NCBI GenBank assembly: GCA_041665025.1
Contig: JBAYJP010000002.1
Coordinates: forward strand, 196,820-260,819
DNA: 64,000 nt
DNA from: Candidatus Magasanikiibacteriota bacterium
Lineage (GTDB): Bacteria; Patescibacteriota; Patescibacteriia; Magasanikbacterales; UBA922
Reading direction: 5' to 3'
Shown here: one piece after another, positions 1 to 64,000 of the stretch
Position numbering within the stretch: position 1 is the stretch's first letter
Layout: the number at the start of each line of letters is the position of its first letter
Made by a program: the position numbers and the translations under genes
The notes under the pieces: generated by a model
The model's input: only the letters and a program-made list of their open reading frames with translations
Database searches by the model: none
What the model was told of the DNA's origin: nothing

Positions 1-4
1 TTTT

Positions 5-3000
5 ATGGGACCTATAGATTCACGTTCTGTCCAGATGCTACGCCTTGGACAAGAGAACAATATACAGTTTAGCTATACAGATAATGGGCTTCGTTTTAAA
101 CGAGTATTTAGCGTCGAGGGAAGAAGTCCATTTGATATGGTCGAATATGATCGAAGGACTTCTATTATCCGCGAACCAGATGGAACCGTGGTGTTTGAAA
201 TGAAAGATATTGAAATCCCTAAACAATGGTCTCAGGTGGCGACCGATATTATTGCACAAAAATATTTTCGTAAAACAGGCGTACCACAATACGATGAACA
301 AGGGAAGCCGAAGATCAATCGTGACGGGTCTCCCATGCTTGGACCCGAAACGAGCGCTAAACAAACCATTCATCGTATTGCGGGAACGTGGAGATATTGG
401 GGAGAAAAATATGCATATTTTGCAAGCGAACAAGATGCACAGATCTTTTATGATGAAATTGTGGTTATGATGCTTCGCCAAATGGCTGCACCAAATTCTC
501 CTCAGTGGTTCAATACGGGCCTCAATTGGGCATATGGCATCAATAGTGAAGCACAGGGCCATTATTATGTAGATCCAGACACTGGAGTCATGACAAAAGC
601 AAAAGACGCATATACCCATCCACAGCCACATGCATGCTTTATACAATCAATAAAAGATGATTTGGTAAATGAAGGCGGTATTATGGATTTGTGGGTGCGT
701 GAAGCTCGACTATTTAAATATGGATCTGGGACAGGTACCAATTTTTCATCTCTCCGCGGAGCTGGCGAGCCATTGTCTGGAGGCGGAAAATCATCAGGAC
801 TTATGAGTTGGCTTCGTATTGGGGACAGAGCTGCGGGCGCTATTAAATCTGGCGGCACCACACGCCGTGCGGCAAAGATGGTTACCCTTGATTTGGATCA
901 TCCAGACATTGAATTGTTTATTGATTGGAAAGTAAAAGAGGAAAAGAAAGTTGCGGCTCTTATTGCAGCGGGGTATCCAAGCGACTACGAAGGAGAAGCA
1001 TACTCGACAGTATCTGGACAAAATTCCAACAATTCAGTACGCGTGCCCCATAAATTTATGGAATCGCTTGAACATGATGGTTCTTGGAATTTGACATGGC
1101 GTACTGATGGAAGTGTGTGTAAGTCAATTAAGTCGCGCGATTTGTGGGATAAAATTGCGTATGCTGCATGGGCCTGTGCAGACCCGGGCATCCAATATGA
1201 TAGTACGATAAATGAATGGCATACCTGTCCTCAGTCGGGGAAAATAAACGCGTCAAATCCTTGCTCTGAATACATGTTTTTGGATAATACGGCATGCAAT
1301 CTCGCTTCATTTAATTTGGCACATTTTTATAATCAAGAGAATCACGAGTTTGAAGTTAATAATTTTAAACATGCAGTCCGTTTGTGGACCGTGATACTTG
1401 AAGTAAGCGTGCTTATGGCACAGTTTCCCAGCCGTGAAATCGCGCAAGGTAGCTACGATTTCCGCACGCTTGGGCTTGGGTATGCAAATCTTGGATCAGT
1501 CCTTATGACTGCGGGTATTCCATACGAATCAGAAGATGCCTATGCATTTGCAGGGACAATAACTGCGCTTATGACCGCGGAAAGCTATAAAACAAGCGCG
1601 GAAATGGCGCGATTTTTGGGTGCTTTTCCAAAGTTTGAAAGTAACAGAAAAGATATGCTCCGTGTTATGAGAAATCATAAACGCGCGGCATTTAATGCGC
1701 CCGCAAGTGAGTATGAAAAATTGGATGTTATGCCTGTTGGTATCAATCCACAGTATGCGCCAGCGTATCTCATCGCCGCTGCACGGGAAAGTTGGAATGA
1801 AGTGGTAGAAATGGGAGAACAGTATGGATTTAGAAATGCGCAAACAACATTGCTTGCGCCTACCGGGACAATAGGGCTTCTGATGGATTGTGCAACTACT
1901 GGCGTAGAACCAGATTTTGCATTGGTAAAATTTAAAAAATTAGCCGGCGGAGGTTATTTCCGCATTGTAAATGAGTCAGTCCCTTCTGCCCTTAAAAATT
2001 TGGGTTATAATGAGACCCAAGTAACTGACATGCTCAATTACATGCGTGGTACTGCTGACATTACGCGCGCACCATATATCAATGCAGAAACCTTGAAGCA
2101 AAAGGGATTTACTGATGAAGATTTAAAACAAGTGAACAAAGCGTTGGAAGGAGCATTTGAAATAAAATTTGTTTTCAATGTATGGTCGCTTGGCGAAGAT
2201 GTATTGAAACGCACAGGGTTTACCTCAGTAGAATATAATGATCCAAATTTTAATATGCTCAAAGGCCTTGGATTTACTGATGAACACATAGAAGCGGCCA
2301 ATGAATATGTCTGCGGCACCATGACCATAGAAGGTACACCTCATCTGAAAGCAGAACATTATCCAGTGTTTGATACGGCAAATAAAAACGGCAAAAAAGG
2401 GAAACGATTTATTTACTACATGGGCCATGTAAGGATGATGGCAGCGGTACAGCCATTTTTGTCAGGTGCCATAAGCAAGACGATAAACATGCCTCATGAA
2501 GCAACAGTGGAAGATATTAAGCGAGCATATCAAGAATCATGGAAAGTCGGTCTCAAGGCAGTTGCCCTGTATCGTGATGGCTGTAAATTGAGCCAACCGC
2601 TTTCGACCAAATCAAAGAGTAGTACTGAAGATAAAAAAGAAAAAGCCGAACAAAAAATTATAGAAGAACACAAAGAAGAAGTATTACAAATTTCCAAAAT
2701 GGTGAACGCAGATGAAATGGACGATGCAATATTTCAGGCAAGCCAAATTTTGAGCCAACATGCAGGCATTCACACGCCGATGGAATCATATACCAAAGAT
2801 GGCGAGGTGGCAGAACGGCGCGTCTATTTGCACGGTGAAAAACGCAGGCTTCCGGCAAAACGCAGTGGTATAACCGTTGCTGCAAAAGTTGGCAACCAGC
2901 AGATTTGGCTGCGGACTGGCGAATATCCAAACGGCCAATTGGCTGAAATATTTGTGGACATGTACAAAGAAGGCGCTGCAGTACGAAGTTTGCTCAATAT

Positions 3001-3505
3001 GTTTGCTATTTCAGTATCCATGGGATTGCAATATGGCGTCCCGCTTGAAAAATACGTAGAAAATTTTGTCTTTACACGTTTTGAACCAAGTGGATTTACT
3101 GATCATCCAAATATCAAGAACTGTACATCCATTATTGACTTTGTATTCCGCGTGCTTGGTATGGAATATTTGGGGCGAACAGATTTTGTCCAAGTTCCGC
3201 CAAAAGGAATTCAAAAAAAGAAATTTGAAAATCTTGCAAAAATTGCAGAAAACAAATCTGCGCAAGAGACAATGGAATTAGAGACCCCAGCTGTAAAAGA
3301 AGGAGTGAGCGAGGACATGAGGGGTATAAACCAGAGTTCTCTGCCTATTCTGGAAAAAGAAGAAAACCAGACAAATGCATCGGATGCGGCGCTTTCCAAT
3401 ATGATGGGAGATGCACCGGCTTGTCCAACCTGCGGACATATTACAGTACGAAATGGAAGTTGTTATAAGTGTTTGAACTGTGGAGATAGTTTGGGGTGTA
3501 GTTAG
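5..3505 (+). CDS. nrdJ: Ribonucleotide reductase class II (adenosylcobalamin-dependent, NrdJ-type), with C-terminal Cys4 zinc-ribbon; 5' end may lie upstream of window
   Basis: 1166-aa ORF; N-terminal region 'DMVEYDRRTSIIREPDGTVVFEMKDIEIPKQWSQVATDIIAQKYFRK' and 'PCSEYMFLDNTACNLASFNL' typical of class II RNR; C-terminal 'CPTCGHITVRNGSCYKCLNCG'; no in-window stop upstream of position 5. Confidence 0.85.
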   Translation: MGPIDSRSVQMLRLGQENNIQFSYTDNGLRFKRVFSVEGRSPFDMVEYDRRTSIIREPDGTVVFEMKDIEIPKQWSQVATDIIAQKYFRKTGVPQYDEQGKPKINRDGSPMLGPETSAKQTIHRIAGTWRYWGEKYAYFASEQDAQIFYDEIVVMMLRQMAAPNSPQWFNTGLNWAYGINSEAQGHYYVDPDTGVMTKAKDAYTHPQPHACFIQSIKDDLVNEGGIMDLWVREARLFKYGSGTGTNFSSLRGAGEPLSGGGKSSGLMSWLRIGDRAAGAIKSGGTTRRAAKMVTLDLDHPDIELFIDWKVKEEKKVAALIAAGYPSDYEGEAYSTVSGQNSNNSVRVPHKFMESLEHDGSWNLTWRTDGSVCKSIKSRDLWDKIAYAAWACADPGIQYDSTINEWHTCPQSGKINASNPCSEYMFLDNTACNLASFNLAHFYNQENHEFEVNNFKHAVRLWTVILEVSVLMAQFPSREIAQGSYDFRTLGLGYANLGSVLMTAGIPYESEDAYAFAGTITALMTAESYKTSAEMARFLGAFPKFESNRKDMLRVMRNHKRAAFNAPASEYEKLDVMPVGINPQYAPAYLIAAARESWNEVVEMGEQYGFRNAQTTLLAPTGTIGLLMDCATTGVEPDFALVKFKKLAGGGYFRIVNESVPSALKNLGYNETQVTDMLNYMRGTADITRAPYINAETLKQKGFTDEDLKQVNKALEGAFEIKFVFNVWSLGEDVLKRTGFTSVEYNDPNFNMLKGLGFTDEHIEAANEYVCGTMTIEGTPHLKAEHYPVFDTANKNGKKGKRFIYYMGHVRMMAAVQPFLSGAISKTINMPHEATVEDIKRAYQESWKVGLKAVALYRDGCKLSQPLSTKSKSSTEDKKEKAEQKIIEEHKEEVLQISKMVNADEMDDAIFQASQILSQHAGIHTPMESYTKDGEVAERRVYLHGEKRRLPAKRSGITVAAKVGNQQIWLRTGEYPNGQLAEIFVDMYKEGAAVRSLLNMFAISVSMGLQYGVPLEKYVENFVFTRFEPSGFTDHPNIKNCTSIIDFVFRVLGMEYLGRTDFVQVPPKGIQKKKFENLAKIAENKSAQETMELETPAVKEGVSEDMRGINQSSLPILEKEENQTNASDAALSNMMGDAPACPTCGHITVRNGSCYKCLNCGDSLGCS

Positions 3506-3532
3506 TTTTTAAAGTAAGAATAAAGATAAAAC

Positions 3533-3560
3533 AAAAAATTCGCCATCAGGCGAATTTTTT
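3533..3560. terminator. Bidirectional intrinsic terminator (aaaaaattcgcc-atca-ggcgaatttttt)
   Basis: Perfect 7-bp GC-containing stem flanked by A-tract and T-tract, between convergent nrdJ and GC-island gene. Confidence 0.7.
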
Positions 3561-3622
3561 GGATCTTACTTTGTGCGCAAAGTTGATGTCCCTCCTTTCC
3601 TCCTTGTGGAACATCATGTTGA

Positions 3623-4198
3623 CTACAGCTCCCATGCGAAGTTCAGCCTGACGCCGAACATCATGAGGTCCATGTCGGTGGTGATGTTGTGAAGATAGCC
3701 GAATGGCAAGATGAGCGTGAGGTGGTCGCTGATGGGGAACGCGGGCATGACCACTGCGCCAACGATATCTTGGTCGGTTGGCGCGCCTCCATCGAAGTCA
3801 TGGACGTATCGATAGATGACCGAAATGCCGAGCAGAAGCGGGGCGTTGTTGATCTTGTAGTTCGCTCCGACCATGACCTGCAGGGCCGGTTCGAACTTCG
3901 CGAGCGACGTGGCGAATGCAGCTTCACCGAAGACACTGAAGCCTTCGCCGACCGGGACGATGAGGTCTACGCCGTGTACGATTCCGACAGGCATCCCTTC
4001 TCCCGTCTTCGTGTCCAGAACGTAGGAGATCTGATTCCCTACACCGATCTTCACCTGGGCGTTGGCTTCGCGTCCGAGGAGGCAGATACCTGTGCTGAGT
4101 ACGACGACGATGAAGAATGCAAGACTGACAAGCACCAGCCTTGCCGTCGTCTCTCCGCATGGCCGGTAGGGATCCTCGATATATTGGGGAGTCTTCAT
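3623..4198 (-). CDS. High-GC island gene: membrane-anchored/secreted beta-rich protein (N-terminal TM/signal, alternating hydrophobic beta-strand pattern, C-terminal aromatic 'NFAWEL')
   Basis: 191-aa ORF with strong SD (caGGAGAcaacaccATG); GC3-rich codon usage (GGC, GTC, CTG, ATC) unlike neighbours; TM segment LVLVSLAFFIVVVLSTGICLLG then ANA|Q. Confidence 0.6.
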   Translation of the reverse strand: MKTPQYIEDPYRPCGETTARLVLVSLAFFIVVVLSTGICLLGREANAQVKIGVGNQISYVLDTKTGEGMPVGIVHGVDLIVPVGEGFSVFGEAAFATSLAKFEPALQVMVGANYKINNAPLLLGISVIYRYVHDFDGGAPTDQDIVGAVVMPAFPISDHLTLILPFGYLHNITTDMDLMMFGVRLNFAWEL

Positions 4199-4364
4199 GG
4201 TGTTGTCTCCTGCCTGGTATTATCACCCCACAGGCTGGGTAGTTGAGAAAGAACATTTCAAGCTTGATAGCACAGTTTATCATGTAAAATTATATTTGTC
4301 AAGCATATTTAGCTAAAATAAGCTAAATAGTTCAGTATTTAACTATGATAATTTTGGTCTATAT

Positions 4365-4393
4365 TTGACAAAAATGGCTTAATCTAGTATATT
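4365..4393 (+). promoter_or_regulatory. Sigma70-like promoter for TrmB-like gene (TTGACA-17nt-TATATT), near-leaderless
   Basis: Consensus -35 TTGACA 4365-4370, 17-nt spacer, -10 TATATT 4388-4393, ATG at 4412 without SD. Confidence 0.5.
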
Positions 4394-4411
4394 TTATCTA
4401 TCATAAAAAAT

Positions 4412-5929
4412 ATGATAGAACAAGAGCTTAAACAACTTGGTTTTCATAAGAATGAGATAAAAGTTTATCTTGCGTTATTTGAATTGGGAAAGGGCAAGGC
4501 CGGCGAGATAATTGAAGCAGCTAATATTCACAGAAATTTGGTATACACCGCGCTAGATGTACTCGTTGGGCGCGGGCTTGTTACTAAAACAAATGTAAAT
4601 GGAATTGCAATGTTCACTCTTAGTTCTCCAGGTAATTTGCTAGAAGAAATTGATCACAAAAGACAATTGACTCAAAAAATTGTGGAAGAATTAAAAAGTA
4701 GGCAAGAAAAAATGTTACGTGAGATAACTATTTTTGAAGGATTTGATGGAATAAAACGAGCGACACGTCAGAATTTTCAAGCAGAAAAAGGTGAGACTGT
4801 GTATGTGCTTGGAGCTTCCACGCACGAGATTCTATCAGACTTATCTATGCGATGGCGCGCGTATGATAAAAAAAGAATAGAGAAAGGAATTGGATTTAAA
4901 GCATTGTATGGGCGAGGAACTGATCAGCACATTCTAGATGGAAAAAATGTATTACCTATGACAGAAGCAAAATACATGCCAAGCGATATTGATGCTCCGA
5001 TGTGGTTCAATATATGTGGTGATGTTAGTTCCATCGTTGCGATAGACAAAGAACCTATTGCAATCAATATAAAAAGCAAACAAATAGCAAATGGTCTAAA
5101 ACAATACTTTAATCATCTGTGGAACCAAAAAACTATAACATTTCAGGGAAATGAGGGTTTTGAAAAGGCTTTTGGTGATATATTACAAACATTACAAAGC
5201 GGAGATGAATTATTGGTTATGGGTATGTTTGATTTTGACCCAGAGTTTGCTCAAATGATTGCACAGTTTCATGAAAAGAGATCGAAAAAAGGCATTAAAG
5301 CAAAGATTTTATTGAATGAAAATGCATGCAAGCTTGGTGACATATTGAAATATTTACCACACACAAATATTAAATACATGCAAAAGGGGATTGTTACACC
5401 GGCAGTATTTCTTTTGTATAAAAACAAGACAGTAATTAGCTTGCCGAACCAAAGGACGTTCATTCAAATAGAGAATGAAGAGGCGACCGAATCGTTTCGT
5501 GTGTATTTTTACAATCTATGGAATCAAGAAGAAAGGATCTTGCAAGGTCCAGAGGCATTAAAAGAACTGTGGTTGGAAGGTATTGACACTAAAGAAATAC
5601 GATGGATTGGAGCTCGAGGTTATTTTGTGGATAATTATCCAAAATTTTTCGAGGAAATATGCCACAAAGCAGAACAGACGTCTGGTCTCAAATGTAAATT
5701 AATTATTGATCCAGGTTTTCGCGGTCATATCTTGACTCGTCTGTCATGGATTGAAACACGTTATAATTTGTCCTCAATAAAAAACCCCAATGCTGTTTGG
5801 CTTTTTGGTAATAAAGTACTTATTATAAGTTGGGCAAAAAAGGAACCAGTGATTTTCCTTACTACGAATTCTACTGTAGTACAAAGCTATAATGATTATT
5901 TTGAAGAATTGTGGAATATGAAAAAATAG
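4412..5929 (+). CDS. TrmB-family HTH transcriptional regulator with triplicated C-terminal domain
   Basis: N-terminus 'KNEIKVYLALFELGKGKAGEIIEAANIHRNLVYTALDVLVGRGLV' matches TrmB wHTH; three internal repeats ending ...YFNHLWNQK / ...YFYNLWNQEE / ...YFEELWNMKK. Confidence 0.7.
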   Translation: MIEQELKQLGFHKNEIKVYLALFELGKGKAGEIIEAANIHRNLVYTALDVLVGRGLVTKTNVNGIAMFTLSSPGNLLEEIDHKRQLTQKIVEELKSRQEKMLREITIFEGFDGIKRATRQNFQAEKGETVYVLGASTHEILSDLSMRWRAYDKKRIEKGIGFKALYGRGTDQHILDGKNVLPMTEAKYMPSDIDAPMWFNICGDVSSIVAIDKEPIAINIKSKQIANGLKQYFNHLWNQKTITFQGNEGFEKAFGDILQTLQSGDELLVMGMFDFDPEFAQMIAQFHEKRSKKGIKAKILLNENACKLGDILKYLPHTNIKYMQKGIVTPAVFLLYKNKTVISLPNQRTFIQIENEEATESFRVYFYNLWNQEERILQGPEALKELWLEGIDTKEIRWIGARGYFVDNYPKFFEEICHKAEQTSGLKCKLIIDPGFRGHILTRLSWIETRYNLSSIKNPNAVWLFGNKVLIISWAKKEPVIFLTTNSTVVQSYNDYFEELWNMKK

Positions 5930-5975
5930 AGAAACATTATTGCTATTTCAGTGCCTTTATGATTAAATCGTTTTT

Positions 5976-6779
5976 ATGTCACCTAGCAATCTAGAAATTT
6001 TGTATAAGTATCTTCAAAAAATCGAACACGTTTCTTATTTTGTTTTACCTGCAAAAGAGTCTGCAAATTGGGTGTTGGTTTTGAGGACATTATTTAGAAA
6101 GTTAAAAGAAGAAATTGGGAATGAAAAGCTACCCGAGTTTCAGGCTGTTTTTAATCTCTTGTGTGAAGATAGAATAAACGAATACAAATTAGCAAAAAAT
6201 TTACATAGTTTTCTTTTAAAATTATATACTAAATCCTTTGATCAATTCAGTAGTTTGCTCGATAACATAGAAAAAAGGTCACTGAATTTTTGGATGAGTG
6301 AAGAACAAGCATATAAGATGCGCATATCAAAAGAAAGGGTTCAAGTTGTCGAACATGATGTATCTCTTTTGCAAAATGAAATGCAGTTATATGCACTTGA
6401 TTATTTTTTTAGCATGCAAAAATGGTTTGCAACTTCTGATAACAAGCAGAAATTGGTACTAATTTTTTATGGGAAAAACAATTTACCTTCACTCAAGGAT
6501 GATGCATTGGAAGATGATATGCTTGACAAAGTTGTATACCAGATGTGGGATTGGAGATTGAAAGTCAAAATGGTGAATGATTATTTTGATTATAAAAAAT
6601 CTTTTGTTAACGCCAAAAAGGAACATATATCGGATAAACAGTTGGTTGAAATTGAAGAATCTCTGCGTCGTTATTGCAAACAGTTGCTTGATATATCAAT
6701 ACAACATGGAATTCAAAAAATTGAAAACGGATTACTGTTGCCATATGGAAATATATATCTAAACAAAATAATCTTATAA
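5976..6779 (+). CDS. Hypothetical protein (267 aa), apparently co-operonic with downstream methyltransferase (1-nt gap)
   Basis: Long ORF, no recognisable motifs; stop 6779 / next start 6781. Confidence 0.5.
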   Translation: MSPSNLEILYKYLQKIEHVSYFVLPAKESANWVLVLRTLFRKLKEEIGNEKLPEFQAVFNLLCEDRINEYKLAKNLHSFLLKLYTKSFDQFSSLLDNIEKRSLNFWMSEEQAYKMRISKERVQVVEHDVSLLQNEMQLYALDYFFSMQKWFATSDNKQKLVLIFYGKNNLPSLKDDALEDDMLDKVVYQMWDWRLKVKMVNDYFDYKKSFVNAKKEHISDKQLVEIEESLRRYCKQLLDISIQHGIQKIENGLLLPYGNIYLNKIIL

Positions 6780-6780
6780 T

Positions 6781-7929
6781 ATGAAATTTTTTGATAGAAA
6801 AGAACCTCCTAAAGAAGATGGTGGGGAAAGTGAAAAGAAAGAAAAGGCCTCGAATTTTAAGTTGAAAGATCTGTTTGCTCGTATTGTTAGAAAGATAACA
6901 AATCTTCTTTCAGCTCCATTTGGTGAATTTGGAGAAGACGAGAAAGAATTATTTGAGCGCCAATTTAATCCGCGTGAATATATTGAATTGTATTATCCAC
7001 CAATAGATAAGGAATCGGTTAAACACATTTCAGATATTTTAGCTCGCGTAGAGGTACGAGAGATGGGTGAAGATGGAGTTAAATTGACAAAGATAGATGG
7101 TAGGCTTTTGGCACGGCAGTTTGAACACGGTTCAACCGAGGGGAAATCCATCGAGTTGCTCGAAAATTATTGCATTTATGATTTTGTAGCTCGAAAGGCC
7201 TTGCCTGCAATGCTTACAAAACGACCTGAGGATCATTTTAGTGTTCTAGATGTTGGCGGTGGGCCAACGGTATATCAGCATATCCCTCTTCTTGGTGTAT
7301 CAGACAAAATTACGCACGCAGAATATTTGGAAGCAAATAGACAAGAGATTGCAACCTGGAAGCAGGAGAAAGGGTACGATTGGTCTAGTTATATCGCATG
7401 CTGGCAATCATACCTCGCACTGCATCCCGAAGCCTATTCAATGGCCATGAAAGATGTTAGAGATGTGTTAGATAATTTATCTACCAAAGATCCGAGCATT
7501 TATAATCAAGAGATGGCTAAACGTATAGAGGACGTAATACCTGTGGATGTTTTCAGCCCAAACATTCTTTCTAGCCAAGAAGGATATGATGCTGTTTCTG
7601 TAGGAAAATGGGGTTGTGTCGATTTGTTAACTTCCCATTTCTGTATAGAATCAGCTACTGCAGATCCCAATAGGTGGAGAATAGGAATAGGCAATATTGC
7701 AAAAAAAGTGAATGAGGGAGGTTTTCTTATTATGACAGCTATTCGAAATGCTGAATGGTATAAGGTGGGGGATAATAAATTACCTGCTGTTCCTGTTGAT
7801 TACACAGCCATAGCAAATGAATTGAAAAAACATGGTTTCAAAGTTCTTGAAGGTACCGAATTACTCACCCATAACCAAAAAGAAGTCGGATATGATGGTA
7901 TGATTTTTATACTCGTTCAAAAACAATAA
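6781..7929 (+). CDS. NNMT/PNMT/TEMT-family SAM-dependent small-molecule N-methyltransferase, with ~60-aa low-complexity N-terminal extension
   Basis: 'FNPREYIELYY' resembles NNMT 'FNPRDYLEKYY'; SAM motif I 'VLDVGGGPTVYQHIPL' resembles NNMT 'LIDIGSGPTIYQLLSA'. Confidence 0.65.
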   Translation: MKFFDRKEPPKEDGGESEKKEKASNFKLKDLFARIVRKITNLLSAPFGEFGEDEKELFERQFNPREYIELYYPPIDKESVKHISDILARVEVREMGEDGVKLTKIDGRLLARQFEHGSTEGKSIELLENYCIYDFVARKALPAMLTKRPEDHFSVLDVGGGPTVYQHIPLLGVSDKITHAEYLEANRQEIATWKQEKGYDWSSYIACWQSYLALHPEAYSMAMKDVRDVLDNLSTKDPSIYNQEMAKRIEDVIPVDVFSPNILSSQEGYDAVSVGKWGCVDLLTSHFCIESATADPNRWRIGIGNIAKKVNEGGFLIMTAIRNAEWYKVGDNKLPAVPVDYTAIANELKKHGFKVLEGTELLTHNQKEVGYDGMIFILVQKQ

Positions 7930-7934
7930 AACAT

Positions 7935-8483
7935 ATGCCCAAAATTTACACTAAAACTGGAGACAAGGGACAAACTTCTCTCCTCGGAGGCAAACGCATT
8001 TCAAAAAGCTGTCTTGAAATGGATGCCATAGGAGAAATAGACGAACTTAACGCTTTCCTAGGTATTTTGATTGAAGAAATAGAGGACGATTTTAAGGCTG
8101 AGAAAAGAAAGTTGATAGGAGTACAACGCAGTTTGTTTGTTGTAGGAGCTATCTTGGCATCAGTTCAGACGAAGTTAATAAAAGTTCCAAAATTAAAAAA
8201 TACAGAAGTTGTAAAATTAGAAACATGGATTGACAAAATGGAAAAGGAATTACCTCGTTTAACTCAATTTATTTTACCAACCGGTGCAGAAGGGGCGACG
8301 TGCAGTTTTTATGCGCGTGCAATTTGTCGGCGTGCAGAGCGACGTATCGTTCAATTATCTAACGTATATCCTTTGGAGCCAATTATTAATACATATATAA
8401 ATCGTTTAAGTGATGTGTTGTTTGTTTTTGGTAGATGGATAAATATGAAAGAAGGAATAAAAGAAATAAAGTGGAAAAAATGA
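7935..8483 (+). CDS. pduO: ATP:cob(I)alamin adenosyltransferase, PduO/MMAB type
   Basis: N-terminal 'KIYTKTGDKGQTSLLGGKRISKS...AIGEIDELNAFLG' hallmark of PduO-type ATR. Confidence 0.85.
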   Translation: MPKIYTKTGDKGQTSLLGGKRISKSCLEMDAIGEIDELNAFLGILIEEIEDDFKAEKRKLIGVQRSLFVVGAILASVQTKLIKVPKLKNTEVVKLETWIDKMEKELPRLTQFILPTGAEGATCSFYARAICRRAERRIVQLSNVYPLEPIINTYINRLSDVLFVFGRWINMKEGIKEIKWKK

Positions 8484-8837
8484 TTAAATAAAAAAACCGC
8501 CTCGGTCACTGCTTTTCGGCTTTATTTGTTTGAGTTTAAATAAAGCGGAGGTGAGATAGATGAAAGCAGTTTGCGCTGAGACGGTCTTTTTTAACCTTCC
8601 ATACAGATCGAGTACATAGGTAGCTAATTGAAGTTGAGTAGTTTAATATCCTCCTAATCCCCATGTTTTGTGTTTGTGTTTGTATTGTAGTTTTTACATA
8701 CGATCACCTCCTCAAAATTAATGGTAAGTTAGCTTCAGGAGATGTGCAGTCCCCTTACTGATAGTATTACTCATACAAAGTTAGTATAGTATCTCTACAT
8801 AACAAGTCAATCGCACACAACCGGGAAAGTGGATAAT

Positions 8838-8937
8838 GAGTGTATATCCTATGGATAAATAAAGGATTCTATAGTTACTCCTCGGCTCGGAAAAACAAAT
8901 GTGAATTTGCTCTTCTCTCACCTGCCTCGTAAATAAA
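8838..8937 (+). repeat. ~95-nt repeat element copy A (second copy at 38075-38160, opposite strand); contains GNRA hairpin caaat-GTGA-atttg
   Basis: ~90% identity with revcomp of 38075-38160, including 'TAGTTACTCCTCGGCTCGGAAAA' and 'TTCTCTCACCTGC'; followed directly by terminator. Confidence 0.7.
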
Positions 8938-8939
8938 AA

Positions 8940-8965
8940 ATACTGAACTGATTCAGTATTTTAGT
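8940..8965. terminator. Bidirectional intrinsic terminator (aatactgaa-ctga-ttcagtatt + T-tract)
   Basis: Perfect 9-bp inverted repeat flanked by A/T tracts, between repeat element and tRNA-Leu. Confidence 0.65.
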
Positions 8966-8968
8966 GTG

Positions 8969-9052
8969 TGCCGCGGGCGGGAATCGAACCCGCACTCTCT
9001 TGCGAGAAAGGGATTTTAAGTCCCTCGTGTATACCAGTTTCACCACCGCGGC
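8969..9052 (-). tRNA. tRNA-Leu (anticodon TAA), type II with long variable arm
   Basis: Manual fold: acceptor GCCGCGG/CCGCGGC, anticodon loop CTTAAAA, variable arm hairpin TCTC-GCAA-GAGA, T-arm GCGGG-TTCGATT-CCCGC; CCA not encoded. Confidence 0.8.
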
Positions 9053-9103
9053 ATGTCTAAATTATTGAGAAAATCATACCATATACTTGTGAAGATATCA
9101 AGG

Positions 9104-9132
9104 TTGACAAAATCGCAGTAATTGCCTATACT
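9104..9132 (+). promoter_or_regulatory. Sigma70-like promoter upstream of ftsH (TTGACA-17-TATACT)
   Basis: -35 TTGACA 9104-9109, 17-nt spacer, -10 TATACT 9127-9132. Confidence 0.5.
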
Positions 9133-9174
9133 CCCTCTTACTTTTATTGTAGAATTACTTTATATTTAAGTTAT

Positions 9175-11031
9175 ATGAAACACCTCGTAAAAAATTTTAT
9201 ATTAGTTTTTCTTACCCTTTTGCTCGTGGCGGCACTCCTCAGTACAGCCAATTTTGGTGGCGCGCAGAAAGCAGAGCAAGTAGGCATTAGCCGCCTGGTA
9301 ACTGAAATTAATAATGACAATGTCTCTGCTATTGAGGTCCAGGGCGATTTGATAAAGATCACTCTCAAAGCAGAAAATACACCACTTTTGGAAGTCAAGA
9401 AAGAAGCCGGTCAATCTTTTTCTGAGCTTATGAGCAATTATGGCGTAGATACCCAAAAACTTCAGCAAGTGAATGTCCAGGTAAAAGATCAGTCAGGGTG
9501 GAAATTTTGGGTTGCAGCTCTTGCACCGTGGCTTTTGCCCATATTGTTGTTTGTGGGCATTATTTATTTTTTTAGCCGTCAAGTACAAGGAGCAAATAAC
9601 CGAGCAATGGGATTTGGTCAAAGTACTGCTCGCCAAGTAAAACCAGATGATAAAAATAAGAAAACATTCGCTGACGTGGCAGGAGCCAAAGAGGCAAAAG
9701 AAGAGTTGCAAGAAGTGGTTGAATTTTTGAAAGATCCAAAACGATTTACTGATATGGGGGCCAAAATTCCAAAAGGTGTTTTGCTCATGGGCACACCAGG
9801 AACCGGTAAAACATTGCTTGCAAAAGCTGTCGCAGGAGAGGCAAACGTGCCATTCTTCCACATGAGTGGTTCTGAATTTGTAGAAATGTTTGTCGGTGTG
9901 GGTGCATCTCGCGTACGTGATTTATTTAACAAAGCAAAAAAAGCCGCTCCCGCTATTGTATTTATTGATGAAATTGACGCCGTGGGGCGCAAGCGTGGCG
10001 CAGGACTCGGTGGTAGTCATGATGAACGCGAACAAACACTCAACCAAATTCTTGTTGAAATGGATGGGTTTGATCCAAACCTCGGTGTGATTGTCGTCGC
10101 AGCAACCAATCGTCCTGATGTACTTGACCCAGCACTTCTTCGTCCCGGTCGTTTTGATCGCCGTGTAGTGATTGACATGCCAGATATCAATGATCGCGAA
10201 GAAATATTAAAAGTTCATGCCGTAGGTAAACCAATTGTCAAAGATGTTTCATTGCGAAAAATTGCAGAACGCACCCCAGGATTTTCTGGTGCCGATCTTG
10301 CAAATCTTTTGAACGAAGCTGCGATACTTGCGGTACGTAGAAATAAAAAACAAGTTGAAGAAGTAGATGTCTTGGAAAGTATTGAAAAAGTAATTCTCGG
10401 ACCGGAAAAAAGATCACGCGTCATGACAGAAAAAGATAGAAAAATGACTGCGTATCACGAAGCAGGACATGCGATAGTTGGACATTTTCTTCCACACTGT
10501 GATCCGGTTAGAAAAGTTTCTATTATCGGCCGTGGTATGGCAGGCGGATATACATTGTCTATGCCAGAAAACGATGTACGTTACAAAACGCTTATTCAGT
10601 TCAAAGATGAATTGTCTATGATACTTGGAGGCTATGTAACTGAGAAAATGATTTACGGAGATGAATATATTAGCACAGGTCCTTCGAGTGATTTAAAAAA
10701 AGCAACTGAATTGGCTAAGTCTATGATTTTGCGTTATGGCATGAGTGAAAAGCTTGGACCTCGCCAATATGGCGAAAATGATGAACTCATATTTTTGGCT
10801 CAAGAAATACATGAAAAAAGAAATTATAGCGAAAAAACGGCTGAACTTATTGATGTGGAAATTGATAAATTGTTGAGTGATTCTATAACACGCGCTGAAA
10901 ATATTATCAAAAAACAACGCAAGCAAATGGATGATTTGGTGGCAGTTTTGCTCAAGAAAGAAACTGTCGAACAGGATGAATTTAAACTGATTATGGGCCA
11001 CGAAGTAGTACATGACGTGGAAAAAAATTAG
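9175..11031 (+). CDS. ftsH: ATP-dependent zinc metalloprotease FtsH
   Basis: N-terminal TM, AAA+ Walker A '[23 protein letters not shown]', zinc motif 'HEAGHAIV', 618 aa. Confidence 0.95.
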
Positions 11032-11123
11032 ACAGATATTACAAAATACTAAAAAGATATTGAAAAGAAATTAAGATATTTACATTGATAAACTGTTTAT
11101 TGTTGACAGACTTATATCGCGTT

Positions 11124-11163
11124 CGTAACTTTATAACTTTACAACTTTCGACTTTATAACTTC
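11124..11163 (+). repeat. Tandem heptad/octad array 'nnAACTTT' (gtaACTTTataACTTTacaACTTTcgACTTTataACTTc); related copy on opposite strand at 17424-17462
   Basis: Direct visual repeat; ~34/38 identity with revcomp of 17424-17462. Confidence 0.6.
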
Positions 11164-11164
11164 A

Positions 11165-11185
11165 CCCCGCCTTGTGGCGGGTTTT
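11165..11185 (+). terminator. Intrinsic terminator hairpin ccccgcc-ttgt-ggcggg + tttt (ftsH terminator or attenuator before rlmI)
   Basis: 6-bp GC stem, tetraloop, T-tract; 12 nt upstream of the next ATG. Confidence 0.55.
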
Positions 11186-11196
11186 CGTTAGGACGT

Positions 11197-12384
11197 ATGA
11201 CTACTACATTGCCACAATTAATTCTCAAGCCAGGAAAAGAAAAACCAATAAAGAATTTTCATCATTGGATTTTTTCGGGCGCTATAAAACAATTCCCCAA
11301 AGAAGCAGAAGATGGCGATTTTGTGAACGTGTATAGTTCAAGTGGAGAATTATTGGGCAGTGCGTATGTGAACCGTAAGACTTCAATTACTGCACGCATG
11401 GTGTCTTTTGATAATGCCGAACCTTTGGATTCAATTGTTAGCCATATGGATAAGGCAATTGAAATGAGAAAGAATTTTTTTGATGATAAACAAACAAATG
11501 CATACCGTTTAATAAATAGCGAAGGAGATGGTATCCCAGGTTTAGTTGTAGACAAGTATGATGATGTGATTGTGGTACAGATAACAACACTTGGCATTGA
11601 AAAAATAAAAAAAGATATTGTAAATTATCTGGTTGCAAAATTAAAACCAATTTGCGTGTATGAACGGTCAGATATGCCTTCACGCAGAGAAGAAGGTTTG
11701 AAAAATCAGGTTGGATTGCTATATGGCGAAGACATAAAAGAAAAAATAATTAAAGAATGCGGGGCATTATTTAAGGTAGATTTTATTGACTCACAAAAAA
11801 CAGGATTTTTTCTGGACCAACGCGAGATGAGACAGCACGTAAAAAAACTAGCCAGTAATAAAACTGTTTTAAATTGTTTTTCATACACGGGAGGATTTTC
11901 TGTTGCCGCGGCTCTCGGTGGTGCTAAAAAGGCTGATTCAGTAGATATTTCAGACCCTGCAATTGAATTAGCTAAGGAAAATTTTACTCTCAATAATCTT
12001 AGTCTTAATTTCAATTCTTTTTTTACTGCAGATGTATTTGAATTTTTGCGTAAGGACTCAATCAAAGATGTATATGATTTTATTGTGCTTGATCCGCCAG
12101 CATTTGCAAAAAAGAGGGGAGATGTTGTACAAGCATGTAGGGGTTACAAAGATATTAATCGTCTCGCGTTACAAAAAATAAAATCATCAGGAATTCTTGT
12201 TACTTCATCTTGTTCATACTATGTGGATGAAAAGTTATTTCAACAAGTTGTGTTTGAAGCGGCGGTAGAGGCAAAACGTTCAGTGCATATTATTGATAAA
12301 CATCATTATGCGCCTGATCACCCGGTAAATATTTTTCATCCAGAGGGAAATTATTTGAAGAGTTTGGTGTTGTGGGTGGAATAA
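11197..12384 (+). CDS. rlmI: Class I SAM-dependent rRNA methyltransferase, RlmI/RlmK (PUA + MTase) family
   Basis: 'FSYTGGFSVAA' SAM motif, 'VLDPPAFAK' motif IV, 395 aa, N-terminal PUA-like region. Confidence 0.75.
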   Translation: MTTTLPQLILKPGKEKPIKNFHHWIFSGAIKQFPKEAEDGDFVNVYSSSGELLGSAYVNRKTSITARMVSFDNAEPLDSIVSHMDKAIEMRKNFFDDKQTNAYRLINSEGDGIPGLVVDKYDDVIVVQITTLGIEKIKKDIVNYLVAKLKPICVYERSDMPSRREEGLKNQVGLLYGEDIKEKIIKECGALFKVDFIDSQKTGFFLDQREMRQHVKKLASNKTVLNCFSYTGGFSVAAALGGAKKADSVDISDPAIELAKENFTLNNLSLNFNSFFTADVFEFLRKDSIKDVYDFIVLDPPAFAKKRGDVVQACRGYKDINRLALQKIKSSGILVTSSCSYYVDEKLFQQVVFEAAVEAKRSVHIIDKHHYAPDHPVNIFHPEGNYLKSLVLWVE

Positions 12385-12451
12385 TATAGAAATTGGAAAT
12401 TAGGGAAAGAAAATATTGAAAAAATATTGGGATATTGAGATATTATTAAAC

Positions 12452-12484
12452 AAAAAACCTCCGCTATAAACGGTAGGTTTTTTG
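12452..12484 (+). terminator. Intrinsic terminator after rlmI (aaaaaacctccg-ctataaa-cggtaggtttttt)
   Basis: Stem with one bulge followed by T-tract. Confidence 0.6.
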
Positions 12485-12582
12485 TCCTGTTTGTGCACAA
12501 GTTAGGTGTGCCGGTTTTTTACATGCCCACGGCCGCATGGATGACCAGTCCTTGCTAGTCTTTCCTCCTTGTGTGATGATGG

Positions 12583-13017
12583 TTACTTCCAGTACTGCTC
12601 GAAGTATTTTTCCATGCTCATGAAGTCAACCTGAAGTTCAATACCAAACCCGTAAGCGTAAGTAAAGTAACTGAAGACGCACAGTTGGTCATAATCGTAG
12701 GGAGAGTTGAGCTTGTGGGAGAGAGCCTCTTCCACATAACTCTCCGTGATTTCGATTACGACTCTTCCATCTTGCTTTGTGAATTCTTCTTCCCTTTTAG
12801 TGAGTTCCTCCCACTCTCTTTGACTTGTTACCTTTCCATGGGGCAAGAGTCCTGCTTCTTGCAGGAGTTTTGCCGTGCCCAGCACGAGATGAGGGGTTGA
12901 ACCTGGCATTACTTCCTCTCCCTGTTGTTGAGAACGTGGCGTAACCAGATATCGGTCCCGTCGTTTTACGGCTGATGGGACGGCGAAAAGAACATAGAAC
13001 CATCCGGGGTCGGTCAA
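12583..13017 (-). CDS. High-GC island gene 2b: hypothetical protein (144 aa)
   Basis: GC-rich codons; ATGA start/stop overlap with upstream gene; 'CTTTCCTCCTTGTG' motif 10 nt past stop as in island 1. Confidence 0.5.
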   Translation of the reverse strand: MTDPGWFYVLFAVPSAVKRRDRYLVTPRSQQQGEEVMPGSTPHLVLGTAKLLQEAGLLPHGKVTSQREWEELTKREEEFTKQDGRVVIEITESYVEEALSHKLNSPYDYDQLCVFSYFTYAYGFGIELQVDFMSMEKYFEQYWK

Positions 13018-13439
13018 ACGGAAAACCTAAAAGGATTTCTTTCGAAGATATTGCTTACATCTTTCTCCGTCTCTTTACCAGCGGAATTGTGCTTCCACAT
13101 GATCTTGTCACCGATCTGCGTGAATTCGCTGTTGATGGGGATGTAATTGATGACCGAACCAGTCACCCATGGGGTAGATCCTTCTTGGACATGTGCGAAT
13201 TCAGTTTCACCGTCGTCCAGAAGACGGTAGACGACCAACTCGTACGAGAATTGACGTACTTCAACGCCAATTGAAAACGCCTGTGGACCCTCTACCTCTT
13301 TCTTGTCAATCAGAAGGAGCAGGAACAGAAAACCCCACCCAATTTTTTCGTTGAATCCAAACCCTTCGCAGCTGTACGCCGACCTTGCGTCCATGATTTT
13401 TCTTTCAGCTTCCTTGCGACGCTCCCTCAGGCTTTTCAT
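13014..13439 (-). CDS. High-GC island gene 2a: hypothetical protein with one hydrophobic segment (start taken at internal Met with GGGAG SD; ORF extends to 13466)
   Basis: 'GGGAGtcaccaaATG' SD before Met10; GC-rich codon usage; hydrophobic 'IGWGFLFLLLLI'. Confidence 0.5.
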   Translation of the reverse strand: MKSLRERRKEAERKIMDARSAYSCEGFGFNEKIGWGFLFLLLLIDKKEVEGPQAFSIGVEVRQFSYELVVYRLLDDGETEFAHVQEGSTPWVTGSVINYIPINSEFTQIGDKIMWKHNSAGKETEKDVSNIFERNPFRFSV

Positions 13440-13620
13440 TTGGTGACTCCCCCATTTCGGGTACATTTTGCAGGCATTGGTGCCTACAGTGTTGCCTTCC
13501 CTGTGAAGAGGATATTATATAGTAATATGATATTTGACAAGAGTATACGTCTTAATAAATTTATAATTTTGTCATAAATAAGCTAATTTTCTTGTTAATA
13601 AAATATATTGTCGGAATAGA

Positions 13621-13649
13621 TTGACACAAAATAGACTATATAATATACT
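13621..13649 (+). promoter_or_regulatory. Sigma70-like promoter for second TrmB-like gene (TTGACA-17-TATACT), leaderless-type
   Basis: -10 ends 9 nt before ATG 13659; upstream shares 'ATATTTGACAA' and 'AAATAAGCTAA' words with the 4330-4370 region. Confidence 0.5.
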
Positions 13650-13658
13650 GTTTATCAT

Positions 13659-14456
13659 ATGAACCCACAACTATATAAACAACTCCAAGATGTTGGCTTG
13701 CAGGATAATGAGGCAAAGGTATACCTGGCCTTACTTGAGATTGGTAGGGGAACAGTTACCCAAATTAGCAGCCGTGCAGGTATGAACCGCACAACTGGCT
13801 ATGATATTTTGGAGCGTCTTAGTTTGCACGGACTTGTAAATCCAGTTATTACAAGCAAAAAGAAAAGAATATATGTGCCTGAACCACCTATACGCCTCAA
13901 ACAATTTTTGGAAAATAAAAAACGGCAAGCAGAGCGTCGTTTGAATGAAATCGGTTCATTATTACCAGAGTTGCAGGCGCTGTATAAGACCGAGCTGAAA
14001 CCAGTAATTAAGGTTGCGGAAGGAAAAAATGCTATGCAAAAGCTCTATATGAATGTAACTGAATCAAACAGCACTATATATTCTATATTGAATTTGAAAG
14101 GGTATGCGGAAGCATTTGATGAAATGGGAACAATACAGTCTGAAGAACGATTTAAAAAGGGAATAAAAGAAAAATGTTTGGCCGTGGATAGTGAAGTTGC
14201 GCGATGGTGGCATGATAAAACGTACAAAAAACAAAGTAAGGCTCGACAGGAGAATACAACATACCACTGGTTGCCGTGGGATGACCGGTACAAAACTGCA
14301 GGGGAAGTTAATATATTTGATGATAAAGTAATAGGCGTGCTATCTAAACCTGAAGAGAGTATAGCGTTTGAGATTCAAAGTCAGACTTTTGCTGACTTTT
14401 TGAAATTAGTTTTTGAGATGGCTTGGAAGAATACAAAAGGAAAAAACTCGGAATAG
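13659..14456 (+). CDS. TrmB-family HTH transcriptional regulator (single C-terminal domain), paralog of 4412-5929
   Basis: 'DNEAKVYLALLEIGRGTVTQISSRAGMNRTTGYDILERLSLHGLV' TrmB wHTH; C-terminal ends 'FADFLKLVFEMAWKN' like repeat ends of the other paralog. Confidence 0.7.
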   Translation: MNPQLYKQLQDVGLQDNEAKVYLALLEIGRGTVTQISSRAGMNRTTGYDILERLSLHGLVNPVITSKKKRIYVPEPPIRLKQFLENKKRQAERRLNEIGSLLPELQALYKTELKPVIKVAEGKNAMQKLYMNVTESNSTIYSILNLKGYAEAFDEMGTIQSEERFKKGIKEKCLAVDSEVARWWHDKTYKKQSKARQENTTYHWLPWDDRYKTAGEVNIFDDKVIGVLSKPEESIAFEIQSQTFADFLKLVFEMAWKNTKGKNSE

Positions 14457-14482
14457 AGTAAAAATGGAGAATGTGATATAAT

Positions 14483-14569
14483 ATGTACGAAATGCGAAAA
14501 CTTCGAAAGGTGCGAAAATGGCGATTTCGAATTTTTCGTAGATTTCGTGTTTCGTACATACATTAAAAT
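14483..14569. repeat. Palindromic TACGAAA-repeat element (terminal IRs atgtacgaaa...tttcgtacat); family member also at 57659-57734
   Basis: 10-bp perfect terminal inverted repeat plus internal cgaaa/tttcg words; sits in 5' leader of membrane-protein gene. Confidence 0.65.
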
Positions 14570-14597
14570 TGTTATTTTAGAGATAAACTTATTTAAT

Positions 14598-15584
14598 ATG
14601 CATGAACCAACCTATCGTGATGCATTCAAAGCAAGCTGGGAGCTTGCGTGGCATCATAAGTCTTTGTGGATTTTTGGATTGTTTGCCGCATTTTGGGGCC
14701 AACTGGGCATTATGGAATTATTGGCCAAAGTAGTATTTGGTGCAAGCACGCTTCATACGCCATCAGCATTTGTGTATGCAGTAAACTTTTTTACACAATA
14801 TAATTTCGTCGACTTTGCACGTGTGTGGCATCCAGGTTTGGATACTTGGGTATGGACATTATGGCTTGTGGTGATTTTTGTTGGTTTTGCGGTATTTCTT
14901 GCCTTCATTTCTACTGTTTCACAGGGTGCAATTGTACATAGTGCTGAAAAGTACATGGAAAAAAGAAAGAAAAAGTTTGAATCAAGCTCTGTCTCATGGC
15001 ATGAGAGCAGAAAATATTTCGGTAAATTATTTGCTTTGAATATTTTGCGCAAGATTATTGAAATCGCGTTTATTTCGTTTGCTGCATGGGGCATGGCAAA
15101 TGCCTTGATTGAGCCAAATGGATCTGATGTCGCGTTATTCTTGTTTTTGTTTGTACTTGCAGCTTTGATGGGAATGGTATTGTCTTTTATGCTCGTATAT
15201 TCAACAGGCTACGTAGTTATTGAAAAGAAAAAATTTGTTGAATCGCTTCACATGGCATGGAGACTTTTTACGCGCCATTGGCTCGTATCGTTTGAAGTCG
15301 GGTTTTTACTCATGCTTGCCAATCTTGTGCTTGTTGCACTTGTGCTCGTGGGGTTGTATCTCTTATTTTTACCAAGTCTTGTTATGTGGCTTATTGCATT
15401 TGCCATACAGAGTCAAGGTCTATATATTGCAGGTATGTTTCTTGGTTTTGGTTTATTTTTGGTCTATCTCGCCATACTTGGTTCAATGTTTACGGTATTT
15501 GTTACTTCCACCTGGTCATATTTGTTTGCGAAAATGCACAGAGAAGGTGTGGTGAGCAGAGTTGTACATTTTTTTAAACGATAA
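14598..15584 (+). CDS. Polytopic membrane protein of unknown function (ORF extends to 14547 via GTG inside the palindromic element)
   Basis: Multiple hydrophobic helices; ATG 'MHEPTYRD' chosen because upstream part lies within repeat element. Confidence 0.55.
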   Translation: MHEPTYRDAFKASWELAWHHKSLWIFGLFAAFWGQLGIMELLAKVVFGASTLHTPSAFVYAVNFFTQYNFVDFARVWHPGLDTWVWTLWLVVIFVGFAVFLAFISTVSQGAIVHSAEKYMEKRKKKFESSSVSWHESRKYFGKLFALNILRKIIEIAFISFAAWGMANALIEPNGSDVALFLFLFVLAALMGMVLSFMLVYSTGYVVIEKKKFVESLHMAWRLFTRHWLVSFEVGFLLMLANLVLVALVLVGLYLLFLPSLVMWLIAFAIQSQGLYIAGMFLGFGLFLVYLAILGSMFTVFVTSTWSYLFAKMHREGVVSRVVHFFKR

Positions 15585-15651
15585 ATTTCACATAACACAT
15601 AACATTCTTTCATGCATCATTCTGAATTTAGCATTCTGCATTATATAGCAT

Positions 15652-17418
15652 ATGCCGACCGGTCTCCCATCCATTGATGATTTAATTCCAAAAAAAACTA
15701 GTTTACCAACGGATGATTCTTCGGTTACTCAAAAAACAGCCGTACCGCTCAATGTCTCCCAGTCAGGTGCTGAAGAAAAATTTGGTAAAAAAATGGATGA
15801 AATAAAAAAGAAAGAACTGGAGACAGAAGCCATGCGCTTTGCTTCGCAAATTGGTGTACCGCACGTTGATCTCAAAAAATTTCCTGTTACTCACGAAGCG
15901 CTTAAGCAAGTTCCGCTCGAGACCGCAAAAGAATTGGGAGTTGTCTGTTTTTATGCAGATCAAGATGAACTGCGTTTTGGCGCTATTGATCCTACTCTCG
16001 ATGAGGTGAAGACTCTCATAGAAGAAGCCAGCGCTCGCTATCATGCAAACAGCGTAGTGTATGTCGTATCTGAGGTAAGTTTGGAAAGAGTATTGGAAAT
16101 GTATAAAGGCATGCCTACCATAAAAGCAATTAGCAAAGATATTGAAATTACCGCAGAGAGCCTGGATAATGTAAAAGCGCAGGTGGATGATTTTAAAACA
16201 GTAGATGAGCTTCTTCAGAAAAGTACCACGACAGATATTATTACTATTCTACTTGGTGCGGCGCTCAAAGTTGACGCATCAGACATCCATGTTGAAGCAG
16301 AGCAAGACAAGGTGGCTATTCGTTTTCGTTTGGATGGTATTTTGCATGATGTTTCCATGTTGCCCAAAGACATGCTGCATCAGCTCCTGTCGCGTATCAA
16401 ACTTACTTCATCGCTTAAAATTAACATTACTGACAAACCGCAAGACGGACGTTTTACCATAAAACTTGAAACTGGTGATGTAGATGTCCGTGTGTCAACT
16501 ATTCCGACTGTATTTGGAGAAAGTGTTGTCTTGCGTCTTCTCATGCAACACCAGGAAGGAATTTCTCTTGATGGACTTGGATTTTCACAGCGTGCCCTTG
16601 ATATTATTCGGCAAGAAATTTCTCGTCCGAATGGTATGATTATCACTACTGGTCCGACCGGAAGTGGTAAATCTACGACATTGTATGCGGTTTTGAAAAT
16701 TTTGAATAAGCCAGGTGTGAAAATTATTACGCTTGAAGATCCGGTGGAATATCGTCTTGAGGGAATCAACCAAAGCCAAATAGAACATGAGAAAGGATAC
16801 ACATTTGCAAAAGGATTGCGCTCAATTTTACGTCAAGATCCAGATATCGTCATGGTCGGAGAAATTCGTGATGGAGAAACAGCTGAAATTGCTATCCAGG
16901 CCGCATTGACCGGGCATCTGATGCTTTCTACATTGCATACCAACAGTTCTGCAGGTTCAATTCCCCGTTTGCTTTCTATGGGTGCGCAGTCATTTTTGCT
17001 GGCGCCAGCACTCAACTGTGCTATGGGACAGCGACTTGTACGGCGTGTATGTTCGACATGTCGAAAACAAGTTGCATTGTCAGCTATGGCGCCGCATGTT
17101 CAGGAACGAGCACAAAAAAATATTGAACTTATGCCAGAAACAGAACGAACAAAATTTTCTCAAAAAGAACTTTTGTTTTATACCTCAGTAGGATGCAAGG
17201 ATTGCAATGGTATCGGATACAAGGGGCGCATAGGAATATGTGAAATTTTCCAGGTTACCGATGAAATTAAAGATTTAATTTTGTCAGGCGTTGCGGCTGA
17301 ACATGAGATAGAAGATCATGCACGCAAACAAGGTATGACAACTATGGTTCAAGATGGTATACTTAAAGCCGCGGAAGGAATTACGACATTGGATGAAATA
17401 TTTCGTGTTATTGATTAA
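15652..17418 (+). CDS. pilB: Type IV pilus / type II secretion assembly ATPase (PilB/GspE family)
   Basis: Walker A 'GPTGSGKSTTLYA', 'GEIRD' , C-terminal Cys4 'CSTCRK...CKDCNGIGYKGRIGICE'. Confidence 0.9.
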   Translation: MPTGLPSIDDLIPKKTSLPTDDSSVTQKTAVPLNVSQSGAEEKFGKKMDEIKKKELETEAMRFASQIGVPHVDLKKFPVTHEALKQVPLETAKELGVVCFYADQDELRFGAIDPTLDEVKTLIEEASARYHANSVVYVVSEVSLERVLEMYKGMPTIKAISKDIEITAESLDNVKAQVDDFKTVDELLQKSTTTDIITILLGAALKVDASDIHVEAEQDKVAIRFRLDGILHDVSMLPKDMLHQLLSRIKLTSSLKINITDKPQDGRFTIKLETGDVDVRVSTIPTVFGESVVLRLLMQHQEGISLDGLGFSQRALDIIRQEISRPNGMIITTGPTGSGKSTTLYAVLKILNKPGVKIITLEDPVEYRLEGINQSQIEHEKGYTFAKGLRSILRQDPDIVMVGEIRDGETAEIAIQAALTGHLMLSTLHTNSSAGSIPRLLSMGAQSFLLAPALNCAMGQRLVRRVCSTCRKQVALSAMAPHVQERAQKNIELMPETERTKFSQKELLFYTSVGCKDCNGIGYKGRIGICEIFQVTDEIKDLILSGVAAEHEIEDHARKQGMTTMVQDGILKAAEGITTLDEIFRVID

Positions 17419-17423
17419 TGATT

Positions 17424-17462
17424 AGTTATAAAGTTGAAAGTTGTAAAGTTATAAAGTTCGAA
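17424..17462 (-). repeat. AACTTTAT heptad array, inverted copy of 11124-11163
   Basis: revcomp = ttcgaactttataactttacaactttcaactttataac. Confidence 0.6.
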
Positions 17463-17473
17463 TTGGCAAATTG

Positions 17474-17508
17474 ATATGTGATGTGTGCTATGTGATATGT
17501 GAAATATG
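17474..17508 (-). repeat. Heptad 'nTAnCAC' repeat array (4 copies) upstream of 17576 gene
   Basis: minus strand reads tttCACatatCACatagCACacatCACatat. Confidence 0.5.
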
Positions 17509-17575
17509 TTGAGATACATAGAGATAAATTGAGATAAAATTTTCGAAAATCAATATTTAATATTTTTAAAACGCT

Positions 17576-18730
17576 ATGGTTAACATAAAACGAAATACGG
17601 GGAATCCCGAACTTATTCCTTCAAACCAGCCAGTGAGATTTTATAAATTTATTGCGCTTAGTTTTTTGATAGTCACGGTTGTGTTGCTCGGGTTTATTGT
17701 GTTTATGTCTGCTAAACGCGCGGAAATTTCCATTGTAACTCGGTCCGAACCTATAAATGTCCAGGCCACGGTAACTATTGACCCTGTGCAAACTAAACAG
17801 ATTGTCTCTGGATTTGTCACAACAACATTGATTGAGGCAGAACAATCTTTTTCTCCGCAAGGAAATAAAAAAGAAGATGGCATTGCAGAAGGTGTGGTGA
17901 CTCTTGTGAACGATGGAGAGACCGAGCAGGCTTTGGTCGCTACTACACGCTTGCTCACGCCAGAAGGGATATTGTTTCGGATGAAAGACCGTGCAGTAGT
18001 ACCAGCCAAAGGGAGTATCGAAGTCTCTGTATATGCCGACCAAGAAGGTGTATCGGGAGATATAGGTCCTTCGACTTTTATCGTCCCCGGACTCAATGAA
18101 GCAAGACAAAAGATCGTCTATGCAAAAAGTACTGTAGCAATGCAAGGTGGTGTGCGCACTATTGGCACAGTGAATGAGGACGATATAGAGAAAGCAGAGA
18201 AGCAGATGCTTGAGGTATTGAAAAAAAATGGATCTGATGAACTAACTGCATTATATCCAAATAATAAAGGATTATTCGAAGTAGTGCAGTATGTATTTGA
18301 AAATGATGCAAAGCTTGGAGAAGAGGCCTCGACTTTTATGGTAAAAGGTAAGGCGACAGTCGTTGGGGTGTTCTATGATGAGAGCCAATTAAAAGCATAC
18401 GCAGGAGAGATATTGCAAAAACAAGTGGTGGATAATAGCGAAGTCTTGGAATCAGTACAGGGTGAACCGACCGTTGTACTCGATTCAAATGATTTGGAAA
18501 GAGGGACAGCTATTCTCGGTGTCACGCATACGGGACTTGTGAATATTGATCCCAATAGTCGAGAACTCCAAAAAATTATGTTTTTTGGCAAGACAGAAGA
18601 CGAAGTAAGACGTTATGTCATGTCGCTTAACCATGTGCAGGGAGTTGAAATGCATTTTCGTCCCATGTGGAATAGGAGCGTACCACATGTAGCGGATCAT
18701 GTAGTTGTCACGATAAAGCAGGTCGAGTAA
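17576..18730 (+). CDS. Hypothetical protein with N-terminal TM anchor (384 aa), downstream of pilB
   Basis: Hydrophobic 'FIALSFLIVTVVLLGFIVFM' then soluble domain; no motif recognised. Confidence 0.5.
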   Translation: MVNIKRNTGNPELIPSNQPVRFYKFIALSFLIVTVVLLGFIVFMSAKRAEISIVTRSEPINVQATVTIDPVQTKQIVSGFVTTTLIEAEQSFSPQGNKKEDGIAEGVVTLVNDGETEQALVATTRLLTPEGILFRMKDRAVVPAKGSIEVSVYADQEGVSGDIGPSTFIVPGLNEARQKIVYAKSTVAMQGGVRTIGTVNEDDIEKAEKQMLEVLKKNGSDELTALYPNNKGLFEVVQYVFENDAKLGEEASTFMVKGKATVVGVFYDESQLKAYAGEILQKQVVDNSEVLESVQGEPTVVLDSNDLERGTAILGVTHTGLVNIDPNSRELQKIMFFGKTEDEVRRYVMSLNHVQGVEMHFRPMWNRSVPHVADHVVVTIKQVE

Positions 18731-18742
18731 ATATACAACATA

Positions 18743-18793
18743 TACGAACTACGAAAGGTACGAAATTACGAAAGTGGAGATTACGAAGACGAA
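18743..18793 (+). repeat. Five direct TACGAAA repeats immediately upstream of thrS promoter -35
   Basis: tacgaac-tacgaaa-ggtacgaaa-ttacgaaa-...-tacgaagacgaa. Confidence 0.6.
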
Positions 18794-18796
18794 TAT

Positions 18797-18825
18797 TTGA
18801 CAGTTTTATAAATAATAGTTAAGAT
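18797..18825 (+). promoter_or_regulatory. Candidate promoter for thrS leader (TTGACA-17-TAAGAT)
   Basis: Consensus -35, 17-nt spacer, weak -10. Confidence 0.4.
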
Positions 18826-18830
18826 GTACC

Positions 18831-18987
18831 TGTCAGCGATTGATGCGTCTACCACACGCATGCCTGTGAAGGTTTCTTTTGAACTAAGCTGACACCAATC
18901 CAACGAGTTAAACTGCTGGGTGGAAACGTCCTAAGGACCCCGGTATATAATTCTAATACTATTAGAGTTATATACCGGGTTTTTTTA
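18831..18987 (+). promoter_or_regulatory. Candidate T-box-like riboswitch leader (Thr ACC specifier hairpin, GGGTGG T-box-like motif, intrinsic terminator) upstream of thrS
   Basis: Hairpin atgcgt-CTACCAC-acgcat (18843-18861) presents ACC; 'ctGGGTGGaaacg' 18916-18928 precedes 21-bp terminator stem 18937-18979 + T7 tract. Confidence 0.4.
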
Positions 18988-19035
18988 TTAAATTTTAAAT
19001 TAGAAATTAAGACTTATATATTTAATTAAATTAAT

Positions 19036-20814
19036 ATGGAAAATGACAAACTAGAAGCCCTTCGCCATAGTTGTGAGCACGTCCTCACCATGGCCATGCT
19101 TCGCATCTGGGGAAATAAAGTAAAAGCAGCTATGGGCCCGGCAACGGATGATGGATTTTATTTTGATTTTGATTCAGAAATAAAGATATCTGAAGAAGAT
19201 TTTGCAAAGATTGAAAAAGAAATGGCGAAGATTATAAAAGAAAATTTGTCTATTGCCAAAGATGAAATGACTGTAGCAGAAGCCAGAGAATTTTTTAATT
19301 CAAATATATACAAAGGAAATGAATATAAACACGAATGGCTCGATGAAATAGAAGGACGTGGAGAAAAAGTGAGTGTATACTGGATGGGAGAAAAAGGAGG
19401 GGATATCCCACATACGTTTGTAGATATTTGTGCTGGTCCTCACCTAGAATCAACGGGTAAAATCGGCGTATTCAAACTTCTCAAGGTCGCGGGTGCATAC
19501 TGGCATGGAGATGAGAAAAATAAAATGTTGCAACGCATTTATGGTACTGCATTTGGAACCCAGGAAGAACTCGATGAATATGTATCCATGCTTGAAGAAG
19601 CAAAGAAACGAGATCATAAAAAGTTAGGCAAAGAACTTGATTTGTTTACGTTCTCGGAATTAGTTGGTGCTGGTTTACCATTGTGGACGCCCAAAGGTAC
19701 ATTATTGCGAAATACATTGGATAATTTTGTGTGGGAATTGCGCCAGGCAAAAGGGTATCAAAAAGTAACTATTCCTCACATTACCAAAAAGGATTTGTAC
19801 GAAACGAGCGGGCATTGGGCAAAATTTTCAAACGATCTATTCAAAATTCAAACTAGAGAGGGCCATGAATTTGCGATGAAGCCTATGAATTGTCCTCATC
19901 ATACACAGATTTATGCCCACATACCTCGAAGTTATCGCGATCTGCCTCAGCGATACGCAGAGACAACAATGGTATATCGCGATGAACAGACAGGGGAATT
20001 AAATGGATTATCACGAGTACGCTGTATTACTCAAGACGATGCACACGTATTTTGTCGCGAGTCTCAGCTTAGAGATGAATTCTATGCGATTTGGGATATT
20101 ATTGAAACCTTTTATGCGGCGTGTGGTTTCCCTGCATTAAAAATTCGATTGTCTTTGTCTGACCCGGAACACATGGAAAAATATTTGGGAAGTAAAGAAC
20201 AGTGGGATAAAGCAGAAAGTCAGTTGCGACAATTTATTACTGACCGAGGAGCTACATTTTTTGAAGCCGTAGGCGAGGCTGCATTCTATGGTCCAAAGAT
20301 TGATTTTATGGCCAAAGATTCTCTTGGCAGAGAGTGGCAAGTGGCAACAATCCAGGCTGATCGCAGTATGCCACAGAGTTTTGATTTGTTTTGCAACAAT
20401 GAAGAGGGAGAACAGGAACGAATTGTCATGATTCATGCGGCTATTATGGGTTCGATTGAACGATTTCTGTCAGTCTTGATTGAACACCATGGTGGCGCCT
20501 TTCCGGTATGGCTTTCGCCCGTGCAAGTTCATTTTGCTCCGGTATCTTCCAAACATGTCGAGGGTGCAAAAAACATAGCACAAGAATTTTCTGACTTGGG
20601 CATTCGCATCGCACTTGACGATGCGGACGAAACTGTTGGAAACAAAGTACGCAAAGCCGTGGCGCAAAAAGTTCCCTACATCGTAGTTGTTGGTGACAAA
20701 GAAATTGCAGGAGAAGACTTTATGATACGCGTTCGAGGCATTGAAAAACAAGAGAAGATGGCGAAGGATGTGTTTGTTGAAAGAGTGTTGAGTGAAATAA
20801 AAGAGAGAAAATAA
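19036..20814 (+). CDS. thrS: Threonyl-tRNA synthetase lacking N-terminal TGS domain
   Basis: Editing motifs 'RHSCEH' and 'CAGPH', class II catalytic core, anticodon-binding C-terminus; 592 aa. Confidence 0.9.
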   Translation: MENDKLEALRHSCEHVLTMAMLRIWGNKVKAAMGPATDDGFYFDFDSEIKISEEDFAKIEKEMAKIIKENLSIAKDEMTVAEAREFFNSNIYKGNEYKHEWLDEIEGRGEKVSVYWMGEKGGDIPHTFVDICAGPHLESTGKIGVFKLLKVAGAYWHGDEKNKMLQRIYGTAFGTQEELDEYVSMLEEAKKRDHKKLGKELDLFTFSELVGAGLPLWTPKGTLLRNTLDNFVWELRQAKGYQKVTIPHITKKDLYETSGHWAKFSNDLFKIQTREGHEFAMKPMNCPHHTQIYAHIPRSYRDLPQRYAETTMVYRDEQTGELNGLSRVRCITQDDAHVFCRESQLRDEFYAIWDIIETFYAACGFPALKIRLSLSDPEHMEKYLGSKEQWDKAESQLRQFITDRGATFFEAVGEAAFYGPKIDFMAKDSLGREWQVATIQADRSMPQSFDLFCNNEEGEQERIVMIHAAIMGSIERFLSVLIEHHGGAFPVWLSPVQVHFAPVSSKHVEGAKNIAQEFSDLGIRIALDDADETVGNKVRKAVAQKVPYIVVVGDKEIAGEDFMIRVRGIEKQEKMAKDVFVERVLSEIKERK

Positions 20815-20836
20815 GTAGCTAAGTTCCGACATTACT

Positions 20837-21670
20837 ATGCTACATAAAAAAATAGTTTGGTTTATTGCACTACTACTAATAGTTTGTGCAAGTATTTTTG
20901 TACGGCATATTGATAAGAGATCTGCCGAAAAAGTCGTATATTTTCTTCCGCACCAAGATGATGAAATGGTGTTGCTCGGTTCTGTATACAATAATGTGAA
21001 GCAGGGGAAAGAGGTATATACGATTATGGTAGCAGATGGTGGGGGATCTTATATTATTGATGTGTTGAATGGAGAAGAATACTGTAAATTGCATAAGAAA
21101 TTTCATAAGCCTGAAGAAGAAGGTTACAAGACGATAACACGAAAAGAATTTAGTGCAGCGCGTAATGATGAATATGCCCGTACCATGAAATCTATTGGCG
21201 TGCCAGAAAATAATATTCTATTTGCAAATCCAGGAGGTAAAGATGGCAGTGACGAACCGTGGTACAGAGATAATGAATTAACACAAGAACAAGCTAAAGA
21301 AGTCATTCAAAGTTTTTATGATTTAGTTGGAAAGGGTACATATGTCACACTTGCGTCTGAGCAAAATGAATCAGATTTCCCACACAGCGATCATATTGTT
21401 ATTGAGCGTGCTTTAAAACAGTTTTCCGCCCAAGGCGGATCCACTTTGGGCGGAGATAAAGTTGCAAATAAATTATTTTTTGCAGACAGAGAAAATTCTG
21501 CCATTGCCATAGACTTGCTGGAGGATGTACAAAAAGCAAAAGCACTAGCCTTGCAAGAATATTCAGTCTGGAAACCAGAAGAAGGGAAGTTTGCGATTGG
21601 GAGGCATTCGATATTGGATAGGTTGAAGTTGTGGGGAGAGAGCGCGAGGGAGTTTGTGATTGGGAATTAA
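20837..21670 (+). CDS. PIG-L/LmbE family deacetylase with N-terminal TM/signal
   Basis: 'FLPHQDDE' matches PIG-L 'HPDDE' zinc motif region; 277 aa. Confidence 0.55.
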   Translation: MLHKKIVWFIALLLIVCASIFVRHIDKRSAEKVVYFLPHQDDEMVLLGSVYNNVKQGKEVYTIMVADGGGSYIIDVLNGEEYCKLHKKFHKPEEEGYKTITRKEFSAARNDEYARTMKSIGVPENNILFANPGGKDGSDEPWYRDNELTQEQAKEVIQSFYDLVGKGTYVTLASEQNESDFPHSDHIVIERALKQFSAQGGSTLGGDKVANKLFFADRENSAIAIDLLEDVQKAKALALQEYSVWKPEEGKFAIGRHSILDRLKLWGESAREFVIGN

Positions 21671-21704
21671 GATATTGGGAAAATATTGGATATTAGGATA
21701 TTTT

Positions 21705-21731
21705 AAAAGACAGCCTGGAAGGGCTGTTTTG
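21705..21731 (+). terminator. Intrinsic terminator (aaaagacagcc-tggaag-ggctgtttt)
   Basis: 6-bp stem + T-tract after PIG-L gene. Confidence 0.6.
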
Positions 21732-21733
21732 TA

Positions 21734-21762
21734 TTGACAAATAGATTTTTTAATGATAGGCT
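21734..21762 (+). promoter_or_regulatory. Candidate promoter reading into GC island 3 (TTGACA-17-TAGGCT)
   Basis: Consensus -35 at 21734-21739; weak -10. Confidence 0.3.
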
Positions 21763-21894
21763 AGCCCATCGTTTAAAAAAGAACGAAATAAGTTTGTATA
21801 AGATGTAAATTTATTTTGTCCTTTTTATTTTTGCTCAGTCGGGTACCTTAGCCCCGCCAGCGTGACGCGGCGGGTTTGACCGAGGAGTGTTGAG

Positions 21895-22107
21895 TTGAAA
21901 AAGATCGAGTTGAGGTCCCAAGCGGACCCGATGTCGCCGGCGCTTCCGCCGGCATGGTTCGTGATTACCGTCGAGGGGGAGGAGGTCTTCGATACGTTTC
22001 GGTTCGCGAGCGGTTGTGCGGCCGGAGTCGCTTTGGGCCAAATTCAGAGACACGGTCACGCCGAAATGCTCGACGAGGCTCGTCGTCTCTATGAGTGCTT
22101 CGTGTAG
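21895..22107 (+). CDS. High-GC island gene 3a: small hypothetical protein (70 aa, TTG start, GAGGAG SD)
   Basis: GC3-rich; 'GAGGAGtgttgagTTG'; stop TAG embedded in 17-bp hairpin. Confidence 0.45.
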   Translation: MKKIELRSQADPMSPALPPAWFVITVEGEEVFDTFRFASGCAAGVALGQIQRHGHAEMLDEARRLYECFV

Positions 22108-22142
22108 CTGGACGGGACAAAATCCCCCGTCCAGCTACACGA
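22100..22142 (+). other. Perfect 17-bp stem hairpin (tcgtgtagctggacggg-acaaaatcc-cccgtccagctacacga) between island-3 genes
   Basis: Exact reverse complementarity verified by hand; overlaps stop of gene 3a and abuts ATG of gene 3b. Confidence 0.8.
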
Positions 22143-22513
22143 TGCGTCTCGAGAAGAACGGTGAGCGCGAGACGCTCGTTGTGGAGGGACAGCGAACCCT
22201 TCACGACGGGCGGGTCAAGCACTTCGAGACCCGAAGCGTCGAGTGGCTCACCGGTCAGACGACCGAGCCGATCGGGACGGGAACTAAGTTCCTCGGTGTT
22301 CTTGGTGGGGAGGAGGAATTCCTCTTCCGTCCCATGCCCGTTTTCGGCGTCCCCGGTCGCTTGCTGTCTCGGGCCGGTCTGCTCGACTTCCTCCGCGACC
22401 GGGGTGTCGCGACGTCGGTCGACACACGGAGATGGCGTGAGGCCGAAAAGTCCGACGGCGACCCGGAAGACGAGGACTTGGCCGGGGCCGACGACCCTGT
22501 CTCCGGGGACTAG
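22142..22513 (+). CDS. High-GC island gene 3b: hypothetical acidic-tailed protein (124 aa)
   Basis: GC3-rich codon usage; in-frame ORF extends upstream to 22016 but overlaps gene 3a. Confidence 0.45.
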   Translation: MRLEKNGERETLVVEGQRTLHDGRVKHFETRSVEWLTGQTTEPIGTGTKFLGVLGGEEEFLFRPMPVFGVPGRLLSRAGLLDFLRDRGVATSVDTRRWREAEKSDGDPEDEDLAGADDPVSGD

Positions 22514-22526
22514 CCCGCGCTGAAGT

Positions 22527-22550
22527 CGCGCCTGCCTTCGGGCGGACGCG
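22527..22550 (+). other. UUCG-tetraloop hairpin (cgcgcctgcc-ttcg-ggcggacgcg) just after gene 3b stop
   Basis: 10-bp stem with one mismatch/one GU, cUUCGg loop. Confidence 0.5.
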
Positions 22551-22649
22551 ATAGAAGCGTGTGGCTGCAACAACGGCCGGCGCGTGTGATTCGATCGCAC
22601 GTCGCCGGCCAGGAGTTCAGTGTCCTGATGTACATCGGGATAGTGAATT

Positions 22650-22679
22650 AAAAACATCCCGTCATGGAGGGATGTTTTT
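22650..22679. terminator. Bidirectional intrinsic terminator (aaaaacatccc-gtcatggag-ggatgttttt)
   Basis: 7-bp stem flanked by A5/T5. Confidence 0.65.
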
Positions 22680-22680
22680 G

Positions 22681-23385
22681 TTATTTTATTGTTTCTATAT
22701 TTCCAGGAATCAGTGGAGGAGAAGGTTTTGTTGGTTTTAATCCAAATGCCTCTTTGGCTATGTGTAGGTCTCCGAGTGTCCCTTGCAAGAGTTGAAATCG
22801 TCTTACAAATTTTTCAAGTGTCTCAAGTTTTTTTCTATAACCCTCATTGTCTAATGCATTGATATCTTCAGCAGAAAGTGGGGCATGGTCAAATATTTTA
22901 CGAATTTTTTGTACTATTGTGCACAGATCTTCTGTATTAAGCATTTCTCCGCGTTTGCTTGGGCGGTTAATGACGTCAACAAGTTCATCAATTGTATTTT
23001 TTATCATTTCTACGGTGATATTTTTGTCCTTTGAATTTAATTCTTGGATTTCTTCCTTGTCGAATTCTTTTAAAATGTCTCCCAATTTTTGGCCGGGGTC
23101 AATTTTTCGTGCGCTTTCTATACTATGGTATTGTGCAACAAGGCGGTCTATTTCCCTATTTTCTTCTAACCCGAGATGAGGCTTTAGGCCAATTAATTCC
23201 ATCAGTAACCTAAGCAAATCGATCCATTTTTGTGAGTGTGTGCCTTCAAATTGTTTAAGTTCTATTTTAGCCAATTCTTGGAATGTTGCTTTGATTTCTT
23301 TAATAAGTGATCGTGCTTCTTCTTTTTTAGTATCTACTTCAAACGCTCGGCTGGCTTCTACAGTTTCTTCTATCATATTTTTCAT
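22681..23385 (-). CDS. Hypothetical helical protein (ORF extends to 23409; internal Met chosen to avoid overlap with ahcY)
   Basis: 235-242 aa, charged/helical, no motif. Confidence 0.45.
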   Translation of the reverse strand: MKNMIEETVEASRAFEVDTKKEEARSLIKEIKATFQELAKIELKQFEGTHSQKWIDLLRLLMELIGLKPHLGLEENREIDRLVAQYHSIESARKIDPGQKLGDILKEFDKEEIQELNSKDKNITVEMIKNTIDELVDVINRPSKRGEMLNTEDLCTIVQKIRKIFDHAPLSAEDINALDNEGYRKKLETLEKFVRRFQLLQGTLGDLHIAKEAFGLKPTKPSPPLIPGNIETIK

Positions 23386-23389
23386 TTTC

Positions 23390-24793
23390 TTAATACCTAT
23401 ACCACTCACTTTTATATGGTCCTTTTTCGTCTATACCAATATAGTCGGCTTGTGATTTGGTAAGTTTAGTAAGCTTCACCCCAATTTTTTCTAAGTGTAA
23501 TCGGGCGACTTCTTCATCCAAATGTTTTGGCAAGCGATATACGCCAATTTCGTATTTATTTTTCCATAAATCAAGTTGCGCGAGCACTTGGTTGGTGAAA
23601 CTGTTACTCATGACAAATGATGGGTGACCCGTAGCACAGCCAAGATTCATAAGTCGTCCTTCGGCAAGCATGTATAATGCGTTGCCGCCGGGGAATATAT
23701 ATTTATCTACTTGGGGTTTTATATTTATTTTTTGTATGCCTTTGGTTTTATTTAATTTTTCGACTTGGATTTCATTATCAAAATGCCCGATGTTTGATAC
23801 CACTGCCTGGTCTTTCATTTTTTTCATCTGTTCTACGGTGATAACTTCTTTGTTTCCTGTGGCCGTCACATATATATCTGCCTCACCCAGAGTATCTTCT
23901 ACTGTTTTTACTTCATATCCTTCCATGGCAGCCTGGAGAGCGCATATGGGATCAATTTCAGTTACAATCACGCGTGCACCTTGCCCTCGCAGAGCTTGGG
24001 CGCAACCTTTGCCCACTTCACCAAATCCGCAGACAACGGCGACTTTACCACCGATCATCACATCCATTGCGCGGTTCAGTCCATCAACCACTGAATGGCG
24101 GCAACCATATATATTATCAAATTTTGATTTTGTCACAGAGTCATTCACATTAATTGCCGGGAACAGGAGTTTACCTTCTTTTTCCATTTGATATAGACGA
24201 TGTACGCCGGTCGTGGTTTCTTCGCTGACACCTTTTACATGTTTTGCAACATTGGTCCAGCGAGTTTTATTTTTTGTATATTCTTTTTTTAACAATTTCA
24301 TCAATTCTCTAAAATCTTCTTGTTCTTTTGAATAATCTTTTTGTAATAATTTAGGATTGGATTCAATCTCAACGCCCTTATGAATCATGATTGTTGCATC
24401 TCCGCCGTCGTCAACAATAAGATTAGGCCCCTTGCCATTTTCGAAGTCTAATGCTTTCTCTGTACACCACCAATATTCTTCGAGTGTCTCGCCTTTCCAT
24501 GCAAAAATGGGTACTTTTGAATCGCGTACAACTGCTGCTGCCGCATGATCCTGCGTAGAGAAAATGTTACAGCTTGCCCAGCGTACATTTGCGCCAAGTG
24601 CTTTTAAGGTCTCAATAAGTACTGCAGTCTGGATAGTCATATGTAAACTACCCATGATATGTACGCCTTTCAGTGGTTTTTGTTTTGCGTATTTCTTGCG
24701 AATTGCCATAAGGCCGGGCATTTCTTGTTCCGCAATATCAATCTCTTTTCTGCCCCAGTCTGCGAGGGAGATGTCTTTGATTTTGTAATCCAT
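23390..24793 (-). CDS. ahcY: Adenosylhomocysteinase (S-adenosyl-L-homocysteine hydrolase)
   Basis: '[18 protein letters not shown]', NAD-binding '[28 protein letters not shown]', 467 aa. Confidence 0.95.
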
Positions 24794-24856
24794 AGGTTTT
24801 TTGATATTAAAAACACGCGTAGTATAGCGTGTCTTTGGAATAAAATCAATAATTAA

Positions 24857-25153
24857 TTAAGCACCTGTATACCCCTCAAACTCTTTTAAAAGTTTTTCTA
24901 GCTCTTTAATGTATCTTTTCATATCTGCCCTGTTCCAATGTTTATAATGTTTATCATTTTTGAATTCATCAGTGGCTAGCAGATTTCTAAGATGAGGAAT
25001 CATCGTTTCTCTCATTTGAGGAATAAGGTTTAGAACAGTTTCAGGGCCACTATATATCCATAATTGTCGTTTGCCTGCAATAATCTGTGATATCTCTTCC
25101 CCATGTTCCACTTGTTCTATTTGTCTTTCAAGTTCTCTAGACATATATTCCAC
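24857..25153 (-). CDS. Small hypothetical protein (98 aa)
   Basis: ORF only. Confidence 0.35.
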   Translation of the reverse strand: MEYMSRELERQIEQVEHGEEISQIIAGKRQLWIYSGPETVLNLIPQMRETMIPHLRNLLATDEFKNDKHYKHWNRADMKRYIKELEKLLKEFEGYTGA

Positions 25154-25226
25154 TGTTTAATAAATAAGATATTTAAAAACACAAGTAGCATATTATTTTC
25201 CTTTCTTTTTGTCAATCCACAGATAT

Positions 25227-26174
25227 TTATAGTTTCAAACTGATTGTTTCCCCATATGTCCTTTCATACTTTTTTTCAAATTCTTTTGTCGTAAACGTGT
25301 GATTCACCGTTCCATACTGTTCCACCGCATAGACAGCTGCGACACTTGCCATCTGTCCACATGTTTTCAGATCAAAACCACGTACGTATCCTGTAATAAA
25401 GCCTGCACGATATGCATCGCCGGCGCCTGTTGGATCTTCGACTGATGTGGCAGGACAAGGAGCTATTTCAAATACCTTTTCCTTTGTCGTAATAATTGAC
25501 CCTTTTTCTCCAAGCGTAGTAATAACTATTTCAACATGGTTTAAAAGTTCATGAGGATCCCAACCAGTCATTTCTTGGGTGAGCTTCATTTCATAATCAT
25601 TGCCAATATACATTTTTGCTTGTCCTATGATCATGCTTAATTCTCGAGGATTAAAAGCTGTTAATTGATGGCTTGGATCGAAGATGAATGGTATTTTTGC
25701 ATCATATAATTCTTTTGCATGTTGGATCATTGCTTCTTTTTTTGTCGGGGCAACAAGGGCAAGCTGTATATCTTCTTTTACGTCGGAGATATGCAATTCA
25801 ACTGCTTCTTCAAGTGCACCATTGTAAAAGGCAATAATTTGGTTGTCATCTTTGTCTGTCGTGATATGTGCACCCGCGGTAAGTAATTTTTTGGATAGAG
25901 GTATATGTGAAATTTTTATTTTATGAGTTTTGAAGAATTCAATGAGTTCTTGTCCATCTTTTCCGAGTGGCGCAAGTACAATCGGGTCTTGCCCAAGAAG
26001 TTTTGCGTTGTAGGCGACATTTGTGGCCACACCGCCAATATTTTTGCTTAGCTTATCAACCATGAAACATACATTTAAAATATGCAGTTGGTCTGGCAAA
26101 ATATGATTTTTGAAACTATCGGGGAAATCCATGATATAGTCGTAGGCGAGGGAACCGGAAATTAAAATGCTCAT
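25227..26174 (-). CDS. PfkB-family carbohydrate/nucleoside kinase (possibly adenosine kinase, adjacent to ahcY)
   Basis: C-terminal 'DPTGAGDAYRAGF' PfkB signature; 315 aa. Confidence 0.75.
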   Translation of the reverse strand: MSILISGSLAYDYIMDFPDSFKNHILPDQLHILNVCFMVDKLSKNIGGVATNVAYNAKLLGQDPIVLAPLGKDGQELIEFFKTHKIKISHIPLSKKLLTAGAHITTDKDDNQIIAFYNGALEEAVELHISDVKEDIQLALVAPTKKEAMIQHAKELYDAKIPFIFDPSHQLTAFNPRELSMIIGQAKMYIGNDYEMKLTQEMTGWDPHELLNHVEIVITTLGEKGSIITTKEKVFEIAPCPATSVEDPTGAGDAYRAGFITGYVRGFDLKTCGQMASVAAVYAVEQYGTVNHTFTTKEFEKKYERTYGETISLKL

Positions 26175-26207
26175 ATATACAAGATATTAATTTATTTTGA
26201 ATAAATT

Positions 26208-26280
26208 TTCACATACCACATATCACGTAACACGTAACAATCGATTTGGTATGTGATATGTGCTACGTGGTACGTGACAA
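26208..26280. repeat. Inverted arrays of 7-nt 'nTAnCAC' repeats (5 + 5 copies) centred on atcgat; right arm overlaps last codons of rumA
   Basis: ttCACataCCACatatCACgtaaCACgtaaca | revcomp arm ttgtCACgtacCACgtagCACatatCACatacca. Confidence 0.6.
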
Positions 26281-27618
26281 AACCACAAGTCCTTCGATAT
26301 GCGGCGTTCTTGGGAAAAAATTATACAGTCTATGAAATACTATATCATAATTTTGCGATAACATCTCTACATCACGCGCCTGAGTTGCGAGGTCGCATGA
26401 GAGATATATGATTGTCGGCGGCAAGACTTCGTTCAATCGTTTGGCGACATCTGGGTGCAAACCAGCACGGGGCGGGTCAACAATTATCGTCTTATCAGGC
26501 GTAATATATTCAAGCATTTTTTCGGCAGGCTTGCAGTGTGCTTCGCAATTAGTAAAATTATTTAATGCGATATTTTCTTGTGCGTATTGAATTGCTTCCT
26601 CATTATTATCTACCAACATGCACGGTTGTTTTCCTTGTGAAATTGTCAGCCCGATGGAACCTACCCCCGAATAGTAGTCGACAAGGGGTATGTTTGGGTT
26701 AATAAATTTCGAGATGTCTTGCAGAGTTTGTTCAAAAATAGGGATATTGATTTGGAAGAAACTAAGGAGGCCGAATTTTAAAAATGCAGAATGATGAATG
26801 TCGAATGCAGAATTGATAGACAGTTGTGTTACAAGATAATTTTGTCCCACTAAATATAATAGTTTTGTTGGTACTGAGGCGGGTGATTTGTGCGTAGAGT
26901 AATATAGTTGAAAACCGACAAGATTATCATCAAGTTCAGGGTAATCACCAAAGGGAAGCTGGTCTTTGATAAACAATGCAGCGATAGCTTTGCCTTGCCC
27001 ATTGCTCCTCACTATAAGGCTTTTTAAACTTCGCATGGGGATTTTGTGTGTGTTGACCCACGTCAAGATATATTGTGCCGTTTTATTTATAATGTCCTCG
27101 GCAAGTTGCGAACCTATAGCAGGAATATGTACTTTTTTACCGCGTTCAAAGAATGCCAAAGAGATTTTGGATGAATCAGCAACCCCCTCTTCCATCTCCC
27201 CCTTAGAAAGGGGGAGACAGTTGAGATCTACAAAACTAAATTCCATTTTATTTCGGTAATGGAAAAAGTTTTTTGGATCAGAAATAATGTCAGGATTTGT
27301 ATTTGAAAAAATATCTCCGCCCAGTCGTTTGTATGTTTCTATTGCGATTTGTTTTTTATATTCATCTTCTTTATCTGCATTAAGCATTTGCCAAGGACTT
27401 GTGGATAGAAAATGATTATCAACGGGTTCAATACGATCTGGCGATGATTTCAATATTTTTGTAGCCACTGCTTCTGCGAAGTCTTTTTTATTTTTTATAT
27501 ACTCTATCCCGACTTCTTCACCGGGTAGAGCATTCCATACAAAAATAGCCTTCCCATCTAAATGAGCCAAACCTTGTCCTCCTGAAACTAATTTTTCTAT
27601 GATAACTGTGTGAGCCAT
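26263..27618 (-). CDS. TRAM-domain RNA (uracil-5)-methyltransferase, RumA/TrmA family (ORF extends to 27663)
   Basis: N-terminal TRAM 'MAHTVIIEKLVSGGQGLAHLDGKAIFVWNALPGEEV', 'IVDPPRAGL', 'YLSCDLATQARD'. Confidence 0.8.
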   Translation of the reverse strand: MAHTVIIEKLVSGGQGLAHLDGKAIFVWNALPGEEVGIEYIKNKKDFAEAVATKILKSSPDRIEPVDNHFLSTSPWQMLNADKEDEYKKQIAIETYKRLGGDIFSNTNPDIISDPKNFFHYRNKMEFSFVDLNCLPLSKGEMEEGVADSSKISLAFFERGKKVHIPAIGSQLAEDIINKTAQYILTWVNTHKIPMRSLKSLIVRSNGQGKAIAALFIKDQLPFGDYPELDDNLVGFQLYYSTHKSPASVPTKLLYLVGQNYLVTQLSINSAFDIHHSAFLKFGLLSFFQINIPIFEQTLQDISKFINPNIPLVDYYSGVGSIGLTISQGKQPCMLVDNNEEAIQYAQENIALNNFTNCEAHCKPAEKMLEYITPDKTIIVDPPRAGLHPDVAKRLNEVLPPTIIYLSCDLATQARDVEMLSQNYDIVFHRLYNFFPRTPHIEGLVVLSRTT

Positions 27619-27930
27619 ACGCCACCCATTGTAAACGATTTGGTATATTATTTCAAATAACAAAAACTACTCGGCTGTCCCCGCAGAAATCCCAAATCTT
27701 TAGTCCGTATCACCTACGGAAGGTTTACCAGGGAGAACTGCGTGAGCGTCGAGTAGTTCTAGGCGTTCGTCGTCATAAACTACTTGCCTTATTCGCTTCT
27801 AAGTAGGTGTAAGCGATGAAACACCAGAGTATTTACATACTCCACATGTACTATAAATTTATACTAAAATAGTGTCAATTGAAAAAGTGGACAGACAGTG
27901 GAAAGAATGGGTATAAGTAGGTCATCTAAG

Positions 27931-28566
27931 CTATTTTTGATCTAAAAGGTTGATTTCAGTCAAAAGCGGGCAGTTTTTATGGGTACAGCGTGCGGAGCAG
28001 TATGTCCGACCGTATGCAATAAGACGGTTTGTGAGGTTAAACCATTCTTCTTTTGGAAAAATTTTTTGGAGATCCTGCTCAATTCTTTTGATATTTTTTT
28101 GTGTAGTCAAGCCAAACAAATGAGTTAATCGCCTCACATGCGTATCTACCGCGATACCCTCTATAATGCCATACGCATTCCCAAGTACCACAAGTGCAGT
28201 TTTTCTTCCTACTCCAGGAAACTTGATTAGTTCTTCTAGGGTTTTTGGCAATACACCGCCATGTATCTCATGCAGTATTTTTGCTGCTTGTCTTATGTGT
28301 CTGGCTTTGGTTTTGTAATAGTTTATCGACGATAAATTTTTTTCAAATGTCCTCGGATGTGCGTCCACATAATGTTGTAACGTTGGGTACTTTTGGAATA
28401 AATTTTTTGTAGCCTTATTTACTTGCGCGTCACTGGTTTGTGCAGAGAGCATGACTGCCACGAGCAATTCCCAATGGTTTGAAAATTTTAAAATAGTACC
28501 TGGAATGGGGAATAGGCGTTTGAGTTTTTTGAGAATAATTTTAGCATTTTGTTTGGCGTTATTCAT
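27931..28566 (-). CDS. nth: Endonuclease III (HhH-GPD with 4Fe-4S), ORF extends to 28605
   Basis: 'CSARCTHKNCPLL' Cys4 cluster, HhH 'LIKFPGVGRKTALVV', Lys in 'VDTHV'. Confidence 0.85.
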   Translation of the reverse strand: MNNAKQNAKIILKKLKRLFPIPGTILKFSNHWELLVAVMLSAQTSDAQVNKATKNLFQKYPTLQHYVDAHPRTFEKNLSSINYYKTKARHIRQAAKILHEIHGGVLPKTLEELIKFPGVGRKTALVVLGNAYGIIEGIAVDTHVRRLTHLFGLTTQKNIKRIEQDLQKIFPKEEWFNLTNRLIAYGRTYCSARCTHKNCPLLTEINLLDQK

Positions 28567-28622
28567 AGTTGAGAATATTTTATTCTTCATGTATAGTATG
28601 TGCATTCATCATAACAAGAATT

Positions 28623-29348
28623 ATGAGCATACGCCATCATTATAATCCTCACTTTATACACCATCACGTTTCTCCTTTCACGTCTCTTATTCGCGAGGTT
28701 GTGTTTGGTATGGAAGATGGCATGGTTTCTACCCTTGGCGCAGTGACAGGCATTGCTGCCGCCACACAGAATCATTCTACTGTTATACTTTCCGGTTTCA
28801 TTGTGGTAGCCGTAGAATCCATTTCTATGGGAGTTGGCTCTTATTTGTCCAACAAATCAGAGGCAGACGTTGAAAAGAGAAAATTGCATGAGGAAAGGAT
28901 TGAACTAAACGAATTTCCTGAAGAGGAAAGACAAGAATTGGAAGATATATATAAAAAAGATGGTTGGCCTGTCGATTTGGCTCATACTATGGCACAAGAG
29001 GCATCAAAAAGTAGGCACCTTTTTTTGCATGAGATGGCATGCCATGAGCTTGCCATATTTCCAGATGTAGATGAACATCCTGTAAAAAAAGGAGTGGCTA
29101 TGTTTTTTTCGTATGTTGCGGGCGGTGCTATTCCTCTCATCCCGTACCTAGTATTTAGTATAAAGACCGGTATTATCACTTCTATTATTATAACGCTTAT
29201 TGGGTTGTTTGCACTTGGTGTTGGCACAACAAGACTTACCAAGCGGAAATGGTGGAAAGCGGGTCTTGAAATGCTCATTCTCGCAAGTGTCGCGGCTATT
29301 ATTGGATATGCCGTAGGACAGCTAGCTGAAAATATTATAGGAAATTAG
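28623..29348 (+). CDS. VIT1/CCC1-family iron/manganese transporter (ORF extends to 28569)
   Basis: 'FGMEDGMVSTLGAVTGIAAA' VIT signature, TM-rich C-terminus. Confidence 0.7.
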   Translation: MSIRHHYNPHFIHHHVSPFTSLIREVVFGMEDGMVSTLGAVTGIAAATQNHSTVILSGFIVVAVESISMGVGSYLSNKSEADVEKRKLHEERIELNEFPEEERQELEDIYKKDGWPVDLAHTMAQEASKSRHLFLHEMACHELAIFPDVDEHPVKKGVAMFFSYVAGGAIPLIPYLVFSIKTGIITSIIITLIGLFALGVGTTRLTKRKWWKAGLEMLILASVAAIIGYAVGQLAENIIGN

Positions 29349-29353
29349 TTTTT

Positions 29354-30205
29354 TTATTTTTCAAGAGAGTATGTTGAATTGAAGTTGAAAATCATGTCTT
29401 CGTCTGACAACTGTTGTAATATCTTTTGTATGCGTGCTGGGTCATCTCCCAGCTTTTTTATTATTTGTCCCTTGGTGAGTGTGTTGTGGTTTGTGAGAAG
29501 TTTTAGGATGCTTCCGCGAATTTCTCTGTTAGATCCTTTGAATGCTGATTGCCTGGCGTAGTGTCTGCTTTTTATATTTGGATTTCCGTGCGTAGATTTT
29601 ATCATGGTTCCGTAGTCCATAAGCGCGCTATACCATTCTCGCGGATTTCGTATGTCCATTGTTTGTTCTACAAGAGGAAAAATATCTTTGTCAGAAATTA
29701 TTTTTTTGTCTGAAAAAAATTCATGAATAAACACGCTGCGTATATTTGTTTCAATAAAAATAGTTGGCTTGTTGAAAGCAAATGCACAGATAGAAGCGGC
29801 AGTGTTTGGCCCGATGCCAGGTAATTTTTTTAATGTTTCATCATTATCGGATAGTTTTCCTTTATAATCTCGTATAACAATTTCTGCAATCTTTTTTAGA
29901 AATAATGCGCGGCGATTATATCCCATGCCTTGCCAGGCCCTTAAAATTTCCGTTAAAGAAGCTTGTGCAAGAGATTTGAAATTAGGAAAGGCTTTGATAA
30001 ATTGAGGAAATTTTTCGGCCACTCTTTTTACCTGAGTTTGTTGTAACATTATTTCAGAAACCAAAATTCGATAAGGATTAAGAGACTTCCGCCAAGGGAA
30101 GTCCCGTTTATTTTTTTTGTAGTAAGAATATATTTTGTTTTGGAATTTTTTAATAGTCGTTGTTTCCAATTTGTCCGAGTTCCGGTGCATAGGGTGAGCT
30201 TTCAA
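29354..30205 (-). CDS. HhH-GPD DNA glycosylase, MutY-like (no NUDIX domain)
   Basis: 'FPWRKSLNPYRILVSEIMLQQTQV', HhH 'LPGIGPNTAASI'. Confidence 0.65.
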   Translation of the reverse strand: MKAHPMHRNSDKLETTTIKKFQNKIYSYYKKNKRDFPWRKSLNPYRILVSEIMLQQTQVKRVAEKFPQFIKAFPNFKSLAQASLTEILRAWQGMGYNRRALFLKKIAEIVIRDYKGKLSDNDETLKKLPGIGPNTAASICAFAFNKPTIFIETNIRSVFIHEFFSDKKIISDKDIFPLVEQTMDIRNPREWYSALMDYGTMIKSTHGNPNIKSRHYARQSAFKGSNREIRGSILKLLTNHNTLTKGQIIKKLGDDPARIQKILQQLSDEDMIFNFNSTYSLEK

Positions 30206-30806
30206 ATTTTTTATGTTCTAGTTTATGAAAGAAGATATCAAGAGATATTTTCAACCCAATAAGGATAATAAGAGCCGTTAATGAATTTCCCGTTATCGTT
30301 GTGATTCCTCCACCAAGTAATATGGTAAGATGAATAATAACAATTCTTTTGTATGGTTGTATAAATAAAAGTTTTGGGCTGACCTTTTTATATTCTCCTT
30401 TATTAATAAAATTGCGTATGTAAGAAACACCATGACTGACAAATAGCGAGATAATAGACAGAAAGATGAAAAGAACACCTGCGTCTGGTATGCCAAAAAA
30501 AGTAAAAACAAATATGCCATGGCCGAGGGTAAAAAATCCATAATGGAAGAGAAAAAAAGCAATAAAGAACCGCTTGTCCGGGTCAGGTTTGGAAACTCCT
30601 TCTACTGTGGTCATTGTCTTTCCTTGGGCTTTTGCCATTTTTATACAGTTGCATATACCGATGACGATGTTTTCAAACCAGTACATAAATAAGATAGTTG
30701 CAATATCCCAACGGAAAAACAAAACGCCGGCGAGCGGTAAGAGATTACTTATGATAAGTGAAATGAGAGGGGAACCATTTTTTAATTGGGCGATTTTACT
30801 TGGCAT
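30150..30806 (-). CDS. Polytopic membrane protein of unknown function
   Basis: 218 aa, ~6 hydrophobic helices. Confidence 0.45.
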   Translation of the reverse strand: MPSKIAQLKNGSPLISLIISNLLPLAGVLFFRWDIATILFMYWFENIVIGICNCIKMAKAQGKTMTTVEGVSKPDPDKRFFIAFFLFHYGFFTLGHGIFVFTFFGIPDAGVLFIFLSIISLFVSHGVSYIRNFINKGEYKKVSPKLLFIQPYKRIVIIHLTILLGGGITTITGNSLTALIILIGLKISLDIFFHKLEHKKFESSPYAPELGQIGNNDY

Positions 30807-31629
30807 ATTGTCTTGTGTAAACGTCTAGATATTTATCATAACATGTTTGTAATGTTTTAATTTCGTCGGTAATCATGTTAAATGAAGTTTCATTTATCAT
30901 ACGAATCGGGACGATTTTTCCTGATGTATTGGTAAAGAAAGCTCCATCAAAATCAAAAATATTCTTCAGTGCAATTTCTTGTTCAATGATTTCGTATCCA
31001 TTTTTTTCTGCACAGTCTATAACAGTTCGTCGTGTCACTCCGTCCAATACTGTTTCAACTGGCGGGGTATAGAGTTTTTTATCTTTGATGGTAAAAAAAT
31101 TTGATCGCGTCCCTTCGGTTACATTTCCATTATGGTCGATAAGTAATGCATCAAAACATTTTTGCTCCTGCGCTTTTTTGAAAATAATATAACTCGGGAG
31201 CATGTTAAGTGTTTTGGCTTCAGGCATGAAGCGCTCATAAGGGTATGTGATTGTTTTCACACCTTCCCGATATTCTTTTTTTTCTACAAATTTTGGTGCA
31301 AGTGTAAAAATATACAAGAGCGCGTCCTTAGCACTTTTCCCCCCAACCAAAATAATCTTTATATTTGAATCTGAGATATTATTTTTTTCTATAAGATTGT
31401 ACATCCATTTTTTTATCTCGTCTTTCTTCAAAAAATGGTCTAAACCTATTACTTCCGCAGAATGAAAAAGACGGTCGACATGGTCGTCAATGAAATATAC
31501 AAATTTTTTTCGAACTTTTAAATTTTCATATACACCAAAACCATAGGCAAACTCGATATGGTCTACTGCTAGTTTTGCGTCAGCCCTCTGTATGAGTTGT
31601 CCGTTGAGAGAACAATAATTCATAAACAT
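30796..31629 (-). CDS. Class IV aminotransferase (branched-chain / D-amino-acid aminotransferase family)
   Basis: 'EGTRSNFF' fold-type IV motif; 277 aa. Confidence 0.7.
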   Translation of the reverse strand: MFMNYCSLNGQLIQRADAKLAVDHIEFAYGFGVYENLKVRKKFVYFIDDHVDRLFHSAEVIGLDHFLKKDEIKKWMYNLIEKNNISDSNIKIILVGGKSAKDALLYIFTLAPKFVEKKEYREGVKTITYPYERFMPEAKTLNMLPSYIIFKKAQEQKCFDALLIDHNGNVTEGTRSNFFTIKDKKLYTPPVETVLDGVTRRTVIDCAEKNGYEIIEQEIALKNIFDFDGAFFTNTSGKIVPIRMINETSFNMITDEIKTLQTCYDKYLDVYTRQYAK

Positions 31630-31694
31630 TGATTACACAGATTTTAAGGGATTACACTGACATAGGCTCTAATCTATCTTCAGGGGGATCGGTA

Positions 31695-32480
31695 TTATAT
31701 ATCTATCTCAATTCCTATAGGGCAGTGATCTGAGCCATTTTGTTGGTCCCAAATAAATGCTGTTTTAACTTTTGGTAGAAGCCTTTTACTTGCGAGCACA
31801 TAATCAATACGCCATCCAATATTTCTTTTCCGCACGTTGAAGCGAAAACTCCACCAGGTATATTGAATTTTTTTTGGATTAAGCTCTCGATACGTGTCAA
31901 CAAATCCCGCTCTGAGAAATTTTGTCATCCACTTTCGTTCTTGGGGGGTGAAGCCAGCATTTTGTTCATTATCTTTTGGACGCGCAATGTCTATTTCTTC
32001 ATGTGCAACATTGTAGTCACCTATGGCAATAACCGGTTTTTTCTTATCTAATTTTTGTATATATTTTAAAAAATGGCCGTTGAATTCTTCTTTGAATGGT
32101 AAACGGGATAAATCATGTCGGGTGTTGGGGAAGTAGACATTTACAAGGTAAAATGCGTCAAATTCCAATGTTTGAATCCGTCCTTCGCCATTGAATTCCA
32201 TATGATTTGTATCTGTAGTGTGCCCTATAAACCGTTTTGCAAGCACGGATTTTTCTTTTAAGAGTGTCATAGTTCCTGCATACCCCGGACGTTTTGCAGA
32301 GTTCCAATATTCTGTGTATCCTCCAAAATCAAATTGAGTCTTTTCACGCATGGTATCAGCTATTTTTACTTCTTGAATACCGAGAATATCTGGCTTTTTG
32401 TCTATAAGAAAATCGGCAAATCCTTTTTTTCCGACTGCACGGATGCCATTGACGTTCCAAGAAAGGATAGAAAGCCTCAT
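31695..32480 (-). CDS. xth: Exodeoxyribonuclease III (AP endonuclease)
   Basis: 'LSILSWNVNGIRA', 'QEVK', C-terminal 'GSDHCPI'. Confidence 0.9.
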   Translation of the reverse strand: MRLSILSWNVNGIRAVGKKGFADFLIDKKPDILGIQEVKIADTMREKTQFDFGGYTEYWNSAKRPGYAGTMTLLKEKSVLAKRFIGHTTDTNHMEFNGEGRIQTLEFDAFYLVNVYFPNTRHDLSRLPFKEEFNGHFLKYIQKLDKKKPVIAIGDYNVAHEEIDIARPKDNEQNAGFTPQERKWMTKFLRAGFVDTYRELNPKKIQYTWWSFRFNVRKRNIGWRIDYVLASKRLLPKVKTAFIWDQQNGSDHCPIGIEIDI

Positions 32481-32489
32481 ACGTGTTTG

Positions 32490-32894
32490 TTATTCAATGA
32501 TTTTTATATATTCCAAATTTTGTATAAATTTTACGTAATTATCTGTACCATTTGAAATACATTGGTCGTGTATATCACAATACTGGGTAGTAATGTCACC
32601 CTTCATTTTGATAATTTTCCCGTCCAATTGTTCTTCGGTGAGTGACGTTTGTTTTACTTGTTCTTCTGACAGAAAGATATCGTTTACTATAATTTGGTCT
32701 CCTTTACTTAATCGTGCTGTCCCTTGCACAATTTGGTTTTTTTGAATCAAATCGTCTTTGGCTATTTGTGAGGAATCTGCTGAATTGTCTAGTGCGTTTT
32801 TGGAAGTAGGTGTGATATTTGAGGTTGCTGACGTACATCCCCAACCCATAAGAATTAGCGCGATTCCTGCACTATACATGAAAGATTTTTTCAT
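32490..32894 (-). CDS. Putative lipoprotein (ORF extends to 32930)
   Basis: 'MKKSFMYSAGIALILMGWGC' signal/lipobox-like. Confidence 0.45.
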   Translation of the reverse strand: MKKSFMYSAGIALILMGWGCTSATSNITPTSKNALDNSADSSQIAKDDLIQKNQIVQGTARLSKGDQIIVNDIFLSEEQVKQTSLTEEQLDGKIIKMKGDITTQYCDIHDQCISNGTDNYVKFIQNLEYIKIIE

Positions 32895-32919
32895 ATGGCC
32901 ATGATTAGAAATTATATTT

Positions 32920-33633
32920 TTATCGTGCATACTTCATGCTCAGATAAGACGTTCTTTTTTTCTCATCAAATTTTTCTATTGCGTATCGTAACATAGTTCT
33001 TGGCATATGTGTAGCGTGAAGTTTGAGGAATTTTTCCTCTGTTTGTATATCACGATTGCCAATTTCTCGGAGCATCCACCCTACTGCTTTGTGTATGAGG
33101 TCATGAGTGTCATGAAGTAATATTGCAGAGATGTTTAGTGTATCTTTAAAATCATTATTACGGATAAACGTAAATGTTGAGATAATCGCGATTCTTTTTT
33201 TCCAAAGATTTTTTGATCGTGCGAATGTATATAAAATTTTTCGTTGTTTTGGTTTGTCAAGCAAATATCGTCCGACAACATGGGGAGCAGAAATATCGAC
33301 CAGATCCCAGTTATTAATATATTTAGTGCTTTTTAAATACAGAGTACATGTGCGTTTTCGTGTGACATCATCTGCTTTGGGATATTTGTATACAAGAATA
33401 AGTAGAGCAAGCTGTCGATATTCGTGAATCGGACTTTGTAAAAGTTGTTGAACTGTGGAGAGTTCAATGTCCTTGTATTTTTTTGCGATAATCCGCATAG
33501 TTGGTCCGGTAACGCCAATAAATATATCACCTTCGCCGTATTGTCCTTTTTTTGTTTTAAAAAACCAAAGCGCATTTTTTGCACGTACCGGGTCAGCGTA
33601 CGACCTGAGCTCTTTTTGTATGTTTGCAAGTGA
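32920..33633 (-). CDS. DNA alkylation repair protein, AlkD/AlkC-like HEAT-repeat glycosylase (ORF extends to 33693)
   Basis: 'INNWDLVD' and 'KAVGWMLRE' motifs typical of AlkD family. Confidence 0.7.
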   Translation of the reverse strand, partial: SLANIQKELRSYADPVRAKNALWFFKTKKGQYGEGDIFIGVTGPTMRIIAKKYKDIELSTVQQLLQSPIHEYRQLALLILVYKYPKADDVTRKRTCTLYLKSTKYINNWDLVDISAPHVVGRYLLDKPKQRKILYTFARSKNLWKKRIAIISTFTFIRNNDFKDTLNISAILLHDTHDLIHKAVGWMLREIGNRDIQTEEKFLKLHATHMPRTMLRYAIEKFDEKKRTSYLSMKYAR

Positions 33634-33640
33634 CATATTT

Positions 33641-33925
33641 TTAGTTGAATGTAGGCCTTGTGTCTGGCTCATAATGCGCACGATCTGATCCAAATTGTTT
33701 TTTCAATTTTTCTTGTTGAGGTCCGAGGTCTAATTCCCAGTTGTAGGTGAGGCCAGGAAATTCTTCGGTCTCTATAATATGATAATGTGTTCCCCCACGA
33801 TTTTCAATGCTTACTTTTGCAACAGTTGCCAGTCCGCCTTTTCGGTCGTCTTCTCCATGGCTAAGAAACAGGTCAGAGGGAACATATATGTAGCCATTAG
33901 GAACCGGAGGTGGAAAAAAAGTCAT
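33641..33925 (-). CDS. Small hypothetical protein (94 aa from internal Met; longer ORF overlaps neighbour out of frame)
   Basis: ORF; possible remnant. Confidence 0.3.
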   Translation of the reverse strand: MTFFPPPVPNGYIYVPSDLFLSHGEDDRKGGLATVAKVSIENRGGTHYHIIETEEFPGLTYNWELDLGPQQEKLKKQFGSDRAHYEPDTRPTFN

Positions 33926-33942
33926 AGGTAAACACTGTAAAT

Positions 33943-34497
33943 TTATGAAGTTTTTAATATCTGGGCCTGGTAGATTGTCGCAACAAGTTGGATTATTCCC
34001 ATAATAATAAAAAGTGTGGAAAAAGAGAAATATGCAACGATAAGACCACCCATAACTACTGCTACACCGGTGACAATTTTTGCCCCGCCTTCGGCAAGCC
34101 CCCACTCAAACGTATCATGCTGTTTATCTTCATATCGCGCATATAGGGCATCCCAGGTGGGAGTAGCGAGTGCTGCAGCAATGCCAAGCCCTGCCTGGAC
34201 AAAAAATAAATGCCATGGCGAAGATACAAACAAATAAGCAAATGTGAATAGTGCATTTAACGCATATCCACATACCATGATTTTTTCTGTGTTTTTCTTT
34301 CCATCAGCAAATTTTCCCACTATAATATAGAAAATTCCACTCACAATAAGGTATGTAGCCCATGCCCACGTGATATCAAAAATATCACCCCCCATTTTTT
34401 CTGTGAAAATAGCAAAAAGGGGTCCGAGCATCCCTTCGCCCAAAAACCATATATTGGCTCCATACAAAAGAAGTTTGATTGGTCTATTGAGATGCAT
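33943..34497 (-). CDS. Six-helix membrane protein resembling half of an MFS transporter (possibly truncated)
   Basis: 184 aa, 6 predicted TM helices, 'GKFADGKK' loop. Confidence 0.4.
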   Translation of the reverse strand: MHLNRPIKLLLYGANIWFLGEGMLGPLFAIFTEKMGGDIFDITWAWATYLIVSGIFYIIVGKFADGKKNTEKIMVCGYALNALFTFAYLFVSSPWHLFFVQAGLGIAAALATPTWDALYARYEDKQHDTFEWGLAEGGAKIVTGVAVVMGGLIVAYFSFSTLFIIMGIIQLVATIYQAQILKTS

Positions 34498-34614
34498 AGC
34501 TTGAATTGATAAAATTTAATGCAGGCGTACTATATCATAGTTTTTGGTCTATTTCTACTCAAAAAAATCTTGATAATTCACATAAGAGCGGGTATACTAG
34601 AATCTCTTTTTACT

Positions 34615-36711
34615 ATGAATCTCAATTCAATTTTTTACCCCACATCAATCGCAATTATTGGCGCGTCTACAAAAGTCGGCAGTGTTGGTAATGATATTGT
34701 AAAAAATTTAGTCCAGCAGGGGTTTAAGGGGCGCATATATCCGGTAAACCCAAAGGCCGATACACTCTATGATTTGGAGTGTTTTCCAAATATTAATTCT
34801 ATCAATGATTCTGTTGAGTTGGCAGTTATTGTCGTGCCCGCGACAGCTGTGATTGAAGTAATGAAACAAGTAGCACAAAAAGGCGTGAAGGGAGTTGTGA
34901 TTATTTCTGCGGGGTTTCGAGAGGCAGGCAACGTGGAAGCTGAACAAGAAATAAAAAATATTTGTACAAAGCATGATATTGCCCTTATTGGGCCAAACTG
35001 TCTGGGCGTTATCAATGCGGAAAACAGTATGAATGCGTCGTTTGCCATGGTCATGCCTCAAAAAGGTAACGTCGCATTTATTTCCCAAAGCGGCGCATTA
35101 TGCACCGCAGTTTTGGATTATGCCCAAAAAGTCGGTATAGGCTTTTCAAAATTTGTGAGTGCGGGAAACAAAGCAGTCGTAGGCGAAGTAGAATTATTGG
35201 AATATTTGGCAGATGACCCCGAGACGTCGGTCATTGCGATGTATGTGGAACAACTGGTCGATGGAAATAAAATTATTGAAACAGCGCGGCACATTATTCA
35301 CGGCAAAAATCCAAAGCCAATTATTGTGATTAAATCAGGCAGAACTACTGACGGCGCATCTGCCTCGGCTTCTCACACAGGCGCGCTTGCAGGCAATGAC
35401 GCTGCGTATGAGGCGTTGTTTGAACAGGCAGGCATTATTCGTGCCGAGAGGATTTCTGAATTATTTGAGTATATTCGTGTATTTACTCACAATCCTTTAC
35501 CGCAAGGCAGACATGTCGCGATTATAACTAATGCAGGAGGTCCGGGAGTCTTGGCTACTGACGAAGCAATTGCCAGTGGTTTAACATTAGCCAGATTATC
35601 AGATATTTCGACTCAAACTTTAAAGGAACAACTGCCTCAATGCGCAAATATCCACAATCCCATTGATTTGCTCGGAGATGCAAAGGCAGACAGGTACAAA
35701 AAAGCATTTGAAATTCTTTTGGCTGATGAGAATGTCGATTCTCTCGCGATTATTCTTACGCCACAATCGATGACAGAAATAGAAGAAACGGCGCGCATGG
35801 TCATAGAAACACAAAAAAAGAGTGTGAAGCCTGTGGTGGTAAGTTTTGTCGGCGGCACCATGGTATCTCCAGCCATTAAACTTATGCGTGAAAATGGAGT
35901 TTGCATTATTGGTTTTCCTGAGCAATCAATCAAAGCCTTGGCAGCATTGACACAGTTTGCCGAATTAAAAAAACGCGATTATGATGGCTGCTTTGTATTT
36001 ACTGATGTTGATAAAAAATTTGTTAAGAAGTTTTTTAAAGATGCAAAAAAACAAGGAAGGATATCATTTCCTGAAGCCGAAGCATTGAAAGTCTTGGAAG
36101 CGTATAAATTTCCGTTGTTAAAAAGTGCCGTGGTTAAAACAAGAGAAGAAGCAGAAAAAATTGCCCCGTCCATTGGCTCTTTGTTTGCCATGAAAATTGT
36201 ATCAGAAGATATTTTGCACAAAACTGAGGCAGGCGGTGTGATGCTCAATGTTACGCTCGATCAAGTTGGAGATAAATTTGACACGATGTTGTCTGTGGTC
36301 AAGAAAAAAATGCCAGAGGCGAGATTGGATGGGGTATTGCTGGTTGAGATGGCGCCGGACAGTGTCGAAATGATTATTGGAAGCACGCGCGATCCAGGTC
36401 TCGGGCATGTAATCATGTGCGGGCTTGGCGGAATTTATGTAGAAGTTATGAAAGACGTTGCCTTTTGTCTTCCGCCCGTGAGCAGGCAAGATGTGTATCG
36501 CATGTTGGACAAATTAAAAGCAAAGAAAATGCTTGATGGTGCGCGTGGTGGATCTTCGCTTGATGTCGAGGCTCTTGTACAATGTGTGGGCAGACTTTCA
36601 CAGTTGCTTATTGATTTTCCTGAAATAAAAGAAATGGATATCAACCCCATTGCAGTCTTGCCAAAAGGACAAGGGGTGAGGGTATTAGATGAGAGGATAG
36701 TAATTGAATAG
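34615..36711 (+). CDS. acd: Acetyl-CoA synthetase (ADP-forming), fused alpha/beta subunits
   Basis: CoA-binding 'IAIIGASTKVGSVGNDIVKNLVQQGFKGRIYPVNPK', ligase-CoA and ATP-grasp halves; ORF extends to 34519 but ATG at 34615 fits homologs. Confidence 0.85.
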   Translation: MNLNSIFYPTSIAIIGASTKVGSVGNDIVKNLVQQGFKGRIYPVNPKADTLYDLECFPNINSINDSVELAVIVVPATAVIEVMKQVAQKGVKGVVIISAGFREAGNVEAEQEIKNICTKHDIALIGPNCLGVINAENSMNASFAMVMPQKGNVAFISQSGALCTAVLDYAQKVGIGFSKFVSAGNKAVVGEVELLEYLADDPETSVIAMYVEQLVDGNKIIETARHIIHGKNPKPIIVIKSGRTTDGASASASHTGALAGNDAAYEALFEQAGIIRAERISELFEYIRVFTHNPLPQGRHVAIITNAGGPGVLATDEAIASGLTLARLSDISTQTLKEQLPQCANIHNPIDLLGDAKADRYKKAFEILLADENVDSLAIILTPQSMTEIEETARMVIETQKKSVKPVVVSFVGGTMVSPAIKLMRENGVCIIGFPEQSIKALAALTQFAELKKRDYDGCFVFTDVDKKFVKKFFKDAKKQGRISFPEAEALKVLEAYKFPLLKSAVVKTREEAEKIAPSIGSLFAMKIVSEDILHKTEAGGVMLNVTLDQVGDKFDTMLSVVKKKMPEARLDGVLLVEMAPDSVEMIIGSTRDPGLGHVIMCGLGGIYVEVMKDVAFCLPPVSRQDVYRMLDKLKAKKMLDGARGGSSLDVEALVQCVGRLSQLLIDFPEIKEMDINPIAVLPKGQGVRVLDERIVIE

Positions 36712-36766
36712 AAATTTTCAATTTAAAAATATCCTTTGTAGGGATATTTTTATAATACACGATTCA

Positions 36767-37969
36767 TCAAGAAATAGACGCGGGAGGAAATATATCAGTT
36801 GGATCAGGTGTTATGGATTTTTTGTATGAGTGTCTACTCAAAAACCATGTGCCAACCATAAGTAATGCCCCAATAAGAAATGGATAATATGGCTGTATGC
36901 CAAATAAGGCGCCTCCGACTATAGGTCCGATGATAAGGCTCAATGAAAAAATAGATATACTGACGCCCATGACTTCGCCGTGCCGTCCGTCGCTTTTACT
37001 CACCATTTTGCTCGTAAGCACAACGCGCAATATGGACTGAGCAAATGCTACGCCTATAATTCCGGCTATAAATATGCCAAGCCACGGTATGCTCATGAGA
37101 AATAAACTTATTGCAAGTATAAAAATACTCCCATGTTCAAGTTGGTTTTCTTTGAAATATTTGAGCCACACACTTTTAAGCAAAAATCCTTGGTTGATGG
37201 TAAGTACGACGCCAACACCGGTCATAGAAATACCCGAAATTACGGCTCCAAACCCAAAGACTTTGTCGAGAAACAATGCAAAGACAGATTGATGCGCGGT
37301 TATTGCAATACCAAAAATAAACCAAACAAGAAAGTCAGAACGAAGATTTGCATTTCGTAAGCCACGCACAATAGGCGAGATAGGATTAATATCTATTTTG
37401 CCCACATGTTTTTCTGTATGGCTTTCGGGCAAGAAGAAATACGCAAGCAGAGCGTTTACTCCTGCCATAATCCCTACAAACCAAAAAGGTATCGCATGGC
37501 TGTATGTTGAGAGTAGTCCGCCTATCAAAGGTCCTACGATAAATGCCATGCCCACAATAGCTCCGATTGAACCAAGATTTGCCGTGCGTTCTTTGTCTGT
37601 CTTTGATAAGTCAGACAAATAACTTTGTGCAGTTGATATATTTCCTGCGGCAAGCCCGTCAATGATGCGACCGACAAACAATATCCATATGCTTGATGCT
37701 TCTGCAAATACAATCCAGCCGATTGCTGTAGAAATAATGCTTGCAATAAGAATAGGGCGGCGACCCAAGCGGTCTGACCACGCGCCGAGAAGCGGGGCGC
37801 TTACAAATGAACATGCGGCAAACACTGAAAATAGCAGCGTTACGGTAAAATCAGATACACCAAATGACTTCACGTAATAGGGAAGGATAGGAATGACAAT
37901 ACCCATGCCGAGTACGTCGACAAAGACGGTAAAGAGGATGATAGCTTTTTTTGATAAAAATTTGGGCAT
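36767..37969 (-). CDS. MFS transporter
   Basis: MFS motif A 'GAWSDRLGRRPIL', 12 TM pattern, 400 aa. Confidence 0.85.
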   Translation of the reverse strand: MPKFLSKKAIILFTVFVDVLGMGIVIPILPYYVKSFGVSDFTVTLLFSVFAACSFVSAPLLGAWSDRLGRRPILIASIISTAIGWIVFAEASSIWILFVGRIIDGLAAGNISTAQSYLSDLSKTDKERTANLGSIGAIVGMAFIVGPLIGGLLSTYSHAIPFWFVGIMAGVNALLAYFFLPESHTEKHVGKIDINPISPIVRGLRNANLRSDFLVWFIFGIAITAHQSVFALFLDKVFGFGAVISGISMTGVGVVLTINQGFLLKSVWLKYFKENQLEHGSIFILAISLFLMSIPWLGIFIAGIIGVAFAQSILRVVLTSKMVSKSDGRHGEVMGVSISIFSLSLIIGPIVGGALFGIQPYYPFLIGALLMVGTWFLSRHSYKKSITPDPTDIFPPASIS

Positions 37970-38074
37970 AGAAAATGTGTTTCTATAGTATACAGAGAAA
38001 TCTTATTGTACCAAAAAATGTATAAAAATTATAGCCCAGTAGGGTGTGAGGTGTGATATGTAATATGTATTTTG

Positions 38075-38160
38075 TCAATATGTTTTATTTACGACGCAGG
38101 TGAGAGAAAAGTAAATTCGCATTTACTTTTCCGAGCCGAGGAGTAACTACAGGATAATAT
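38075..38160 (-). repeat. ~95-nt repeat element copy B (see 8838-8937); GNRA hairpin gtaaat-GCGA-atttac with compensatory pair change
   Basis: Hand alignment ~90% identity to copy A. Confidence 0.7.
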
Positions 38161-38285
38161 ACCTCGCAGCTTGGTGCTAAAATTAATTTTTTATAAATTA
38201 CTGTAATACCTCGTGAGCTTGCTCTGAGGATTCTTTATATAAATAAAAACACTTTTTTAGGTGTTTATTATTTATGATAGTTTTT

Positions 38286-38333
<48 letters not shown>

Positions 38334-38356
38334 ACTTTTCTCGATCACGTATAGAG

Positions 38357-38443
38357 CGGAGGGAGCGAGATTTGAACTCGCGAACCAATTTCTTGGTTAA
38401 TGCTTTTCGAGAGCACCCCATTCAACCGCTCTGGCATCCCTCC
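38357..38443 (-). tRNA. tRNA-Ser (anticodon CGA), type II
   Basis: Manual fold: acceptor GGAGGGA/TCCCTCC, discriminator G, anticodon stem GTGCT/AGCAT, loop CTCGAAA, long variable arm, T-arm GCGAG-TTCAAAT-CTCGC. Confidence 0.8.
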
Positions 38444-38551
38444 GTTCTTCTACGTGACGAGGTGGCACCTTAAACCAACTCAGACACCACTCCATGCCTG
38501 GCTATTTTAGTATAGAATTAAGACAAAATCAATGGTTAAAAAAACGGAATG

Positions 38552-39184
38552 TTATTTCCGTCTTTTTTTAATTTCTTTTAATACGTTTTCTAGTTTGATT
38601 CCTTTTTGTACTAGCAACGTGAATAGATGATAAAGTACGTCGACACTTTCTTCAGCAGTTCGTTTTTTAGTTTCTTCTCTAACTGCTCGGCAGACTTCTT
38701 CAGCTTCTTCCATTATCTTTTCTTCAATTTTGGGTAGTCCTTTGGAAAATAGGTAAGTGGTATAGGATTTTTTAGGCATATTTTTTTTGCGATCCTGAAT
38801 CACACTAAATAATTCAGCGATAAAGCCAATGTCAGGTTGGGATTTTTTGTTTATCCCTTTTGGTTGTGGTATGTCAAAACATGATTCAGTAAGAAGATGA
38901 CAGGTCGGTCCTGCCGGTTTTACTTTTACGAGTATAGTGTCTGCGTCACAATCTATTTTGATATCTTTTACAAATAAATAGTTTTTGCTTTCTTCCCCTT
39001 TCATCCAAAGACATTTTTTTGTCCTGCTATAAAACCAGACTTTTTGTGTGTGTATGGTTTTTCTAAATGCATCTTCATTCATAAAACCCAACATAAGAAC
39101 ACGATTTGTGGAGATGTCCTGAATAATAGCTGGCGCAAGCCCACTCATTTTTTTGAAATTAATTTTTTTGAGTATTGTCTTCAT
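38552..39184 (-). CDS. hisIE: Bifunctional phosphoribosyl-AMP cyclohydrolase / phosphoribosyl-ATP pyrophosphatase
   Basis: HisI 'LAPAIIQD...FYSRTKKCLWMKGEES...DCDADTILVKVKPAGPTCHLLTESCF'; HisE-like C-terminus; ATGA overlap with upstream gene. Confidence 0.85.
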   Translation of the reverse strand: MKTILKKINFKKMSGLAPAIIQDISTNRVLMLGFMNEDAFRKTIHTQKVWFYSRTKKCLWMKGEESKNYLFVKDIKIDCDADTILVKVKPAGPTCHLLTESCFDIPQPKGINKKSQPDIGFIAELFSVIQDRKKNMPKKSYTTYLFSKGLPKIEEKIMEEAEEVCRAVREETKKRTAEESVDVLYHLFTLLVQKGIKLENVLKEIKKRRK

Positions 39185-40653
39185 AGCCGTATGGGCAGGT
39201 TATTGTTCTTTAGATATCGTTTCAATTTTTTGATTTTGATTTTTTCATAATGAAAAACCGTTGCTGCCAATACTGCATCTACGTTGGTTTGTTTCAATAC
39301 ATCGAGGAAATCTTTTTTTGTTCCAGCACCGCTCGAAGCAATTACCGGTATACGTACTGACCGAGAAATTTTGTTGAGAAGTTCTATGTCAAATCCTTTT
39401 TTTGTACCGTCTCTATCCAAACTATTCACGAGTAATTCGCCCGCACCTAGTTTTTCCATTTTTTTAGCAAATGTAATTGCATTTATGTCAGTCTTTTGTT
39501 TACCTCCTCGTATATATATCATCCATATTTTCCCAGTTTTTTTTGCATCAATAGAAATTACTAAACATTGCGAGCCGTATTTTTGTGAAATACTTTTTAC
39601 TAATGCTGGATTAAGAACTGCAGCAGTACATAGTGAAACCTTATCTGCTCCAGCGTTTAATAAACATTTTACGTCATTAATATCTGCTATCCCACCCCCA
39701 ACGGTAAAAGGTATGTTTATATTTTTCGCGATTTTTTCTACCAGTTCACGGAGAGTTTTTCTTTTTTCAGATGTCGCCGTTATATCCAAAAATACGAGTT
39801 CATCCGCCCCGCTTTGGCTATACAATTGAGCTAATTTCACTGCATCGCCTGCATCTGTCAGTTTTGTGAAGTGGATGCCTTTGACTACCTTTCCATCTTT
39901 TACATCGAGACAGGGGATTATTCTCTTTGTCAGATTATTTGGAGAAAAAATGGGCAATATTTTTTCTAGGCTTAATTTTCCTTCATACAAAGTTTTTCCC
40001 AAGACTACGCCATAGACTCCAAGTTTCTCCAGTTTTTTTATATCACCAATTGTGGTAATTCCTCCGGCGGCGATTATCTTAAAGCCATATTTCAGTATCT
40101 TTTTTATTAATGGTAAGTTTGGTCCGGTAAGTGTTCCATCTTTTTTAATATCAGTAACTAAAATATAGTTAACGCCGATCTGTTTTAATACATTCAGGAA
40201 CTTGTTCAGGGATACGTTGTTTGTTTTCTGCCATCCTTTGGACATAAGTACATTATTTTTGACATCGACAGCTATAATTATTCTTTCAGTGCCATATTTT
40301 TTTATTAGTTTAGGTATCAGATTATTTTTTTCAATAGCTGAAGTACCAATAATGACTTTGTCTGTACCCGAATCTAGCAGTTGGACTGCATCTTTGTATG
40401 TTCTAATGCCGCCGCCTATTTGGACAGGCAGACCGATTTTTTTTGTCATATTTATTATGAGTTTTTTGTTTACGGGGCGACCCATTTGAGCGCCTTCTAA
40501 ATCAATAATATGGAGGCATGAAGCACCAGCATTTTTGAATTCCATTGCTTTGCTCATAGGATTGCGGGTATATGTTTTAACACAAGAATAGTCGCCTTGT
40601 GTAAGACGAACGCATGTTCCCTTATAAATATCAATCGCAGGAATAATTATCAT
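39181..40653 (-). CDS. hisAF: Fused HisA (ProFAR isomerase) - HisF (IGP synthase cyclase subunit) protein
   Basis: N-half 'MIIIPAIDIYKGTCVRLTQGDY...QIGGGIRT'; C-half 'RIIPCLDVKDGKVVKGIHF...ELVFLDITAT...VGGGIADI'; single uninterrupted 490-aa ORF. Confidence 0.8.
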   Translation of the reverse strand: MIIIPAIDIYKGTCVRLTQGDYSCVKTYTRNPMSKAMEFKNAGASCLHIIDLEGAQMGRPVNKKLIINMTKKIGLPVQIGGGIRTYKDAVQLLDSGTDKVIIGTSAIEKNNLIPKLIKKYGTERIIIAVDVKNNVLMSKGWQKTNNVSLNKFLNVLKQIGVNYILVTDIKKDGTLTGPNLPLIKKILKYGFKIIAAGGITTIGDIKKLEKLGVYGVVLGKTLYEGKLSLEKILPIFSPNNLTKRIIPCLDVKDGKVVKGIHFTKLTDAGDAVKLAQLYSQSGADELVFLDITATSEKRKTLRELVEKIAKNINIPFTVGGGIADINDVKCLLNAGADKVSLCTAAVLNPALVKSISQKYGSQCLVISIDAKKTGKIWMIYIRGGKQKTDINAITFAKKMEKLGAGELLVNSLDRDGTKKGFDIELLNKISRSVRIPVIASSGAGTKKDFLDVLKQTNVDAVLAATVFHYEKIKIKKLKRYLKNNNLPIRL

Positions 40654-41234
40654 AGTACGCAAAAATTATGTAATAACCTCAAACCAGCTTTTCCCGATTT
40701 TTCCGGATGAAATTGGACCGCGTAGAAATTATTTTTTTGTATAATTGAGGGAAAACGTATTCCATAATCAGTTAGTCCAAGAATATCTTGTTCAGGTGAT
40801 TGAAAATAGTATGAATGCACAAAATAAAAATACTCATTATTTTTCAAATCATTTAGTAATGGCGACTTTGTTTTTATTTGTACACTATTCCAGCCTATAT
40901 GCGGAACTTTTAGTCTGCCGGCAAATTTATTTACTTTTCCGGGTATTATTGAGAGACACTCTGTTTCATCTTCCTCAGAATAATCAGCCAATAGCTGCAT
41001 GCCAAGGCAAATACCAAGAAAAGGGACATTGATATTTTTAATAATTGTATTAATGCTTCGTCTTTTCAATTCTCTCATTGCACTTCCGGCTCTGCCCTGT
41101 CCCGGAAAAATTATTTTTTTTGCATTCTTAATTTTGTTAGGGTCAGAAGTTACAGAGCATTCAAACCCAAGATGCCCTATTGCATTTTTTAGAGAGCCAA
41201 TATTGCTGGCATTGTAATCGATAATGGTAATCAT
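40650..41234 (-). CDS. hisH: Imidazole glycerol phosphate synthase, glutamine amidotransferase subunit
   Basis: 'GICLGMQLL', 'HIGWN', 'FYFVHSY'. Confidence 0.9.
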   Translation of the reverse strand: MITIIDYNASNIGSLKNAIGHLGFECSVTSDPNKIKNAKKIIFPGQGRAGSAMRELKRRSINTIIKNINVPFLGICLGMQLLADYSEEDETECLSIIPGKVNKFAGRLKVPHIGWNSVQIKTKSPLLNDLKNNEYFYFVHSYYFQSPEQDILGLTDYGIRFPSIIQKNNFYAVQFHPEKSGKAGLRLLHNFCVL

Positions 41235-41821
41235 AGTGTTCCTTTGGTTGTTGGTAATATATTCTTCATGCGCGGGTCGTTTTCTGCTGCCATTTTAAGA
41301 GTTCGGGCAAAAGCTTTAAAAATAGCCTCTACCATGTGGTGTTCATTGCGTCCGTATTTTATATTGATATGGATATTGGCTTGTAGGTTGTCTGCAACTG
41401 AGCGGAAAAAATCTTCAAACAGTTCAGTAGACATATCACCAATTTTTTCTCGTCTAAATTTAACATTCCAAACCACATAAGATCTTCCACCAATATCAAT
41501 CGCGACCTCGGCTAACGTTTCATCCATAGGCAATAAAAATCCATAACGTTGGATCCCTTTTTTGTTGCCCAGTGCTTTTTTTATGGCCTGTCCTAGACAG
41601 ATTCCAATATCTTCAACTGTGTGGTGTTCATCGACGTCCAAATCTCCTTTGCTGATTATGTTTATGTCGATTAATGACTGCTTTGATAATAATTCAAGCA
41701 TGTGGTCGAAAAAACCAATGCCCGTTTGTATATTATATTTTCCTTTGCCATCCAAATTTACTGATAGGGAGATATCTGTTTCACTTGTCTCCCGTTTTAT
41801 TTTAGATTTTCGTTGTTTCAT
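41231..41821 (-). CDS. hisB: Imidazoleglycerol-phosphate dehydratase
   Basis: 'GIGFFDHMLELLSKQSLIDINI', 'DVDEHHTVEDIGICLGQA'. Confidence 0.9.
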   Translation of the reverse strand: MKQRKSKIKRETSETDISLSVNLDGKGKYNIQTGIGFFDHMLELLSKQSLIDINIISKGDLDVDEHHTVEDIGICLGQAIKKALGNKKGIQRYGFLLPMDETLAEVAIDIGGRSYVVWNVKFRREKIGDMSTELFEDFFRSVADNLQANIHINIKYGRNEHHMVEAIFKAFARTLKMAAENDPRMKNILPTTKGTL

Positions 41822-41826
41822 ATGGG

Positions 41827-42336
41827 TTATAGTTTGAAATTCTCAAGCGTGAACTTCTGGTTCGTCTCTGTCTGTAGGAATCTGAGCCCTAGATTTTTTG
41901 CCAGCAATCTATCACTCTCTCTGTCTCCACAAACAAATGAAAGTTCTTTGTCTACGTCACGATTTCTTAAAAAATTATCAAATAATTTTGTCTTTGGTTT
42001 TCTACAATTGCAATTATCATCGGGCATGTGAGGACATAGAAGTAATGTTTCAAATGATACTCCATTCTGTTTGAATATCTGTACTAGTTGTTTTTGTACC
42101 GTGTCAAAACATTCTTGCGGGTATATGGTTGTGCCGAGTCCGTCCTGGTTGCTTGTCATTATTAATGTATATTGAGTGTCAATAATTTTGTGTAATCCGT
42201 CAATGACGCCGGGAAGAATACGGAGTTTTTTAATGGCATCAATTTGGTAGGGGATATCACCTCGTTTTGTTTCCTTAGGCGTTGGTTCGTAAATCAATGT
42301 TCCATCGCGATCTATGAATGCATATTTAGTTTTCAT
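41827..42336 (-). CDS. hisN: Histidinol-phosphatase, HAD-IIIA (HisB-N type)
   Basis: 'YAFIDRDGTLI', 'CNCRKPK' as in E. coli HisB N-domain. Confidence 0.75.
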   Translation of the reverse strand: MKTKYAFIDRDGTLIYEPTPKETKRGDIPYQIDAIKKLRILPGVIDGLHKIIDTQYTLIMTSNQDGLGTTIYPQECFDTVQKQLVQIFKQNGVSFETLLLCPHMPDDNCNCRKPKTKLFDNFLRNRDVDKELSFVCGDRESDRLLAKNLGLRFLQTETNQKFTLENFKL

Positions 42337-42346
42337 ACCACTGATT

Positions 42347-43411
42347 TTACTGATTAATTAGACTTTTGTACGTTTCAATAAATTGTTTAGTCTGACCCAC
42401 GGTGCCCATGGAAACTCTCACTGTATTATCAAACCCATATCCCTTGCGTGGGCGGATAAGAAATCCTCGTTCTCTTAGGTTGTTAAATATCTGAGCAGGA
42501 TTTTTTGGTCTAAACAATATAAAATGTGCTGAGCTCGGGTAAAACATTACCCCGTTTTCTCTAAAGAATTGTTCAAGCATTGGTTTGGATACTTTCATAA
42601 CTTGCTGTATGTAGATTTTTAGTGGTTGTAGGTTTTGTAATACTGCTCTTGCCGTATATAACCCAGCCATATTTATGTCATATGGTCCTCGTACCTTCGC
42701 CATCTCCCTAATCAATAGTACTGGCGCAATTACATAGCCAATACGCAGTGCAGCGAGTCCAAATGCTTTGGAAAATGTCCTGGTAATAACCAAATTTGGA
42801 TATTTTTCTATAAGAGGGATGGCGGTTATTCCGGAATATTCTGCATAAGCTTCGTCCACGTATACCAAGCCATTTTTCAATTTTTTTAATATACGTTCAA
42901 TATCATCCGGGGACACTTGTGTGCCTGTTGGGTTATTTGGGTTACAGACCACGACAAGTTTTGTTTTATCTGTTATGGCATTTAGCACATCTTGAAGCGG
43001 GAATGAACCATTGTCCGTATTATACGTTGGAGTTATGATCTTGTTTCCACATAGCTCGGCGCATTGATAGAACATAGCAAAACTTGGTGAAGGTATGATG
43101 ACTTCGTCGCCTGGTTTGGTGAATGTTTTAAATATAATATCTATACCTTGATCAGAGCCATTGATTATCATAATATTTTTTGGTCGCGTACTTGCATATT
43201 GGGCAATTCGTTCGTTTATGTCCCCATATTCCGGATAGCGTTGGAATACATTTTCTTGCGTAAGTTTTTCAAGAGCCTTTTTTACTACATCACCATAAGG
43301 TGTTGTCCGTTCATTGAAATCCAATAAACAACCATCAAAATAACGCCTGCCTTCAATTGGCGGATTATATGGATTCATAACTTGTATGTTTTGGTTTGCC
43401 AAGTTTTTCAT
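42347..43411 (-). CDS. hisC: Histidinol-phosphate aminotransferase
   Basis: Class II aminotransferase, 'TRTFSKAFGLAALRIGY' PLP-Lys region, operon context. Confidence 0.85.
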   Translation of the reverse strand: MKNLANQNIQVMNPYNPPIEGRRYFDGCLLDFNERTTPYGDVVKKALEKLTQENVFQRYPEYGDINERIAQYASTRPKNIMIINGSDQGIDIIFKTFTKPGDEVIIPSPSFAMFYQCAELCGNKIITPTYNTDNGSFPLQDVLNAITDKTKLVVVCNPNNPTGTQVSPDDIERILKKLKNGLVYVDEAYAEYSGITAIPLIEKYPNLVITRTFSKAFGLAALRIGYVIAPVLLIREMAKVRGPYDINMAGLYTARAVLQNLQPLKIYIQQVMKVSKPMLEQFFRENGVMFYPSSAHFILFRPKNPAQIFNNLRERGFLIRPRKGYGFDNTVRVSMGTVGQTKQFIETYKSLINQ

Positions 43412-44547
43412 ATTTGTTTCAAGAACCTTGTTTCAATACTATCTGCATGGGCATTGAGTCCTTCGGCCCGTGCAATTGTAGTAATAGTATTTTTTATCTT
43501 TTTTAATCCTTGTTTAGTTACTCTCTGTACTTCTATTTTTTTGCCAAAGTCTTCCACACTTAAAGCTCCATATGTTTTTGACCATCCGGCAGTTGGCAAT
43601 GTATGATTTGGTCCCGTGACATAGTCGCCAGCTGAGACTGGAGAATAATTTCCCAAAAATATTGATCCAGCATTTATTATTTTTGATAATATGTGTTTTT
43701 CATTTTTTGCCATAATTTCTAAGTGTTCGGGCGCAATCTCATTGACCAGTTTTATCGCTTCAGTCATGTTTGGAACTAATTTAACTTTTCCAATTTTTAT
43801 TTTTTGTGCAAGTTTTTTATCCCACGTAATGAGAATTGCAACAGAATCGGGCCCATGCTCCAGTTGAGATGCTAGATCTTTTTCAATAAATTTAGGGTTT
43901 GCAGTTTCATCGGCAAGGATAGCAATCTCTGACGGACCTGCAGGCATATCAATCGCAACCGTGTTGCTTACTTGTATTTTTGCCTCAGTCACATACTTGT
44001 TTCCTGGTCCAAAAATTTTGTAAACCTGCGGAATAGTTTTTGTTCCAAAAGCCATCGCTGCAATAGCCTGTGCTCCCCCGACTTGGTATATATTTTTTAT
44101 TCCGACTATATCAGCTGCCACAAGTGTTACTGCGGCAATGGGCGGAGGAGAACACATAATAATATCGCTGCAGCCGGCAAGCTTTGCAGGGATGCCGAGC
44201 ATTAAGACCGTTGAAGGATATTTTGCTCGTCCCCCCGGGATGTATAATCCGACTTTTTCTATTGGTCTAAATTCACGCCAGCAGGTAATCCCCGGACTTG
44301 TTTGGATTGGACGTTCGCGAACAGATAAGATATTTTTATTGAATTTAGTAATATTTTTTATGGCTACTTTAAGTGATCTCATTATTTCAGTATCAACTTT
44401 TTTGTATGCATCTTGAATTTGTGTTTGAGAAATTTTAAGAGTATCAATTTTTGCATTATTAAATTTGAGCGCATATTCTTCTAATGCCGTGTCACCATTT
44501 TTTTTGACGTTTTCAATTATCTGTTTGACGGTCTCTTGTGTTGTCAT
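43408..44547 (-). CDS. hisD: Histidinol dehydrogenase
   Basis: 'GGAQAIAAMAFGT', 'ILADETANP', 'DYVTGPNHTLPT' motifs. Confidence 0.85.
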   Translation of the reverse strand: MTTQETVKQIIENVKKNGDTALEEYALKFNNAKIDTLKISQTQIQDAYKKVDTEIMRSLKVAIKNITKFNKNILSVRERPIQTSPGITCWREFRPIEKVGLYIPGGRAKYPSTVLMLGIPAKLAGCSDIIMCSPPPIAAVTLVAADIVGIKNIYQVGGAQAIAAMAFGTKTIPQVYKIFGPGNKYVTEAKIQVSNTVAIDMPAGPSEIAILADETANPKFIEKDLASQLEHGPDSVAILITWDKKLAQKIKIGKVKLVPNMTEAIKLVNEIAPEHLEIMAKNEKHILSKIINAGSIFLGNYSPVSAGDYVTGPNHTLPTAGWSKTYGALSVEDFGKKIEVQRVTKQGLKKIKNTITTIARAEGLNAHADSIETRFLKQI

Positions 44548-45160
44548 ATTTTTTTATTAATTCTAGGAATTCTTTCTTTTTTTCATTTGCATAGGGGCTT
44601 TCTATGAGTATGGCTTGGGAATCCATAACTTTGTCTATGATAATAAGTCCATTATCTCTAAGAGTTTTGCCGGTCTGGGTTATATCACATACCGCATCGG
44701 CCATACCAAGGGACGGAGCTATTTCCACTGATCCGGAGAGTTCTACTATGTTGGCATAAATGCCTTGTTGTTTTAGAAACCTTTTAAAGATATTAGGGTA
44801 GGATGTTGCAATAGTTTTATTTTGTAATTGTCGTACCGATGTTATATCACTGTTTTGTGGTACCGCGATTACCAATGTACAGTCGCTGAATGTAAGATTT
44901 TTTGAAATGCACGTGGTTTCCGCCCGTTCTTCCAGAACATCTCTTCCAATAATTCCAAAATCAACTAGATTTTTGTTGATATATGTCGGAATATCATCAT
45001 CACGCAGAAAGATTATTTGATTTCCTGTCTTGCGACATGTGGTAGATAGTTTTTTATCTTCCATATCAAAATCAAAACCAAGGTTTCTAAGAAATAATAA
45101 GCTTTCATCACGCAGATGACCTTTTTTCTGTATAGCAATTTTTAGATTTTGTTGTTGCAT
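44513..45160 (-). CDS. hisG: ATP phosphoribosyltransferase, short form (HisGS)
   Basis: 215 aa, 'LKIAIQKKGHL', 'DFGIIGRDVLEE', lacks C-terminal regulatory domain. Confidence 0.8.
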   Translation of the reverse strand: MQQQNLKIAIQKKGHLRDESLLFLRNLGFDFDMEDKKLSTTCRKTGNQIIFLRDDDIPTYINKNLVDFGIIGRDVLEERAETTCISKNLTFSDCTLVIAVPQNSDITSVRQLQNKTIATSYPNIFKRFLKQQGIYANIVELSGSVEIAPSLGMADAVCDITQTGKTLRDNGLIIIDKVMDSQAILIESPYANEKKKEFLELIKKYDNTRDRQTDN

Positions 45161-45164
45161 ATGA

Positions 45165-45581
45165 TTATGTGATCATGCAAGAAATTGAATAAATATTTTG
45201 TCCCTTCTTTTGAATTTTTGTGATTGTAAATGTGCCAATCTCCTTTGTATTTTTTACGTGCGGGCCTGCACACGCCAATCTATTGAATCCTTCAATTTCA
45301 TATATAGATATGTTTGATACAGATTCGGGAATTAGGCTTACATCTGCTATTTTTTCAGCCCCAATTCTGGGCAGAATATAATTGATTACGTTATACCCTT
45401 TTTCTATCTCTGCATTTACTTCATCTTGAAGTTTTTGTGCTAAGTTACGGATATCAGTTATACATTCATAGACAACTCGGAACGAACCTTTTTTAAATTC
45501 CAGTGCCTTGCTTGTTATTTCATATTGATTTTTAAGTACGGTGTAGAGAATATGCTCGGCAGTATGAAGACGTGATTTCAT
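45165..45581 (-). CDS. AlaX-S-like tRNA-editing domain protein (aaRS second additional domain)
   Basis: 'HTAEHIL' and 'CAGPHV' zinc motifs. Confidence 0.6.
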   Translation of the reverse strand: MKSRLHTAEHILYTVLKNQYEITSKALEFKKGSFRVVYECITDIRNLAQKLQDEVNAEIEKGYNVINYILPRIGAEKIADVSLIPESVSNISIYEIEGFNRLACAGPHVKNTKEIGTFTITKIQKKGQNIYSISCMIT

Positions 45582-45610
45582 AAGATAAGATTAGGAGAAA
45601 TCTCCATGGG

Positions 45611-45683
45611 GGTGCCCAATGGGAGTTGAACCCATATTCTCAGTACCACAAACTGATGTGCTGGCCGTTGCACCATGAGCACC
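45611..45683 (-). tRNA. tRNA-His (anticodon GTG) with encoded G-1
   Basis: Manual fold: G-1 + GTGCTCA acceptor (one G-U), D-stem GTGC/GCAC, anticodon stem TCAGT/ACTGA loop TTGTGGT, T-arm ATGGG-TTCAACT-CCCAT, discriminator C. Confidence 0.75.
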
Positions 45684-45710
45684 GCCATAGAGATTTCTAG
45701 TAGAATAAAC

Positions 45711-45736
45711 AAAAAATCGCCTATTATAGCGATTTT
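45711..45736. terminator. Bidirectional intrinsic terminator (aaaaaatcgc-ctattata-gcgatttt)
   Basis: 6-bp stem with A/T tracts both sides. Confidence 0.55.
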
Positions 45737-45908
45737 GACCTCAAAGTAAAACTACCCGTGGTAGATTACCCGAGGTCGTTTGTATGGTGTGATATGTTGT
45801 AAGAATTAGTTAGGTTCATAGTGTTATAATGTATTAATACAATAATACATTTATATAATTTTGTCAAATAGGGAATGTGGATAAAAAATGACCATTTTAA
45901 TCATCTGT

Positions 45909-46190
45909 CTATTTTTCATTTTTCAAGGCCTTTCTGTAGCCGCCTTCCCCATGATTCAACCAATGCGCGATCCGTGTGACTGTGGTCGTACTCAAGCCTG
46001 TATTCCGGGCTATATCTCTATAGGGTACACCTTTGTCTATCATGTGTACTGCTTCCCAGCGCCGTGACATTTCTTCGAGTTCTTCAAGTGTACAAAGGTC
46101 GCGCAAAAAATTAAGCATATCATCTTCTTTTTTCAGAGAAAGAAATGCTTTGGCTAATTTTTTAAGTTGTGAATTTTTCCAGTTTTTCAT
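45909..46190 (-). CDS. TrpR-like YerC/YecD family DNA-binding protein
   Basis: 93 aa, 'RDIARNTGLSTTTVTRIAHWL' HTH. Confidence 0.6.
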   Translation of the reverse strand: MKNWKNSQLKKLAKAFLSLKKEDDMLNFLRDLCTLEELEEMSRRWEAVHMIDKGVPYRDIARNTGLSTTTVTRIAHWLNHGEGGYRKALKNEK

Positions 46191-47631
46191 ATGATGAAAT
46201 TAGTAACAATGCAATAATCCCCCAAAACAAAACCGCTAAATCATTTTTCATATAGGGTGTGTCAACGAGTCCCATGACAAGCATAATTATAATACTGCTT
46301 ATAAGAAAATAATGTAAGGTCGGGAGTTTTTTGTATTTTTTAAATAGTGAATATTGGATGTTAGATATTGAAATGAGAATCCAGATAAAACCAAATAGAC
46401 CAACCAAGCCAATATTAATCCATAAGGAGAGAAATAAATTGTGTTGAAGATGAAATATTTCGATGTTTTCTCCATTCACTTGTGTGTGGTAAGGCACGAT
46501 ACGATCCACATAAGACCTTAGACCTGCGCCAAGTATGGGGCGATCAGACAAGAGCGCAAGTGCTTCGCCCCACATAGCAACTCTGATCTGGCCAGAACGA
46601 TCTTGGGCAAAGACTTCTTGTTTTATATTCCCAAGTTGTGGAATACTTAGTATGCTTATTATACCTACAAGACCAATAATAACTGAGGGCCAGCGAGTTT
46701 TTTTATATATAAGAAGCAGAGTACCAATTCCCGCGGCAAGGCCAATGAGTCCACCCGTGCTTTTAGCATAGTATATAGCGAGTGGAGCTGTGATAAGATA
46801 TAAGATACAAGATACAAATAATAACCAAGTTCCAAATTCAAAATTTTTAAATTTGTGATGTGGTGATTGAGATTTATTTGCCCTTAGGCCCGGGTCTAGG
46901 GTTTCTTGTTTCTTGGTTATTAATTTTAAGTAGTAGGTTTTTGCCAAATAAATTGCCAGTGGCACAATCGGTGCTAAAAATAATGCCACTGCATTTGGAT
47001 ATCCATACCACCCGGTCACACGATAACTATTACCGTTTTGCCAAAAGCTCCACGGCACCATCCAGCCGGTGAAGTGTTGGTATATTGCGAAAACAGATGT
47101 CGCTAGACCACATAGGATAAAAGATAAAACGATGATATTGGTCGTTTTGGAAAAAAGGGAATAGGGATTAGGGAACGGGAGATTTTGTCTTTCCGAGTTA
47201 GACGATTCTTTTTGTTCCTTGTTCCCTGGTCTTTGATCTTTTATGGTCGTAACCAACATCAAGAACACTAAAAAAGGCTCTATGTAAAACGCTTTCCATT
47301 CCCCGGCGGCTTCTTTTAAATGTAGTGAAGAGAATACCGCGACTGTAGCTCCGAGTAAGAATACGCTAGAGGCAATAAAGAAGGTTTTGTATTTTAAGAT
47401 TAAAGATTTAAGATTGAAGATTATTGAGCGATTATATTTTATTAGCCAAATAATACATAGAATCCAGATCATCATTTCAAGAAGAGTCGTCGGAATGAGG
47501 CCAATGTCGAACCTGATGAGATAGGTGGGTAATAGGAGAAATAACAAAAATAGGCCGTGGTGGAAACGGTATAAAGTGATAAACGCAAAAAATAAGAAAA
47601 ACAGTATGTACAAAGAGATCATATCACCCAT
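46162..47631 (-). CDS. O-antigen ligase/polymerase (Wzy)-like polytopic membrane protein
   Basis: 489 aa, >10 TM helices with large loop, adjacent flippase. Confidence 0.6.
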   Translation of the reverse strand: MGDMISLYILFFLFFAFITLYRFHHGLFLLFLLLPTYLIRFDIGLIPTTLLEMMIWILCIIWLIKYNRSIIFNLKSLILKYKTFFIASSVFLLGATVAVFSSLHLKEAAGEWKAFYIEPFLVFLMLVTTIKDQRPGNKEQKESSNSERQNLPFPNPYSLFSKTTNIIVLSFILCGLATSVFAIYQHFTGWMVPWSFWQNGNSYRVTGWYGYPNAVALFLAPIVPLAIYLAKTYYLKLITKKQETLDPGLRANKSQSPHHKFKNFEFGTWLLFVSCILYLITAPLAIYYAKSTGGLIGLAAGIGTLLLIYKKTRWPSVIIGLVGIISILSIPQLGNIKQEVFAQDRSGQIRVAMWGEALALLSDRPILGAGLRSYVDRIVPYHTQVNGENIEIFHLQHNLFLSLWINIGLVGLFGFIWILISISNIQYSLFKKYKKLPTLHYFLISSIIIMLVMGLVDTPYMKNDLAVLFWGIIALLLISSYEKLEKFTT

Positions 47632-49060
47632 GCAAGGTTAATATTTCCTTTAACGTCTTTTTGGAAATTCCACCTATACCTACGAGTACAAGACCATATA
47701 CCAATATACCTATGAGTATAAGTGTGAGAACGTGCAAATTTTGTAATAAAAATAAGACTGACCCCATGGCTATACTTGCTAATGCAATTTTTACAAATGT
47801 TTTTAATTGCACCTGTTCTTTACTGTAGTATTTTATGGTAATAAATAGAAGCAGTCCTGCGTACCATTCAGAAAAGACCGTCATCCATGCGGCGCCAGAC
47901 AATCCGTAGCGTGGAATAAATATGAGGTAGCCAATTAATGTAATAATTGCATCTGAAATATAAATCCACATAGTTTGTTTTTGCCGGTTTATTGCAACAG
48001 CCACGTGTCCAAATACACCTCCCACAAATACGCCAAGAACCGCAAGCGAAAGAATTTGAAGTATGTTTCCCGCGTCAGTAAAATTATTACCAGCCACGAG
48101 GCGCATAATTTTTGTGGATAGTATTGCCATTCCTACGGTTGTCGGGATTGCAATAAGCATCATAGAGTCAAATGACATTTGGTAGCGATGTCTGAAATCT
48201 TCTCTGTGGTTGCGCGACCATGAATATGCCAGGAGCGGCAACATGACACCCATGATCATCATTGCCATTTGTGCGATGATATCAATCACACGATACGCCG
48301 CTCCATACATCCCAACTTCTGCTTGCGAGCGCATGACCGTCAAAATAAGCGTGTCGCCCTTGAGATACACGACGTTGAAAATAATGGAAATAGTAATGGG
48401 CCACATTTTATGCGTGATGGATTTCCATATTTGTTTGTCATATGCAAAACCGAGAGGGGTCTCTCTGTGTGTAAAAATGAGCAAGGCTAATGTGTACACC
48501 ATACTTGCCAATGTGACTATACCCATGATTGGCAGAAAACCTAAGCCCTTTGTAATAACCAAGTATAAGCCAGCAACCAAAGCAATTCTTCCGATATTTT
48601 CGGCAATGGTCTGTATGTGCATTTTGAGCCGTGATTGAAATAGGCCGGTGATAACTTGATTTATAGAAATGCACAAAAAAGAAATAGTGGTAAAGCTTAT
48701 CGCAATTTTTACTTCAAGAGGATACGGAAAAAACCAGGCAACAAATGGTGTTATTCCTAGAAAAATAAGAGCAGTAACCAGGCGATAGGTAAGTAAATTT
48801 TTGAATAAAAATTGTTTATCAAAATTAGGTTCGCTCATCATTTGGGCTGTCACTGGGATAAGGCCAAAATCTATTAATATGCCGATAAATTGCAGAAATG
48901 TAATCACGGTTATATACCACCCAAACTGTTCAGTGCCCAAATAGCGGGTCATCATGCCGATAGCCAATAAACCAAAAAATGTGGAAATGACTTTTCCTAC
49001 AAGTTGATATATGGTGTTGTGGGCGACTTGGCGGGTGAGAGACATGTTGGCACGTAACAC
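47624..49060 (-). CDS. Polysaccharide/lipid-linked oligosaccharide flippase (Wzx/MOP superfamily)
   Basis: 478 aa, 12-14 TM helices typical of MOP flippases. Confidence 0.65.
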   Translation of the reverse strand: MLRANMSLTRQVAHNTIYQLVGKVISTFFGLLAIGMMTRYLGTEQFGWYITVITFLQFIGILIDFGLIPVTAQMMSEPNFDKQFLFKNLLTYRLVTALIFLGITPFVAWFFPYPLEVKIAISFTTISFLCISINQVITGLFQSRLKMHIQTIAENIGRIALVAGLYLVITKGLGFLPIMGIVTLASMVYTLALLIFTHRETPLGFAYDKQIWKSITHKMWPITISIIFNVVYLKGDTLILTVMRSQAEVGMYGAAYRVIDIIAQMAMMIMGVMLPLLAYSWSRNHREDFRHRYQMSFDSMMLIAIPTTVGMAILSTKIMRLVAGNNFTDAGNILQILSLAVLGVFVGGVFGHVAVAINRQKQTMWIYISDAIITLIGYLIFIPRYGLSGAAWMTVFSEWYAGLLLFITIKYYSKEQVQLKTFVKIALASIAMGSVLFLLQNLHVLTLILIGILVYGLVLVGIGGISKKTLKEILTLHG

Positions 49061-49130
49061 ATAGCACTTAACACATTTGAAAAATTTAAATAATTGTTAC
49101 GTGATATGTGTTACGTGCTACGTGATACAG
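49045..49130. repeat. Inverted arrays of 'nTAnCAC' heptads in divergent promoter region
   Basis: plus gtaaCACatagCACttaaCAC; minus tatCACgtagCACgtaaCACatatCACgtaaca. Confidence 0.6.
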
Positions 49131-49211
49131 TGTAGCATTTTTGGCTAAGAATAGCAACTAATTGAAAGCAGGATTTGCATATGATATACTGTGTGTATTA
49201 ACTGATTTTTT

Positions 49212-51089
49212 ATGAAAAGATATTTCAAAATACCCCTTTTGTTGTTCCCTATCCTTATTTTGAGTTTGTTTTTTAATGTTGAAAGCCTAAAAGCAGCCTC
49301 ATTACCAGAAGTAAAAGTACGCGATGAAGGCTACGCAGTAAAATATATAAGCCAATCTGTGCCTGATCCTATTATCATTGAAGCGGGAAAGACAACGGCA
49401 ATCACATATACATTCAAGAATATAGGTACGAAGACGTGGGACAGTGGAAGCAAGCAGTATATTTCTGCATATACCATGGAACCTCGATACCGTGCATCAA
49501 TTTTCAAAAGTTCAAATTGGCTTGAGGCAGGACAAACTGCAAAAATTGAAGGAGTGGTGAAACCTGGGCAAACAGGCGAACTTACATTAGAATTAAAAGC
49601 TCCAGAAAAAACAGGGACATACACAGAAAAGTTTTGGCTTGCGGCAGATGGATATTCGTGGGTAAAGGGAGGTTATTTCTACGCAGTTATACACGTGGTT
49701 GAACCAAAAGAAATATTTTCAGATGTAACTACAGAAAATAAAGTTCCGGTTTCAGGTGATTACCAGGCAAAACGTATTTTGATAAATAAAAAATCATTTA
49801 CAGCTCGAGGCGGTGAAGCAATACCAGTAATAATAGGATATCAAAACATAGGAAAAGGTTCGTGGAAAAATTATACATTGACGAGCGGTGCTTCGGCAGG
49901 CCTAGCAGGAGACGTACGGCAACTAAGTTTTGCACATGACAACTGGAAGTCGCCCACAATCGTTTCTGAAGTCTCTGAAGAAATTTCATCAGGAAAAGTA
50001 ATCCGCCATGAATTTTTTATAAAAACGCCAAGCAAACAGGGGACGTATGTGTTGTCACTTTCACTTAAAACTGATGGAGTTACTATCCCGGGGTCAGAGA
50101 CAAGTGTGTCAGTAAATGTTACTGAGAATGCGCCTAATTACGTAGATGACGGAACGCCCGTAGCTATTGAAGCTCCTCGCTTGGCAGAAGAACCAAAAAT
50201 TAGAGTTGGACTGTGGAGAGACCCGGGGACAAAGGTTGATTTTATTTCTGCAGATGACACATATATGGTGTATGATGGCGAAACGCAGGTTGGAGAATTA
50301 CCAGTAAATACAAAAGCAACACTGACATTTAATAATGGCATATATGGTTACAAGAGCGGGGATGTGTCATTTTCTACAGGAAAATTTATTCGTTTAGTTC
50401 CTCAAAATAATTGGCGTGCAGTGTTCACTCTGATCAACTATGAGCGCTTGGTATCGTGGAAAGCAAAAGCAAATTTCAATGAGTACCGCGGAGCTATGGA
50501 ATTGCGCCAGACCGAAGATGCAAAGACGTTGTATGTCATCAATGAACTTATGTTTGAAGATTATGTGGCAGGTATTGGGGAAACTTCAAATGCATCACCT
50601 ATTGAATATATCAAAGCACTTCTTACCGCCGCACGCACATATGCGTTTTATATAAAAGAATATAGTAGCAAGCATGACAGTCGGTATTTCGATGTTGTGG
50701 CTCATACCGGAGATCAATTGTATTTGGGATATGTGAGTGAAAAATTAATGCCGCGCGTGGTCGATGCCGCTAACCAAACGCGAGGGTATATGATTACCTA
50801 TGACGCAGATTCAAATGTGGAAACCCCGTCAGATATTGTTATTACCCCATATTATGGCAATAGTGATGGACGTACGCGGAGTTGGACAGAGGTCTGGGGC
50901 GGCAAGACAAAGCCATGGCTTACATCAGTTGACGCAACGTATGACAAACGCGACGGAAGAAAAATGAATGGCCATGGTGTTGGTATGAGCGCGCGTGATG
51001 CCGCCATTCGCGCGGAAGAAGAAAGTGCCGATTGGCAGAGTTTGATTAAGTATTATTATACGGGTGTGGAAGTGGAGAAAGTTTATTAG
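49212..51089 (+). CDS. Secreted protein with two Ig-like (NBR1-like) N-terminal repeats and C-terminal SpoIID/LytB domain
   Basis: Signal peptide; repeated ~110-aa modules; 'LTAARTYAFYIKEY...VVAHTGDQLYLGY' SpoIID/LytB signature. Confidence 0.7.
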   Translation: MKRYFKIPLLLFPILILSLFFNVESLKAASLPEVKVRDEGYAVKYISQSVPDPIIIEAGKTTAITYTFKNIGTKTWDSGSKQYISAYTMEPRYRASIFKSSNWLEAGQTAKIEGVVKPGQTGELTLELKAPEKTGTYTEKFWLAADGYSWVKGGYFYAVIHVVEPKEIFSDVTTENKVPVSGDYQAKRILINKKSFTARGGEAIPVIIGYQNIGKGSWKNYTLTSGASAGLAGDVRQLSFAHDNWKSPTIVSEVSEEISSGKVIRHEFFIKTPSKQGTYVLSLSLKTDGVTIPGSETSVSVNVTENAPNYVDDGTPVAIEAPRLAEEPKIRVGLWRDPGTKVDFISADDTYMVYDGETQVGELPVNTKATLTFNNGIYGYKSGDVSFSTGKFIRLVPQNNWRAVFTLINYERLVSWKAKANFNEYRGAMELRQTEDAKTLYVINELMFEDYVAGIGETSNASPIEYIKALLTAARTYAFYIKEYSSKHDSRYFDVVAHTGDQLYLGYVSEKLMPRVVDAANQTRGYMITYDADSNVETPSDIVITPYYGNSDGRTRSWTEVWGGKTKPWLTSVDATYDKRDGRKMNGHGVGMSARDAAIRAEEESADWQSLIKYYYTGVEVEKVY

Positions 51090-51123
51090 CATTGATTTAG
51101 ACTGACTTAAATGGATTTAAACT

Positions 51124-51150
51124 AAAAACCGACCACGAGGTCGGTTTTTA
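51124..51150. terminator. Bidirectional intrinsic terminator (aaaaaccgacc-acgag-ggtcggttttta)
   Basis: 7-bp GC stem flanked by A/T tracts. Confidence 0.7.
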
Positions 51151-51163
51151 GTTTTCTATATTA

Positions 51164-52123
51164 CTAATTTTCAAAAAGTAGCGCATCAAAATAATTATTA
51201 TTTTTTGGGAGATGTACCTCAGTAGAAATCATTTTATGTAAAACTTTCTTTAATAAATATTCTAGTTTAAAACTAGCTGTCATGAAATCAGTCACATCAT
51301 CAAATAAAATTAATTTTTTTTTAACCGATTTACTTACTTCATCCTCTAACTCCTTAATAATTTTATTTTCGTGTATGATTCGCGAACGAATATCATATAA
51401 CACTCTAATGAACTCAAAGATGGTCTTTCTTTCCTGTGCACTTTTTCCAATAAAGAAAGCAGATCTCAATGCAACTTTGTATGTTGATTCGTGTCGTTCC
51501 CCAAAGATACTATCAAAAGCAATTATAAGATCTATCAGACATTCAATAATATCTTTATTTTCCCAAGAATTGTTAAGTCGTTTGATAATGTGATATTCTT
51601 TTGAATTCGATTGTCCTGTAAGTAATTCCATGTCTTTGCCCTTTCCGTCAATTCCTTTGCAAAAAAGGGAGTACTTATTGCAGAAAGTGCTAAATTCAGA
51701 AAAACCCACCTTGTCCATGGTTATACTTTCTTTTTCAGCAATTGAGTTTTTTCTTATTCTGTGATCATTTGTGGGCCATGGCCTAACAAAGAGTATATTT
51801 TTTGGATAAAAAATTCTTAATGAAACCAAAATGTTTTTTATTTTAGAATCACAAAAAATACGGTTGAAAAGCAATTTCTTTTTAAAATTAAAGATAATCT
51901 TTGTTTTTATAATTGCAATTTCTTCTCTGCACAGCGGAGAATTATTAGGGATTGAGAGCATAATATGTTCACCATCATTTTCTATTATCGGGCTTAACAT
52001 CACCTCAACATTTTCTTCGGAAAATAAGACATGACTGCTCTGTATCTCTAGACCACCAACAAAATACGTAAAAGAAGTAGGTGATTTTGCAATTAAGTTG
52101 GAAAAAATATTTGATCTCACCAT
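51164..52123 (-). CDS. Very AT-rich hypothetical protein with C-terminal HEPN-like R-x4-H motif (Abi-like candidate); ORF extends to 52165 through a terminator
   Basis: 'LYDIRSRIIHENK' Rx4H; ~28% GC gene bracketed by terminators 51124-51150 and 52151-52180. Confidence 0.45.
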   Translation of the reverse strand: MVRSNIFSNLIAKSPTSFTYFVGGLEIQSSHVLFSEENVEVMLSPIIENDGEHIMLSIPNNSPLCREEIAIIKTKIIFNFKKKLLFNRIFCDSKIKNILVSLRIFYPKNILFVRPWPTNDHRIRKNSIAEKESITMDKVGFSEFSTFCNKYSLFCKGIDGKGKDMELLTGQSNSKEYHIIKRLNNSWENKDIIECLIDLIIAFDSIFGERHESTYKVALRSAFFIGKSAQERKTIFEFIRVLYDIRSRIIHENKIIKELEDEVSKSVKKKLILFDDVTDFMTASFKLEYLLKKVLHKMISTEVHLPKNNNYFDALLFEN

Positions 52124-52150
52124 ACGGTATTTATTGCATTTTCGTTTTAT

Positions 52151-52180
52151 AAAAACCACCCGCATTGAGGATGGTTTTTT
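52151..52180 (-). terminator. recA intrinsic terminator (aaccatcc-tcaatgc-gggtggtt, one G-U)
   Basis: Hairpin + T-tract 5 nt past recA stop. Confidence 0.6.
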
Positions 52181-52184
52181 AAAT

Positions 52185-53240
52185 TTACTCCTCTACACTC
52201 TCCCGTTCTCCAACTTTACCTTTTTCTTCCTCAGGTGCCTCACCACGTTCCACCGCTTCCCAAATTTTTTCGCGTATTGCTTTCATAAGTTTTGGATTTG
52301 CGCGTAAAAATTCTTTTGCTTTTTCACGTCCAACACCAAGTTTTTCTTCGCCAAATGAATAGCTATTGCCGGATTTTTGGACTACTCTGTGCAATACCCC
52401 TGTGTCTATGAGGTCGCCCGAAACAGAAATTCCTTCGTTGTACATAATATCAAATTCAGTGGTGCGGAATGGCGCGGCGACTTTATTTTTTACTACTTTT
52501 GCTTTCACGCGATTGCCGATAATTTTTTCTGCTTGTTTTATTTGTGCGGCGCGTCGAACTTCAATACGGACCGAAGAATAAAATTTCAGCGCATTACCAC
52601 CAGTGGTTGTTTCAGGGTTTCCAAAAAACACGCCAATCTTCATGCGGGTCTGATTGATAAAAATAACAACTGTTTTTGTTTTGCTTACAATGCCGGTGAG
52701 TTTGCGAAGTGCCTGTGACATGAGGCGTGCCTGCAAACCCATGTGCTGGTCTCCCATTTCACCTTCGATTTCTGCTTTTGGAACAAGTGCCGCTACTGAA
52801 TCTACTACGGCCACGTCAACAGCATTTGAACGCACTAATGTTTCCAAAATTTCAAGTGCTTGTTCTCCTGTGTCTGGCTGGGAAATATACAAAGCGTCGA
52901 CATCAACGCCAATCTTTCGTGCATAGTCAGGATCGAGCGCGTGTTCGGCGTCAATAAATGCTGCAATTCCACCTAGTTTTTGGACTTCTGCAATAATATG
53001 CTGGGCAAGTGTAGTTTTTCCACTTGCTTCAGGACCAAAAATTTCTATAACTCTTCCACGGGGGACGCCTTTGACACCAAGTGCGATATCAAGGGAAATT
53101 GAACCAGTTGAGACCGCATCTACATTGCTTGCTTTTGCTTCTCCAAAACGCATAATGGCATTTTCGCCATATCGTTCTTTAATTTGATCAATAGCAGTCT
53201 GGGCTGCCTGGAGTTTTGGATTTTCAGCTTTTGTTGCCAT
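52185..53240 (-). CDS. recA: Recombinase A
   Basis: '[13 protein letters not shown]' Walker A, '[29 protein letters not shown]'. Confidence 0.97.
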
Positions 53241-53321
53241 AGTATGGTATGTTATGTTTCAGTTTAAAAAAGAGAGGAATGCCTCTCCCGCCACGTATTG
53301 TACCTGGTTGCCAAATTAGTG

Positions 53322-54035
53322 TCAATTGGTATTTTGAGTGCTTGGTGCCAAGGTAATATAGTCAATATTTTTGTATATGATATGGCGTGTTTCAGAGGTA
53401 TTCTTTCCATGTTTATTATATGCATTGATAACCAATGTGTTAATGCCCGGAGACAAAAGGATAGTTTGTTCAAAATTTCCTTTTTCGTCGTTATTAATAT
53501 TTTCTCCGTTGATAGTAATTTTTGTTTCAGGCTCTGTTGTGCCAGTGACTTGTATAGAATTTTTTTGCGTCACCATACCCTCGGTAGGTTCGACAACAGA
53601 AAGGCTTGGAGGTCTTAAAATATTTTTTACATGGAGGCCTAAATAGAAAACAAGAGATAATGTCGCGGCTCCCACAAGAGCATAACGTATGATAAGAGGG
53701 AGACTGCGTAAATGCCACTTGGAACATAAGAATTTTTTCTGCTGTGTGGCACGCGGTTTGTACGATAATTCTTCCTCTGTAAATTGTTCAATAAATGGCG
53801 TAGGGTCTTCACCAAGCGCACTCACGTATTTTTTTATGAAATTTTTTTGGTAGACAGCAGAATATTTGAGCATTTCAAAATTACATTCTTCTATTGCTTG
53901 TAAATATTTTTTACTAATTTTTGTTTTTTTCTCAAGTTCTTCAAGTGATATACCTGACGCATCACGCAGAGATTTCAAACGCAAACAAACCCGCTTGCTC
54001 GGGATCAGACATTTTTTGGAAAACATGGGGGACAT
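53322..54035 (-). CDS. RodZ-like HTH (XRE) membrane protein
   Basis: N-terminal HTH 'LRDASGISLEELEKKTKISKKYLQAIE', central TM, C-terminal beta domain. Confidence 0.6.
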   Translation of the reverse strand: MSPMFSKKCLIPSKRVCLRLKSLRDASGISLEELEKKTKISKKYLQAIEECNFEMLKYSAVYQKNFIKKYVSALGEDPTPFIEQFTEEELSYKPRATQQKKFLCSKWHLRSLPLIIRYALVGAATLSLVFYLGLHVKNILRPPSLSVVEPTEGMVTQKNSIQVTGTTEPETKITINGENINNDEKGNFEQTILLSPGINTLVINAYNKHGKNTSETRHIIYKNIDYITLAPSTQNTN

Positions 54036-54106
54036 AACCTGACTAATTTTTAATTTCGAATTTTGAATTTTAAAACAATATCACAATATCCAATTTATCC
54101 GGCGTA

Positions 54107-54125
54107 GTCCCGACTGGGTCGGGAC
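54107..54125. other. Perfect 8-bp GC hairpin gtcccgac-tgg-gtcgggac downstream of ftsK
   Basis: Exact inverted repeat; no clear U-tract on either strand. Confidence 0.5.
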
Positions 54126-54153
54126 GAAAACGGAATATCTGTTTAGTATTTTT

Positions 54154-56526
54154 TTAATATTTATTATCTTCATTTTCTGTTTCTTTTTCTACGATTTCAT
54201 CGCCAATTCCTTCATCAATAGTTTCATCTTCCTGATCGCCCAATTCTTCTTCAGTTATTCCATCTTTTGCCACTTCATTTTTTGTTGGTGCGTCAAACGC
54301 ATTGAATTCTGCTCCTGCATCCATTGTATCATTTACCTCAGTTTCTGTCACGAGAATTTCACGAGGTTTTGCACCGTCGCCTGGTCCTATAATTCCTTCT
54401 TCTTCGAGTTCATCCAAAATACGAGCGGCACGTGCATATCCAATTTTTAATCGTCGTTGTAAAAATGACGCACTTGCTTTGCCCGCTTGCACCAGAGCCT
54501 TGCGTGCCTCGTCAAAGAGCGGGTCTCGATCATCGCTTGCTCCGCCAAATAAATTTAGAGTACCGCTTTTTTGTTGGCCCGTGATTGATTCATCATATTC
54601 AGGTTCTTCGTCACCCTTGAGATAATCCACGACATCTTTGAGTTCTTCTTCAGAAATAAATGCTCCTTGAATGCGAATTGGTTTACTGAGTTCTGCGGTT
54701 TGGAATAACATATCTCCGCGACCTAATAATTTTTCTGCGCCCGGAGAATCGAGTATTGTGCGCGAATCAATTTGTGATGCAACAGAAAAGGCAATACGTG
54801 CAGGAATGTTTGCTTTCATAAGTCCGGTAATAACATCAACACTCGGACGTTGTGTTGCAACAACAATATGTATACCAACTGCGCGTGCCATTTGTGCAAG
54901 TCGAATAATGCCCGCTTCTACTTCATTTGCTGCTGATGCCATAAGGTCTGCGAGCTCGTCAATGACAAAGACAATATGTGGCATTTTGTTATCCGGATGT
55001 TTTGCATTGTATGAATGTATATCGCGCGATCCAACACTGGCAAGCACTTCAAATCTTCTATCCATCTCGCCAATGGTCCATTTGAGCGCGTTCACTGTTT
55101 TTTGGACATTGGTAATGACCGGAGTTAACAAATGCGGAATACCATTGTAGAGCGTGAGTTCAACTCGTTTGGGATCAACCATTATGATGCGTAGTGTTTC
55201 TGCGGTATTTTGAAACAACAAACTCATGATAATGGTATTTACGCATACCGTTTTTCCAGATCCAGTTGCGCCGGCAATCAGTAAATGTGGCATGCGCGGT
55301 AGATCTCCAAACCACACTTTTCCGGCCACATCTTTTCCAAGTGCTATCATCATACTGTGCTGACGATTTTTAAACTCTTTTGACTCAAGCAATTCTTTTA
55401 CTGACACCAGTGCGGCGCGTTCGTTTGGCACTTCAATACCTACAAGCGGTTTGCCAGGAATTGGCGCTTCAATTCTAATTGGATGAGCAGCAAGCGCAAG
55501 CGCTAAATCATTTGATAATCCAGTAATGCGTGAGAGTTTGACGCCTTTATCGGGTTTAAGTGAGTATTGGGTTACTGTTGGTCCTACCCGTATTTCACCC
55601 ATAGTAACGCCAATGCCAAATTGGCTAAATGTGTCTTGGATGATTTCTGCGTTTGCCACGATGTCGCCACTCGTTGGTTTCCCTCGTTTGTCAGACAAGA
55701 GGGTTAGTGGTGGCAAATTTTTTATAATTACTCGTTTTGACCAGACATCAGATGGCTTATGCTCTGGTTCTTCTTGTTCAGCAGATTCCTCATCTTCTTC
55801 GTGAGATTCGTTACCTACTTGTTTATTTATAAATTTTCGTTTTGGCTCTTCTTCCTCTATTTCTTCGTCATTCTCAACTACTTCATTTTCGTTCTCATCT
55901 TCATCATTTGTCTCTCTATAGTCGCCGTTGATTTTAATTTTTTGAGTTCCCGCTACTGGTTGATATATTTTTTTTGTGATATTGATAATACAGTGGCCAA
56001 ACCAGCCAAGGCCAGATAATATTTTTTGATGAAATAAAATAAATGCAGAGAGAGACGCATTGAAAATAAGAAAGAGTGCGATAATAAATAGCCCAACTAG
56101 AATGACATATCCGGCAATAATGCCAGTGTATTGCTTCAAAGGCCATGCGAGCATACCAAATACCCCGCCACCAAATCCATCCAAAGCTTGCTGCCACATG
56201 TCTCCTGTTTCAAAATGCATGTGCATCATGCCTGACAGGGCAAAAAATAAAAAAATAGCGCCCATACCATGCATGGGACGATAATGATATTCACCCGAGC
56301 GCAACAAAAATCCTGCGAGTAGTAGAATAACTGCAGGCACAACATAGCGGATAGATCCAAATAGGAAACTCAGAAGATATTCATCGAGCATGATGCCAAT
56401 TGCGCCAGCCTTATCAAAAAAACTAAGCATGATGATGACTGAAAATACCATGAGAAGAACTGCGATGATACCGCGAGAAAGAGTTGGATTAAAAGACGAT
56501 CCAGTTTGTCTGCGTCTGCGGGACAT
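54154..56526 (-). CDS. ftsK: DNA translocase FtsK/SpoIIIE
   Basis: N-terminal TM helices, acidic linker, 'GATGSGKTVCVNTII' Walker A, C-terminal gamma winged helix. Confidence 0.95.
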   Translation of the reverse strand: MSRRRRQTGSSFNPTLSRGIIAVLLMVFSVIIMLSFFDKAGAIGIMLDEYLLSFLFGSIRYVVPAVILLLAGFLLRSGEYHYRPMHGMGAIFLFFALSGMMHMHFETGDMWQQALDGFGGGVFGMLAWPLKQYTGIIAGYVILVGLFIIALFLIFNASLSAFILFHQKILSGLGWFGHCIINITKKIYQPVAGTQKIKINGDYRETNDEDENENEVVENDEEIEEEEPKRKFINKQVGNESHEEDEESAEQEEPEHKPSDVWSKRVIIKNLPPLTLLSDKRGKPTSGDIVANAEIIQDTFSQFGIGVTMGEIRVGPTVTQYSLKPDKGVKLSRITGLSNDLALALAAHPIRIEAPIPGKPLVGIEVPNERAALVSVKELLESKEFKNRQHSMMIALGKDVAGKVWFGDLPRMPHLLIAGATGSGKTVCVNTIIMSLLFQNTAETLRIIMVDPKRVELTLYNGIPHLLTPVITNVQKTVNALKWTIGEMDRRFEVLASVGSRDIHSYNAKHPDNKMPHIVFVIDELADLMASAANEVEAGIIRLAQMARAVGIHIVVATQRPSVDVITGLMKANIPARIAFSVASQIDSRTILDSPGAEKLLGRGDMLFQTAELSKPIRIQGAFISEEELKDVVDYLKGDEEPEYDESITGQQKSGTLNLFGGASDDRDPLFDEARKALVQAGKASASFLQRRLKIGYARAARILDELEEEGIIGPGDGAKPREILVTETEVNDTMDAGAEFNAFDAPTKNEVAKDGITEEELGDQEDETIDEGIGDEIVEKETENEDNKY

Positions 56527-56649
56527 AGGGAAGATAAGTAGTTGCGTAAGATCTTACGCAATAAACACAGATATTGTAGCATATTTTCTTTTAAAGAGGA
56601 ATGGATTTTCATTTGACGCACATGTATTGCCTGATATACTGAAAGTATT

Positions 56650-57174
56650 ATGGATAAAAATCAGACAATTATTCTTGGTGGTGGATGTTTTTGGTGTACA
56701 GAAGCGGCATTTTTACGTGTGCCTGGAGTTTTGAGCGTGAAGCCAGGCTATGCAGGTGGCAGCAAACCAAATTCCACTTATGAAGAAGTTTGTGCAGGCG
56801 ATACAGGGCACGCTGAAGTTGTAAAAGTAGAATTTGACCCGGCTGTCGTTCCACTTGAGAAAATACTTGAGCTATTTTTTCTTATACACGATCCCACATC
56901 TTTAAATCGGCAGGGGAATGACGTGGGTACACAGTATAGATCTATTATTTTATATAGTACTGATGAACAAAAAGAGTTTATAATGCGCTATGTTGAGCAA
57001 ATTAAAAATAATTATCAAAAGCCTCTTGTAACTGAAGTTAAAAAAAATGATGTATTTTACGAAGCAGAGGAATATCACCATAATTACTTTGCCCGGAACC
57101 TGGACAAAGCATACTGTCAGGTGGTTATTGCGCCGAAGGTAAAGAAAATTGAAGAAATATTAGAAAATTATTAA
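56650..57174 (+). CDS. msrA: Peptide methionine sulfoxide reductase A
   Basis: 'GGGCFWCTEA' active site. Confidence 0.95.
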   Translation: MDKNQTIILGGGCFWCTEAAFLRVPGVLSVKPGYAGGSKPNSTYEEVCAGDTGHAEVVKVEFDPAVVPLEKILELFFLIHDPTSLNRQGNDVGTQYRSIILYSTDEQKEFIMRYVEQIKNNYQKPLVTEVKKNDVFYEAEEYHHNYFARNLDKAYCQVVIAPKVKKIEEILENY

Positions 57175-57658
57175 TTATTTGATATTAATCTTTTCCACCC
57201 GAGGCGGACCAGCCTTGGGCTGGCAATCTTTGTAATCTTACAATCTTCCAACTCTTAGAAGAGTATAATCAATGGTTTTATCTGAGCTTATAAAGGGTAA
57301 AAGTATATACGTGTTCGGTATGAATTGTGGATAAAGTTGTGGCAAAATATGGCTTATTTGGTAGTGGACTGTTTATTTTAGGCTTAAATTAGATAAAAAG
57401 TAGGGCTTCTTGACAGATAGTTATCCACTTGTTCTCTATTTGACAAGGGGCCTTTTTTCAGGTATCCTAATGAGGCTATTGAATTCTTCACGAGAAATGG
57501 GTGAAAAATAGCTCAAATAAGCTTAAAACTGGTTTTCTCGTTCCTTCGGTTTCGTTTGGGGCGGAAATACCCGGCACCACATGCGCGCAATTTCTCTCGA
57601 CAAATAGCTTTGCAATACAAAAACCTTTCAAAAAAGGGATTTTTTGTTATCTATAGTC

Positions 57659-57734
57659 ATGTACGAAATACGAAAAATACGAAAGTACGAAAAATATTAT
57701 TTCGGATATTTCGCAGCTTTCGTATTTCGAACAT
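57659..57734. repeat. Palindromic TACGAAA-repeat element (IRs atgtacgaaatacgaaa / tttcgtatttcgaacat) 12 nt upstream of rpoB ATG
   Basis: 17-bp terminal inverted repeat (1 mismatch); same terminal words as 14483-14569. Confidence 0.65.
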
Positions 57735-57746
57735 AATCATTTTTTT

Positions 57747-60700
57747 ATGCCAACATACAAACGTCAACCGTTAAAAACTCTTGAGAGAAAGTTTTTTACC
57801 GAGAATCGTGATGCCATAGATGCACCGGATTTGATTGAGGTGCAAAAATCTTCGTATGAATGGTTTTTCAAAGATGGACTTCGTGAATTGTTTGATGAAT
57901 TATCTCCTATCACCGACTTTACCGGACGCGATTTGGAATTATATTTTGAAGATTATTATTTGGATGAGCCAAAGTTTGATGAGATTACGTGCCGTAATAA
58001 AAATACCACATTTGAAGCGCCACTCCGCGTGAATGTGCGTCTTGCAAATAAGAGGACTAATAAACAAGAAAAACAAGAAATTTATTTGGGTGATGTTCCT
58101 GTCATGACACAGCGCGGTACATTTGTCGTCAATGGTATTGAGCGTGTGGTCGTGTCTCAGCTCATTCGCAGCGCGGGAGCATTCTTTACGGCAGAGGTCA
58201 TTCGCGGACGCAGATATTATGGAGCAAAAATAATTCCAAACCGCGGAGCATGGATAGAAATTGAAACTGACCAGAATAATGTGATGTGGATCAAAGTAGA
58301 TCGTAAACGTAAAGTAGCAGCTACGTCTCTTTTGCGTGCGTTTGGTTATTCAGACGGTGAGTCTATTACCAAACTTTTCAAAGATGTAAACAACCACCCC
58401 AATATTGATTTTATTGATGCAACACTCAAAAAAGATATTGCGCAAAATGAAGAAGAAGGTTTGATTGAAGTGTATCGCAGAATTCGTCCAGGGGATTTGG
58501 CTACGACAGACAACGCACGCAGTTTGATCCATGCCATGTTTTTCAATTTCGATCGTTATGATTTGGGTAAGGTTGGTGTGTACAAATTTAATACTAAATT
58601 TGATTTAGGACTTTCTGAAGAAAAATTTGATGACAAACAAGAACGCGTATTGTCTCCAGAAAAATTGGTTCAAGTATTGCGCGAAGTAGTGCGTCTCAAT
58701 GTGACTCAAGAAGAGCCAGATGACATTGACCATTTGGGAAATCGCCGCGTACGCGGGGTTGGTGAACTCGTACAAAATCGTTTCCGCATCGGTCTTGCGC
58801 GCATGGAACGCATTATCAAAGATCGCATGAGCACCATGGATATTGATACCATTGCCCCAAATAAACTTATCAACGCACGCCCCGTTATTTCGGTCATGCG
58901 CGAGTTTTTCATGAGTTCTCAGCTTTCACAGTTCATGGATCAGGTAAATCCATTGGCAGAACTCGAACATAAACGCCGTATTAGTGCCTTAGGACCTGGC
59001 GGTTTATCACGTGATAGAGCAGGGTTTGAAGTCCGTGATGTGCATCGTACACACTATGGACGCATTTGTCCTATTGCTACTCCAGAAGGACCAAACATCG
59101 GTCTTGTTGGCCACTTATCTTCTTTTTCAAAAATAAATCGTTTTGGATTTTTGGAAACTCCATATCGCAAAGTTTTGCATGAAGTTGCAAATGAATCTCG
59201 CTTTACTGATGGCGAGGTTTCAGATGATGATGTTAAGGGAATTGTGAAAAAAGGGGAAACCATTACAAAAGAAATTGCAAAAAAACTCGAACAAGAAAAA
59301 AAGATTACCCATGTAAAAATCAAGCCTCATGTTACGAGCGAAATTGTGTATCTCAACTCATTTCAAGAAGAAAAAACAGTCACCGCAAGCGCCACGACAC
59401 GCATGGATGAACAGGGGCATTTTTTGGATGAGCGTACGCCAGCTCGTGTGCATGGCGAAGCTCAGGTCACTGAAGCAGAAACTATCCAGTATCTTGACGT
59501 TGCATCAAATCAAATTTTGTCGCTTGCAACCAGCCTTATTCCATTTTTGGAACATGATGATGCGACGCGCGCACTCATGGGTACAAACATGCAACGGCAA
59601 TCAGTACCATGCATCAAGCCAGAACCTCCACTCGTCGGTACTGGTGTTGAACGCACCGCTGCTGAACATAGTGGGTATGTATTCAAAGCTCCTGCAGACG
59701 GAGAGGTCACGTATGTTGATGGAGAACGGATTGAAATTACTGACAAGAAAGGAATGAATCATAAATTCCAGATTAATAAATTTGTACGTTCAAATGCATC
59801 GAGCTGTATCAACCAACGTCCGGTGGTTACTGTTAATCAAAAAGTGAAAAAGGGAGACCGTTTGACTGATGGACCAAGTATCAAAGACGGCGAACTTGCA
59901 CTCGGACAAAATGTATTTGTTGCGTACATGGTATGGGATGGTTTCAACTACGAAGACGCGGTAATTATTTCAGACCGGCTTGTACGTAGAGACAACTTTA
60001 CTTCCATTCATATTGAAGATTATACCACTGATGTCCGCGAGACGAAGCTTGGACCAGAAGTAGTGACTTGCGATATCCCAAATGTGAGTGAAGAAAAATT
60101 ACGCAATCTTGATGCAGAAGGTATTGTGCGTATTGGCGCCGAAGTTCATTCAGGCGATATTTTGGTAGGAAAAATTACACCAAAAGGTGAAACCGAATTA
60201 ACGCCAGAAGAACGATTGTTGCGCGCGATATTTGGTGAAAAAGCTCGCGATGTGCGCGATTCTTCACTTTACCTTGAACACGGTGAGCAGGGGAAAGTCA
60301 TTGATGTAAAAATATTTTCTGCAGAAGAAGGAGATAAACTTCAACCAGGTGTTATCAAACAAGTGCAAGTAACGGTTGCTGACCTTCGTAAAATTCAAGT
60401 TGGTGACAAAATGGCAGGACGCCATGGAAATAAAGGTGTTATTTCACGCGTAGTGCCTGCTGGCGATATGCCATTTTTGGAAGATGGAACTCCTGTTGAC
60501 ATTATTTTGTCTCCACTGGGTGTTGTTTCTCGTATGAACTTGGGTCAGTTGCTTGAAACCCATCTCGGGCTTGCGGCAAATGCCCTTGGTTACAAAGCAG
60601 CAACACCAGTCTTGAATGGTATTACTGAAGATCAAATTACTGAAGAATTGGTAAAAGCAGGATTCCCGGTGGATGGCAAATTGCAATTGTTTGATGGCAG

Positions 60701-61205
60701 AACCGGAGAACCATATGACCACAAGACAACAGTAGGGTACAACTACATGCTCAAACTCAATCACATGGTTGAAGATAAAATCCATCAACGCTCCATTGGT
60801 CCTTATTCGCTTATTACCCAACAACCTTTGGGAGGTAAAGCGCAGTTTGGAGGACAGCGTTTTGGAGAAATGGAAGTATGGGCTTTGCAAGCATATGGCG
60901 CCGCGCATACGTTGCAAGAAATTTTGACGATTAAATCAGACGACGTGCCAGGCCGTGCAAAAGCATATGAAGCTATTATCAAGGGTGAATTGATAACCAA
61001 AATCAATCTTCCAGAATCATTTAATGTGTTGGTTCGTGAAATGAAAGGACTTTGCCTTGACGTAGAATTATTGAAGCACATGGAAGATGGAACATACACG
61101 CATGTCGAAGAAATGAAAGCTCATGTGAGCGATGCACGCCCAGGTGATTATGGTACTGCGACAGAAAATGGAGAGCGACCAAAAAAAGTTGAACGTGTTG
61201 AGTAA
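57747..61205 (+). CDS. rpoB: DNA-directed RNA polymerase subunit beta
   Basis: 1152 aa; 'NMQRQ', 'GDKMAGRHGNKGV', 'RFGEMEVWALQAYGAAHTLQE'. Confidence 0.98.
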   Translation: MPTYKRQPLKTLERKFFTENRDAIDAPDLIEVQKSSYEWFFKDGLRELFDELSPITDFTGRDLELYFEDYYLDEPKFDEITCRNKNTTFEAPLRVNVRLANKRTNKQEKQEIYLGDVPVMTQRGTFVVNGIERVVVSQLIRSAGAFFTAEVIRGRRYYGAKIIPNRGAWIEIETDQNNVMWIKVDRKRKVAATSLLRAFGYSDGESITKLFKDVNNHPNIDFIDATLKKDIAQNEEEGLIEVYRRIRPGDLATTDNARSLIHAMFFNFDRYDLGKVGVYKFNTKFDLGLSEEKFDDKQERVLSPEKLVQVLREVVRLNVTQEEPDDIDHLGNRRVRGVGELVQNRFRIGLARMERIIKDRMSTMDIDTIAPNKLINARPVISVMREFFMSSQLSQFMDQVNPLAELEHKRRISALGPGGLSRDRAGFEVRDVHRTHYGRICPIATPEGPNIGLVGHLSSFSKINRFGFLETPYRKVLHEVANESRFTDGEVSDDDVKGIVKKGETITKEIAKKLEQEKKITHVKIKPHVTSEIVYLNSFQEEKTVTASATTRMDEQGHFLDERTPARVHGEAQVTEAETIQYLDVASNQILSLATSLIPFLEHDDATRALMGTNMQRQSVPCIKPEPPLVGTGVERTAAEHSGYVFKAPADGEVTYVDGERIEITDKKGMNHKFQINKFVRSNASSCINQRPVVTVNQKVKKGDRLTDGPSIKDGELALGQNVFVAYMVWDGFNYEDAVIISDRLVRRDNFTSIHIEDYTTDVRETKLGPEVVTCDIPNVSEEKLRNLDAEGIVRIGAEVHSGDILVGKITPKGETELTPEERLLRAIFGEKARDVRDSSLYLEHGEQGKVIDVKIFSAEEGDKLQPGVIKQVQVTVADLRKIQVGDKMAGRHGNKGVISRVVPAGDMPFLEDGTPVDIILSPLGVVSRMNLGQLLETHLGLAANALGYKAATPVLNGITEDQITEELVKAGFPVDGKLQLFDGRTGEPYDHKTTVGYNYMLKLNHMVEDKIHQRSIGPYSLITQQPLGGKAQFGGQRFGEMEVWALQAYGAAHTLQEILTIKSDDVPGRAKAYEAIIKGELITKINLPESFNVLVREMKGLCLDVELLKHMEDGTYTHVEEMKAHVSDARPGDYGTATENGERPKKVERVE

Positions 61206-61250
61206 TATACAGTACATTAATTATTTACCAATTTTTAATTACCAATTACT

Positions 61251-64000
61251 ATGGCACGCGACACTCTACATTCAATGAACTTTGATGCGTTGCGCTTGAA
61301 AATAGCCTCACCAGATACCATTCGCAAATGGTCATATGGTGAAGTATATAAGCCAGAAACCATCAATTATCGTACGCAAAAACCTGAAAAAGGCGGTTTG
61401 TTTGCCGAAGAAATTTTTGGGCCTACCAAAGATTGGGAATGTTATTGTGGCAAATACAAAAAAATTCGCTACAAAGGCATTGTCTGCGACAAATGCGGCG
61501 TGGAAGTTACTCATTCGCTCGTACGTCGTGAACGTATGGGTCATATCGAGCTTGCAACGCCAGTCTCGCATATTTGGTTTTTGCGCACGATTCCTTCGCG
61601 TACCGGTCTGGTGCTTGATTTGTCTATCCAAGCTTTGGAAAAAGTTATTTATTTTGCTTCATTTATCATTACACATGTTGATGAACAGCAAAGACAAGAA
61701 ACACGCGATGCTTTGAAAAAAGAATATACATCAAAAAAGAAACAAATTGAAAATGAATTTGGACAAAAAAGTGGGCATGCTTCCAAAGCTGAACTTGATG
61801 CACTGACTACTGAACACGATAGAAAATTATCCGCACTTGAAGAAGATTTCAAACAAGCAGATGACGAACTCAAAGAAATAGAAATGATGAATATTATTTC
61901 AGAGGCGCATTACCAGGAATTATCCTTGCGTTATGGACATATTTTTGAAGCGAGCATCGGAGCCGCGGCTATTAGAGGGTTGCTCGAACGACTCAATATT
62001 GACGAAACTGTTGCCCGTCTTGAAAAAGAAATCAAAAAAAGCAAAGGTGCAAAGCGCGAACGTTTATTGCGTCGTGTGAAATTATTGAAGAGTTTGGCGA
62101 AAAATGATATTCGTCCTGAATGGATGATTTTGACTAATTTGCCAGTTATTCCGCCAGATTTACGCCCCATGGTTGCGCTTGACGGCGGACGGTTTGCTAC
62201 GTCAGACCTAAACGATTTGTATCGACGCGTTATCAACCGCAACAATCGTTTGAAGCGTCTTATTGAACTCAACGCGCCAGAAGTTATTTGCCGCAATGAA
62301 AAACGCATGTTGCAAGAAGCCGTTGACGCGCTTATTGACAATAATGCCCGTGCTACAAAGACTGTTCGCGCTTCAACCGGACAAAAACGCCAACTGCGTT
62401 CGCTCGCTGATATTCTCAAAGGTAAACAAGGACGTTTTCGTCAGAACTTGCTTGGCAAGCGCGTCGACTATTCCGGACGTTCTGTTATTGTCGTTGGTCC
62501 GCACCTCGGCATTCATGAATGTGGTTTGCCAAAAATTATCGCGCTTGAACTCTTCAAGCCATTTATCATGTCAGAAATTATTAAACGCGAACTTGCGCAC
62601 AATGTGCGCAGCGCTAGCCGATTTATTGAAAGTAATGCACCAGAAGTGTGGGATATTTTGGAAGAATTGACCAAGAAAACTCGCGTGCTTTTGAACCGCG
62701 CTCCGACCCTGCACCGTCTTGGCATACAGGCGTTCAAACCACGTTTGGTAGAAGGTAAAGCAATCCAATTGCATCCACTCGTATGTCCTGCGTTCAATGC
62801 AGACTTCGATGGAGACCAAATGGCTGTTCACCTTCCATTGTCCGTACAGGCAAAGTGGGAAGCAGAAAATTTGATGGCATCTGAAAAGAATTTATTAAAG
62901 CCTGCCACGGGACATCCGGTAATTACTCCGCAGCAAGATATCGCGCTTGGTTGTTATTATCTGACCAAATATAATGAAACTGATACTGCTGAAGTTAAAA
63001 AATATTTTTCTTCAATTACCGAAGCGCGTTACGCATATAAAACTCGTGCTATCACACTCAAAGAGCGCATCAAAGTTCGTTTTGATGACATGAGCAAATT
63101 TCCTGATGGCACAAAGAATTTGGTAGAGACGTGTGTCGGTCGTGTGTTTTTCAACGAAGTGTTGCCAAATAAGTTACCCTATTACAATGAAACAATTACC
63201 AAAAAACAATTAAGTGGTATCATCCAGTTATTGCTTGAATTTTATGGACAGGAAGAGACAGCAGTATACCTAGACAAGATCAAAGAGCTTGGATTTAAAT
63301 ATGTCACTAAGTCAGGATACTCGCTTGGTAAAGATGATTTTCCTTCCATTCCAGAAAAGCAAGAATTGCTCGGACTCGCAGATGGTCAAATCCTTTTGGT
63401 CGAAGAACAATTTGCGCAAGGTTTGCTGACTGATTCAGAACGCCATGCAAAAGTATTGGAAATATGGTCTGATACCAAAGATAAATTGTTATCTAAATCA
63501 AAAGATATTCTTGACAAAGACAAATCCGTGTTTGCCATGATTGATTCTGGAGCTCGCGGTAATGTAGGACAGTTGGGACAGGTGATTGCTATGAAAGGGC
63601 TTGTGGCTTCTCCAAGCGGAGACATTATTGAATTGCCAGTCAAAGGAAACTTCAAAGAAGGATTTGATGTGCTTGAATTCTTTATTTCTTCGCATGGTAC
63701 AAGAAAAGGTTTGTCTGATACGGCTCTTCGTACGGCAAATGCTGGTTATCTGACTCGTCGTCTTGTCGATGTTGCACAAGAAGTGGTTATCCGCGCAGAA
63801 GATTGTGGAGACACGATGGGAGAATTATTTACCAAAGAACAGTCTGAACAAATGGGAGAAAAATTATCCGATCGCGTACTCGGACGTTTTGTATTATCAA
63901 GCGTGAAGTCAGGGAATAAAGTGATTGTAAAAGAGGGTGAAGTGGTTACTGAACAAGCGACGCGTGAGATTGAAAAATTAGGAATAGATGAAATTCATGT
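61251..64000 (+). CDS. rpoC: DNA-directed RNA polymerase subunit beta' (5' part; continues past window end; not in supplied ORF track because no stop in window)
   Basis: Hand translation: 'MARDTLHSMNFDALRLKIASPDTIRKWSYGEV...CYCGKYKK...CDKCGVEV' zinc finger; catalytic 'NADFDGDQMAVH' near 62800. Confidence 0.95.
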   Translation, partial: MARDTLHSMNFDALRLKIASPDTIRKWSYGEVYKPETINYRTQKPEKGGLFAEEIFGPTKDWECYCGKYKKIRYKGIVCDKCGVEVTHSLVRRERMGHIELATPVSHIWFLRTIPSRTGLVLDLSIQALEKVIYFASFIITHVDEQQRQETRDALKKEYTSKKKQIENEFGQKSGHASKAELDALTTEHDRKLSALEEDFKQADDELKEIEMMNIISEAHYQELSLRYGHIFEASIGAAAIRGLLERLNIDETVARLEKEIKKSKGAKRERLLRRVKLLKSLAKNDIRPEWMILTNLPVIPPDLRPMVALDGGRFATSDLNDLYRRVINRNNRLKRLIELNAPEVICRNEKRMLQEAVDALIDNNARATKTVRASTGQKRQLRSLADILKGKQGRFRQNLLGKRVDYSGRSVIVVGPHLGIHECGLPKIIALELFKPFIMSEIIKRELAHNVRSASRFIESNAPEVWDILEELTKKTRVLLNRAPTLHRLGIQAFKPRLVEGKAIQLHPLVCPAFNADFDGDQMAVHLPLSVQAKWEAENLMASEKNLLKPATGHPVITPQQDIALGCYYLTKYNETDTAEVKKYFSSITEARYAYKTRAITLKERIKVRFDDMSKFPDGTKNLVETCVGRVFFNEVLPNKLPYYNETITKKQLSGIIQLLLEFYGQEETAVYLDKIKELGFKYVTKSGYSLGKDDFPSIPEKQELLGLADGQILLVEEQFAQGLLTDSERHAKVLEIWSDTKDKLLSKSKDILDKDKSVFAMIDSGARGNVGQLGQVIAMKGLVASPSGDIIELPVKGNFKEGFDVLEFFISSHGTRKGLSDTALRTANAGYLTRRLVDVAQEVVIRAEDCGDTMGELFTKEQSEQMGEKLSDRVLGRFVLSSVKSGNKVIVKEGEVVTEQATREIEKLGIDEIH

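Follow-up and report, generated by a model that had tools for sequence, protein, structure and literature searches.

Three GC-rich islands in an AT-rich Candidatus Magasanikbacteria genome are long-lived small genes and may be resident transcription units

The 64-kb window analysed here, the whole stretch of DNA taken from a Candidatus Magasanikbacteria MAG (39.3% GC overall), contains three GC-rich islands, which are long-lived, compositionally odd small genes and neither RNA genes nor chimeras. On balance, we lean slightly towards the view that they are genuine resident transcription units of Patescibacteria and not recent foreign inserts. Judging from the predicted transcript ends, the transcript of each island would start at a native sigma-70-type promoter, which is AT-rich, and stop at a native terminator, and the GC-rich portion would be the transcribed body only (CDS and 3'UTR). 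Islands 1 and 2 probably each form the cargo of a TrmB-family regulator and are transcribed divergently from it, the cargo being a secreted OmpX-like 8-stranded beta-barrel (ISL1) and a small membrane-anchored protein pair (ISL2a/b), respectively. Island 3 appears to be a rearranged split copy of the gene for a 170-185-aa protein, with an AT-rich leader hairpin and a two-hairpin 3' element.

Composition and boundaries of the islands

Maximum-likelihood change-points and the composition profile placed the GC-rich blocks of islands 1, 2, and 3 at 3588-4239 (minus strand; 56.7% GC against 36.9% in the flanks), 12458-13511 (minus strand; 48.1% against 34.4%), and 21840-22613 (plus strand; 64.2% against 36.7%), respectively. 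These edges lie about 40 nt or less from those of the preliminary description, which had located three islands at these places; its value of about 58% GC for each is not borne out for island 2 (48%) and island 3 (64%), with flanks of about 36%. The islands thus differ in GC level (48, 57, and 64%), as different donors would give, and this counts against resident units. Outside the islands, no 400-nt window across the whole 64 kb exceeds 0.47 GC, and a fourth GC-rich island is situated immediately left of the window. The strongly atypical composition described earlier is evident in sliding and change-point GC as well as in per-gene GC3, and codon usage is indeed unlike that of the neighboring genes: GC3 is 0.74 in ISL1, 0.56 and 0.50 in the two ORFs of island 2, and 0.72 and 0.77 in those of island 3, against 0.26-0.41 in the remaining 47 window ORFs of at least 100 aa. 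No strand skew was found in the islands by the composition profile.

The GC-rich tract extends from a point within about 0-30 nt of the predicted transcription start to the terminator. In island 1 it spans the 5'UTR, CDS, and 3'UTR of ISL1, and at six other loci it comprises the CDS and 40-200 nt of 3'UTR. Bracketing of the islands by terminators had been proposed. Hairpin/T-run terminators are present at 3532-3561, around 12455-12480, and 22649-22680, the first two being usable bidirectionally (hairpin plus T-run), but on their right side islands 1 and 2 are bounded by a promoter/operator. Likewise, the proposed Shine-Dalgarno sequences GGAGA, GGGAG, and GAGGAG precede ISL1, ISL2a, and ISL3a, but ISL3b lacks one.

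The island ORFs are genuine coding sequences, as had been suggested. The codon-position order is GC3 > GC1 > GC2, a coding-type pattern, and the protein sequence is kept in relatives despite saturated synonymous sites. Both observations leave only a very slim chance that the islands are non-coding, whether as genes for GC-rich structured RNAs or as junk in which ORFs arose by chance. GC-rich DNA yields long ORFs in all frames, ISL2a has no homolog by any search (word-index search and full HMMER scan), and island 3 carries strong hairpins, all of which would suit such an explanation; it is opposed further by the confident ISL1 fold and by the lack of any Rfam match to the islands at the gathering cutoff or with a convincing E-value.

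Islands 1 and 2 face TrmB-family regulators

ISL1 (3623-4198, minus strand; 191 aa) has an N-terminal signal/TM helix with a site between ANA and Q, followed by an 8-stranded beta-barrel, an OmpX/Ail-like fold predicted with confidence from a 33-sequence alignment. Its sequence identity to the 8-stranded barrels of OmpX, Ail, NspA, and OmpA-N is 5-18%, and no Pfam OMP family scored above its cutoff (YfaZ, E = 0.009). Those barrels belong to the outer membrane, whereas the phylum of the ISL1 organism is generally considered to have neither an outer membrane nor BAM. The ISL1 3'UTR contains the SD-like 14-mer CACAAGGAGGAAAG (3595-3608, minus strand), which recurs unchanged behind island 2 in the ISL2b 3'UTR (12560-12573, minus strand); these are the only two copies within the window, and a similar motif is found 3' of the L087 homolog. 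The terminator hairpin at 3532-3561, with T-runs on both strands, is common to the RNR gene (plus strand) and ISL1 (minus strand). Upstream, the predicted sigma-70-type promoter at 4274-4302 (minus strand; TTGACA, 17 nt, TG-extended TAAACT) shares its architecture with L087 and L089 and, in a looser form, with L091. Between the divergent promoters lies the operator-like motif TTTAGCTTATTTTAGCTAAA (4309-4326), which is found at both islands 1 and 2 as well as in L086, L087, L089, and L091. A TrmB-family regulator (4412-5929, plus strand; 505 aa, 35% GC; Pfam TrmB E = 1.6e-12) is divergent to ISL1.

The full HMMER scan gave 32 remote homologs of ISL1, and the three homolog clusters with an organism name are all Patescibacteria. 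A TrmB gene (about 500 aa) is the divergent neighbor in seven of ten ISL1 contexts. The TrmB partners range from 294 to 658 aa and are mutually 25-42% identical, so that no DNA homology is available for recombination; the divergence of TrmB was set against that of ISL1 in five cases, too few to demonstrate co-inheritance. The ISL1-family gene is GC-richer than its neighbors in the window (.571 against.35-.43), L088 (.643 against.468), L089 (.571 against.40-.46), L095 (.625 against.34-.42), and L096 (.603 against.39-.44), with a smaller excess in L091 and L092. The excess is absent from L087 and L093, which counts against resident units. L004 lacks the entire TrmB505-ISL1 block, and one ISL1 homolog adjoins an IS200-type Y1 transposase.

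In island 2, the upstream gene ISL2a (13014-13439, minus strand; 141 aa) is followed by ISL2b (12583-13017, minus strand), which has 144 aa if read from a TTG start and 108 aa if the ATG at 12909 is used. The overlap of this pair, previously read as ATGA, is TTGA, with the TTG start over the TGA stop (13014-13017). The predicted promoter (13512-13540, minus strand; TTGTCA, 17 nt, TAATAT) and an operator-like AATAAGCTAA core (13577-13586) lie upstream, and a 265-aa TrmB-family regulator (13659-14456, plus strand; Pfam E = 2.8e-15) is divergent to the island, with 62-64% identity to its orthologs in L003 and L086. The full HMMER scan found three clear homologs of ISL2b and the repeat protein P0017; the C-terminal domain of ISL2b recurs in P0013, P0016, and P0024. 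In L086, the ISL2b homolog adjoins TrmB262 (64% identity) in the same TrmB-divergent layout, and the island there has 50-56% GC against 38%. At least one slot varies between relatives, as a liv ABC-transporter operon occupies the island-2 slot in the sister genome UBA11699.

A conserved TTAGC-type operator at the -35 box would join each TrmB/cargo pair, and the regulator may bind this predicted operator, switching the cargo on or off. The archaeal TrmB regulator is encoded beside trehalose/maltose ABC-transporter genes. It shares with the TrmB proteins here an N-terminal TrmB HTH, a larger C-terminal part, and a position beside the presumed target, and the orthologous regulators in L003 (sister genome) are divergent to ABC-transporter binding-protein genes, like archaeal TrmB. 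Unlike in archaea, the presumed targets here are small secreted or membrane proteins.

Island 3 stays GC-rich through saturated synonymous divergence

Upstream of island 3 lies an AT-rich leader hairpin (AAAAAGAACGAAAT...) followed by a U-run (21776-21826, plus strand; z = -3.5), an exact 13-mer of which is also found 5' of both L005 cassettes. ISL3a (21895-22107, plus strand; 70 aa) matches the N-terminal half of single-gene homologs, and ISL3b (22142-22513, plus strand; 123 aa), which has an acidic tail, matches their C-terminal part. What had been taken for two small acidic proteins are actually halves of one gene that is single in relatives. The 17-bp hairpin noted between them is real, a perfect inverted repeat with a 9-nt loop (22100-22142, plus strand; -38.4 kcal/mol, z = -8.8) that covers the ISL3a stop and ISL3b start codons. 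The two-hairpin 3' element (22562-22653, plus strand) consists of a GC hairpin (GGCCGGCGCGTGTGATTC..GCACGTCGCCGGCC) and then an AT-looped hairpin, and is conserved, with nine pairs showing compensatory changes. The right edge is marked by a terminator hairpin at 22649-22680, called on the plus strand only; a convergent 242-aa gene terminates just past it.

One ISL3 homolog was found by the full HMMER scan, and ISL3b is 44% identical to L005 13831-14373. UBA11699 (L003 and L005) has a GC-rich island (GC3.80-.82) with an ISL3 homolog in the same slot between PIG-L and SAHH. Identity at 4-fold sites between the window and UBA11699 is.33-.42 in the flanking genes (.27 by chance) and.25 in the island gene (.31 by chance), and GC4 of the island-3 gene stays at.69 and.75 despite this saturation. 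The high GC has outlived complete synonymous-site turnover, which argues that it is not a donor signature.

The preliminary description had favored the view that the islands came recently from a high-GC donor, conceivably a host, and these data do not support it. Homologs of the island proteins, at best 24-54% identical and present in metagenome or MAG contigs only, are named only as Patescibacteria and are GC-rich in TrmB slots too. Island 3 sits at the same locus with similar GC in a sister genome with saturated 4-fold sites, an outcome that description had itself named as contrary to import. Since the homologs are GC-rich islands in other AT-rich genomes, the genes appear to be ancestral and compositionally odd. 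That a high-GC bacterium outside CPR, such as an episymbiont's host, recently donated the islands is accordingly quite improbable: atypical composition, sharp edges, and the outer-membrane-type beta-barrel fold of ISL1, typical of diderm bacteria, would fit it, but no island-protein homolog was found in named organisms outside Patescibacteria (word-index and HMMER searches), homologs lie in Patescibacteria-type neighborhoods, the sister genome has island 3 as well, and the three islands have three GC levels.

Although the source is a metagenome assembly, the splicing of foreign GC-rich reads into a Patescibacteria contig deserves hardly any credence, the least of all the alternatives. The junctions of island 1 and the fourth island are identical in a 440-kb ENA contig (MEGAHIT-type) and in a Logan contig from another run, and the island-3 protein is also listed for a separate NCBI MAG contig (278 kb, cluster-table entry only). 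Two chimeric joins per island would be needed while collinearity is kept, and homologous islands occupy the same slots across unrelated datasets.

Lateral exchange within the phylum

A fairly recent lateral gain, with a Patescibacterium of higher GC (about 50-65%) as the donor and native home of the families, is possible but on the unlikely side. A promoterless unit would have been placed behind a resident promoter, and its GC would be the unameliorated donor signature. The island slots differ among relatives, and ISL1-family GC equals the background in two GC-richer loci, L091 and L093, and comes close to it in L092, as such flux would predict. The Y1 transposase neighbor also speaks for it, as do L005 and L085, where tandem arrays of unrelated GC-rich ORFs each end in the two-hairpin element, of which related DNA totalling about 1 Mb yielded just five copies. 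These arrays, together with island 3, lend some support to the earlier notion of a GC-rich cassette family. No amelioration signature is seen in GC1, GC2, and GC3, as very recent import likewise predicts. Genomic islands have been reported in Patescibacteria, and HGT there is mostly within the phylum (PMC12455944), in line with this account.

Such flux, however, needs transfers that recur in several genomes, always raise the GC, and each time land precisely behind the same operator-promoter. The units are heterogeneous, with an AT-rich leader, operator, or regulator and a GC-rich body, even between the tandem L005 and L085 cassettes, which again argues that the GC is not a donor signature. Two independent insertions would be required for island 3, which occupies one shared locus in the two sister genomes and has a synonymous divergence saturated like that of the flanks. 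No donor above 54% identity was found among 15 billion proteins by the word-index search, which returned self matches alone, and the full HMMER scan. No recombinase was found nearby, and no integrase, transposase, or tRNA target lies beside any window island. Lateral turnover would fit the liv operon in the UBA11699 slot, the absence of the block from L004, and the Y1 transposase neighbor, all of which count against resident units.

Comparison with known systems

Compositionally atypical genomic islets are reportedly explained as horizontally acquired in the Lawrence-Ochman amelioration framework. The islands here share their sharp GC/GC3 discontinuity, small accessory genes, and variable presence in relatives (island 2 slot). 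Unlike such islets, they lack mobility genes, att sites, and a tRNA target, their homologs are on Patescibacteria contigs wherever the source names the organism, and several genomes carry these genes, likewise GC-rich, in matching slots; GC-richness persisting through saturated synonymous divergence is not predicted by the amelioration model.

Integron cassettes resemble the L005 and L085 units in their tandem unrelated small ORFs, each ending in a conserved imperfect palindrome, and in a cargo composition unlike the chromosome, and resemble islands 1 and 2 in lying behind a resident promoter beside a divergent gene. This gene encodes the IntI tyrosine recombinase in integrons, whereas it encodes a TrmB transcription factor here. 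Moreover, RYYYAAC/GTTRRRY core sites were not recognised by eye, Rfam gave no convincing family match, and each unit here has its own AT-rich leader, unlike integron cassettes.

In the very AT-rich genome of Borrelia, the vls antigenic-variation locus encodes a surface protein and is GC-rich, and its cassettes are bordered by GC-rich repeats. Its GC-rich 17-mer repeats have been mentioned (PMC3905847). In both cases a secreted/surface-protein locus is far GC-richer than its AT-rich genome, plausibly via recombination, but silent paralogous cassette arrays, GC skew, and gene-conversion evidence are absent from the islands here.

For resident transcription units, the high GC would be heritable within these gene families, with an AT-rich regulator, operator, or leader and a GC-rich body in each co-inherited unit. 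No known mechanism keeps single genes at GC3 0.7-0.8 in a 39% GC bacterium, which weighs against this reading. A GC-favoring force may act on the transcribed unit, the preferred candidate being selection on an mRNA property (e.g., stability or translation rate) and the alternative GC-biased gene conversion, and cargo turnover in the slots would be superimposed on this force.

Composition and boundaries of the GC-rich islands

The window, part of a Candidatus Magasanikbacteria (Patescibacteria/CPR) MAG (NCBI locus tags WCW16_02495 and onward; also present as a 440-kb ENA contig), has 39.3% GC overall, and a sliding profile combined with a maximum-likelihood change-point fit delimited three GC-rich islands: island 1 on the minus strand (3588-4239, 56.7% GC vs 36.9% in the flanks; gene ISL1, 191 aa), island 2 on the minus strand (12458-13511, 48.1% vs 34.4%; genes ISL2a and ISL2b) and island 3 on the plus strand (21840-22613, 64.2% vs 36.7%; genes ISL3a and ISL3b). 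The positions in the preliminary description, made by a model from the sequence alone, agree with these change-points within about 40 nt, but its value of about 58% GC does not hold for island 2, which is about 48%. Codon usage is unlike that of the neighbors, as had been described, with GC3 of 0.50-0.77 in island ORFs vs 0.26-0.41 in native ORFs. With 48-64% GC against about 36%, the islands show the atypical composition and sharp edges by which horizontally transferred islands are recognized, and no comparable GC-rich stretch occurs elsewhere in the 64 kb. A fourth GC-rich island (62-63% GC) lies about 3 kb to the left of window position 1, at 16900-17650 of contig L001; it carries a 186-aa ORF (16944-17504) without Pfam, PHROGs or PADLOC match, has a DUF1294 gene and efp as neighbors, and ends at its 3' side in a long hairpin with an AT-rich loop.

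The terminators, Shine-Dalgarno (SD) sequences and 17-bp hairpin described earlier are real. The overlap of the two island-2 genes reads TTGA instead of ATGA, ISL3b lacks the SD that had been credited to the island ORFs, and the islands are not all bracketed by terminators, since at islands 1 and 2 the edge on the promoter side is no terminator. At its start, the GC-rich tract agrees to about 0-30 nt with the predicted transcription start, and its end is at the terminator; at six other loci it likewise takes in the CDS and 40-200 nt of 3'UTR. Native AT-rich signals therefore drive the island genes. The exact 14-mer CACAAGGAGGAAAG, with a perfect SD-like AAGGAGG, occurs on the minus strand at 3595-3608 and 12560-12573, 14-20 nt past the stop codons of ISL1 and ISL2b, with no third copy in the 64 kb; the similar ACAAAAGGAGGACGAAAGGAG follows an ISL1 homolog in contig L087. 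This 14-mer could be a 3'UTR element or the leftover of a downstream gene start. Short-period word repeats lie between stop codons and terminators (12390-12445, 21670-21705, 14482-14560, 11127-11161 / 17424-17458, 17471-17502 / 26246-26277 / 49094-49125), and each intergenic region has a word of its own (GATATT, ACGAAA, AACTTT, GTGATATG); some return in inverted orientation at distances of kilobases (35 nt at 97%), and the sister genome conserves the GATATT type.

Homologs of the island proteins

Searches with Pfam, NCBIfam, PHROGs and PADLOC gave nothing above cutoff for any island protein, and a word-index protein search returned self matches only. The view of these proteins as true ORFans, suggested by the latter search, was overturned by an exhaustive HMMER scan of the five concatenated island proteins against 1.84 billion representatives. 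The scan identified 32 homologs of ISL1 (126-189 aa, most 159-181, at 24-35% identity), three homologs of the ISL2b C-terminal domain (35-44% identity) together with the 1019-aa repeat protein P0017, and a single 167-aa protein, P0028, that spans both ISL3a and ISL3b; ISL2a had no homolog among these representatives. Three clusters carry an organism name, each "Patescibacteria group bacterium". No close homolog was found in a plausible high-GC donor lineage, the HMMER identities being 24-54% and the named sources solely Patescibacteria.

Island slots in related genomes

The sister genome UBA11699 is represented by two contigs, L003 (GTDB genome UBA11699, RlmI 87% identical to that of the window) and L005 (a JGI contig, ThrRS 90% identical), which were taken as one organism because of their identical BLAST statistics against the window. 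In this genome the slot of island 3, between a PIG-L-family gene and the adenosylhomocysteinase gene, holds a 1.6-kb GC-rich island with GC3 of.80-.82, whose second ORF (L005 13831-14373) is homologous, without interruption, to ISL3a and ISL3b together and whose last 170 nt at the 3' side share 76% identity with the window. The recent acquisition from a high-GC donor that had been proposed is contradicted by this homologous, equally GC-rich island at the same locus, the very observation that its proponent had set as grounds for abandoning it. At four-fold degenerate sites of conserved residues, the flanking genes of the two genomes are near saturation (identity.33-.42 vs a chance level of about.27) and the island-3 gene is fully saturated (.25 vs.31), and the island-3 gene still has a GC4 of.69 and.75 in the two genomes despite this saturation. 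Relatives retain the island protein sequence while the synonymous sites are saturated.

Not every slot is kept. While island 3 is present in UBA11699, island 2 is absent there: homology ends directly behind the terminator of RlmI, and the slot up to the TrmB ortholog is taken by a liv ABC-transporter operon of five genes. Island 1 is absent in the more distant L004, which lacks the whole block 3561-7933; this block comprises island 1, the regulator gene TrmB505, an ORF of 267 aa and a gene for an NNMT/PNMT-like methyltransferase. In L004, the very next gene after that for the B12-dependent ribonucleotide reductase is the one for cob(I)alamin adenosyltransferase. At 4200-7000 of the window, GC is unusually low (30-36%).

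GC-rich genes beside TrmB regulators

Islands 1 and 2 are each divergent to a gene of a TrmB-family regulator, with an N-terminal TrmB winged-helix domain (PF01978) in TrmB505 (4412-5929, plus strand, 505 aa; E = 1.6e-12) and TrmB265 (13659-14456, plus strand, 265 aa; E = 2.8e-15). A PLD-like match in the TrmB C-terminus (E = 0.02) raised the possibility of a recombinase, which was discarded, as this is the expected fold of the TrmB effector domain. A TrmB gene (294-658 aa) is the divergent neighbor of the ISL1 family in 7/10 recovered genomic contexts (the window, the P0007 contig, L087, L088, L089, L091 and L095, as opposed to L092, L093 and L096), and the ISL2b homolog P0024 lies downstream of TrmB262, which is 64% identical to TrmB265. 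The intergenic regions share an architecture, in which a TTAGC-type motif (TTTAGCTTATTTTAGCTAAA in the window) stands next to the TTGACA -35 box of an island-directed promoter with a TG-extended -10, and a further strong promoter is directed at the TrmB gene. The conserved TTAGC-type motif is a candidate operator. As a general predictor of GC-rich cargo the motif was rejected, as the L007 sites and a second L089 site have ordinary GC downstream.

The GC excess recurs with the family. ISL1-family genes reach.571 in the window (neighboring genes.35-.43),.643 in L088 (.468),.571 in L089 (.40-.46),.625 in L095 (.34-.42),.603 in L096 (.39-.44),.561 in L091 (.50-.52) and.721 in L092 (.57-.70), while those of L087 and L093 have no GC excess. 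The L086 counterpart of island 2 has 50-56% GC vs 38%. High GC is thus a property of the gene family, and the partner TrmB genes are ordinary in composition, so the heterogeneity sits within the conserved unit. In L087, whose ISL1 homolog has no GC excess, the neighboring TrmB505 ortholog (194-1312) is broken into two ORFs, of 294 aa and 74 aa, and is possibly a frameshifted pseudogene. Sharp GC-rich islands with different, larger cargo, such as a 577-aa membrane protein with GC3 0.90, were also observed in other Patescibacteria loci fetched via ThrRS (57-75% GC on backgrounds of 35-49%: L012 961-2763, L021 2260-3993, L038 18156-19195, L010/L011 483-2650 and L011 16200-16920), and such islands appear widespread in the phylum.

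A predicted outer-membrane-type barrel in island 1

An AlphaFold2 model of ISL1 built from a 33-sequence alignment (pLDDT 90.5; the single-sequence model, at pLDDT 36, was of no use) begins with a signal/TM helix and continues as an 8-stranded barrel. Its closest structural matches are small outer-membrane barrels, with concordant Foldseek results, and the predicted eight antiparallel transmembrane strands that close the barrel are those of the OmpX/Ail type. No curated outer-membrane protein family includes ISL1, the best Pfam match being a sub-threshold YfaZ (16.1 bits vs a cutoff of 23) and NCBIfam giving none. The lineage is generally considered to have no outer membrane, and the modeled barrel could insert into the outer membrane of a host or mark an unrecognized envelope layer. 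We propose that ligand-responsive TrmB regulators would bind the TTAGC-type operator and control the divergent genes, that is, the secreted OmpX-like barrel of island 1 and the small membrane-anchored proteins of island 2. Orthologous TrmB regulators adjoin ABC-transporter binding-protein genes in UBA11699, which fits an uptake or envelope regulon.

The island-3 unit and the test for mobile cassettes

A pair of hairpins 3' of GC-rich ORFs is common to the window (one copy), L005 (two copies, in tandem units) and L085 (two copies), the last being a 1.5-kb contig of three GC-rich ORFs with AT-rich spacers between them. The first hairpin has the GC-rich stem GGCCGGCGCGTGTGATTC...GCACGTCGCCGGCC and the second has an AT-rich loop, with compensatory changes in 9/31 pairs of the element. 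An AT-rich hairpin starting AAAAAGAACGAAA lies ahead of the unit in the window and of both units in L005, with a looser version before the second ORF of L085, and the ORFs within one array are mutually unrelated. The idea of GC-rich mobile cassettes is thereby partly borne out, by the two-hairpin units of island 3 alone; no recombinase is nearby, and each unit has its own AT-rich leader. One cassette end common to all islands was rejected, as a covariance model of the two-hairpin element, run over about 1 Mb of related loci, recovered just the five copies used to train it and had no match at islands 0, 1 and 2. A phage origin was likewise discarded, the hairpin pattern being absent from viral contigs. 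Set against the pattern of an integron attC site, the island-3 element is an imperfect palindrome with one bulged base, in which no attC core sites (RYYYAAC...GTTRRRY) were recognized by eye, and Rfam gave no match above noise at 21650-22720. Unlike an integron, with its IntI integrase and array of attC sites, the window has a single two-hairpin element and no integrase among the neighbors identified in the first 26 kb.

The island-3 gene of the window is rearranged, in that ISL3a matches homolog residues 1-73 and ISL3b matches from about residue 55 to the end, and the ISL3a stop codon and the ISL3b start codon both fall within a perfect inverted repeat of 17 bp (22100-22142). The gene may be decaying or split. 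Used as a profile against solved structures, the ISL3 alignment had no meaningful match. An 18-bit group II D5-like Rfam match on the 17-bp hairpin was judged to be chance.

The neighbors at 1-26 kb, largely identified by Pfam (except at 14.5-21 kb and 23.4-26 kb), BLAST to relatives or reading of the sequence, include no recombinase, no tRNA is adjacent to the islands as a target, and no direct repeats were found flanking them. The sole mobility gene seen beside any island is an IS200/IS605-type Y1 transposase gene (L096 130-576), which directly precedes an ISL1-family gene that is GC-rich. The two arms of an inverted repeat of 81 nt (88% complementary) lie near tRNA genes, one (8866-8946) beside tRNA-Leu (8968-9052) and the other (38075-38155) about 200 nt from tRNA-Ser (38356-38443).

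The islands are neither an artefact nor RNA. Both junctions of island 1 and of the fourth island are identical in a Logan contig (SRR6484324) and a 440-kb ENA contig, two assemblies whose reads are possibly common; a separate NCBI MAG contig (278 kb) is on record in the cluster table for the island-3 protein, and homologous islands occupy the same slots in unrelated datasets. The codon-position GC of the island ORFs is coding-like, and Rfam found three tRNAs and nothing else at the gathering cutoff, with noise on each island at E <= 1.

Origin of the GC-rich composition

The reading least compatible with these data is a single, recent import from a high-GC host, because the named homologs are solely Patescibacteria, the promoters and operators are native, slots and composition are conserved, and an island persists in the sister genome. 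Another origin is repeated exchange of promoterless cargo within the phylum, from GC-richer lineages. The slots do turn over, as with the liv operon of UBA11699 and the missing block of L004, GC-richer genomes carry these families at background composition, and published horizontal transfer in Patescibacteria is mostly within the phylum (PMC12455944). However, such exchange requires that many GC-upward transfers landed behind the same promoter in the absence of DNA homology, the TrmB partners being just 25-42% identical, and we consider it less probable. We favor resident genes whose transcribed body is held GC-rich by a local force, at about even probability, because an AT-rich regulator, operator or leader accompanies a GC-rich body wherever the unit is found and the synonymous sites of island 3 have all turned over in place. 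Candidates for the force on such resident genes are selection on some property of the mRNA and GC-biased conversion at surface-protein loci prone to recombination, for which the Borrelia vls locus offers a parallel.

A broader proposal, which we put forward tentatively, is that AT-rich Patescibacteria may actively keep a few transcription units GC-rich by mRNA selection or biased gene conversion, one of them being the TrmB-controlled OmpX/Ail-like barrel. If true, the GC richness of these units would reflect a long-lived compositional state specific to the gene rather than past horizontal transfer, and composition in these tiny genomes would be shaped gene by gene by some force. Atypical GC is a standard flag for recent horizontal transfer and is routinely used in genomic-island calling and in cleaning CPR MAGs of "contamination". 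Here the flag misleads, as the genes are apparently confined to the phylum, have native promoters and conserved slots, and kept their composition through saturating divergence. If this is general, island callers and MAG decontamination would wrongly discard real Patescibacteria genes that are possibly relevant to host interaction. The family of TrmB-linked OmpX-like barrels provides a concrete, testable entry point to the envelope or the host interface of these uncultured bacteria.

Follow-up and report, generated by a model that had tools for sequence, protein, structure and literature searches.

How did two GC-rich islands within 64 kb come to share one arrangement and the same short 3′ motifs? 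In the window, by which we mean the whole 64-kb stretch of DNA analysed, the cargo genes of both islands lie on the minus strand, divergent from a plus-strand TrmB-family regulator. Their GC content is 0.57 in island 1 and 0.46–0.47 in island 2, and that of the adjacent genes is 0.30–0.43. The sequence-only reading had taken this for a duplicated regulator-plus-cargo module or a cassette with a conserved recombination or landing site.

The terminator scan placed a bidirectional intrinsic terminator, CAAAAAATTCGCC-loop-GGCGAATTTTTTG, at the end of island 1 (3530–3561), where it is common to a convergent ribonucleotide reductase gene. Next to it on the minus strand are a distal 3′UTR core (3556–3592), made up of GGGAC, the hairpin CUUUG-CGCA-CAAAG (the near-palindrome at 3570–3584) and an A-run, and then the 14-mer (3595–3608). 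The latter reads CACAAGGAGGAAAG on the gene strand, resembles a Shine–Dalgarno (SD) sequence and is followed by a second GGAGGG. Cargo 1 (3623–4198, minus strand; 191 aa, GC3 0.74) has the SD sequence AGGAG upstream, a putative 5′UTR (~4199–4267) conserved with another Parcubacteria genome, L003, from a likewise putative transcription start, and a predicted promoter-like site, TTGACA-17-TAAACT with TG (4274–4302). A palindromic candidate operator, TTTAGCTAAAATAAGCTAAA (4308–4327), separates it from the long TrmB-family regulator (4412–5929, plus strand; 505 aa), whose predicted promoter lies at 4365–4393.

Island 2 ends in the bidirectional intrinsic terminator AAAAAACCTACCG-loop-CGGAGGTTTTTTG (gene strand; 12449–12484), which is homologous to the cargo terminator of L003. 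A full 3′UTR block lies next to it, at 12487–12573 on the minus strand. Two ORFans on that strand form its cargo: 2b (12583–12909; 108 aa, GC 0.46, GC3 0.52), with the SD sequence GGAGAGGAAG upstream, and 2a (13014–13439; 141 aa, NCBI WCW16_02540, GC 0.47, GC3 0.55), with GGGGGAG. The predicted promoter-like site of this operon is TTGTCA-17-TAATAT (13512–13540, minus strand), and the short TrmB-family regulator (13659–14456, plus strand; 265 aa) has a predicted promoter at 13621–13649.

SD sequences precede all three scored island genes; for 38 others, the count was zero to four, all of them weak. The window has three clear hairpin terminators of the A-tract/T-tract (+GTT) type, at islands 1, 2 and 3, and the pattern CAAAAAA-N12-32-TTTTTTG matches only the terminators of islands 1 and 2. 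Island 3 (21895–22682, plus strand) contains two SD-led ORFan genes (21895–22107 and 22142–22513) and a terminator of the same type (22650–22682). Its GC content is ~0.60–0.65 (0.64 over 22001–22500), and both the 14-mer and a TrmB neighbour are absent from it.

The assignment of both regulators to the TrmB family was borne out, with Pfam PF01978 scores of 47.6 and 56.3 bits against a gathering cut-off of 25.6. The long protein combines an N-terminal TrmB helix-turn-helix with repeated C-terminal domains, in which there is a weak PLD-like match. Leaderless-type promoters had been proposed for both genes. This fits the 265-aa regulator, effectively leaderless with just 9 nt between its predicted −10 box and the ATG, but not the 505-aa regulator, with a predicted leader of ~11 nt. 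Two words described as shared by the upstream regions, ATATTTGACAA (4361 and 13530) and AAATAAGCTAA (4316 and 13576), do occur as exact copies confined to the two island intergenic regions. The first amounts to a TTGACA −35 box flanked by AT-rich sequence (nine matches versus 4.3 expected when one mismatch is allowed), and the second is half of the island-1 operator, the inverted partner of which is absent in island 2. Beyond generic promoter boxes, the promoter regions of the two islands did not align. As the regulators are distant paralogues (E=4.5e-9) and the cargos unrelated, a recent duplication of regulator plus cargo is not supported.

The operator pattern, TTTRGCT-N6-AGCYAAA, has a single match in the 64-kb window. 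Its 13 matches in 605 kb include eight loci at which it precedes the long TrmB gene by 93–148 nt, and its half-sites co-vary from TTTAGC/GCTAAA to TTTGGC/GCCAAA. The long TrmB is presumed to bind this palindrome, which we take to be different from the Thermococcales TGM motif.

The exact 14-mer, CTTTCCTCCTTGTG, was confirmed beyond both cargo stops (3595–3608 and 12560–12573), as were the near-palindromes at 3570–3584 and 12490–12503. A third copy of the 14-mer was not found in the window at up to two mismatches. The gap between stop and 14-mer, given as 10–15 nt, is 14 nt in island 1 (stop 3623–3625) but 9 nt in island 2 (stop 12583–12585), both on the minus strand. Could the islands be chimeric assembly joins and the 14-mer a chance repeat? 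Such an exact repeat is not rare in 64 kb; five of 100 shuffles had at least two matches at up to two mismatches, and sharing of the 14-mer alone is weak evidence. However, island 1 was also found in independent assemblies from ENA and Logan, many genomes have the same architecture, and positions 12448–12572 align to the 3′UTR that follows the L003 orthologue of cargo 1 (74% over 126 nt, E=8e-18). Because of this alignment, chance is excluded as the origin of the shared 3′ motifs, which are homologous. Coincidence or artefact is scarcely credible, being refuted by the independent assemblies, the recurrent architecture and the L003 homology.

The 14-mer and the near-palindrome mark either end of a single ~90-nt 3′UTR block between the cargo stop and the bidirectional terminator. 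In order, the block comprises an SD-like purine tract after the stop, two hairpins, an A-run, and GGCAC with a third hairpin (the near-palindrome), followed by the terminator. It is complete in island 2, where the gene strand reads 14-mer (12573–12560), hairpin 1 (12560–12543), hairpin 2 (12539–12522), A-run and GGCAC, with the palindrome hairpin TTGTGCACAA at 12490–12503. Island 1 has the ends only and has most likely lost both inner hairpins. Between the window and L003, three of 22 stem positions are changed (one compensatory pair and one G-U to G-C) and seven of 14 loop positions, so that the substitutions in the alignment are concentrated in loops. The compensatory changes are G:C to A:U in hairpin 1 and, in both hairpins of L004, A:U to G:C; since the full block is known from three places only (island 2, L003 and a variant in L004), this covariation rests on three sequences. 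Fold z-scores of the block were −2.4 to −3.5. With MAFFT/RNAalifold, a consensus structure was not found across a wider set of 3′ cores. The GGCAC, hairpin and A-run core also lies 3′ of cargo1-family genes in L009, L010, L011 and L014. In four genomes, the four nucleotides at the centre of the third hairpin pair with themselves (TGCA, TGCA, GTAC and AGCT), a symmetry that would suit a symmetric site at the DNA level no less well than an RNA loop.

In L003, 12 of the 14 bases of the 14-mer are present at the equivalent spot after the cargo stop. L004, L005 and L007 also have an SD-like tract after the stop, and the sequence of the 14-mer is variable among genomes. This strong SD-like tract sits in a genome otherwise without SD use.

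A TrmB-family regulator divergent from GC-rich cargo was found in the window, L003, L004 (three pairs), L005, L007 and ~20 metagenomic loci, which upheld the common architecture proposed for islands 1 and 2. The association holds for the long TrmB type (370–540 aa) but not in general, as the majority of short TrmBs (~240 aa) are without a GC-rich neighbour. The cargo1 family is divergent from a TrmB gene in all contexts seen except L039, where the gene is convergent and the operator retained. Across genomes, the closest cargo pairs coincide with the closest TrmB pairs, and island-1 cargo remains syntenic with its regulator at TrmB identities ranging from 27–30% to 68%. GC3 is higher in the cargo than in the partner TrmB gene in 19 of 21 pairs; GC-richness persists in the cargo but not in the co-inherited regulator. 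Islands 1 and 2 are most likely two copies of a self-contained expression unit widespread in Parcubacteria, the cargo side of which would run from promoter through a 5′UTR with an SD sequence, one or more GC-rich coding sequences and a structured 3′UTR to a bidirectional hairpin terminator. Island 1 is most likely an ancient, mostly vertically inherited TrmB–cargo pair. For the promoter regions of the two islands, homology could not be demonstrated, and island 2 may have acquired the 3′ block alone.

Related genomes contain shuffled versions of such units. In L004, the paralogous units 9265 and 6809 have a common operator, promoter and 99 nt of 5′UTR (76%) with different cargo; in L011/L013, the likewise paralogous units M1 and M2 have the terminator and ~70 nt of 3′UTR in common, again with different cargo. 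A 2.4-kb unit common to L010 and L013 (89% identity) adjoins RecA in one genome and an ABC permease in the other; its left junction is inside the shared terminator GGCGGATTTTTTGTTT, and in L010 the TrmB stop is followed by 11 codons left over from the permease gene. The reading as a duplicated unit shuffled by recombination is supported in part, with UTRs shared around unrelated cargo elsewhere. At the L010/L013 junction, ~16 nt of sequence are shared, and ordinary homologous recombination explains the relocation. Moreover, this event in a different genome pair could reflect general rearrangement at repeated terminators and not be specific to the unit.

A dedicated site-specific system, in which a recombinase inserts GC-rich cassettes beside TrmB genes at an att/attC-like site formed by the 14-mer and palindrome, is nevertheless suggested by several features. 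Each of the three islands forms a separate GC-rich segment that has SD-led ORFs and a terminator of its own, imperfect hairpins occur in the block, GTTRRRY-like cores are present in island 2 (GTTAGGT) and L003 (GTTGAGT), and the L010/L013 unit was relocated with its breakpoint in a hairpin terminator. However, the island-1 core (GTTGATG) violates GTTRRRY, leaving an attC-type core in one of two copies. A scan of neighbouring genes revealed no integrase or transposase, cassette arrays and a matching 5′-boundary repeat are absent, and neither island 3 nor five other GC-rich islands of L004 contain the variable 14-mer. Given also the synteny of island-1 cargo and regulator and the homologous sequence at the L010/L013 junction, we consider a conserved landing site quite unlikely, and this part of the sequence-only reading is not supported.

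The SD-like tract invites two other explanations. It might be the orphaned ribosome-binding site of a lost gene, a functionless leftover of cargo that came from a GC-richer donor with SD use. In a host genome without SD sequences, the cargo genes and the 14-mer have a strong SD-like character, L007 has a second GC-rich gene after the cargo, and the anti-SD motif is missing in many Parcubacteria (PMC9297842). Yet the block is as conserved between the window and L003 (74%) as coding sequence (TrmB, 68% aa identity), its substitutions respect the hairpins, and the tract is kept in place where TrmB identity falls to just 30–57%. The ORF after the tract is not conserved, candidate peptides differing in length and sequence. 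A relic is considered unlikely. The block might instead contain a small gene, either a peptide started from the tract across hairpin 1 or a plus-strand small or antisense RNA with CCUCC, which resembles an anti-SD. An ATG follows the tract by 23–24 nt in island 2 and L003, hairpin 1 could shorten this spacing, and the first eight codons are alike (MRPWACKK in island 2 versus MRPEACKK); the plus strand has CCTCCTT and a weak terminator-like hairpin. However, the W-to-E difference consists of three base changes within the hairpin loop, the peptides are unrelated past codon 8 and run into the terminator, and L004 and island 1 are without an equivalent ORF. Searches found no Rfam family match and no plus-strand promoter ahead of the block. 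A small gene is thus very unlikely, and the earlier remark that no usable start codon follows the SD-like 14-mer was right.

The product of cargo 1 has an N-terminal hydrophobic, signal-type helix and a predicted eight-stranded β-barrel (AlphaFold2 pLDDT 90.9). Among its best Foldseek matches in the PDB are Ail, NspA, OmpX and the OmpA barrel (probability 1.0, TM-score on target 0.5–0.6), with which it shares the predicted fold, the signal-type N-terminus and a hydrophobic/aromatic C-terminal strand. Its sequence identity to them is 8–16%, and its Pfam YfaZ match is below the cut-off (16 versus 23 bits). A set of 1.84e9 proteins contains 40 representatives of the family. Cargo 1 is most likely a fast-evolving, exported OmpX/Ail-like barrel. 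The host phylum is considered to have a single membrane and to lack BamA.

The regulators resemble TrmB/TrmBL1, the sugar-sensing regulators of Thermococcales and haloarchaea (PF01978; PDB 3QPH), in the N-terminal winged-helix domain, the weak C-terminal PLD-like match and a palindromic operator near the regulated promoter in a divergent geometry of the autoregulation type. In contrast, they are bacterial (candidate phyla radiation), are far under the NCBIfam equivalog cut-offs (28 versus 650 bits), include a long form with extra repeated C-terminal domains, and have as presumed target a predicted exported β-barrel instead of a sugar transporter. Like integron cassettes, the units are promoter-dependent, compositionally foreign and often ORFan, with an imperfect hairpin element at the end and cargo varying in a constant frame; unlike them, they have no IntI integrase among the scanned neighbours and no arrays, an R′/R″-type core is limited to one of the two window copies, each unit has its own regulator and terminator, and the L010/L013 junction, located in a shared terminator, fits homologous recombination.

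In neisserial minimal mobile elements, cargo varies between conserved flanks without a mobility gene, in organisms thought naturally competent. Correia, REP/BIME and ERIC elements are short 3′-end hairpin repeats that terminate transcription or affect RNA stability and at the same time offer substrates for recombination. The units share with these the variable cargo in conserved flanks and the hairpin repeats at gene 3′ ends, but their flanks are the UTRs and terminator of one transcription unit with a dedicated regulator, not housekeeping genes, and the repeat copy number is low (two in 64 kb). STAB-SD of Bacillus thuringiensis cryIIIA is an SD-like mRNA stabiliser in the 5′UTR that blocks 5′-to-3′ decay. 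The tract is similarly strong (GAAAGGAGG-like) and unused for starting an ORF, but it is in the 3′UTR of a genome otherwise without SD sequences.

Taken together, we think it probable that the islands are TrmB–cargo units with one homologous 3′UTR/terminator block, which are regulated, terminate transcription and are repeated as recombination patches. Promoters, UTR limits and the acting strand of the element are all deduced from sequence. The regulator would bind the palindromic operator in the shared promoter region and control the cargo promoter. Hairpin covariation and terminator anatomy suggest that the 3′ block would form the RNA 3′ end and stop transcription both ways. Because block and terminator are repeated within a genome, they may serve as homology patches, a step seen in L010/L013, L011 and L004 and extended here to the window, by which cargo units would be duplicated, re-paired with other TrmB paralogues and relocated.

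The sequence-only reading had reported one exact 14-mer just beyond the stop codons of the GC-rich cargo genes of two islands, and had taken it as the mark of a duplicated regulator-plus-cargo module or of a cassette with a conserved landing site. We recovered the 14-mer, CTTTCCTCCTTGTG, at 3595-3608 and 12560-12573, with no third copy in the window at up to two mismatches. The near-palindromes, the terminators and both TrmB-family genes (4412-5929 in island 1 and 13659-14456 in island 2, plus strand) also lay where that reading had placed them. The gap between stop codon and 14-mer was 14 nt in island 1 and 9 nt in island 2. By itself the repeat is weak evidence (5/100 shuffles), and it is the comparisons across genomes that identify it as homology and not chance. 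The best explanation of these comparisons is that the two TrmB-linked expression units have in common a 3'UTR/terminator block that is probably homologous.

Along the minus strand of island 2, the stop codon and 9 nt are followed by CACAAGGAGGAAAG; then come hairpin 1 (GACUAG-CAAGGA-CUGGUC) and hairpin 2 (CAUGC-8 nt-GCAUG), and after an A-run and GGCAC the palindrome UUGUGCACAA, whose outer pairs are CCU/AGG, a second A-run and the terminator. The block 3' of the cargo gene of L003, a related Parcubacteria genome found through its long TrmB protein (68% identity), aligned to window positions 12448-12572 with 74% identity over 126 nt (E=8e-18). Island 2 therefore has a 3' end homologous to that of the island 1 gene family. 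Island 1 itself has kept the 14-mer and the GGGAC-hairpin-terminator part, and the two inner hairpins are missing. A more diverged version of the block was present at the related locus L004 (TrmB 57% identical). In the inner stems, 3/22 positions differed between the window and L003, versus 7/14 in the loops. Among the stem differences, one pair had changed in a compensatory way from G:C to A:U, and one G-U had become G:C; for both hairpins, alignment A6 of the 3' blocks together with the L004 sequence revealed further double changes, from A:U to G:C. These hairpins were read by eye from the sequences and from A6. The distal core of GGCAC, hairpin and A-run also followed cargo-family genes in L009, L010, L011 and L014, loci whose TrmB proteins are only 36-42% identical to that of the window. 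Pairing of the distal hairpin was kept with a different sequence in each genome. Since its centre consisted of four self-complementary bases in four genomes, this hairpin may be a symmetric site that acts at the DNA level.

RNAalifold predicted zero pairs on eight distal 3' cores, because MAFFT could not put hairpins of unequal length in register. At gathering score, Rfam 15 matched three tRNAs only in the window, and no match approached threshold in permissive Rfam scans of the two islands. Two possible functions of the block were dropped. A conserved small ORF after the Shine-Dalgarno (SD)-like tract is contradicted by peptides that diverge beyond 8 codons and by its absence from island 1 and L004, and pairing of the 14-mer with a pyrimidine tract in the cargo 5'UTR showed no covariation between the window and L003. 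ATATTGG/ATATTGAG repeats (12413-12444 and 21683-21702) closely follow the stop codons of the plus-strand genes that precede islands 2 and 3; at island 2 they stand directly before the bidirectional terminator. The limits of transcription, the binding of the regulators and any role for the SD-like tract are inferences.

Both regulators, 4412-5929 with 47.6 bits and 13659-14456 with 56.3 bits, exceeded the Pfam PF01978 gathering score of 25.6, which assigns to each an N-terminal TrmB winged helix-turn-helix. They differ from the characterized equivalogs: the NCBIfam TrmB/TrmBL1 models NF040851 and NF047390 scored 23-31 bits against cut-offs of 600-650, with matches confined to the N-terminal 90-155 residues, so that by this measure they are not orthologues. 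TrmB structure 3QPH in the PDB matched residues 3-139 only (E=0.007). In the long TrmB of island 1, a domain ending YF..LW occurs as three repeats, and residues 258-316 of the protein gave a weak PLD-like Pfam match (PLDc_2, E=0.02). Upstream of long TrmB genes, 93-148 nt before the start, the inverted repeat TTTRGCT-N6-AGCYAAA was found at 8 loci. It had 13 matches in 605 kb and one in the window (4308-4327), and its half-sites changed together. We consider it a putative operator to which TrmB would bind. The promoter words that the islands had been said to share exist; one is a -35 box with AT-rich flank and the other is half of the island 1 operator candidate. The cargo 5'UTRs are GC-rich and conserved, with a common ACCC...GGGU hairpin in the window (4199-4267) and L003 (5635-5700), and may be undescribed cis-regulatory leaders.

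Island 1 is best explained as an ancient pair of regulator and beta-barrel. In L003 the gene order is that of island 1, with ribonucleotide reductase, an orthologue of the GC-rich cargo gene and TrmB. The family of cargo 1 (3623-4198, minus strand; 191 aa) had only 40 representatives among 1.84 billion proteins in an exhaustive HMMER search, which alone revealed it: protein word-index searches returned the query itself as sole match, and a metagenome scan with a 3-sequence cargo alignment gave no match. A metagenome scan with a TrmB alignment did yield matches. In every readable context except L039, a TrmB-family gene, in most cases one for a protein of 370-540 aa, was transcribed divergently from the cargo 1 family gene; at L039 the cargo is convergent with TrmB and the operator candidate lies upstream of the cargo. 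The closest TrmB pairs were also the closest cargo pairs (TrmB/cargo identity 0.98/0.84, 0.80/0.63 and 0.68/0.42), and we conclude that the pair was largely co-inherited, with the cargo evolving faster. Over all pairs, TrmB and cargo identity were uncorrelated (rho 0.07), a value that is uninformative because cargo identity saturates at 25-35% and only close pairs carry information. Island 1 was found in independent ENA and Logan assemblies and is thus no assembly chimera.

The AlphaFold2 model of cargo 1 (pLDDT 90.9) has an N-terminal helix followed by eight strands, and Ail, NspA, OmpX and the OmpA barrel were among its best Foldseek matches in the PDB (E 5e-5 to 2e-4). Cargo 1 is accordingly a predicted 8-stranded outer-membrane beta-barrel of the OmpX/Ail/OmpA-TM fold. 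Against Pfam, NCBIfam, PHROGs and PADLOC, the only match of the cargo proteins was that of cargo 1 to the YfaZ family (PF07437), below threshold at 16.1 bits versus a cut-off of 23. At other long-TrmB loci, different small, beta-rich proteins with signal peptides hold the cargo position, among them products of ~200 aa encoded at L015 4211-4810, L017 4215-4892, L018 4212-4823, L024 3983-4582, L026 4153-4770 and L019 4108-4758. This suggests that long TrmB is tied to small exported barrels generally. These cargo proteins form different families, with third-position GC content (GC3) up to 0.87 and family ends ...GLKFNL or ...RYHLFF.

In island 2 the regulator is of the short type (~240 aa) and only distantly related to the TrmB of island 1, the promoter region aligned with that of island 1 only at the promoter boxes, and at other loci short TrmBs mostly lack a GC-rich neighbour. 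For these reasons island 2 appears to be no recent copy of island 1, and what the two have in common is the 3' block. The island 2 genes 2a (13014-13439) and 2b (12583-12909, both minus strand) encode ORFans, each query being its own sole match in protein word-index searches. A third GC-rich island (21780-22720; 64% GC over 22001-22500) contains two plus-strand ORFan genes, each led by an SD sequence (21895-22107, 22142-22513), with a hairpin between them, and has neither the 14-mer nor an adjacent TrmB gene.

The window is part of a 440-kb contig from a Candidatus Magasanikbacteria genome (Parcubacteria, candidate phyla radiation) of 39% GC, in which the GC-rich segments ~3540-4280, ~12500-13470 and 21780-22720 stand out. 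Cargo GC3 exceeded that of the partner TrmB in 19/21 non-redundant pairs (0.74 vs 0.29 in island 1, 0.82 vs 0.27 at L039). Co-inherited cargo ranged from 0.5 to 0.87 and TrmB partners from 0.2 to 0.5; ordinary window genes, RecA and RpoB included, had 0.25-0.41. All three scored island genes of the window carried an SD sequence, compared with none to four weak ones among 38 other genes, and the first gene of island 3 has GAGGAG. In 27 AT-rich loci, SD sequences preceded 10/19 GC3-outlier genes versus 38/281 ordinary genes, a count that is only suggestive because GC-rich sequence inflates it. Many Parcubacteria are reported to have no anti-SD motif (PMC9297842). Clear SD sequences occurred in the window only before GC-rich island genes, and the short distance from several promoters to the ATG would give mRNAs with little or no leader (for example at 4412, 5976, 9175, 52185-53240 and 57747).

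Terminators set the islands apart as well. Bidirectional intrinsic terminators (GC-rich hairpin and T-run, with an A-run in front) were predicted at 3532-3561 and 12451-12484, and a site of the same type ends island 3 (22650-22682); the clear A-tract/T-tract+GTT hairpin terminators of the window were those at the three islands. The island 1 terminator resembles that of L014, a distant cargo-family locus, and a terminator of L003 type sits at island 2. Intergenic regions of the window contain many short tandem repeats with units of 7-9 nt, each particular to its locus (11126-11162, 14482-14560, 17424-17458, 17472-17502, 26783-26813, 38052-38083, 47396-47423, 49050-49128, 54045-54094 and 57659-57734). 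They often form long AT-rich inverted repeats (11127-11161 is 97% complementary to 17424-17458 over 35 nt), which may replace canonical terminators at gene ends. An 81-nt inverted repeat pair (8866-8946 and 38075-38155; 88% complementary, 29 kb apart) has one arm near tRNA-Leu (8968-9052) and the other ~200 nt from tRNA-Ser (38356-38443).

The islands thus look foreign in three independent ways, by composition, SD sequences and terminators. Such a pattern would ordinarily indicate recent transfer, but for cargo 1 this conflicts with synteny that is conserved at 28-43% protein identity. Translational selection does not account for the high GC3, as RecA, RpoB, FtsH and RNR all have 0.32-0.36, nor does amino-acid composition, since it is chiefly the third codon position that carries the excess (GC2 0.37). 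That a co-inherited gene keeps SD sequences and high GC3 in an SD-less genome is not predicted by standard amelioration. A phage origin was also dropped: neither the 3' block pattern nor cargo 1 was matched on viral contigs, and PHROGs and PADLOC profiles matched no cargo protein. For the attC pattern of integron cassettes, in which RYYYAAC and GTTRRRY cores bracket an imperfect palindrome, the loci gave a mixed picture: island 2 has GTTAGGT/ACCTAAC and L003 has GTTGAGT, GTTGATG in island 1 falls outside the consensus, L004 has no core, and there is one core per element where present. Integron cassettes stand in arrays, whereas each window locus has a single unit, and the genes flanking both islands (RNR, methyltransferase, FtsH, Cob_adeno_trans and unknowns) included no IntI or recombinase. 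The module proposed by the sequence-only reading is partly right, and the specific landing site that it proposed is unsupported.

Shuffling of parts and of whole units was evident at other loci. In L004, a pair of units whose TrmB paralogues differ and whose cargo is unrelated has a common operator, promoter and 99-nt 5'UTR (6893-6991 and 9733-9831; 76% identity). At L011/L013, two units with different cargo have a common terminator and ~70 nt of 3'UTR. L010 and L013, which come from the same sample, contain the same 2.4-kb unit with 89% identity from the cargo terminator to the TrmB end. It is joined to a RecA terminator in L010 and to an ABC-permease terminator in L013, the partner switch lying inside GGCGGATTTTTTGTTT, and in L010 the TrmB stop codon is directly followed by 11 codons that remain of the permease gene. 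This evidence fits homologous recombination at repeated 3' blocks, for which a dedicated recombinase is not required; the neighbouring genes included none, and no viral link was found. L004 also contains dispersed intergenic repeats (9080-14716, five copies; 5105-16696, seven copies), whose families include a 63-nt unit ending GAGCTGGCTACTAGAGGACGTTAGAACT and the near-identical terminator CAAAACAACACCTGTAAAGGTGTTTTTTTGTTT, and a 905-bp tandem duplication (16687-18601).

We found no description of TrmB-linked units in Patescibacteria in the literature. One speculative reading, which we hold to be improbable, is that Parcubacteria possess a recombinase-free cassette system of TrmB-gated, foreign-style units whose otherness is functional, not a passing trace of recent transfer. 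TrmB regulators would gate self-contained units bounded by terminators. The cargo, OmpX-like beta-barrels and many ORFans, would be GC-rich, SD-led and equipped with canonical terminators in AT-rich genomes without SD use, and both the swapping of cargo and the relocation of whole units would take place at the repeated 3'UTR/terminator blocks. The otherness could then provide a separate translation regime, or could reflect proteins made for the outer membrane of a double-membraned host.

Bacteria of the candidate phyla radiation are mostly uncultured, and little is known of their gene regulation and host interaction. The locus offers a testable and widely conserved regulon, composed of the long TrmB, TTTRGCT-N6-AGCYAAA and a predicted exported 8-stranded barrel. 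The phylum is regarded as single-membraned and outer-membrane-type barrels are not expected in it, which makes these proteins candidates for functions at the cell surface or the host membrane. In tiny genomes, the GC3 anomaly provides a handle on biased gene conversion or on selection at the level of codons or translation. Horizontal transfer, genomic islands and frequent gene exchange have been reported for the group (PMC12455944), and this exchange could take a simple route through shuffling at repeated terminators.

What the first reader, a model, noticed from the sequence alone, without database searches (positions are those of the whole stretch)
8838..8965. Novel ~95-nt repeat element with a GNRA-hairpin showing compensatory covariation, found next to tRNA genes (copy A; copy B at 38075-38160)
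The two copies are ~90% identical but differ by paired substitutions inside a hairpin: A = c-aaat-GUGA-attt-g, B = gt-aaat-GCGA-attt-ac. This gives a C-G to U-A switch, a gained outer G-C pair, and both loops are GNRA. That pattern supports a conserved RNA secondary structure rather than a mere DNA repeat. Copy A is followed 3 nt later by a strong intrinsic terminator, consistent with a small transcript ending there. It lies ~35 nt from tRNA-Leu. Copy B sits in the leader/promoter region of the MFS gene, ~125-200 nt from tRNA-Ser and the tRNA fragment. Conserved blocks are TAGTTACTCCTCGGCTCGGAAAA and TTCTCTCACCTGC(C/G)TCGTAAATAAAA.
Basis: seen in the sequence. Interest (0 to 1): 0.65.

Follow-up and report, generated by a model that had tools for sequence, protein, structure and literature searches.

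The report
Conserved structured repeat element of Patescibacteria
The two 80-nt repeats are real and belong to an uncatalogued hairpin-forming element found in many candidate-phyla-radiation (Patescibacteria) genomes, at roughly ten copies per genome by rough extrapolation; its stems keep pairing through compensatory changes, but its function is unknown.

Summary
The repeat is real: 81 nt, 88% identical, in inverted orientation, and never seen in shuffles. It is not a private two-copy repeat. It found none in IMG/VR. A covariance model scores the two window copies at 61.5 and 54.5 bits and finds no third copy.

Across 109 distinct copies, 94% of cells pair and 16 of 22 pairs show compensatory double changes. 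The core is an irregular hairpin: a 5-bp P1, then GACGUAGAGCGAG opposite CGAGCCGAGGAG, then a variable P2. A variable 3' domain (P3) follows.

No Rfam 15 family matches.
- The likely functional strand of copy A is the opposite, purine-rich one.
- The GNRA loop is not a family feature.
- The link to tRNA genes is not general.

Orientation relative to neighbouring genes is random, and no protein gene travels with the element. Tandem arrays occur, and one copy lies inside a 23S rRNA gene.

Best reading: an interspersed, protein-recognised RNA module that behaves like bcr1 or ERIC repeats and rRNA intervening sequences. Its function is unproven.

The parts
8868..8939 (-). Copy A, conserved core: 5' UUUAU leader, P1 (UUUAC/GUAAC), 5' block GAGGCAGGUGAGAGAA, P2 hairpin of 11 bp with loop UCAC, 3' block UUCCGAGCCGAGGAG
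   Evidence: Covariance model R1 scores 54.5 bits, E 3e-16, over the full model length. The minus strand folds with z -2.55.
8850..8867 (-). Copy A, minimal 3' domain (P3) and tail: CUAUAGAAUCCUUUAUUUAU. Coordinates are approximate.
   Evidence: Read and compared with the short-P3 family members L095, L123 and L025, which end in ...CCUUUAU(U).
8937..8962 (-). AT-rich 11-bp hairpin between tRNA-Leu and copy A. On the minus strand its U-run runs into the element's 5' UUUAUU leader. It is context, not part of the repeat.
   Evidence: The fold shows it. The terminator scan did not call it because it has only 2 G-C pairs.
8968..9052 (-). tRNA-Leu(UAA), on the same strand as copy A and directly upstream of it. 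A sigma-70-like promoter lies at 9101->9073.
38082..38153 (+). Copy B, conserved core (same parts as copy A; P2 loop UCGC)
   Evidence: Covariance model R1 scores 61.5 bits, E 1e-18. The plus strand folds with z -2.44.
38154..38241 (+). Copy B, long 3' domain (P3): ACAGGAU ... two 'AAUACCUCG..' hairpins ... GAGGAUUCUUUAUAU. The end coordinate is approximate.
   Evidence: Read. The layout matches L121, L042 and L024 (AUACAGGUUC..AAUACCUCG..hairpin..GUAAUACCUCGU.AGCU.UGCU..GAGGAACCUUUAU).
38238..38277 (.). AU-rich hairpin abutting the 3' end of copy B. On the minus strand it follows the tRNA-Ser genes and is itself followed by UUUUUAUUUAU. It is context, not part of the repeat.
   Evidence: Fold; sequence.

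Best explanation
The two repeats are members of an uncatalogued family of dispersed elements, about 90-200 nt long, found across Patescibacteria. The source contig is labelled Candidatus Magasanikbacteria. On the purine-rich strand each copy folds into an irregular rod. From the outside in, the rod consists of: a 5-bp P1 that always closes with C-G; then GACGUAGA opposite CGAGGA; then two fixed pairs (G-C, C/U-G); then a CGAG/CGAG box, inferred to be a tandem sheared G.A motif; then G-C; then a one-base bulge; then a P2 stem whose sequence and length vary freely. A 3' domain (P3) follows. P3 can be a tiny hairpin, a junction of 2-3 'AAUACCUCG...' hairpins, or in one case a whole tRNA. The element is bounded by UUUAU-type runs on both sides. 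Shown: the family exists, the stems covary, the blocks are conserved, there are several copies per genome, tandem arrays occur, and neither gene linkage nor orientation linkage exists. Inferred: the near-invariant, non-complementary purine blocks form a recognition surface for a conserved protein or RNase. On this reading the element acts at the RNA level within whatever transcript carries it, including mRNA ends, tRNA co-transcripts and at least one 23S precursor. There it would serve as a processing or stability mark, in the manner of rRNA intervening sequences. It would multiply within genomes by duplication or mobilisation, as bcr1- and ERIC-type interspersed repeats do.
For: Structure: a gapless MAFFT alignment of 53 copies gives 13 of 22 pairs with double changes and a covariation score of 0.383, against 0.158 for shuffles (0 of 500 reached it) and at most 0.12 for slid registers. 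The model-based alignment of 109 copies gives 94.3% paired cells, 16 of 22 pairs and a score of 0.421 against 0.144.
Conservation outside the search pattern: positions G12-G18 (GACGUAG) and G65 were not in the pattern, yet they are at least 90% conserved; C11, also outside the pattern, is invariant.
Core pairs: copies found only by the model, which do not fit the pattern, keep CGAGCCGAGGAG and show extra core covariation. Examples are G-C to A-U in L036, and GAA/UUC changing to GCC/GGC, GUC/GAC or UCC/GGA.
Strand: both conserved blocks are purine-rich on the same strand (G+A 752 of 981 and 660 of 768). The window copies fold better on that strand. In five of six cases next to stable RNA genes the element has the same orientation, including one copy inside a 23S rRNA gene (L103:4755-4814).
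Repeat-like behaviour: there are 2 copies in this 64-kb window, and further copies in about 10 of about 125 loci, including tandem pairs and one triple. Copies A and B share a 1-nt deletion and a P1 sequence that, on my reading of the instance list and the model alignment, no other listed copy has. The two L085 copies are nearly identical. 23% of copies sit directly after a same-strand terminator hairpin, against 3% of random positions.
Not gene-linked: orientation relative to neighbours is same/same 37, opposite/opposite 28, mixed 24. No neighbouring protein family occurs in more than 5 of 127 loci.
Literature: CPR rRNA genes are reported to hold many short, uncharacterised insertions without ORFs that are suspected to be RNase III-excised intervening sequences (PMC11270868). 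bcr1 is flanked by TTTAT and keeps an RNA fold through compensatory changes (PMC3184786, PMC6542083).
Against: There are no expression data, so RNA-level function and strand are inferred. Across the family, G.U pairs are not significantly commoner than A.C pairs on the proposed strand (51 against 40, p=0.29). About 40% of copies that lie between co-directional genes are antisense to them, so they cannot act within those mRNAs in the purine-rich sense. No conserved promoter lies at a fixed distance upstream. No partner protein was identified. No presence/absence polymorphism was found that would prove mobility. Elements lie at similar positions upstream of tuf and of prfA in genomes whose proteins are only 50-76% identical, which fits long vertical retention at least as well as mobility. 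The invariance of part of the core is forced by the search patterns used. The ORF calls behind the context statistics are a crude longest-ORF heuristic. The 23S case is a single contig that ends 34 nt after the element.
Confidence: 0.4

Rival explanations
1. These are free-standing, multi-copy small RNA genes acting in trans. The conserved rod would be the scaffold or decoy for a conserved protein, with P2 and P3 free to vary. The RNA would be transcribed from its own promoter at a variable distance, or excised from longer transcripts.
For: Orientation is independent of neighbouring genes. Copy B is antisense to both neighbours, so it needs its own transcription. Tandem arrays of 2-3 cores resemble sponge or multi-site RNAs. 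A conserved core with variable periphery is typical of RNP RNAs.
Against: There is no positional promoter signal upstream; information stays below about 0.15 bit per position beyond -5. No + strand promoter is predicted upstream of copy B. Many copies start within a few nt of a same-strand terminator. Many lack a canonical terminator of their own.
Confidence: 0.2
2. This is a purely selfish, non-autonomous mobile DNA element. Its strand-specific fold, as single-stranded DNA, would be the substrate of a transposase or recombinase (HUH/RAYT- or IS200/IS605-like, or the unknown bcr1-type mechanism). It would target TTTAT-like runs such as terminator T-tracts, with no host function.
For: Orientation is random and the element sits in intergenic 'safe' spots between terminators and promoters. 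UUUAU/UUUAC runs occur at both ends and co-vary as direct repeats. Tandem and nested copies occur, including one in 23S and one with a tRNA inside P3. Copies within a genome share derived characters. A conserved GUAG lies 5' of the inner hairpin, as in GTAG-tagged REPs (PMC3733652). None of the three related Magasanikbacteria loci (66 kb) has a copy.
Against: The conserved blocks are not inverted repeats of each other, so there are no TIRs. No transposase-like family is enriched nearby. No empty site was found. The end repeats are equally explained by both ends pairing with the same AAUA segment. The core is conserved across many species, with compensatory change at syntenic sites. About 10 copies per genome is low for REPs.
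Confidence: 0.2
3. This is a new self-cleaving ribozyme class. Conserved loop nucleotides flanked by covarying helices, many copies, and no gene linkage would all fit.
For: The architecture and distribution resemble those of twister, hammerhead and pistol-type motifs: conserved junction and loop nucleotides with variable stems, dispersal in either orientation, and tandem copies.
Against: No known ribozyme model matches. No cleavage-site logic can be derived from the sequence. The rod-like fold has no evident junction or pseudoknot to build an active site.
Confidence: 0.07
4. One reading: a small structured RNA on the + strand at copy A, with a GNRA hairpin, ending at the downstream terminator and functionally tied to tRNA loci. 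A variant: copy B is a regulatory leader or riboswitch of the MFS gene.
For: Both window copies lie within 22-200 nt of tRNA genes. On that strand both loops read GNRA.
Against: tRNA adjacency holds in 3 of about 120 other loci. Downstream genes are unrelated housekeeping genes, in either orientation. Copy B points away from the MFS gene.
Confidence: 0.05

Closest known systems
bcr1 (group A interspersed repeats of the Bacillus cereus group)
   Same: About 150-nt dispersed intergenic element in either orientation, tens of copies per genome, flanked by TTTAT-type direct repeats, transcribed, with an RNA-level fold kept by compensatory changes and an unknown mobilising enzyme (PMC3184786, PMC6542083). 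The window element has UUUAU(U) at both ends and covarying stems.
   Different: bcr1 is confined to one species group and its distribution differs between close strains. The element here is shared by many Patescibacteria species and has near-invariant, non-complementary purine blocks inside the hairpin. Mobility is not demonstrated. Sequence relatedness to bcr1 was not tested.
ERIC (enterobacterial repetitive intergenic consensus) and similar MITE-like repeats (Correia, RUP)
   Same: Imperfect-palindrome intergenic repeats found in both orientations, co-transcribed with neighbouring genes, able to alter mRNA processing or stability (RNase E site, PMC3184786), and with internal insertion variants.
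   Different: Those elements are true inverted repeats (TIRs) with TA duplications. Here the conserved blocks are purine-rich on both arms of one strand, so the element is strand-asymmetric like a folded RNA, and its terminal stem (P1) covaries instead of being conserved.
23S rRNA intervening sequences and the short, ORF-less, non-intron insertions reported in CPR rRNA genes
   Same: One family member lies in sense orientation inside the 5' domain of a 23S rRNA gene (L103:4755-4814). It is a long irregular hairpin of the size class (<250 nt) described as 'uncharacterized' and probably RNase III-excised (PMC11270868).
   Different: Nearly all copies are outside rRNA genes. Excision is untested. 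The published survey did not describe a dispersed genomic family or this consensus.
REP / REPIN elements with RAYT transposases (GTAG- or CGTC-tagged palindromes)
   Same: Extragenic hairpins often sit just after genes and terminators. A conserved GUAG tetranucleotide lies 5' of the inner hairpin (PMC3733652).
   Different: REPs are 20-40 bp, G+C-rich, conserved in sequence within a genome and present in hundreds of copies. Here the stems are long, A+U-rich and variable in sequence, and copies number about ten. No RAYT gene was seen or specifically searched for.
Orphan structured RNA motifs of Rfam (multi-copy motifs of unknown function) and protein-binding rods such as SRP RNA domain IV
   Same: A hairpin with two conserved internal loops, covarying stems and a variable tip; tandem G.A-type loops are typical protein-binding sites (established knowledge).
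   Different: No Rfam model matches. The element is multi-copy and not tied to any gene.

Membership tests
Any Rfam 15 family (including known ribozymes and riboswitches) | Covariance-model match at the gathering score, or at least a suggestive E-value, on the element | tested here: not met
   There was no hit on either copy at gathering score or at E<=10. There was none on family members at E<=1 or at gathering score.
Riboswitch / cis-regulatory 5' leader | Fixed orientation directly upstream of a coherent set of genes | tested here: not met
   Downstream genes are on the same strand in 56 cases and the opposite strand in 50. The cross-table is same/same 37, opposite/opposite 28, mixed 24. 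Neighbours are unrelated housekeeping genes.
MITE | Conserved terminal inverted repeats | tested here: not met
   The conserved blocks (GACGUAGAGCGAG and CGAGCCGAGGAG) are both purine-rich on one strand and are not complementary. The terminal stem P1 covaries rather than being conserved.
MITE | Target-site duplication and presence/absence polymorphism between close strains | tested here: inconclusive
   UUUAU/UUUAC occurs at both ends, but pairing of both ends with the same AAUA segment explains this equally well. All contig pairs with alignable flanks were at least 98.7% identical and both members carried the element.
bcr1-type repeat | TTTAT motif at the element boundaries | tested here: met
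   At the 5' boundary, T/T/T/A/T occur at 69/92/88/93/88%. The 3' ends read ...CCUUUAU(U)...CUAUAU(U) or ...GGUUUAC in most full-length copies (read by eye).
bcr1-type repeat | RNA-level fold kept by compensatory changes | tested here: met
bcr1-type repeat | Sequence homology to bcr1 and restriction to the B. cereus group | not tested
The hosts here are Patescibacteria.
REP/REPIN-RAYT | 20-40-bp G+C-rich palindrome with a GTAG/CGTC tag, hundreds of copies, and a RAYT gene in the genome | tested here: not met
   GUAG is present 5' of the inner hairpin. However, the palindrome is about 50 nt, A+U-rich and variable in sequence, and copies are about one per 60-120 kb. The RAYT gene was not specifically searched for.
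23S rRNA intervening sequence (RNase III-excised) | Insertion in a 23S helix that is excised from the precursor | tested here: inconclusive
   One copy lies in sense orientation inside a 23S 5' domain (L103), but the contig ends 34 nt later. Excision cannot be tested with these tools.
Kink-turn | C-stem, 3-nt bulge, tandem G.A/A.G, NC-stem, with an uninterrupted opposite strand | tested here: not met
   The 3' strand fits (GCC-GAG-GA-G). The 5' strand carries 5-6 extra conserved nucleotides (CGUAG[A]) between the GA and the C-stem (read).
   A tRNA lies within 150 nt in 3 of about 120 loci (L054, L096, L127), in addition to the two window copies.

The most novel reading that the evidence does not exclude
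The element is a new class of functional RNA specific to Patescibacteria. It could be a multi-copy RNP scaffold or a catalytic/processing RNA that punctuates transcripts (mRNA, tRNA and rRNA precursors) in organisms with minimal genomes and a reduced RNase and regulator repertoire. Its modular P3 domain, which can even carry a tRNA, and its core would then define a previously unknown RNA-processing system.
Probability: 0.15. Interest if true: 0.85.

Novelty: new variant of a known kind. Interest (0 to 1): 0.62.

Why it matters
Patescibacteria have genomes of about 1 Mb under strong reductive pressure, few known regulators and no cultured model for most lineages. A 90-200-nt element kept at roughly ten copies per genome (a rough extrapolation) across many species is unlikely to be neutral, given its near-invariant loop nucleotides and stems maintained by compensatory change. 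It is either a conserved RNA-protein recognition module, which would give a handle on RNA processing and stability in these organisms and on the unexplained short insertions in their rRNA genes, or an unusually ancient selfish replicator. Either way it gives a defined, testable RNA family. The consensus and covariance model are in hand for Rfam-type curation, metatranscriptome mapping and partner-protein profiling. It also explains some contig breaks and unannotated intergenic conservation in CPR assemblies.

Tried and rejected
- Rfam explanation: no match in the gathering scan of the window or in E<=10 scans of both loci and of family members.
- Riboswitch or leader of the MFS gene or other genes: rejected on orientation statistics and the diversity of neighbouring genes.
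- tRNA linkage: ARAGORN on 120 loci shows it is not general.
- Phage or viral origin: 0 hits in IMG/VR.
- A co-travelling protein gene: all-against-all clustering of 761 neighbouring ORFs gave no family present in more than 5 loci.
- Strand assignment from wobble pairs: not significant at the family level, so the strand call rests on other evidence.
- Orthologous-locus comparison in relatives of the source genome: FtsH relatives (75-80% identical) are not syntenic upstream and carry no copy in 66 kb. The best MFS homologue is only 60% identical, so this route was dropped.
- Empty-site or insertion-polymorphism search among fetched loci: only near-identical pairs aligned, so it was uninformative.
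- Automatic delimitation of the 3' (P3) end: two scripts gave noisy long-range pairings, and I relied on reading.
- Coding potential: P2 length varies out of frame and the core contains stop codons, so a small-peptide reading was rejected.
- MAFFT alignment that included the window copies misplaced their 1-nt deletion. This was solved by building the model from gapless 75-nt members and aligning everything else to it.
- Literature: no description was found in the held library.

Full report
OBSERVATION. The repeat is real. The arms at 8866-8946 and 38075-38155 are 81 nt long and 88% complementary, so the two copies are inverted relative to each other and lie 29 kb apart (alignment).

STRAND AND FOLD OF THE WINDOW COPIES. 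On the opposite strand (A on minus, B on plus) the hairpin is an 11-bp stem in both copies. Folding energies agree. Copy A gives -18.3 kcal/mol (z -2.55) on the minus strand against -6.2 (z +0.36) on the plus strand. Copy B gives -19.6 (z -2.44) on the plus strand against -14.5 (z -1.98) on the minus strand. On this strand the loops read UCAC and UCGC, not GNRA.

A LARGE FAMILY. A gapped pattern built from the two blocks hit 7 species-representative genomes in GTDB, labelled Minisyncoccia, Paceibacterota, Patescibacteria group or simply 'bacterium'. It hit none in IMG/VR. Two G+C-rich hits (L010, L074) lack every other feature and are chance matches. The source of the window is a 440-kb ENA contig whose proteins NCBI labels Candidatus Magasanikbacteria.

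The consensus, read, is: UUUAUUAGC GACGUAGAGCGAGAGAA [variable hairpin P2] UUCCGAGCCGAGGA GCUAAUA.

Part of this invariance was forced by my patterns. Positions G12-G18 (GACGUAG) and G65 were not in the pattern, yet they are at least 90% conserved in a gapless alignment of 53 members, and C11 (also outside the pattern) is invariant.

COVARIATION. On the gapless MAFFT alignment, which is not fitted to any structure, 89.7% of cells pair. Thirteen of 22 pairs show changes on both sides (141 cells). The covariation score is 0.383, against 0.158 +/- 0.010 for shuffles (0 of 500 reached it) and at most 0.12 for registers slid by 1-3 columns.

I built covariance model R1 from this alignment. Run with filters off, it finds exactly two hits in the window: 38082-38153 on the plus strand at 61.5 bits, and 8868-8939 on the minus strand at 54.5 bits. 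The next hit scores 12 bits.

Aligning 109 distinct matches to the model gives 94.3% paired cells, 16 of 22 pairs with double changes (312 cells) and a score of 0.421 against 0.144. The P1-closing C-G is invariant (109 of 109). The two outermost P1 pairs do not covary, so P1 is effectively 5 bp.

Copies that the model found but that do not fit my pattern give less biased information on the core:
- G20-C58 becomes A-U in L036.
- The GAA/UUC base of P2 becomes GCC/GGC (L044), GUC/GAC (L087, L103) or UCC/GGA (L103).
- The one-base bulge persists as A or C.
- CGAGCCGAGGAG stays almost unchanged.

I infer, but have not shown, two things about the core. First, CGAG opposite CGAG forms a tandem sheared G.A box. 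Second, C-GA-C opposite G-GA-G next to P1 forms a second such box. Together they would give a continuous irregular rod of roughly 30 base-pair equivalents.

FULL ELEMENT AND ITS VARIANTS (read). After P1 comes a P3 stem, for example AUAUAGUCC...GGACUAUAU or AUAUAGGUUC...GGAACCUUUAU. P3 can enclose:
- almost nothing (copy A, L095);
- two or three hairpins of the type AAUACCUCGnnGCUUGCnnCGAGG, plus a central GAAC-GAGCGAAGCGA-GUUC hairpin that again contains two CGAG boxes (copy B is a degenerate example);
- in L127, a complete tRNA-Ile(UAU) held in a 19-bp stem.

Other variants occur:
- Some members carry a roughly 90-nt insert within the 3' block, after CCGAGCCGAGG (L047, L087, L103, L032).
- Tandem arrays exist in L036, L044 and L087, and a triple array in L103.
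- One copy lies in sense orientation inside the 5' domain of a 23S rRNA gene (L103:4755-4814). Rfam's LSU model aligns across it only with low posterior probability, which indicates an insertion. That contig ends 34 nt later, so this is a single, unverified case.

Both ends of the element carry UUUAU or UUUAC. The 5' boundary is sharp, with T/T/T/A/T at 69/92/88/93/88% and no information further upstream.

GENOMIC BEHAVIOUR. Using a crude longest-ORF gene call, orientation relative to neighbours is random. The upstream gene is on the same strand in 59 cases and the opposite strand in 52. The downstream gene is on the same strand in 56 and the opposite in 50. The cross-table is same/same 37, opposite/opposite 28 and mixed 24. 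I checked by hand that L071 really is antisense between two genuine genes.

Other context findings:
- No neighbouring protein family recurs in more than 5 of 127 loci.
- Elements do lie upstream of tuf in two genomes (EF-Tu 76% identical) and about 500 nt upstream of prfA in three genomes (RF1 about 50% identical), once in inverted orientation.
- tRNA proximity is not general: 3 of about 120 loci have a tRNA within 150 nt.
- Next to stable RNA genes the element shares their orientation in 5 of 6 cases (copy A, L054, L096, L127 and the L103 23S; copy B is the exception).
- 23% of copies begin within 22 nt of a same-strand terminator-like hairpin, against 3% of random positions. The random control includes coding sequence, so the enrichment is overstated.
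- No promoter signal sits at a fixed distance upstream, and no + strand promoter is predicted upstream of copy B.
- Each locus was fetched because of one match. Further copies appeared in about 10 loci out of roughly 900 kb searched, and the window has 2 copies in 64 kb. This suggests on the order of ten copies per 1-Mb genome.
- Three loci from the nearest Magasanikbacteria relatives (66 kb) have none.
- Copies within one genome share derived characters. A and B share a 1-nt deletion (GCA-GG) and the P1 sequence UUUAC/GUAAC, which, on my reading of the instance list and the model alignment, no other listed copy has. The two L085 copies are nearly identical, and L084's two copies share their P2.

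In the window, both copies sit between the terminator hairpin of a minus-strand tRNA gene and the next minus-strand promoter. Copy A is in sense orientation there and copy B is antisense.

WHAT IT IS NOT.
- Not any Rfam 15 family.
- Not a riboswitch or leader, given orientation and gene diversity.
- Not tRNA-specific.
- Not phage-borne in IMG/VR.
- Not a classical MITE or REP. The two conserved blocks are both purine-rich on the same strand and are not reverse complements, while the terminal stem covaries instead of being conserved.
- Not a kink-turn in the strict sense. The 3' strand fits, but the 5' strand has 5-6 extra conserved nucleotides.

HOW IT MOST LIKELY WORKS. A strand-asymmetric fold with near-invariant loop purines and freely covarying stems is the signature of a single-stranded nucleic acid recognised by a conserved partner. 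The better fold on the purine strand, the G.A boxes that can only form on that strand, and the sense orientation in a 23S gene and beside tRNAs make RNA on the purine-rich strand the most likely active form (about 0.7).

I therefore favour an RNA module recognised by a protein or RNase, carried in many transcripts and acting as a processing or stability mark. It would resemble the short insertions in CPR rRNA genes that are suspected to be RNase III-excised intervening sequences (PMC11270868). It would multiply in the genome in the manner of bcr1 or ERIC repeats, which are TTTAT-flanked, transcribed and maintained by compensatory changes (PMC3184786, PMC6542083).

This reading is weakened by four things: the 28 copies antisense to both neighbours, the lack of G.U over A.C asymmetry across the family (51 against 40, p=0.29), the absence of any expression data, and the absence of an identified partner. 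The rivals are free-standing trans-acting sRNA genes, a purely selfish ssDNA or DNA element, and a new self-cleaving ribozyme. All remain open.

NOVELTY AND VERDICT. Within the tools and the held literature this family is undescribed. In behaviour it is closest to known interspersed structured repeats. It differs from them in its phylum-scale conservation, its non-palindromic invariant core, its modular 3' domain and its occurrence in an rRNA gene. The strand, the GNRA loop, the terminator and the tRNA linkage do not hold for the family.

CAVEATS.
- The family was collected with sequence patterns, so the diversity of the core is under-sampled.
- Gene calls are heuristic.
- 3' boundaries were read by eye.
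- The E-values of R1 are rough because calibration was shortened.

Noticed in passing
window 38288-38476 (- strand): This looks like a tRNA inside a tRNA. The called tRNA-Ser(CGA) at 38356-38443 sits, with complementary flanks (UCACGUA/UACGUGA), inside the anticodon loop of a second tRNA-Ser(CGA)-like gene. Joining ...GCCACCUCG to AAAGUGGUG... by hand, that is, removing a 131-nt insert between positions 35 and 36, gives a cloverleaf that ARAGORN calls tRNA-Ser(CGA), with an encoded CCA. Position 35/36 is the unusual intron site reported for Patescibacteria tRNA-Asn and tRNA-Asp (PMC13011429), but this insert is far too short to be a group I intron. It could be a disrupted pseudogene with a replacement copy, or a new kind of tRNA insertion.
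   Followed up: partly
window 8490-8776 (- strand): An orphan transcription unit of about 285 nt lies between copy A and the cob(I)alamin adenosyltransferase gene. It has a good sigma-70-like promoter (TTGACT-16-TATACT, 8810->8783) and a terminator (8507-8495). It has no Rfam match at E<=10 and only a doubtful 42-aa ORF (8536-8664). It may be an unknown small RNA or small protein gene.
   Followed up: partly
window 14482-14560, 57659-57734, 18740-18766; 11127-11161 and 17424-17458; 26190-26300 and 49030-49140; 38045-38071, 17477-17503, 45781-45807: Several intergenic regions carry palindromic arrays of short words: TACGAAA/TTTCGTA, AACTTTATAAC, CACGTAAC/GTTACGTG and GTGATATGTG. They recur at different loci, including the promoter region of the MFS gene next to copy B. 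They may be operator or promoter arrays; the region encodes TrmB-family regulators.
   Followed up: no
L103:4755-4814 and L103:1446-1740: In one metagenome contig, a copy of the element lies in sense orientation inside the 5' domain of a 23S rRNA gene, and the contig ends 34 nt later. The same contig has three cores in direct tandem after a gene terminator, the third carrying a roughly 90-nt insert in its 3' block.
   Followed up: partly
L127:10262-10429 (- strand): A complete tRNA-Ile(UAU) gene is embedded in a perfect 19-bp stem that takes the place of the element's P3 domain, directly after the conserved core. A further T-arm-like sequence follows.
   Followed up: no
L105:1699-1771 and 6275-6347: Two copies of the element share identical flanks on both sides over tens of bases, 4.5 kb apart. 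This suggests a larger segmental duplication rather than two separate insertions. A third, divergent copy with a very long P2 lies at 8523-8638.
   Followed up: no
L005:2108-2281: ARAGORN calls a tRNA with anticodon UCA (reported as 'SeC') next to an odd tRNA with a 2-base anticodon. The 886-kb chromosome is labelled Gammaproteobacteria. The element, the small genome size and a possible UGA-reading tRNA suggest that the label is wrong.
   Followed up: no
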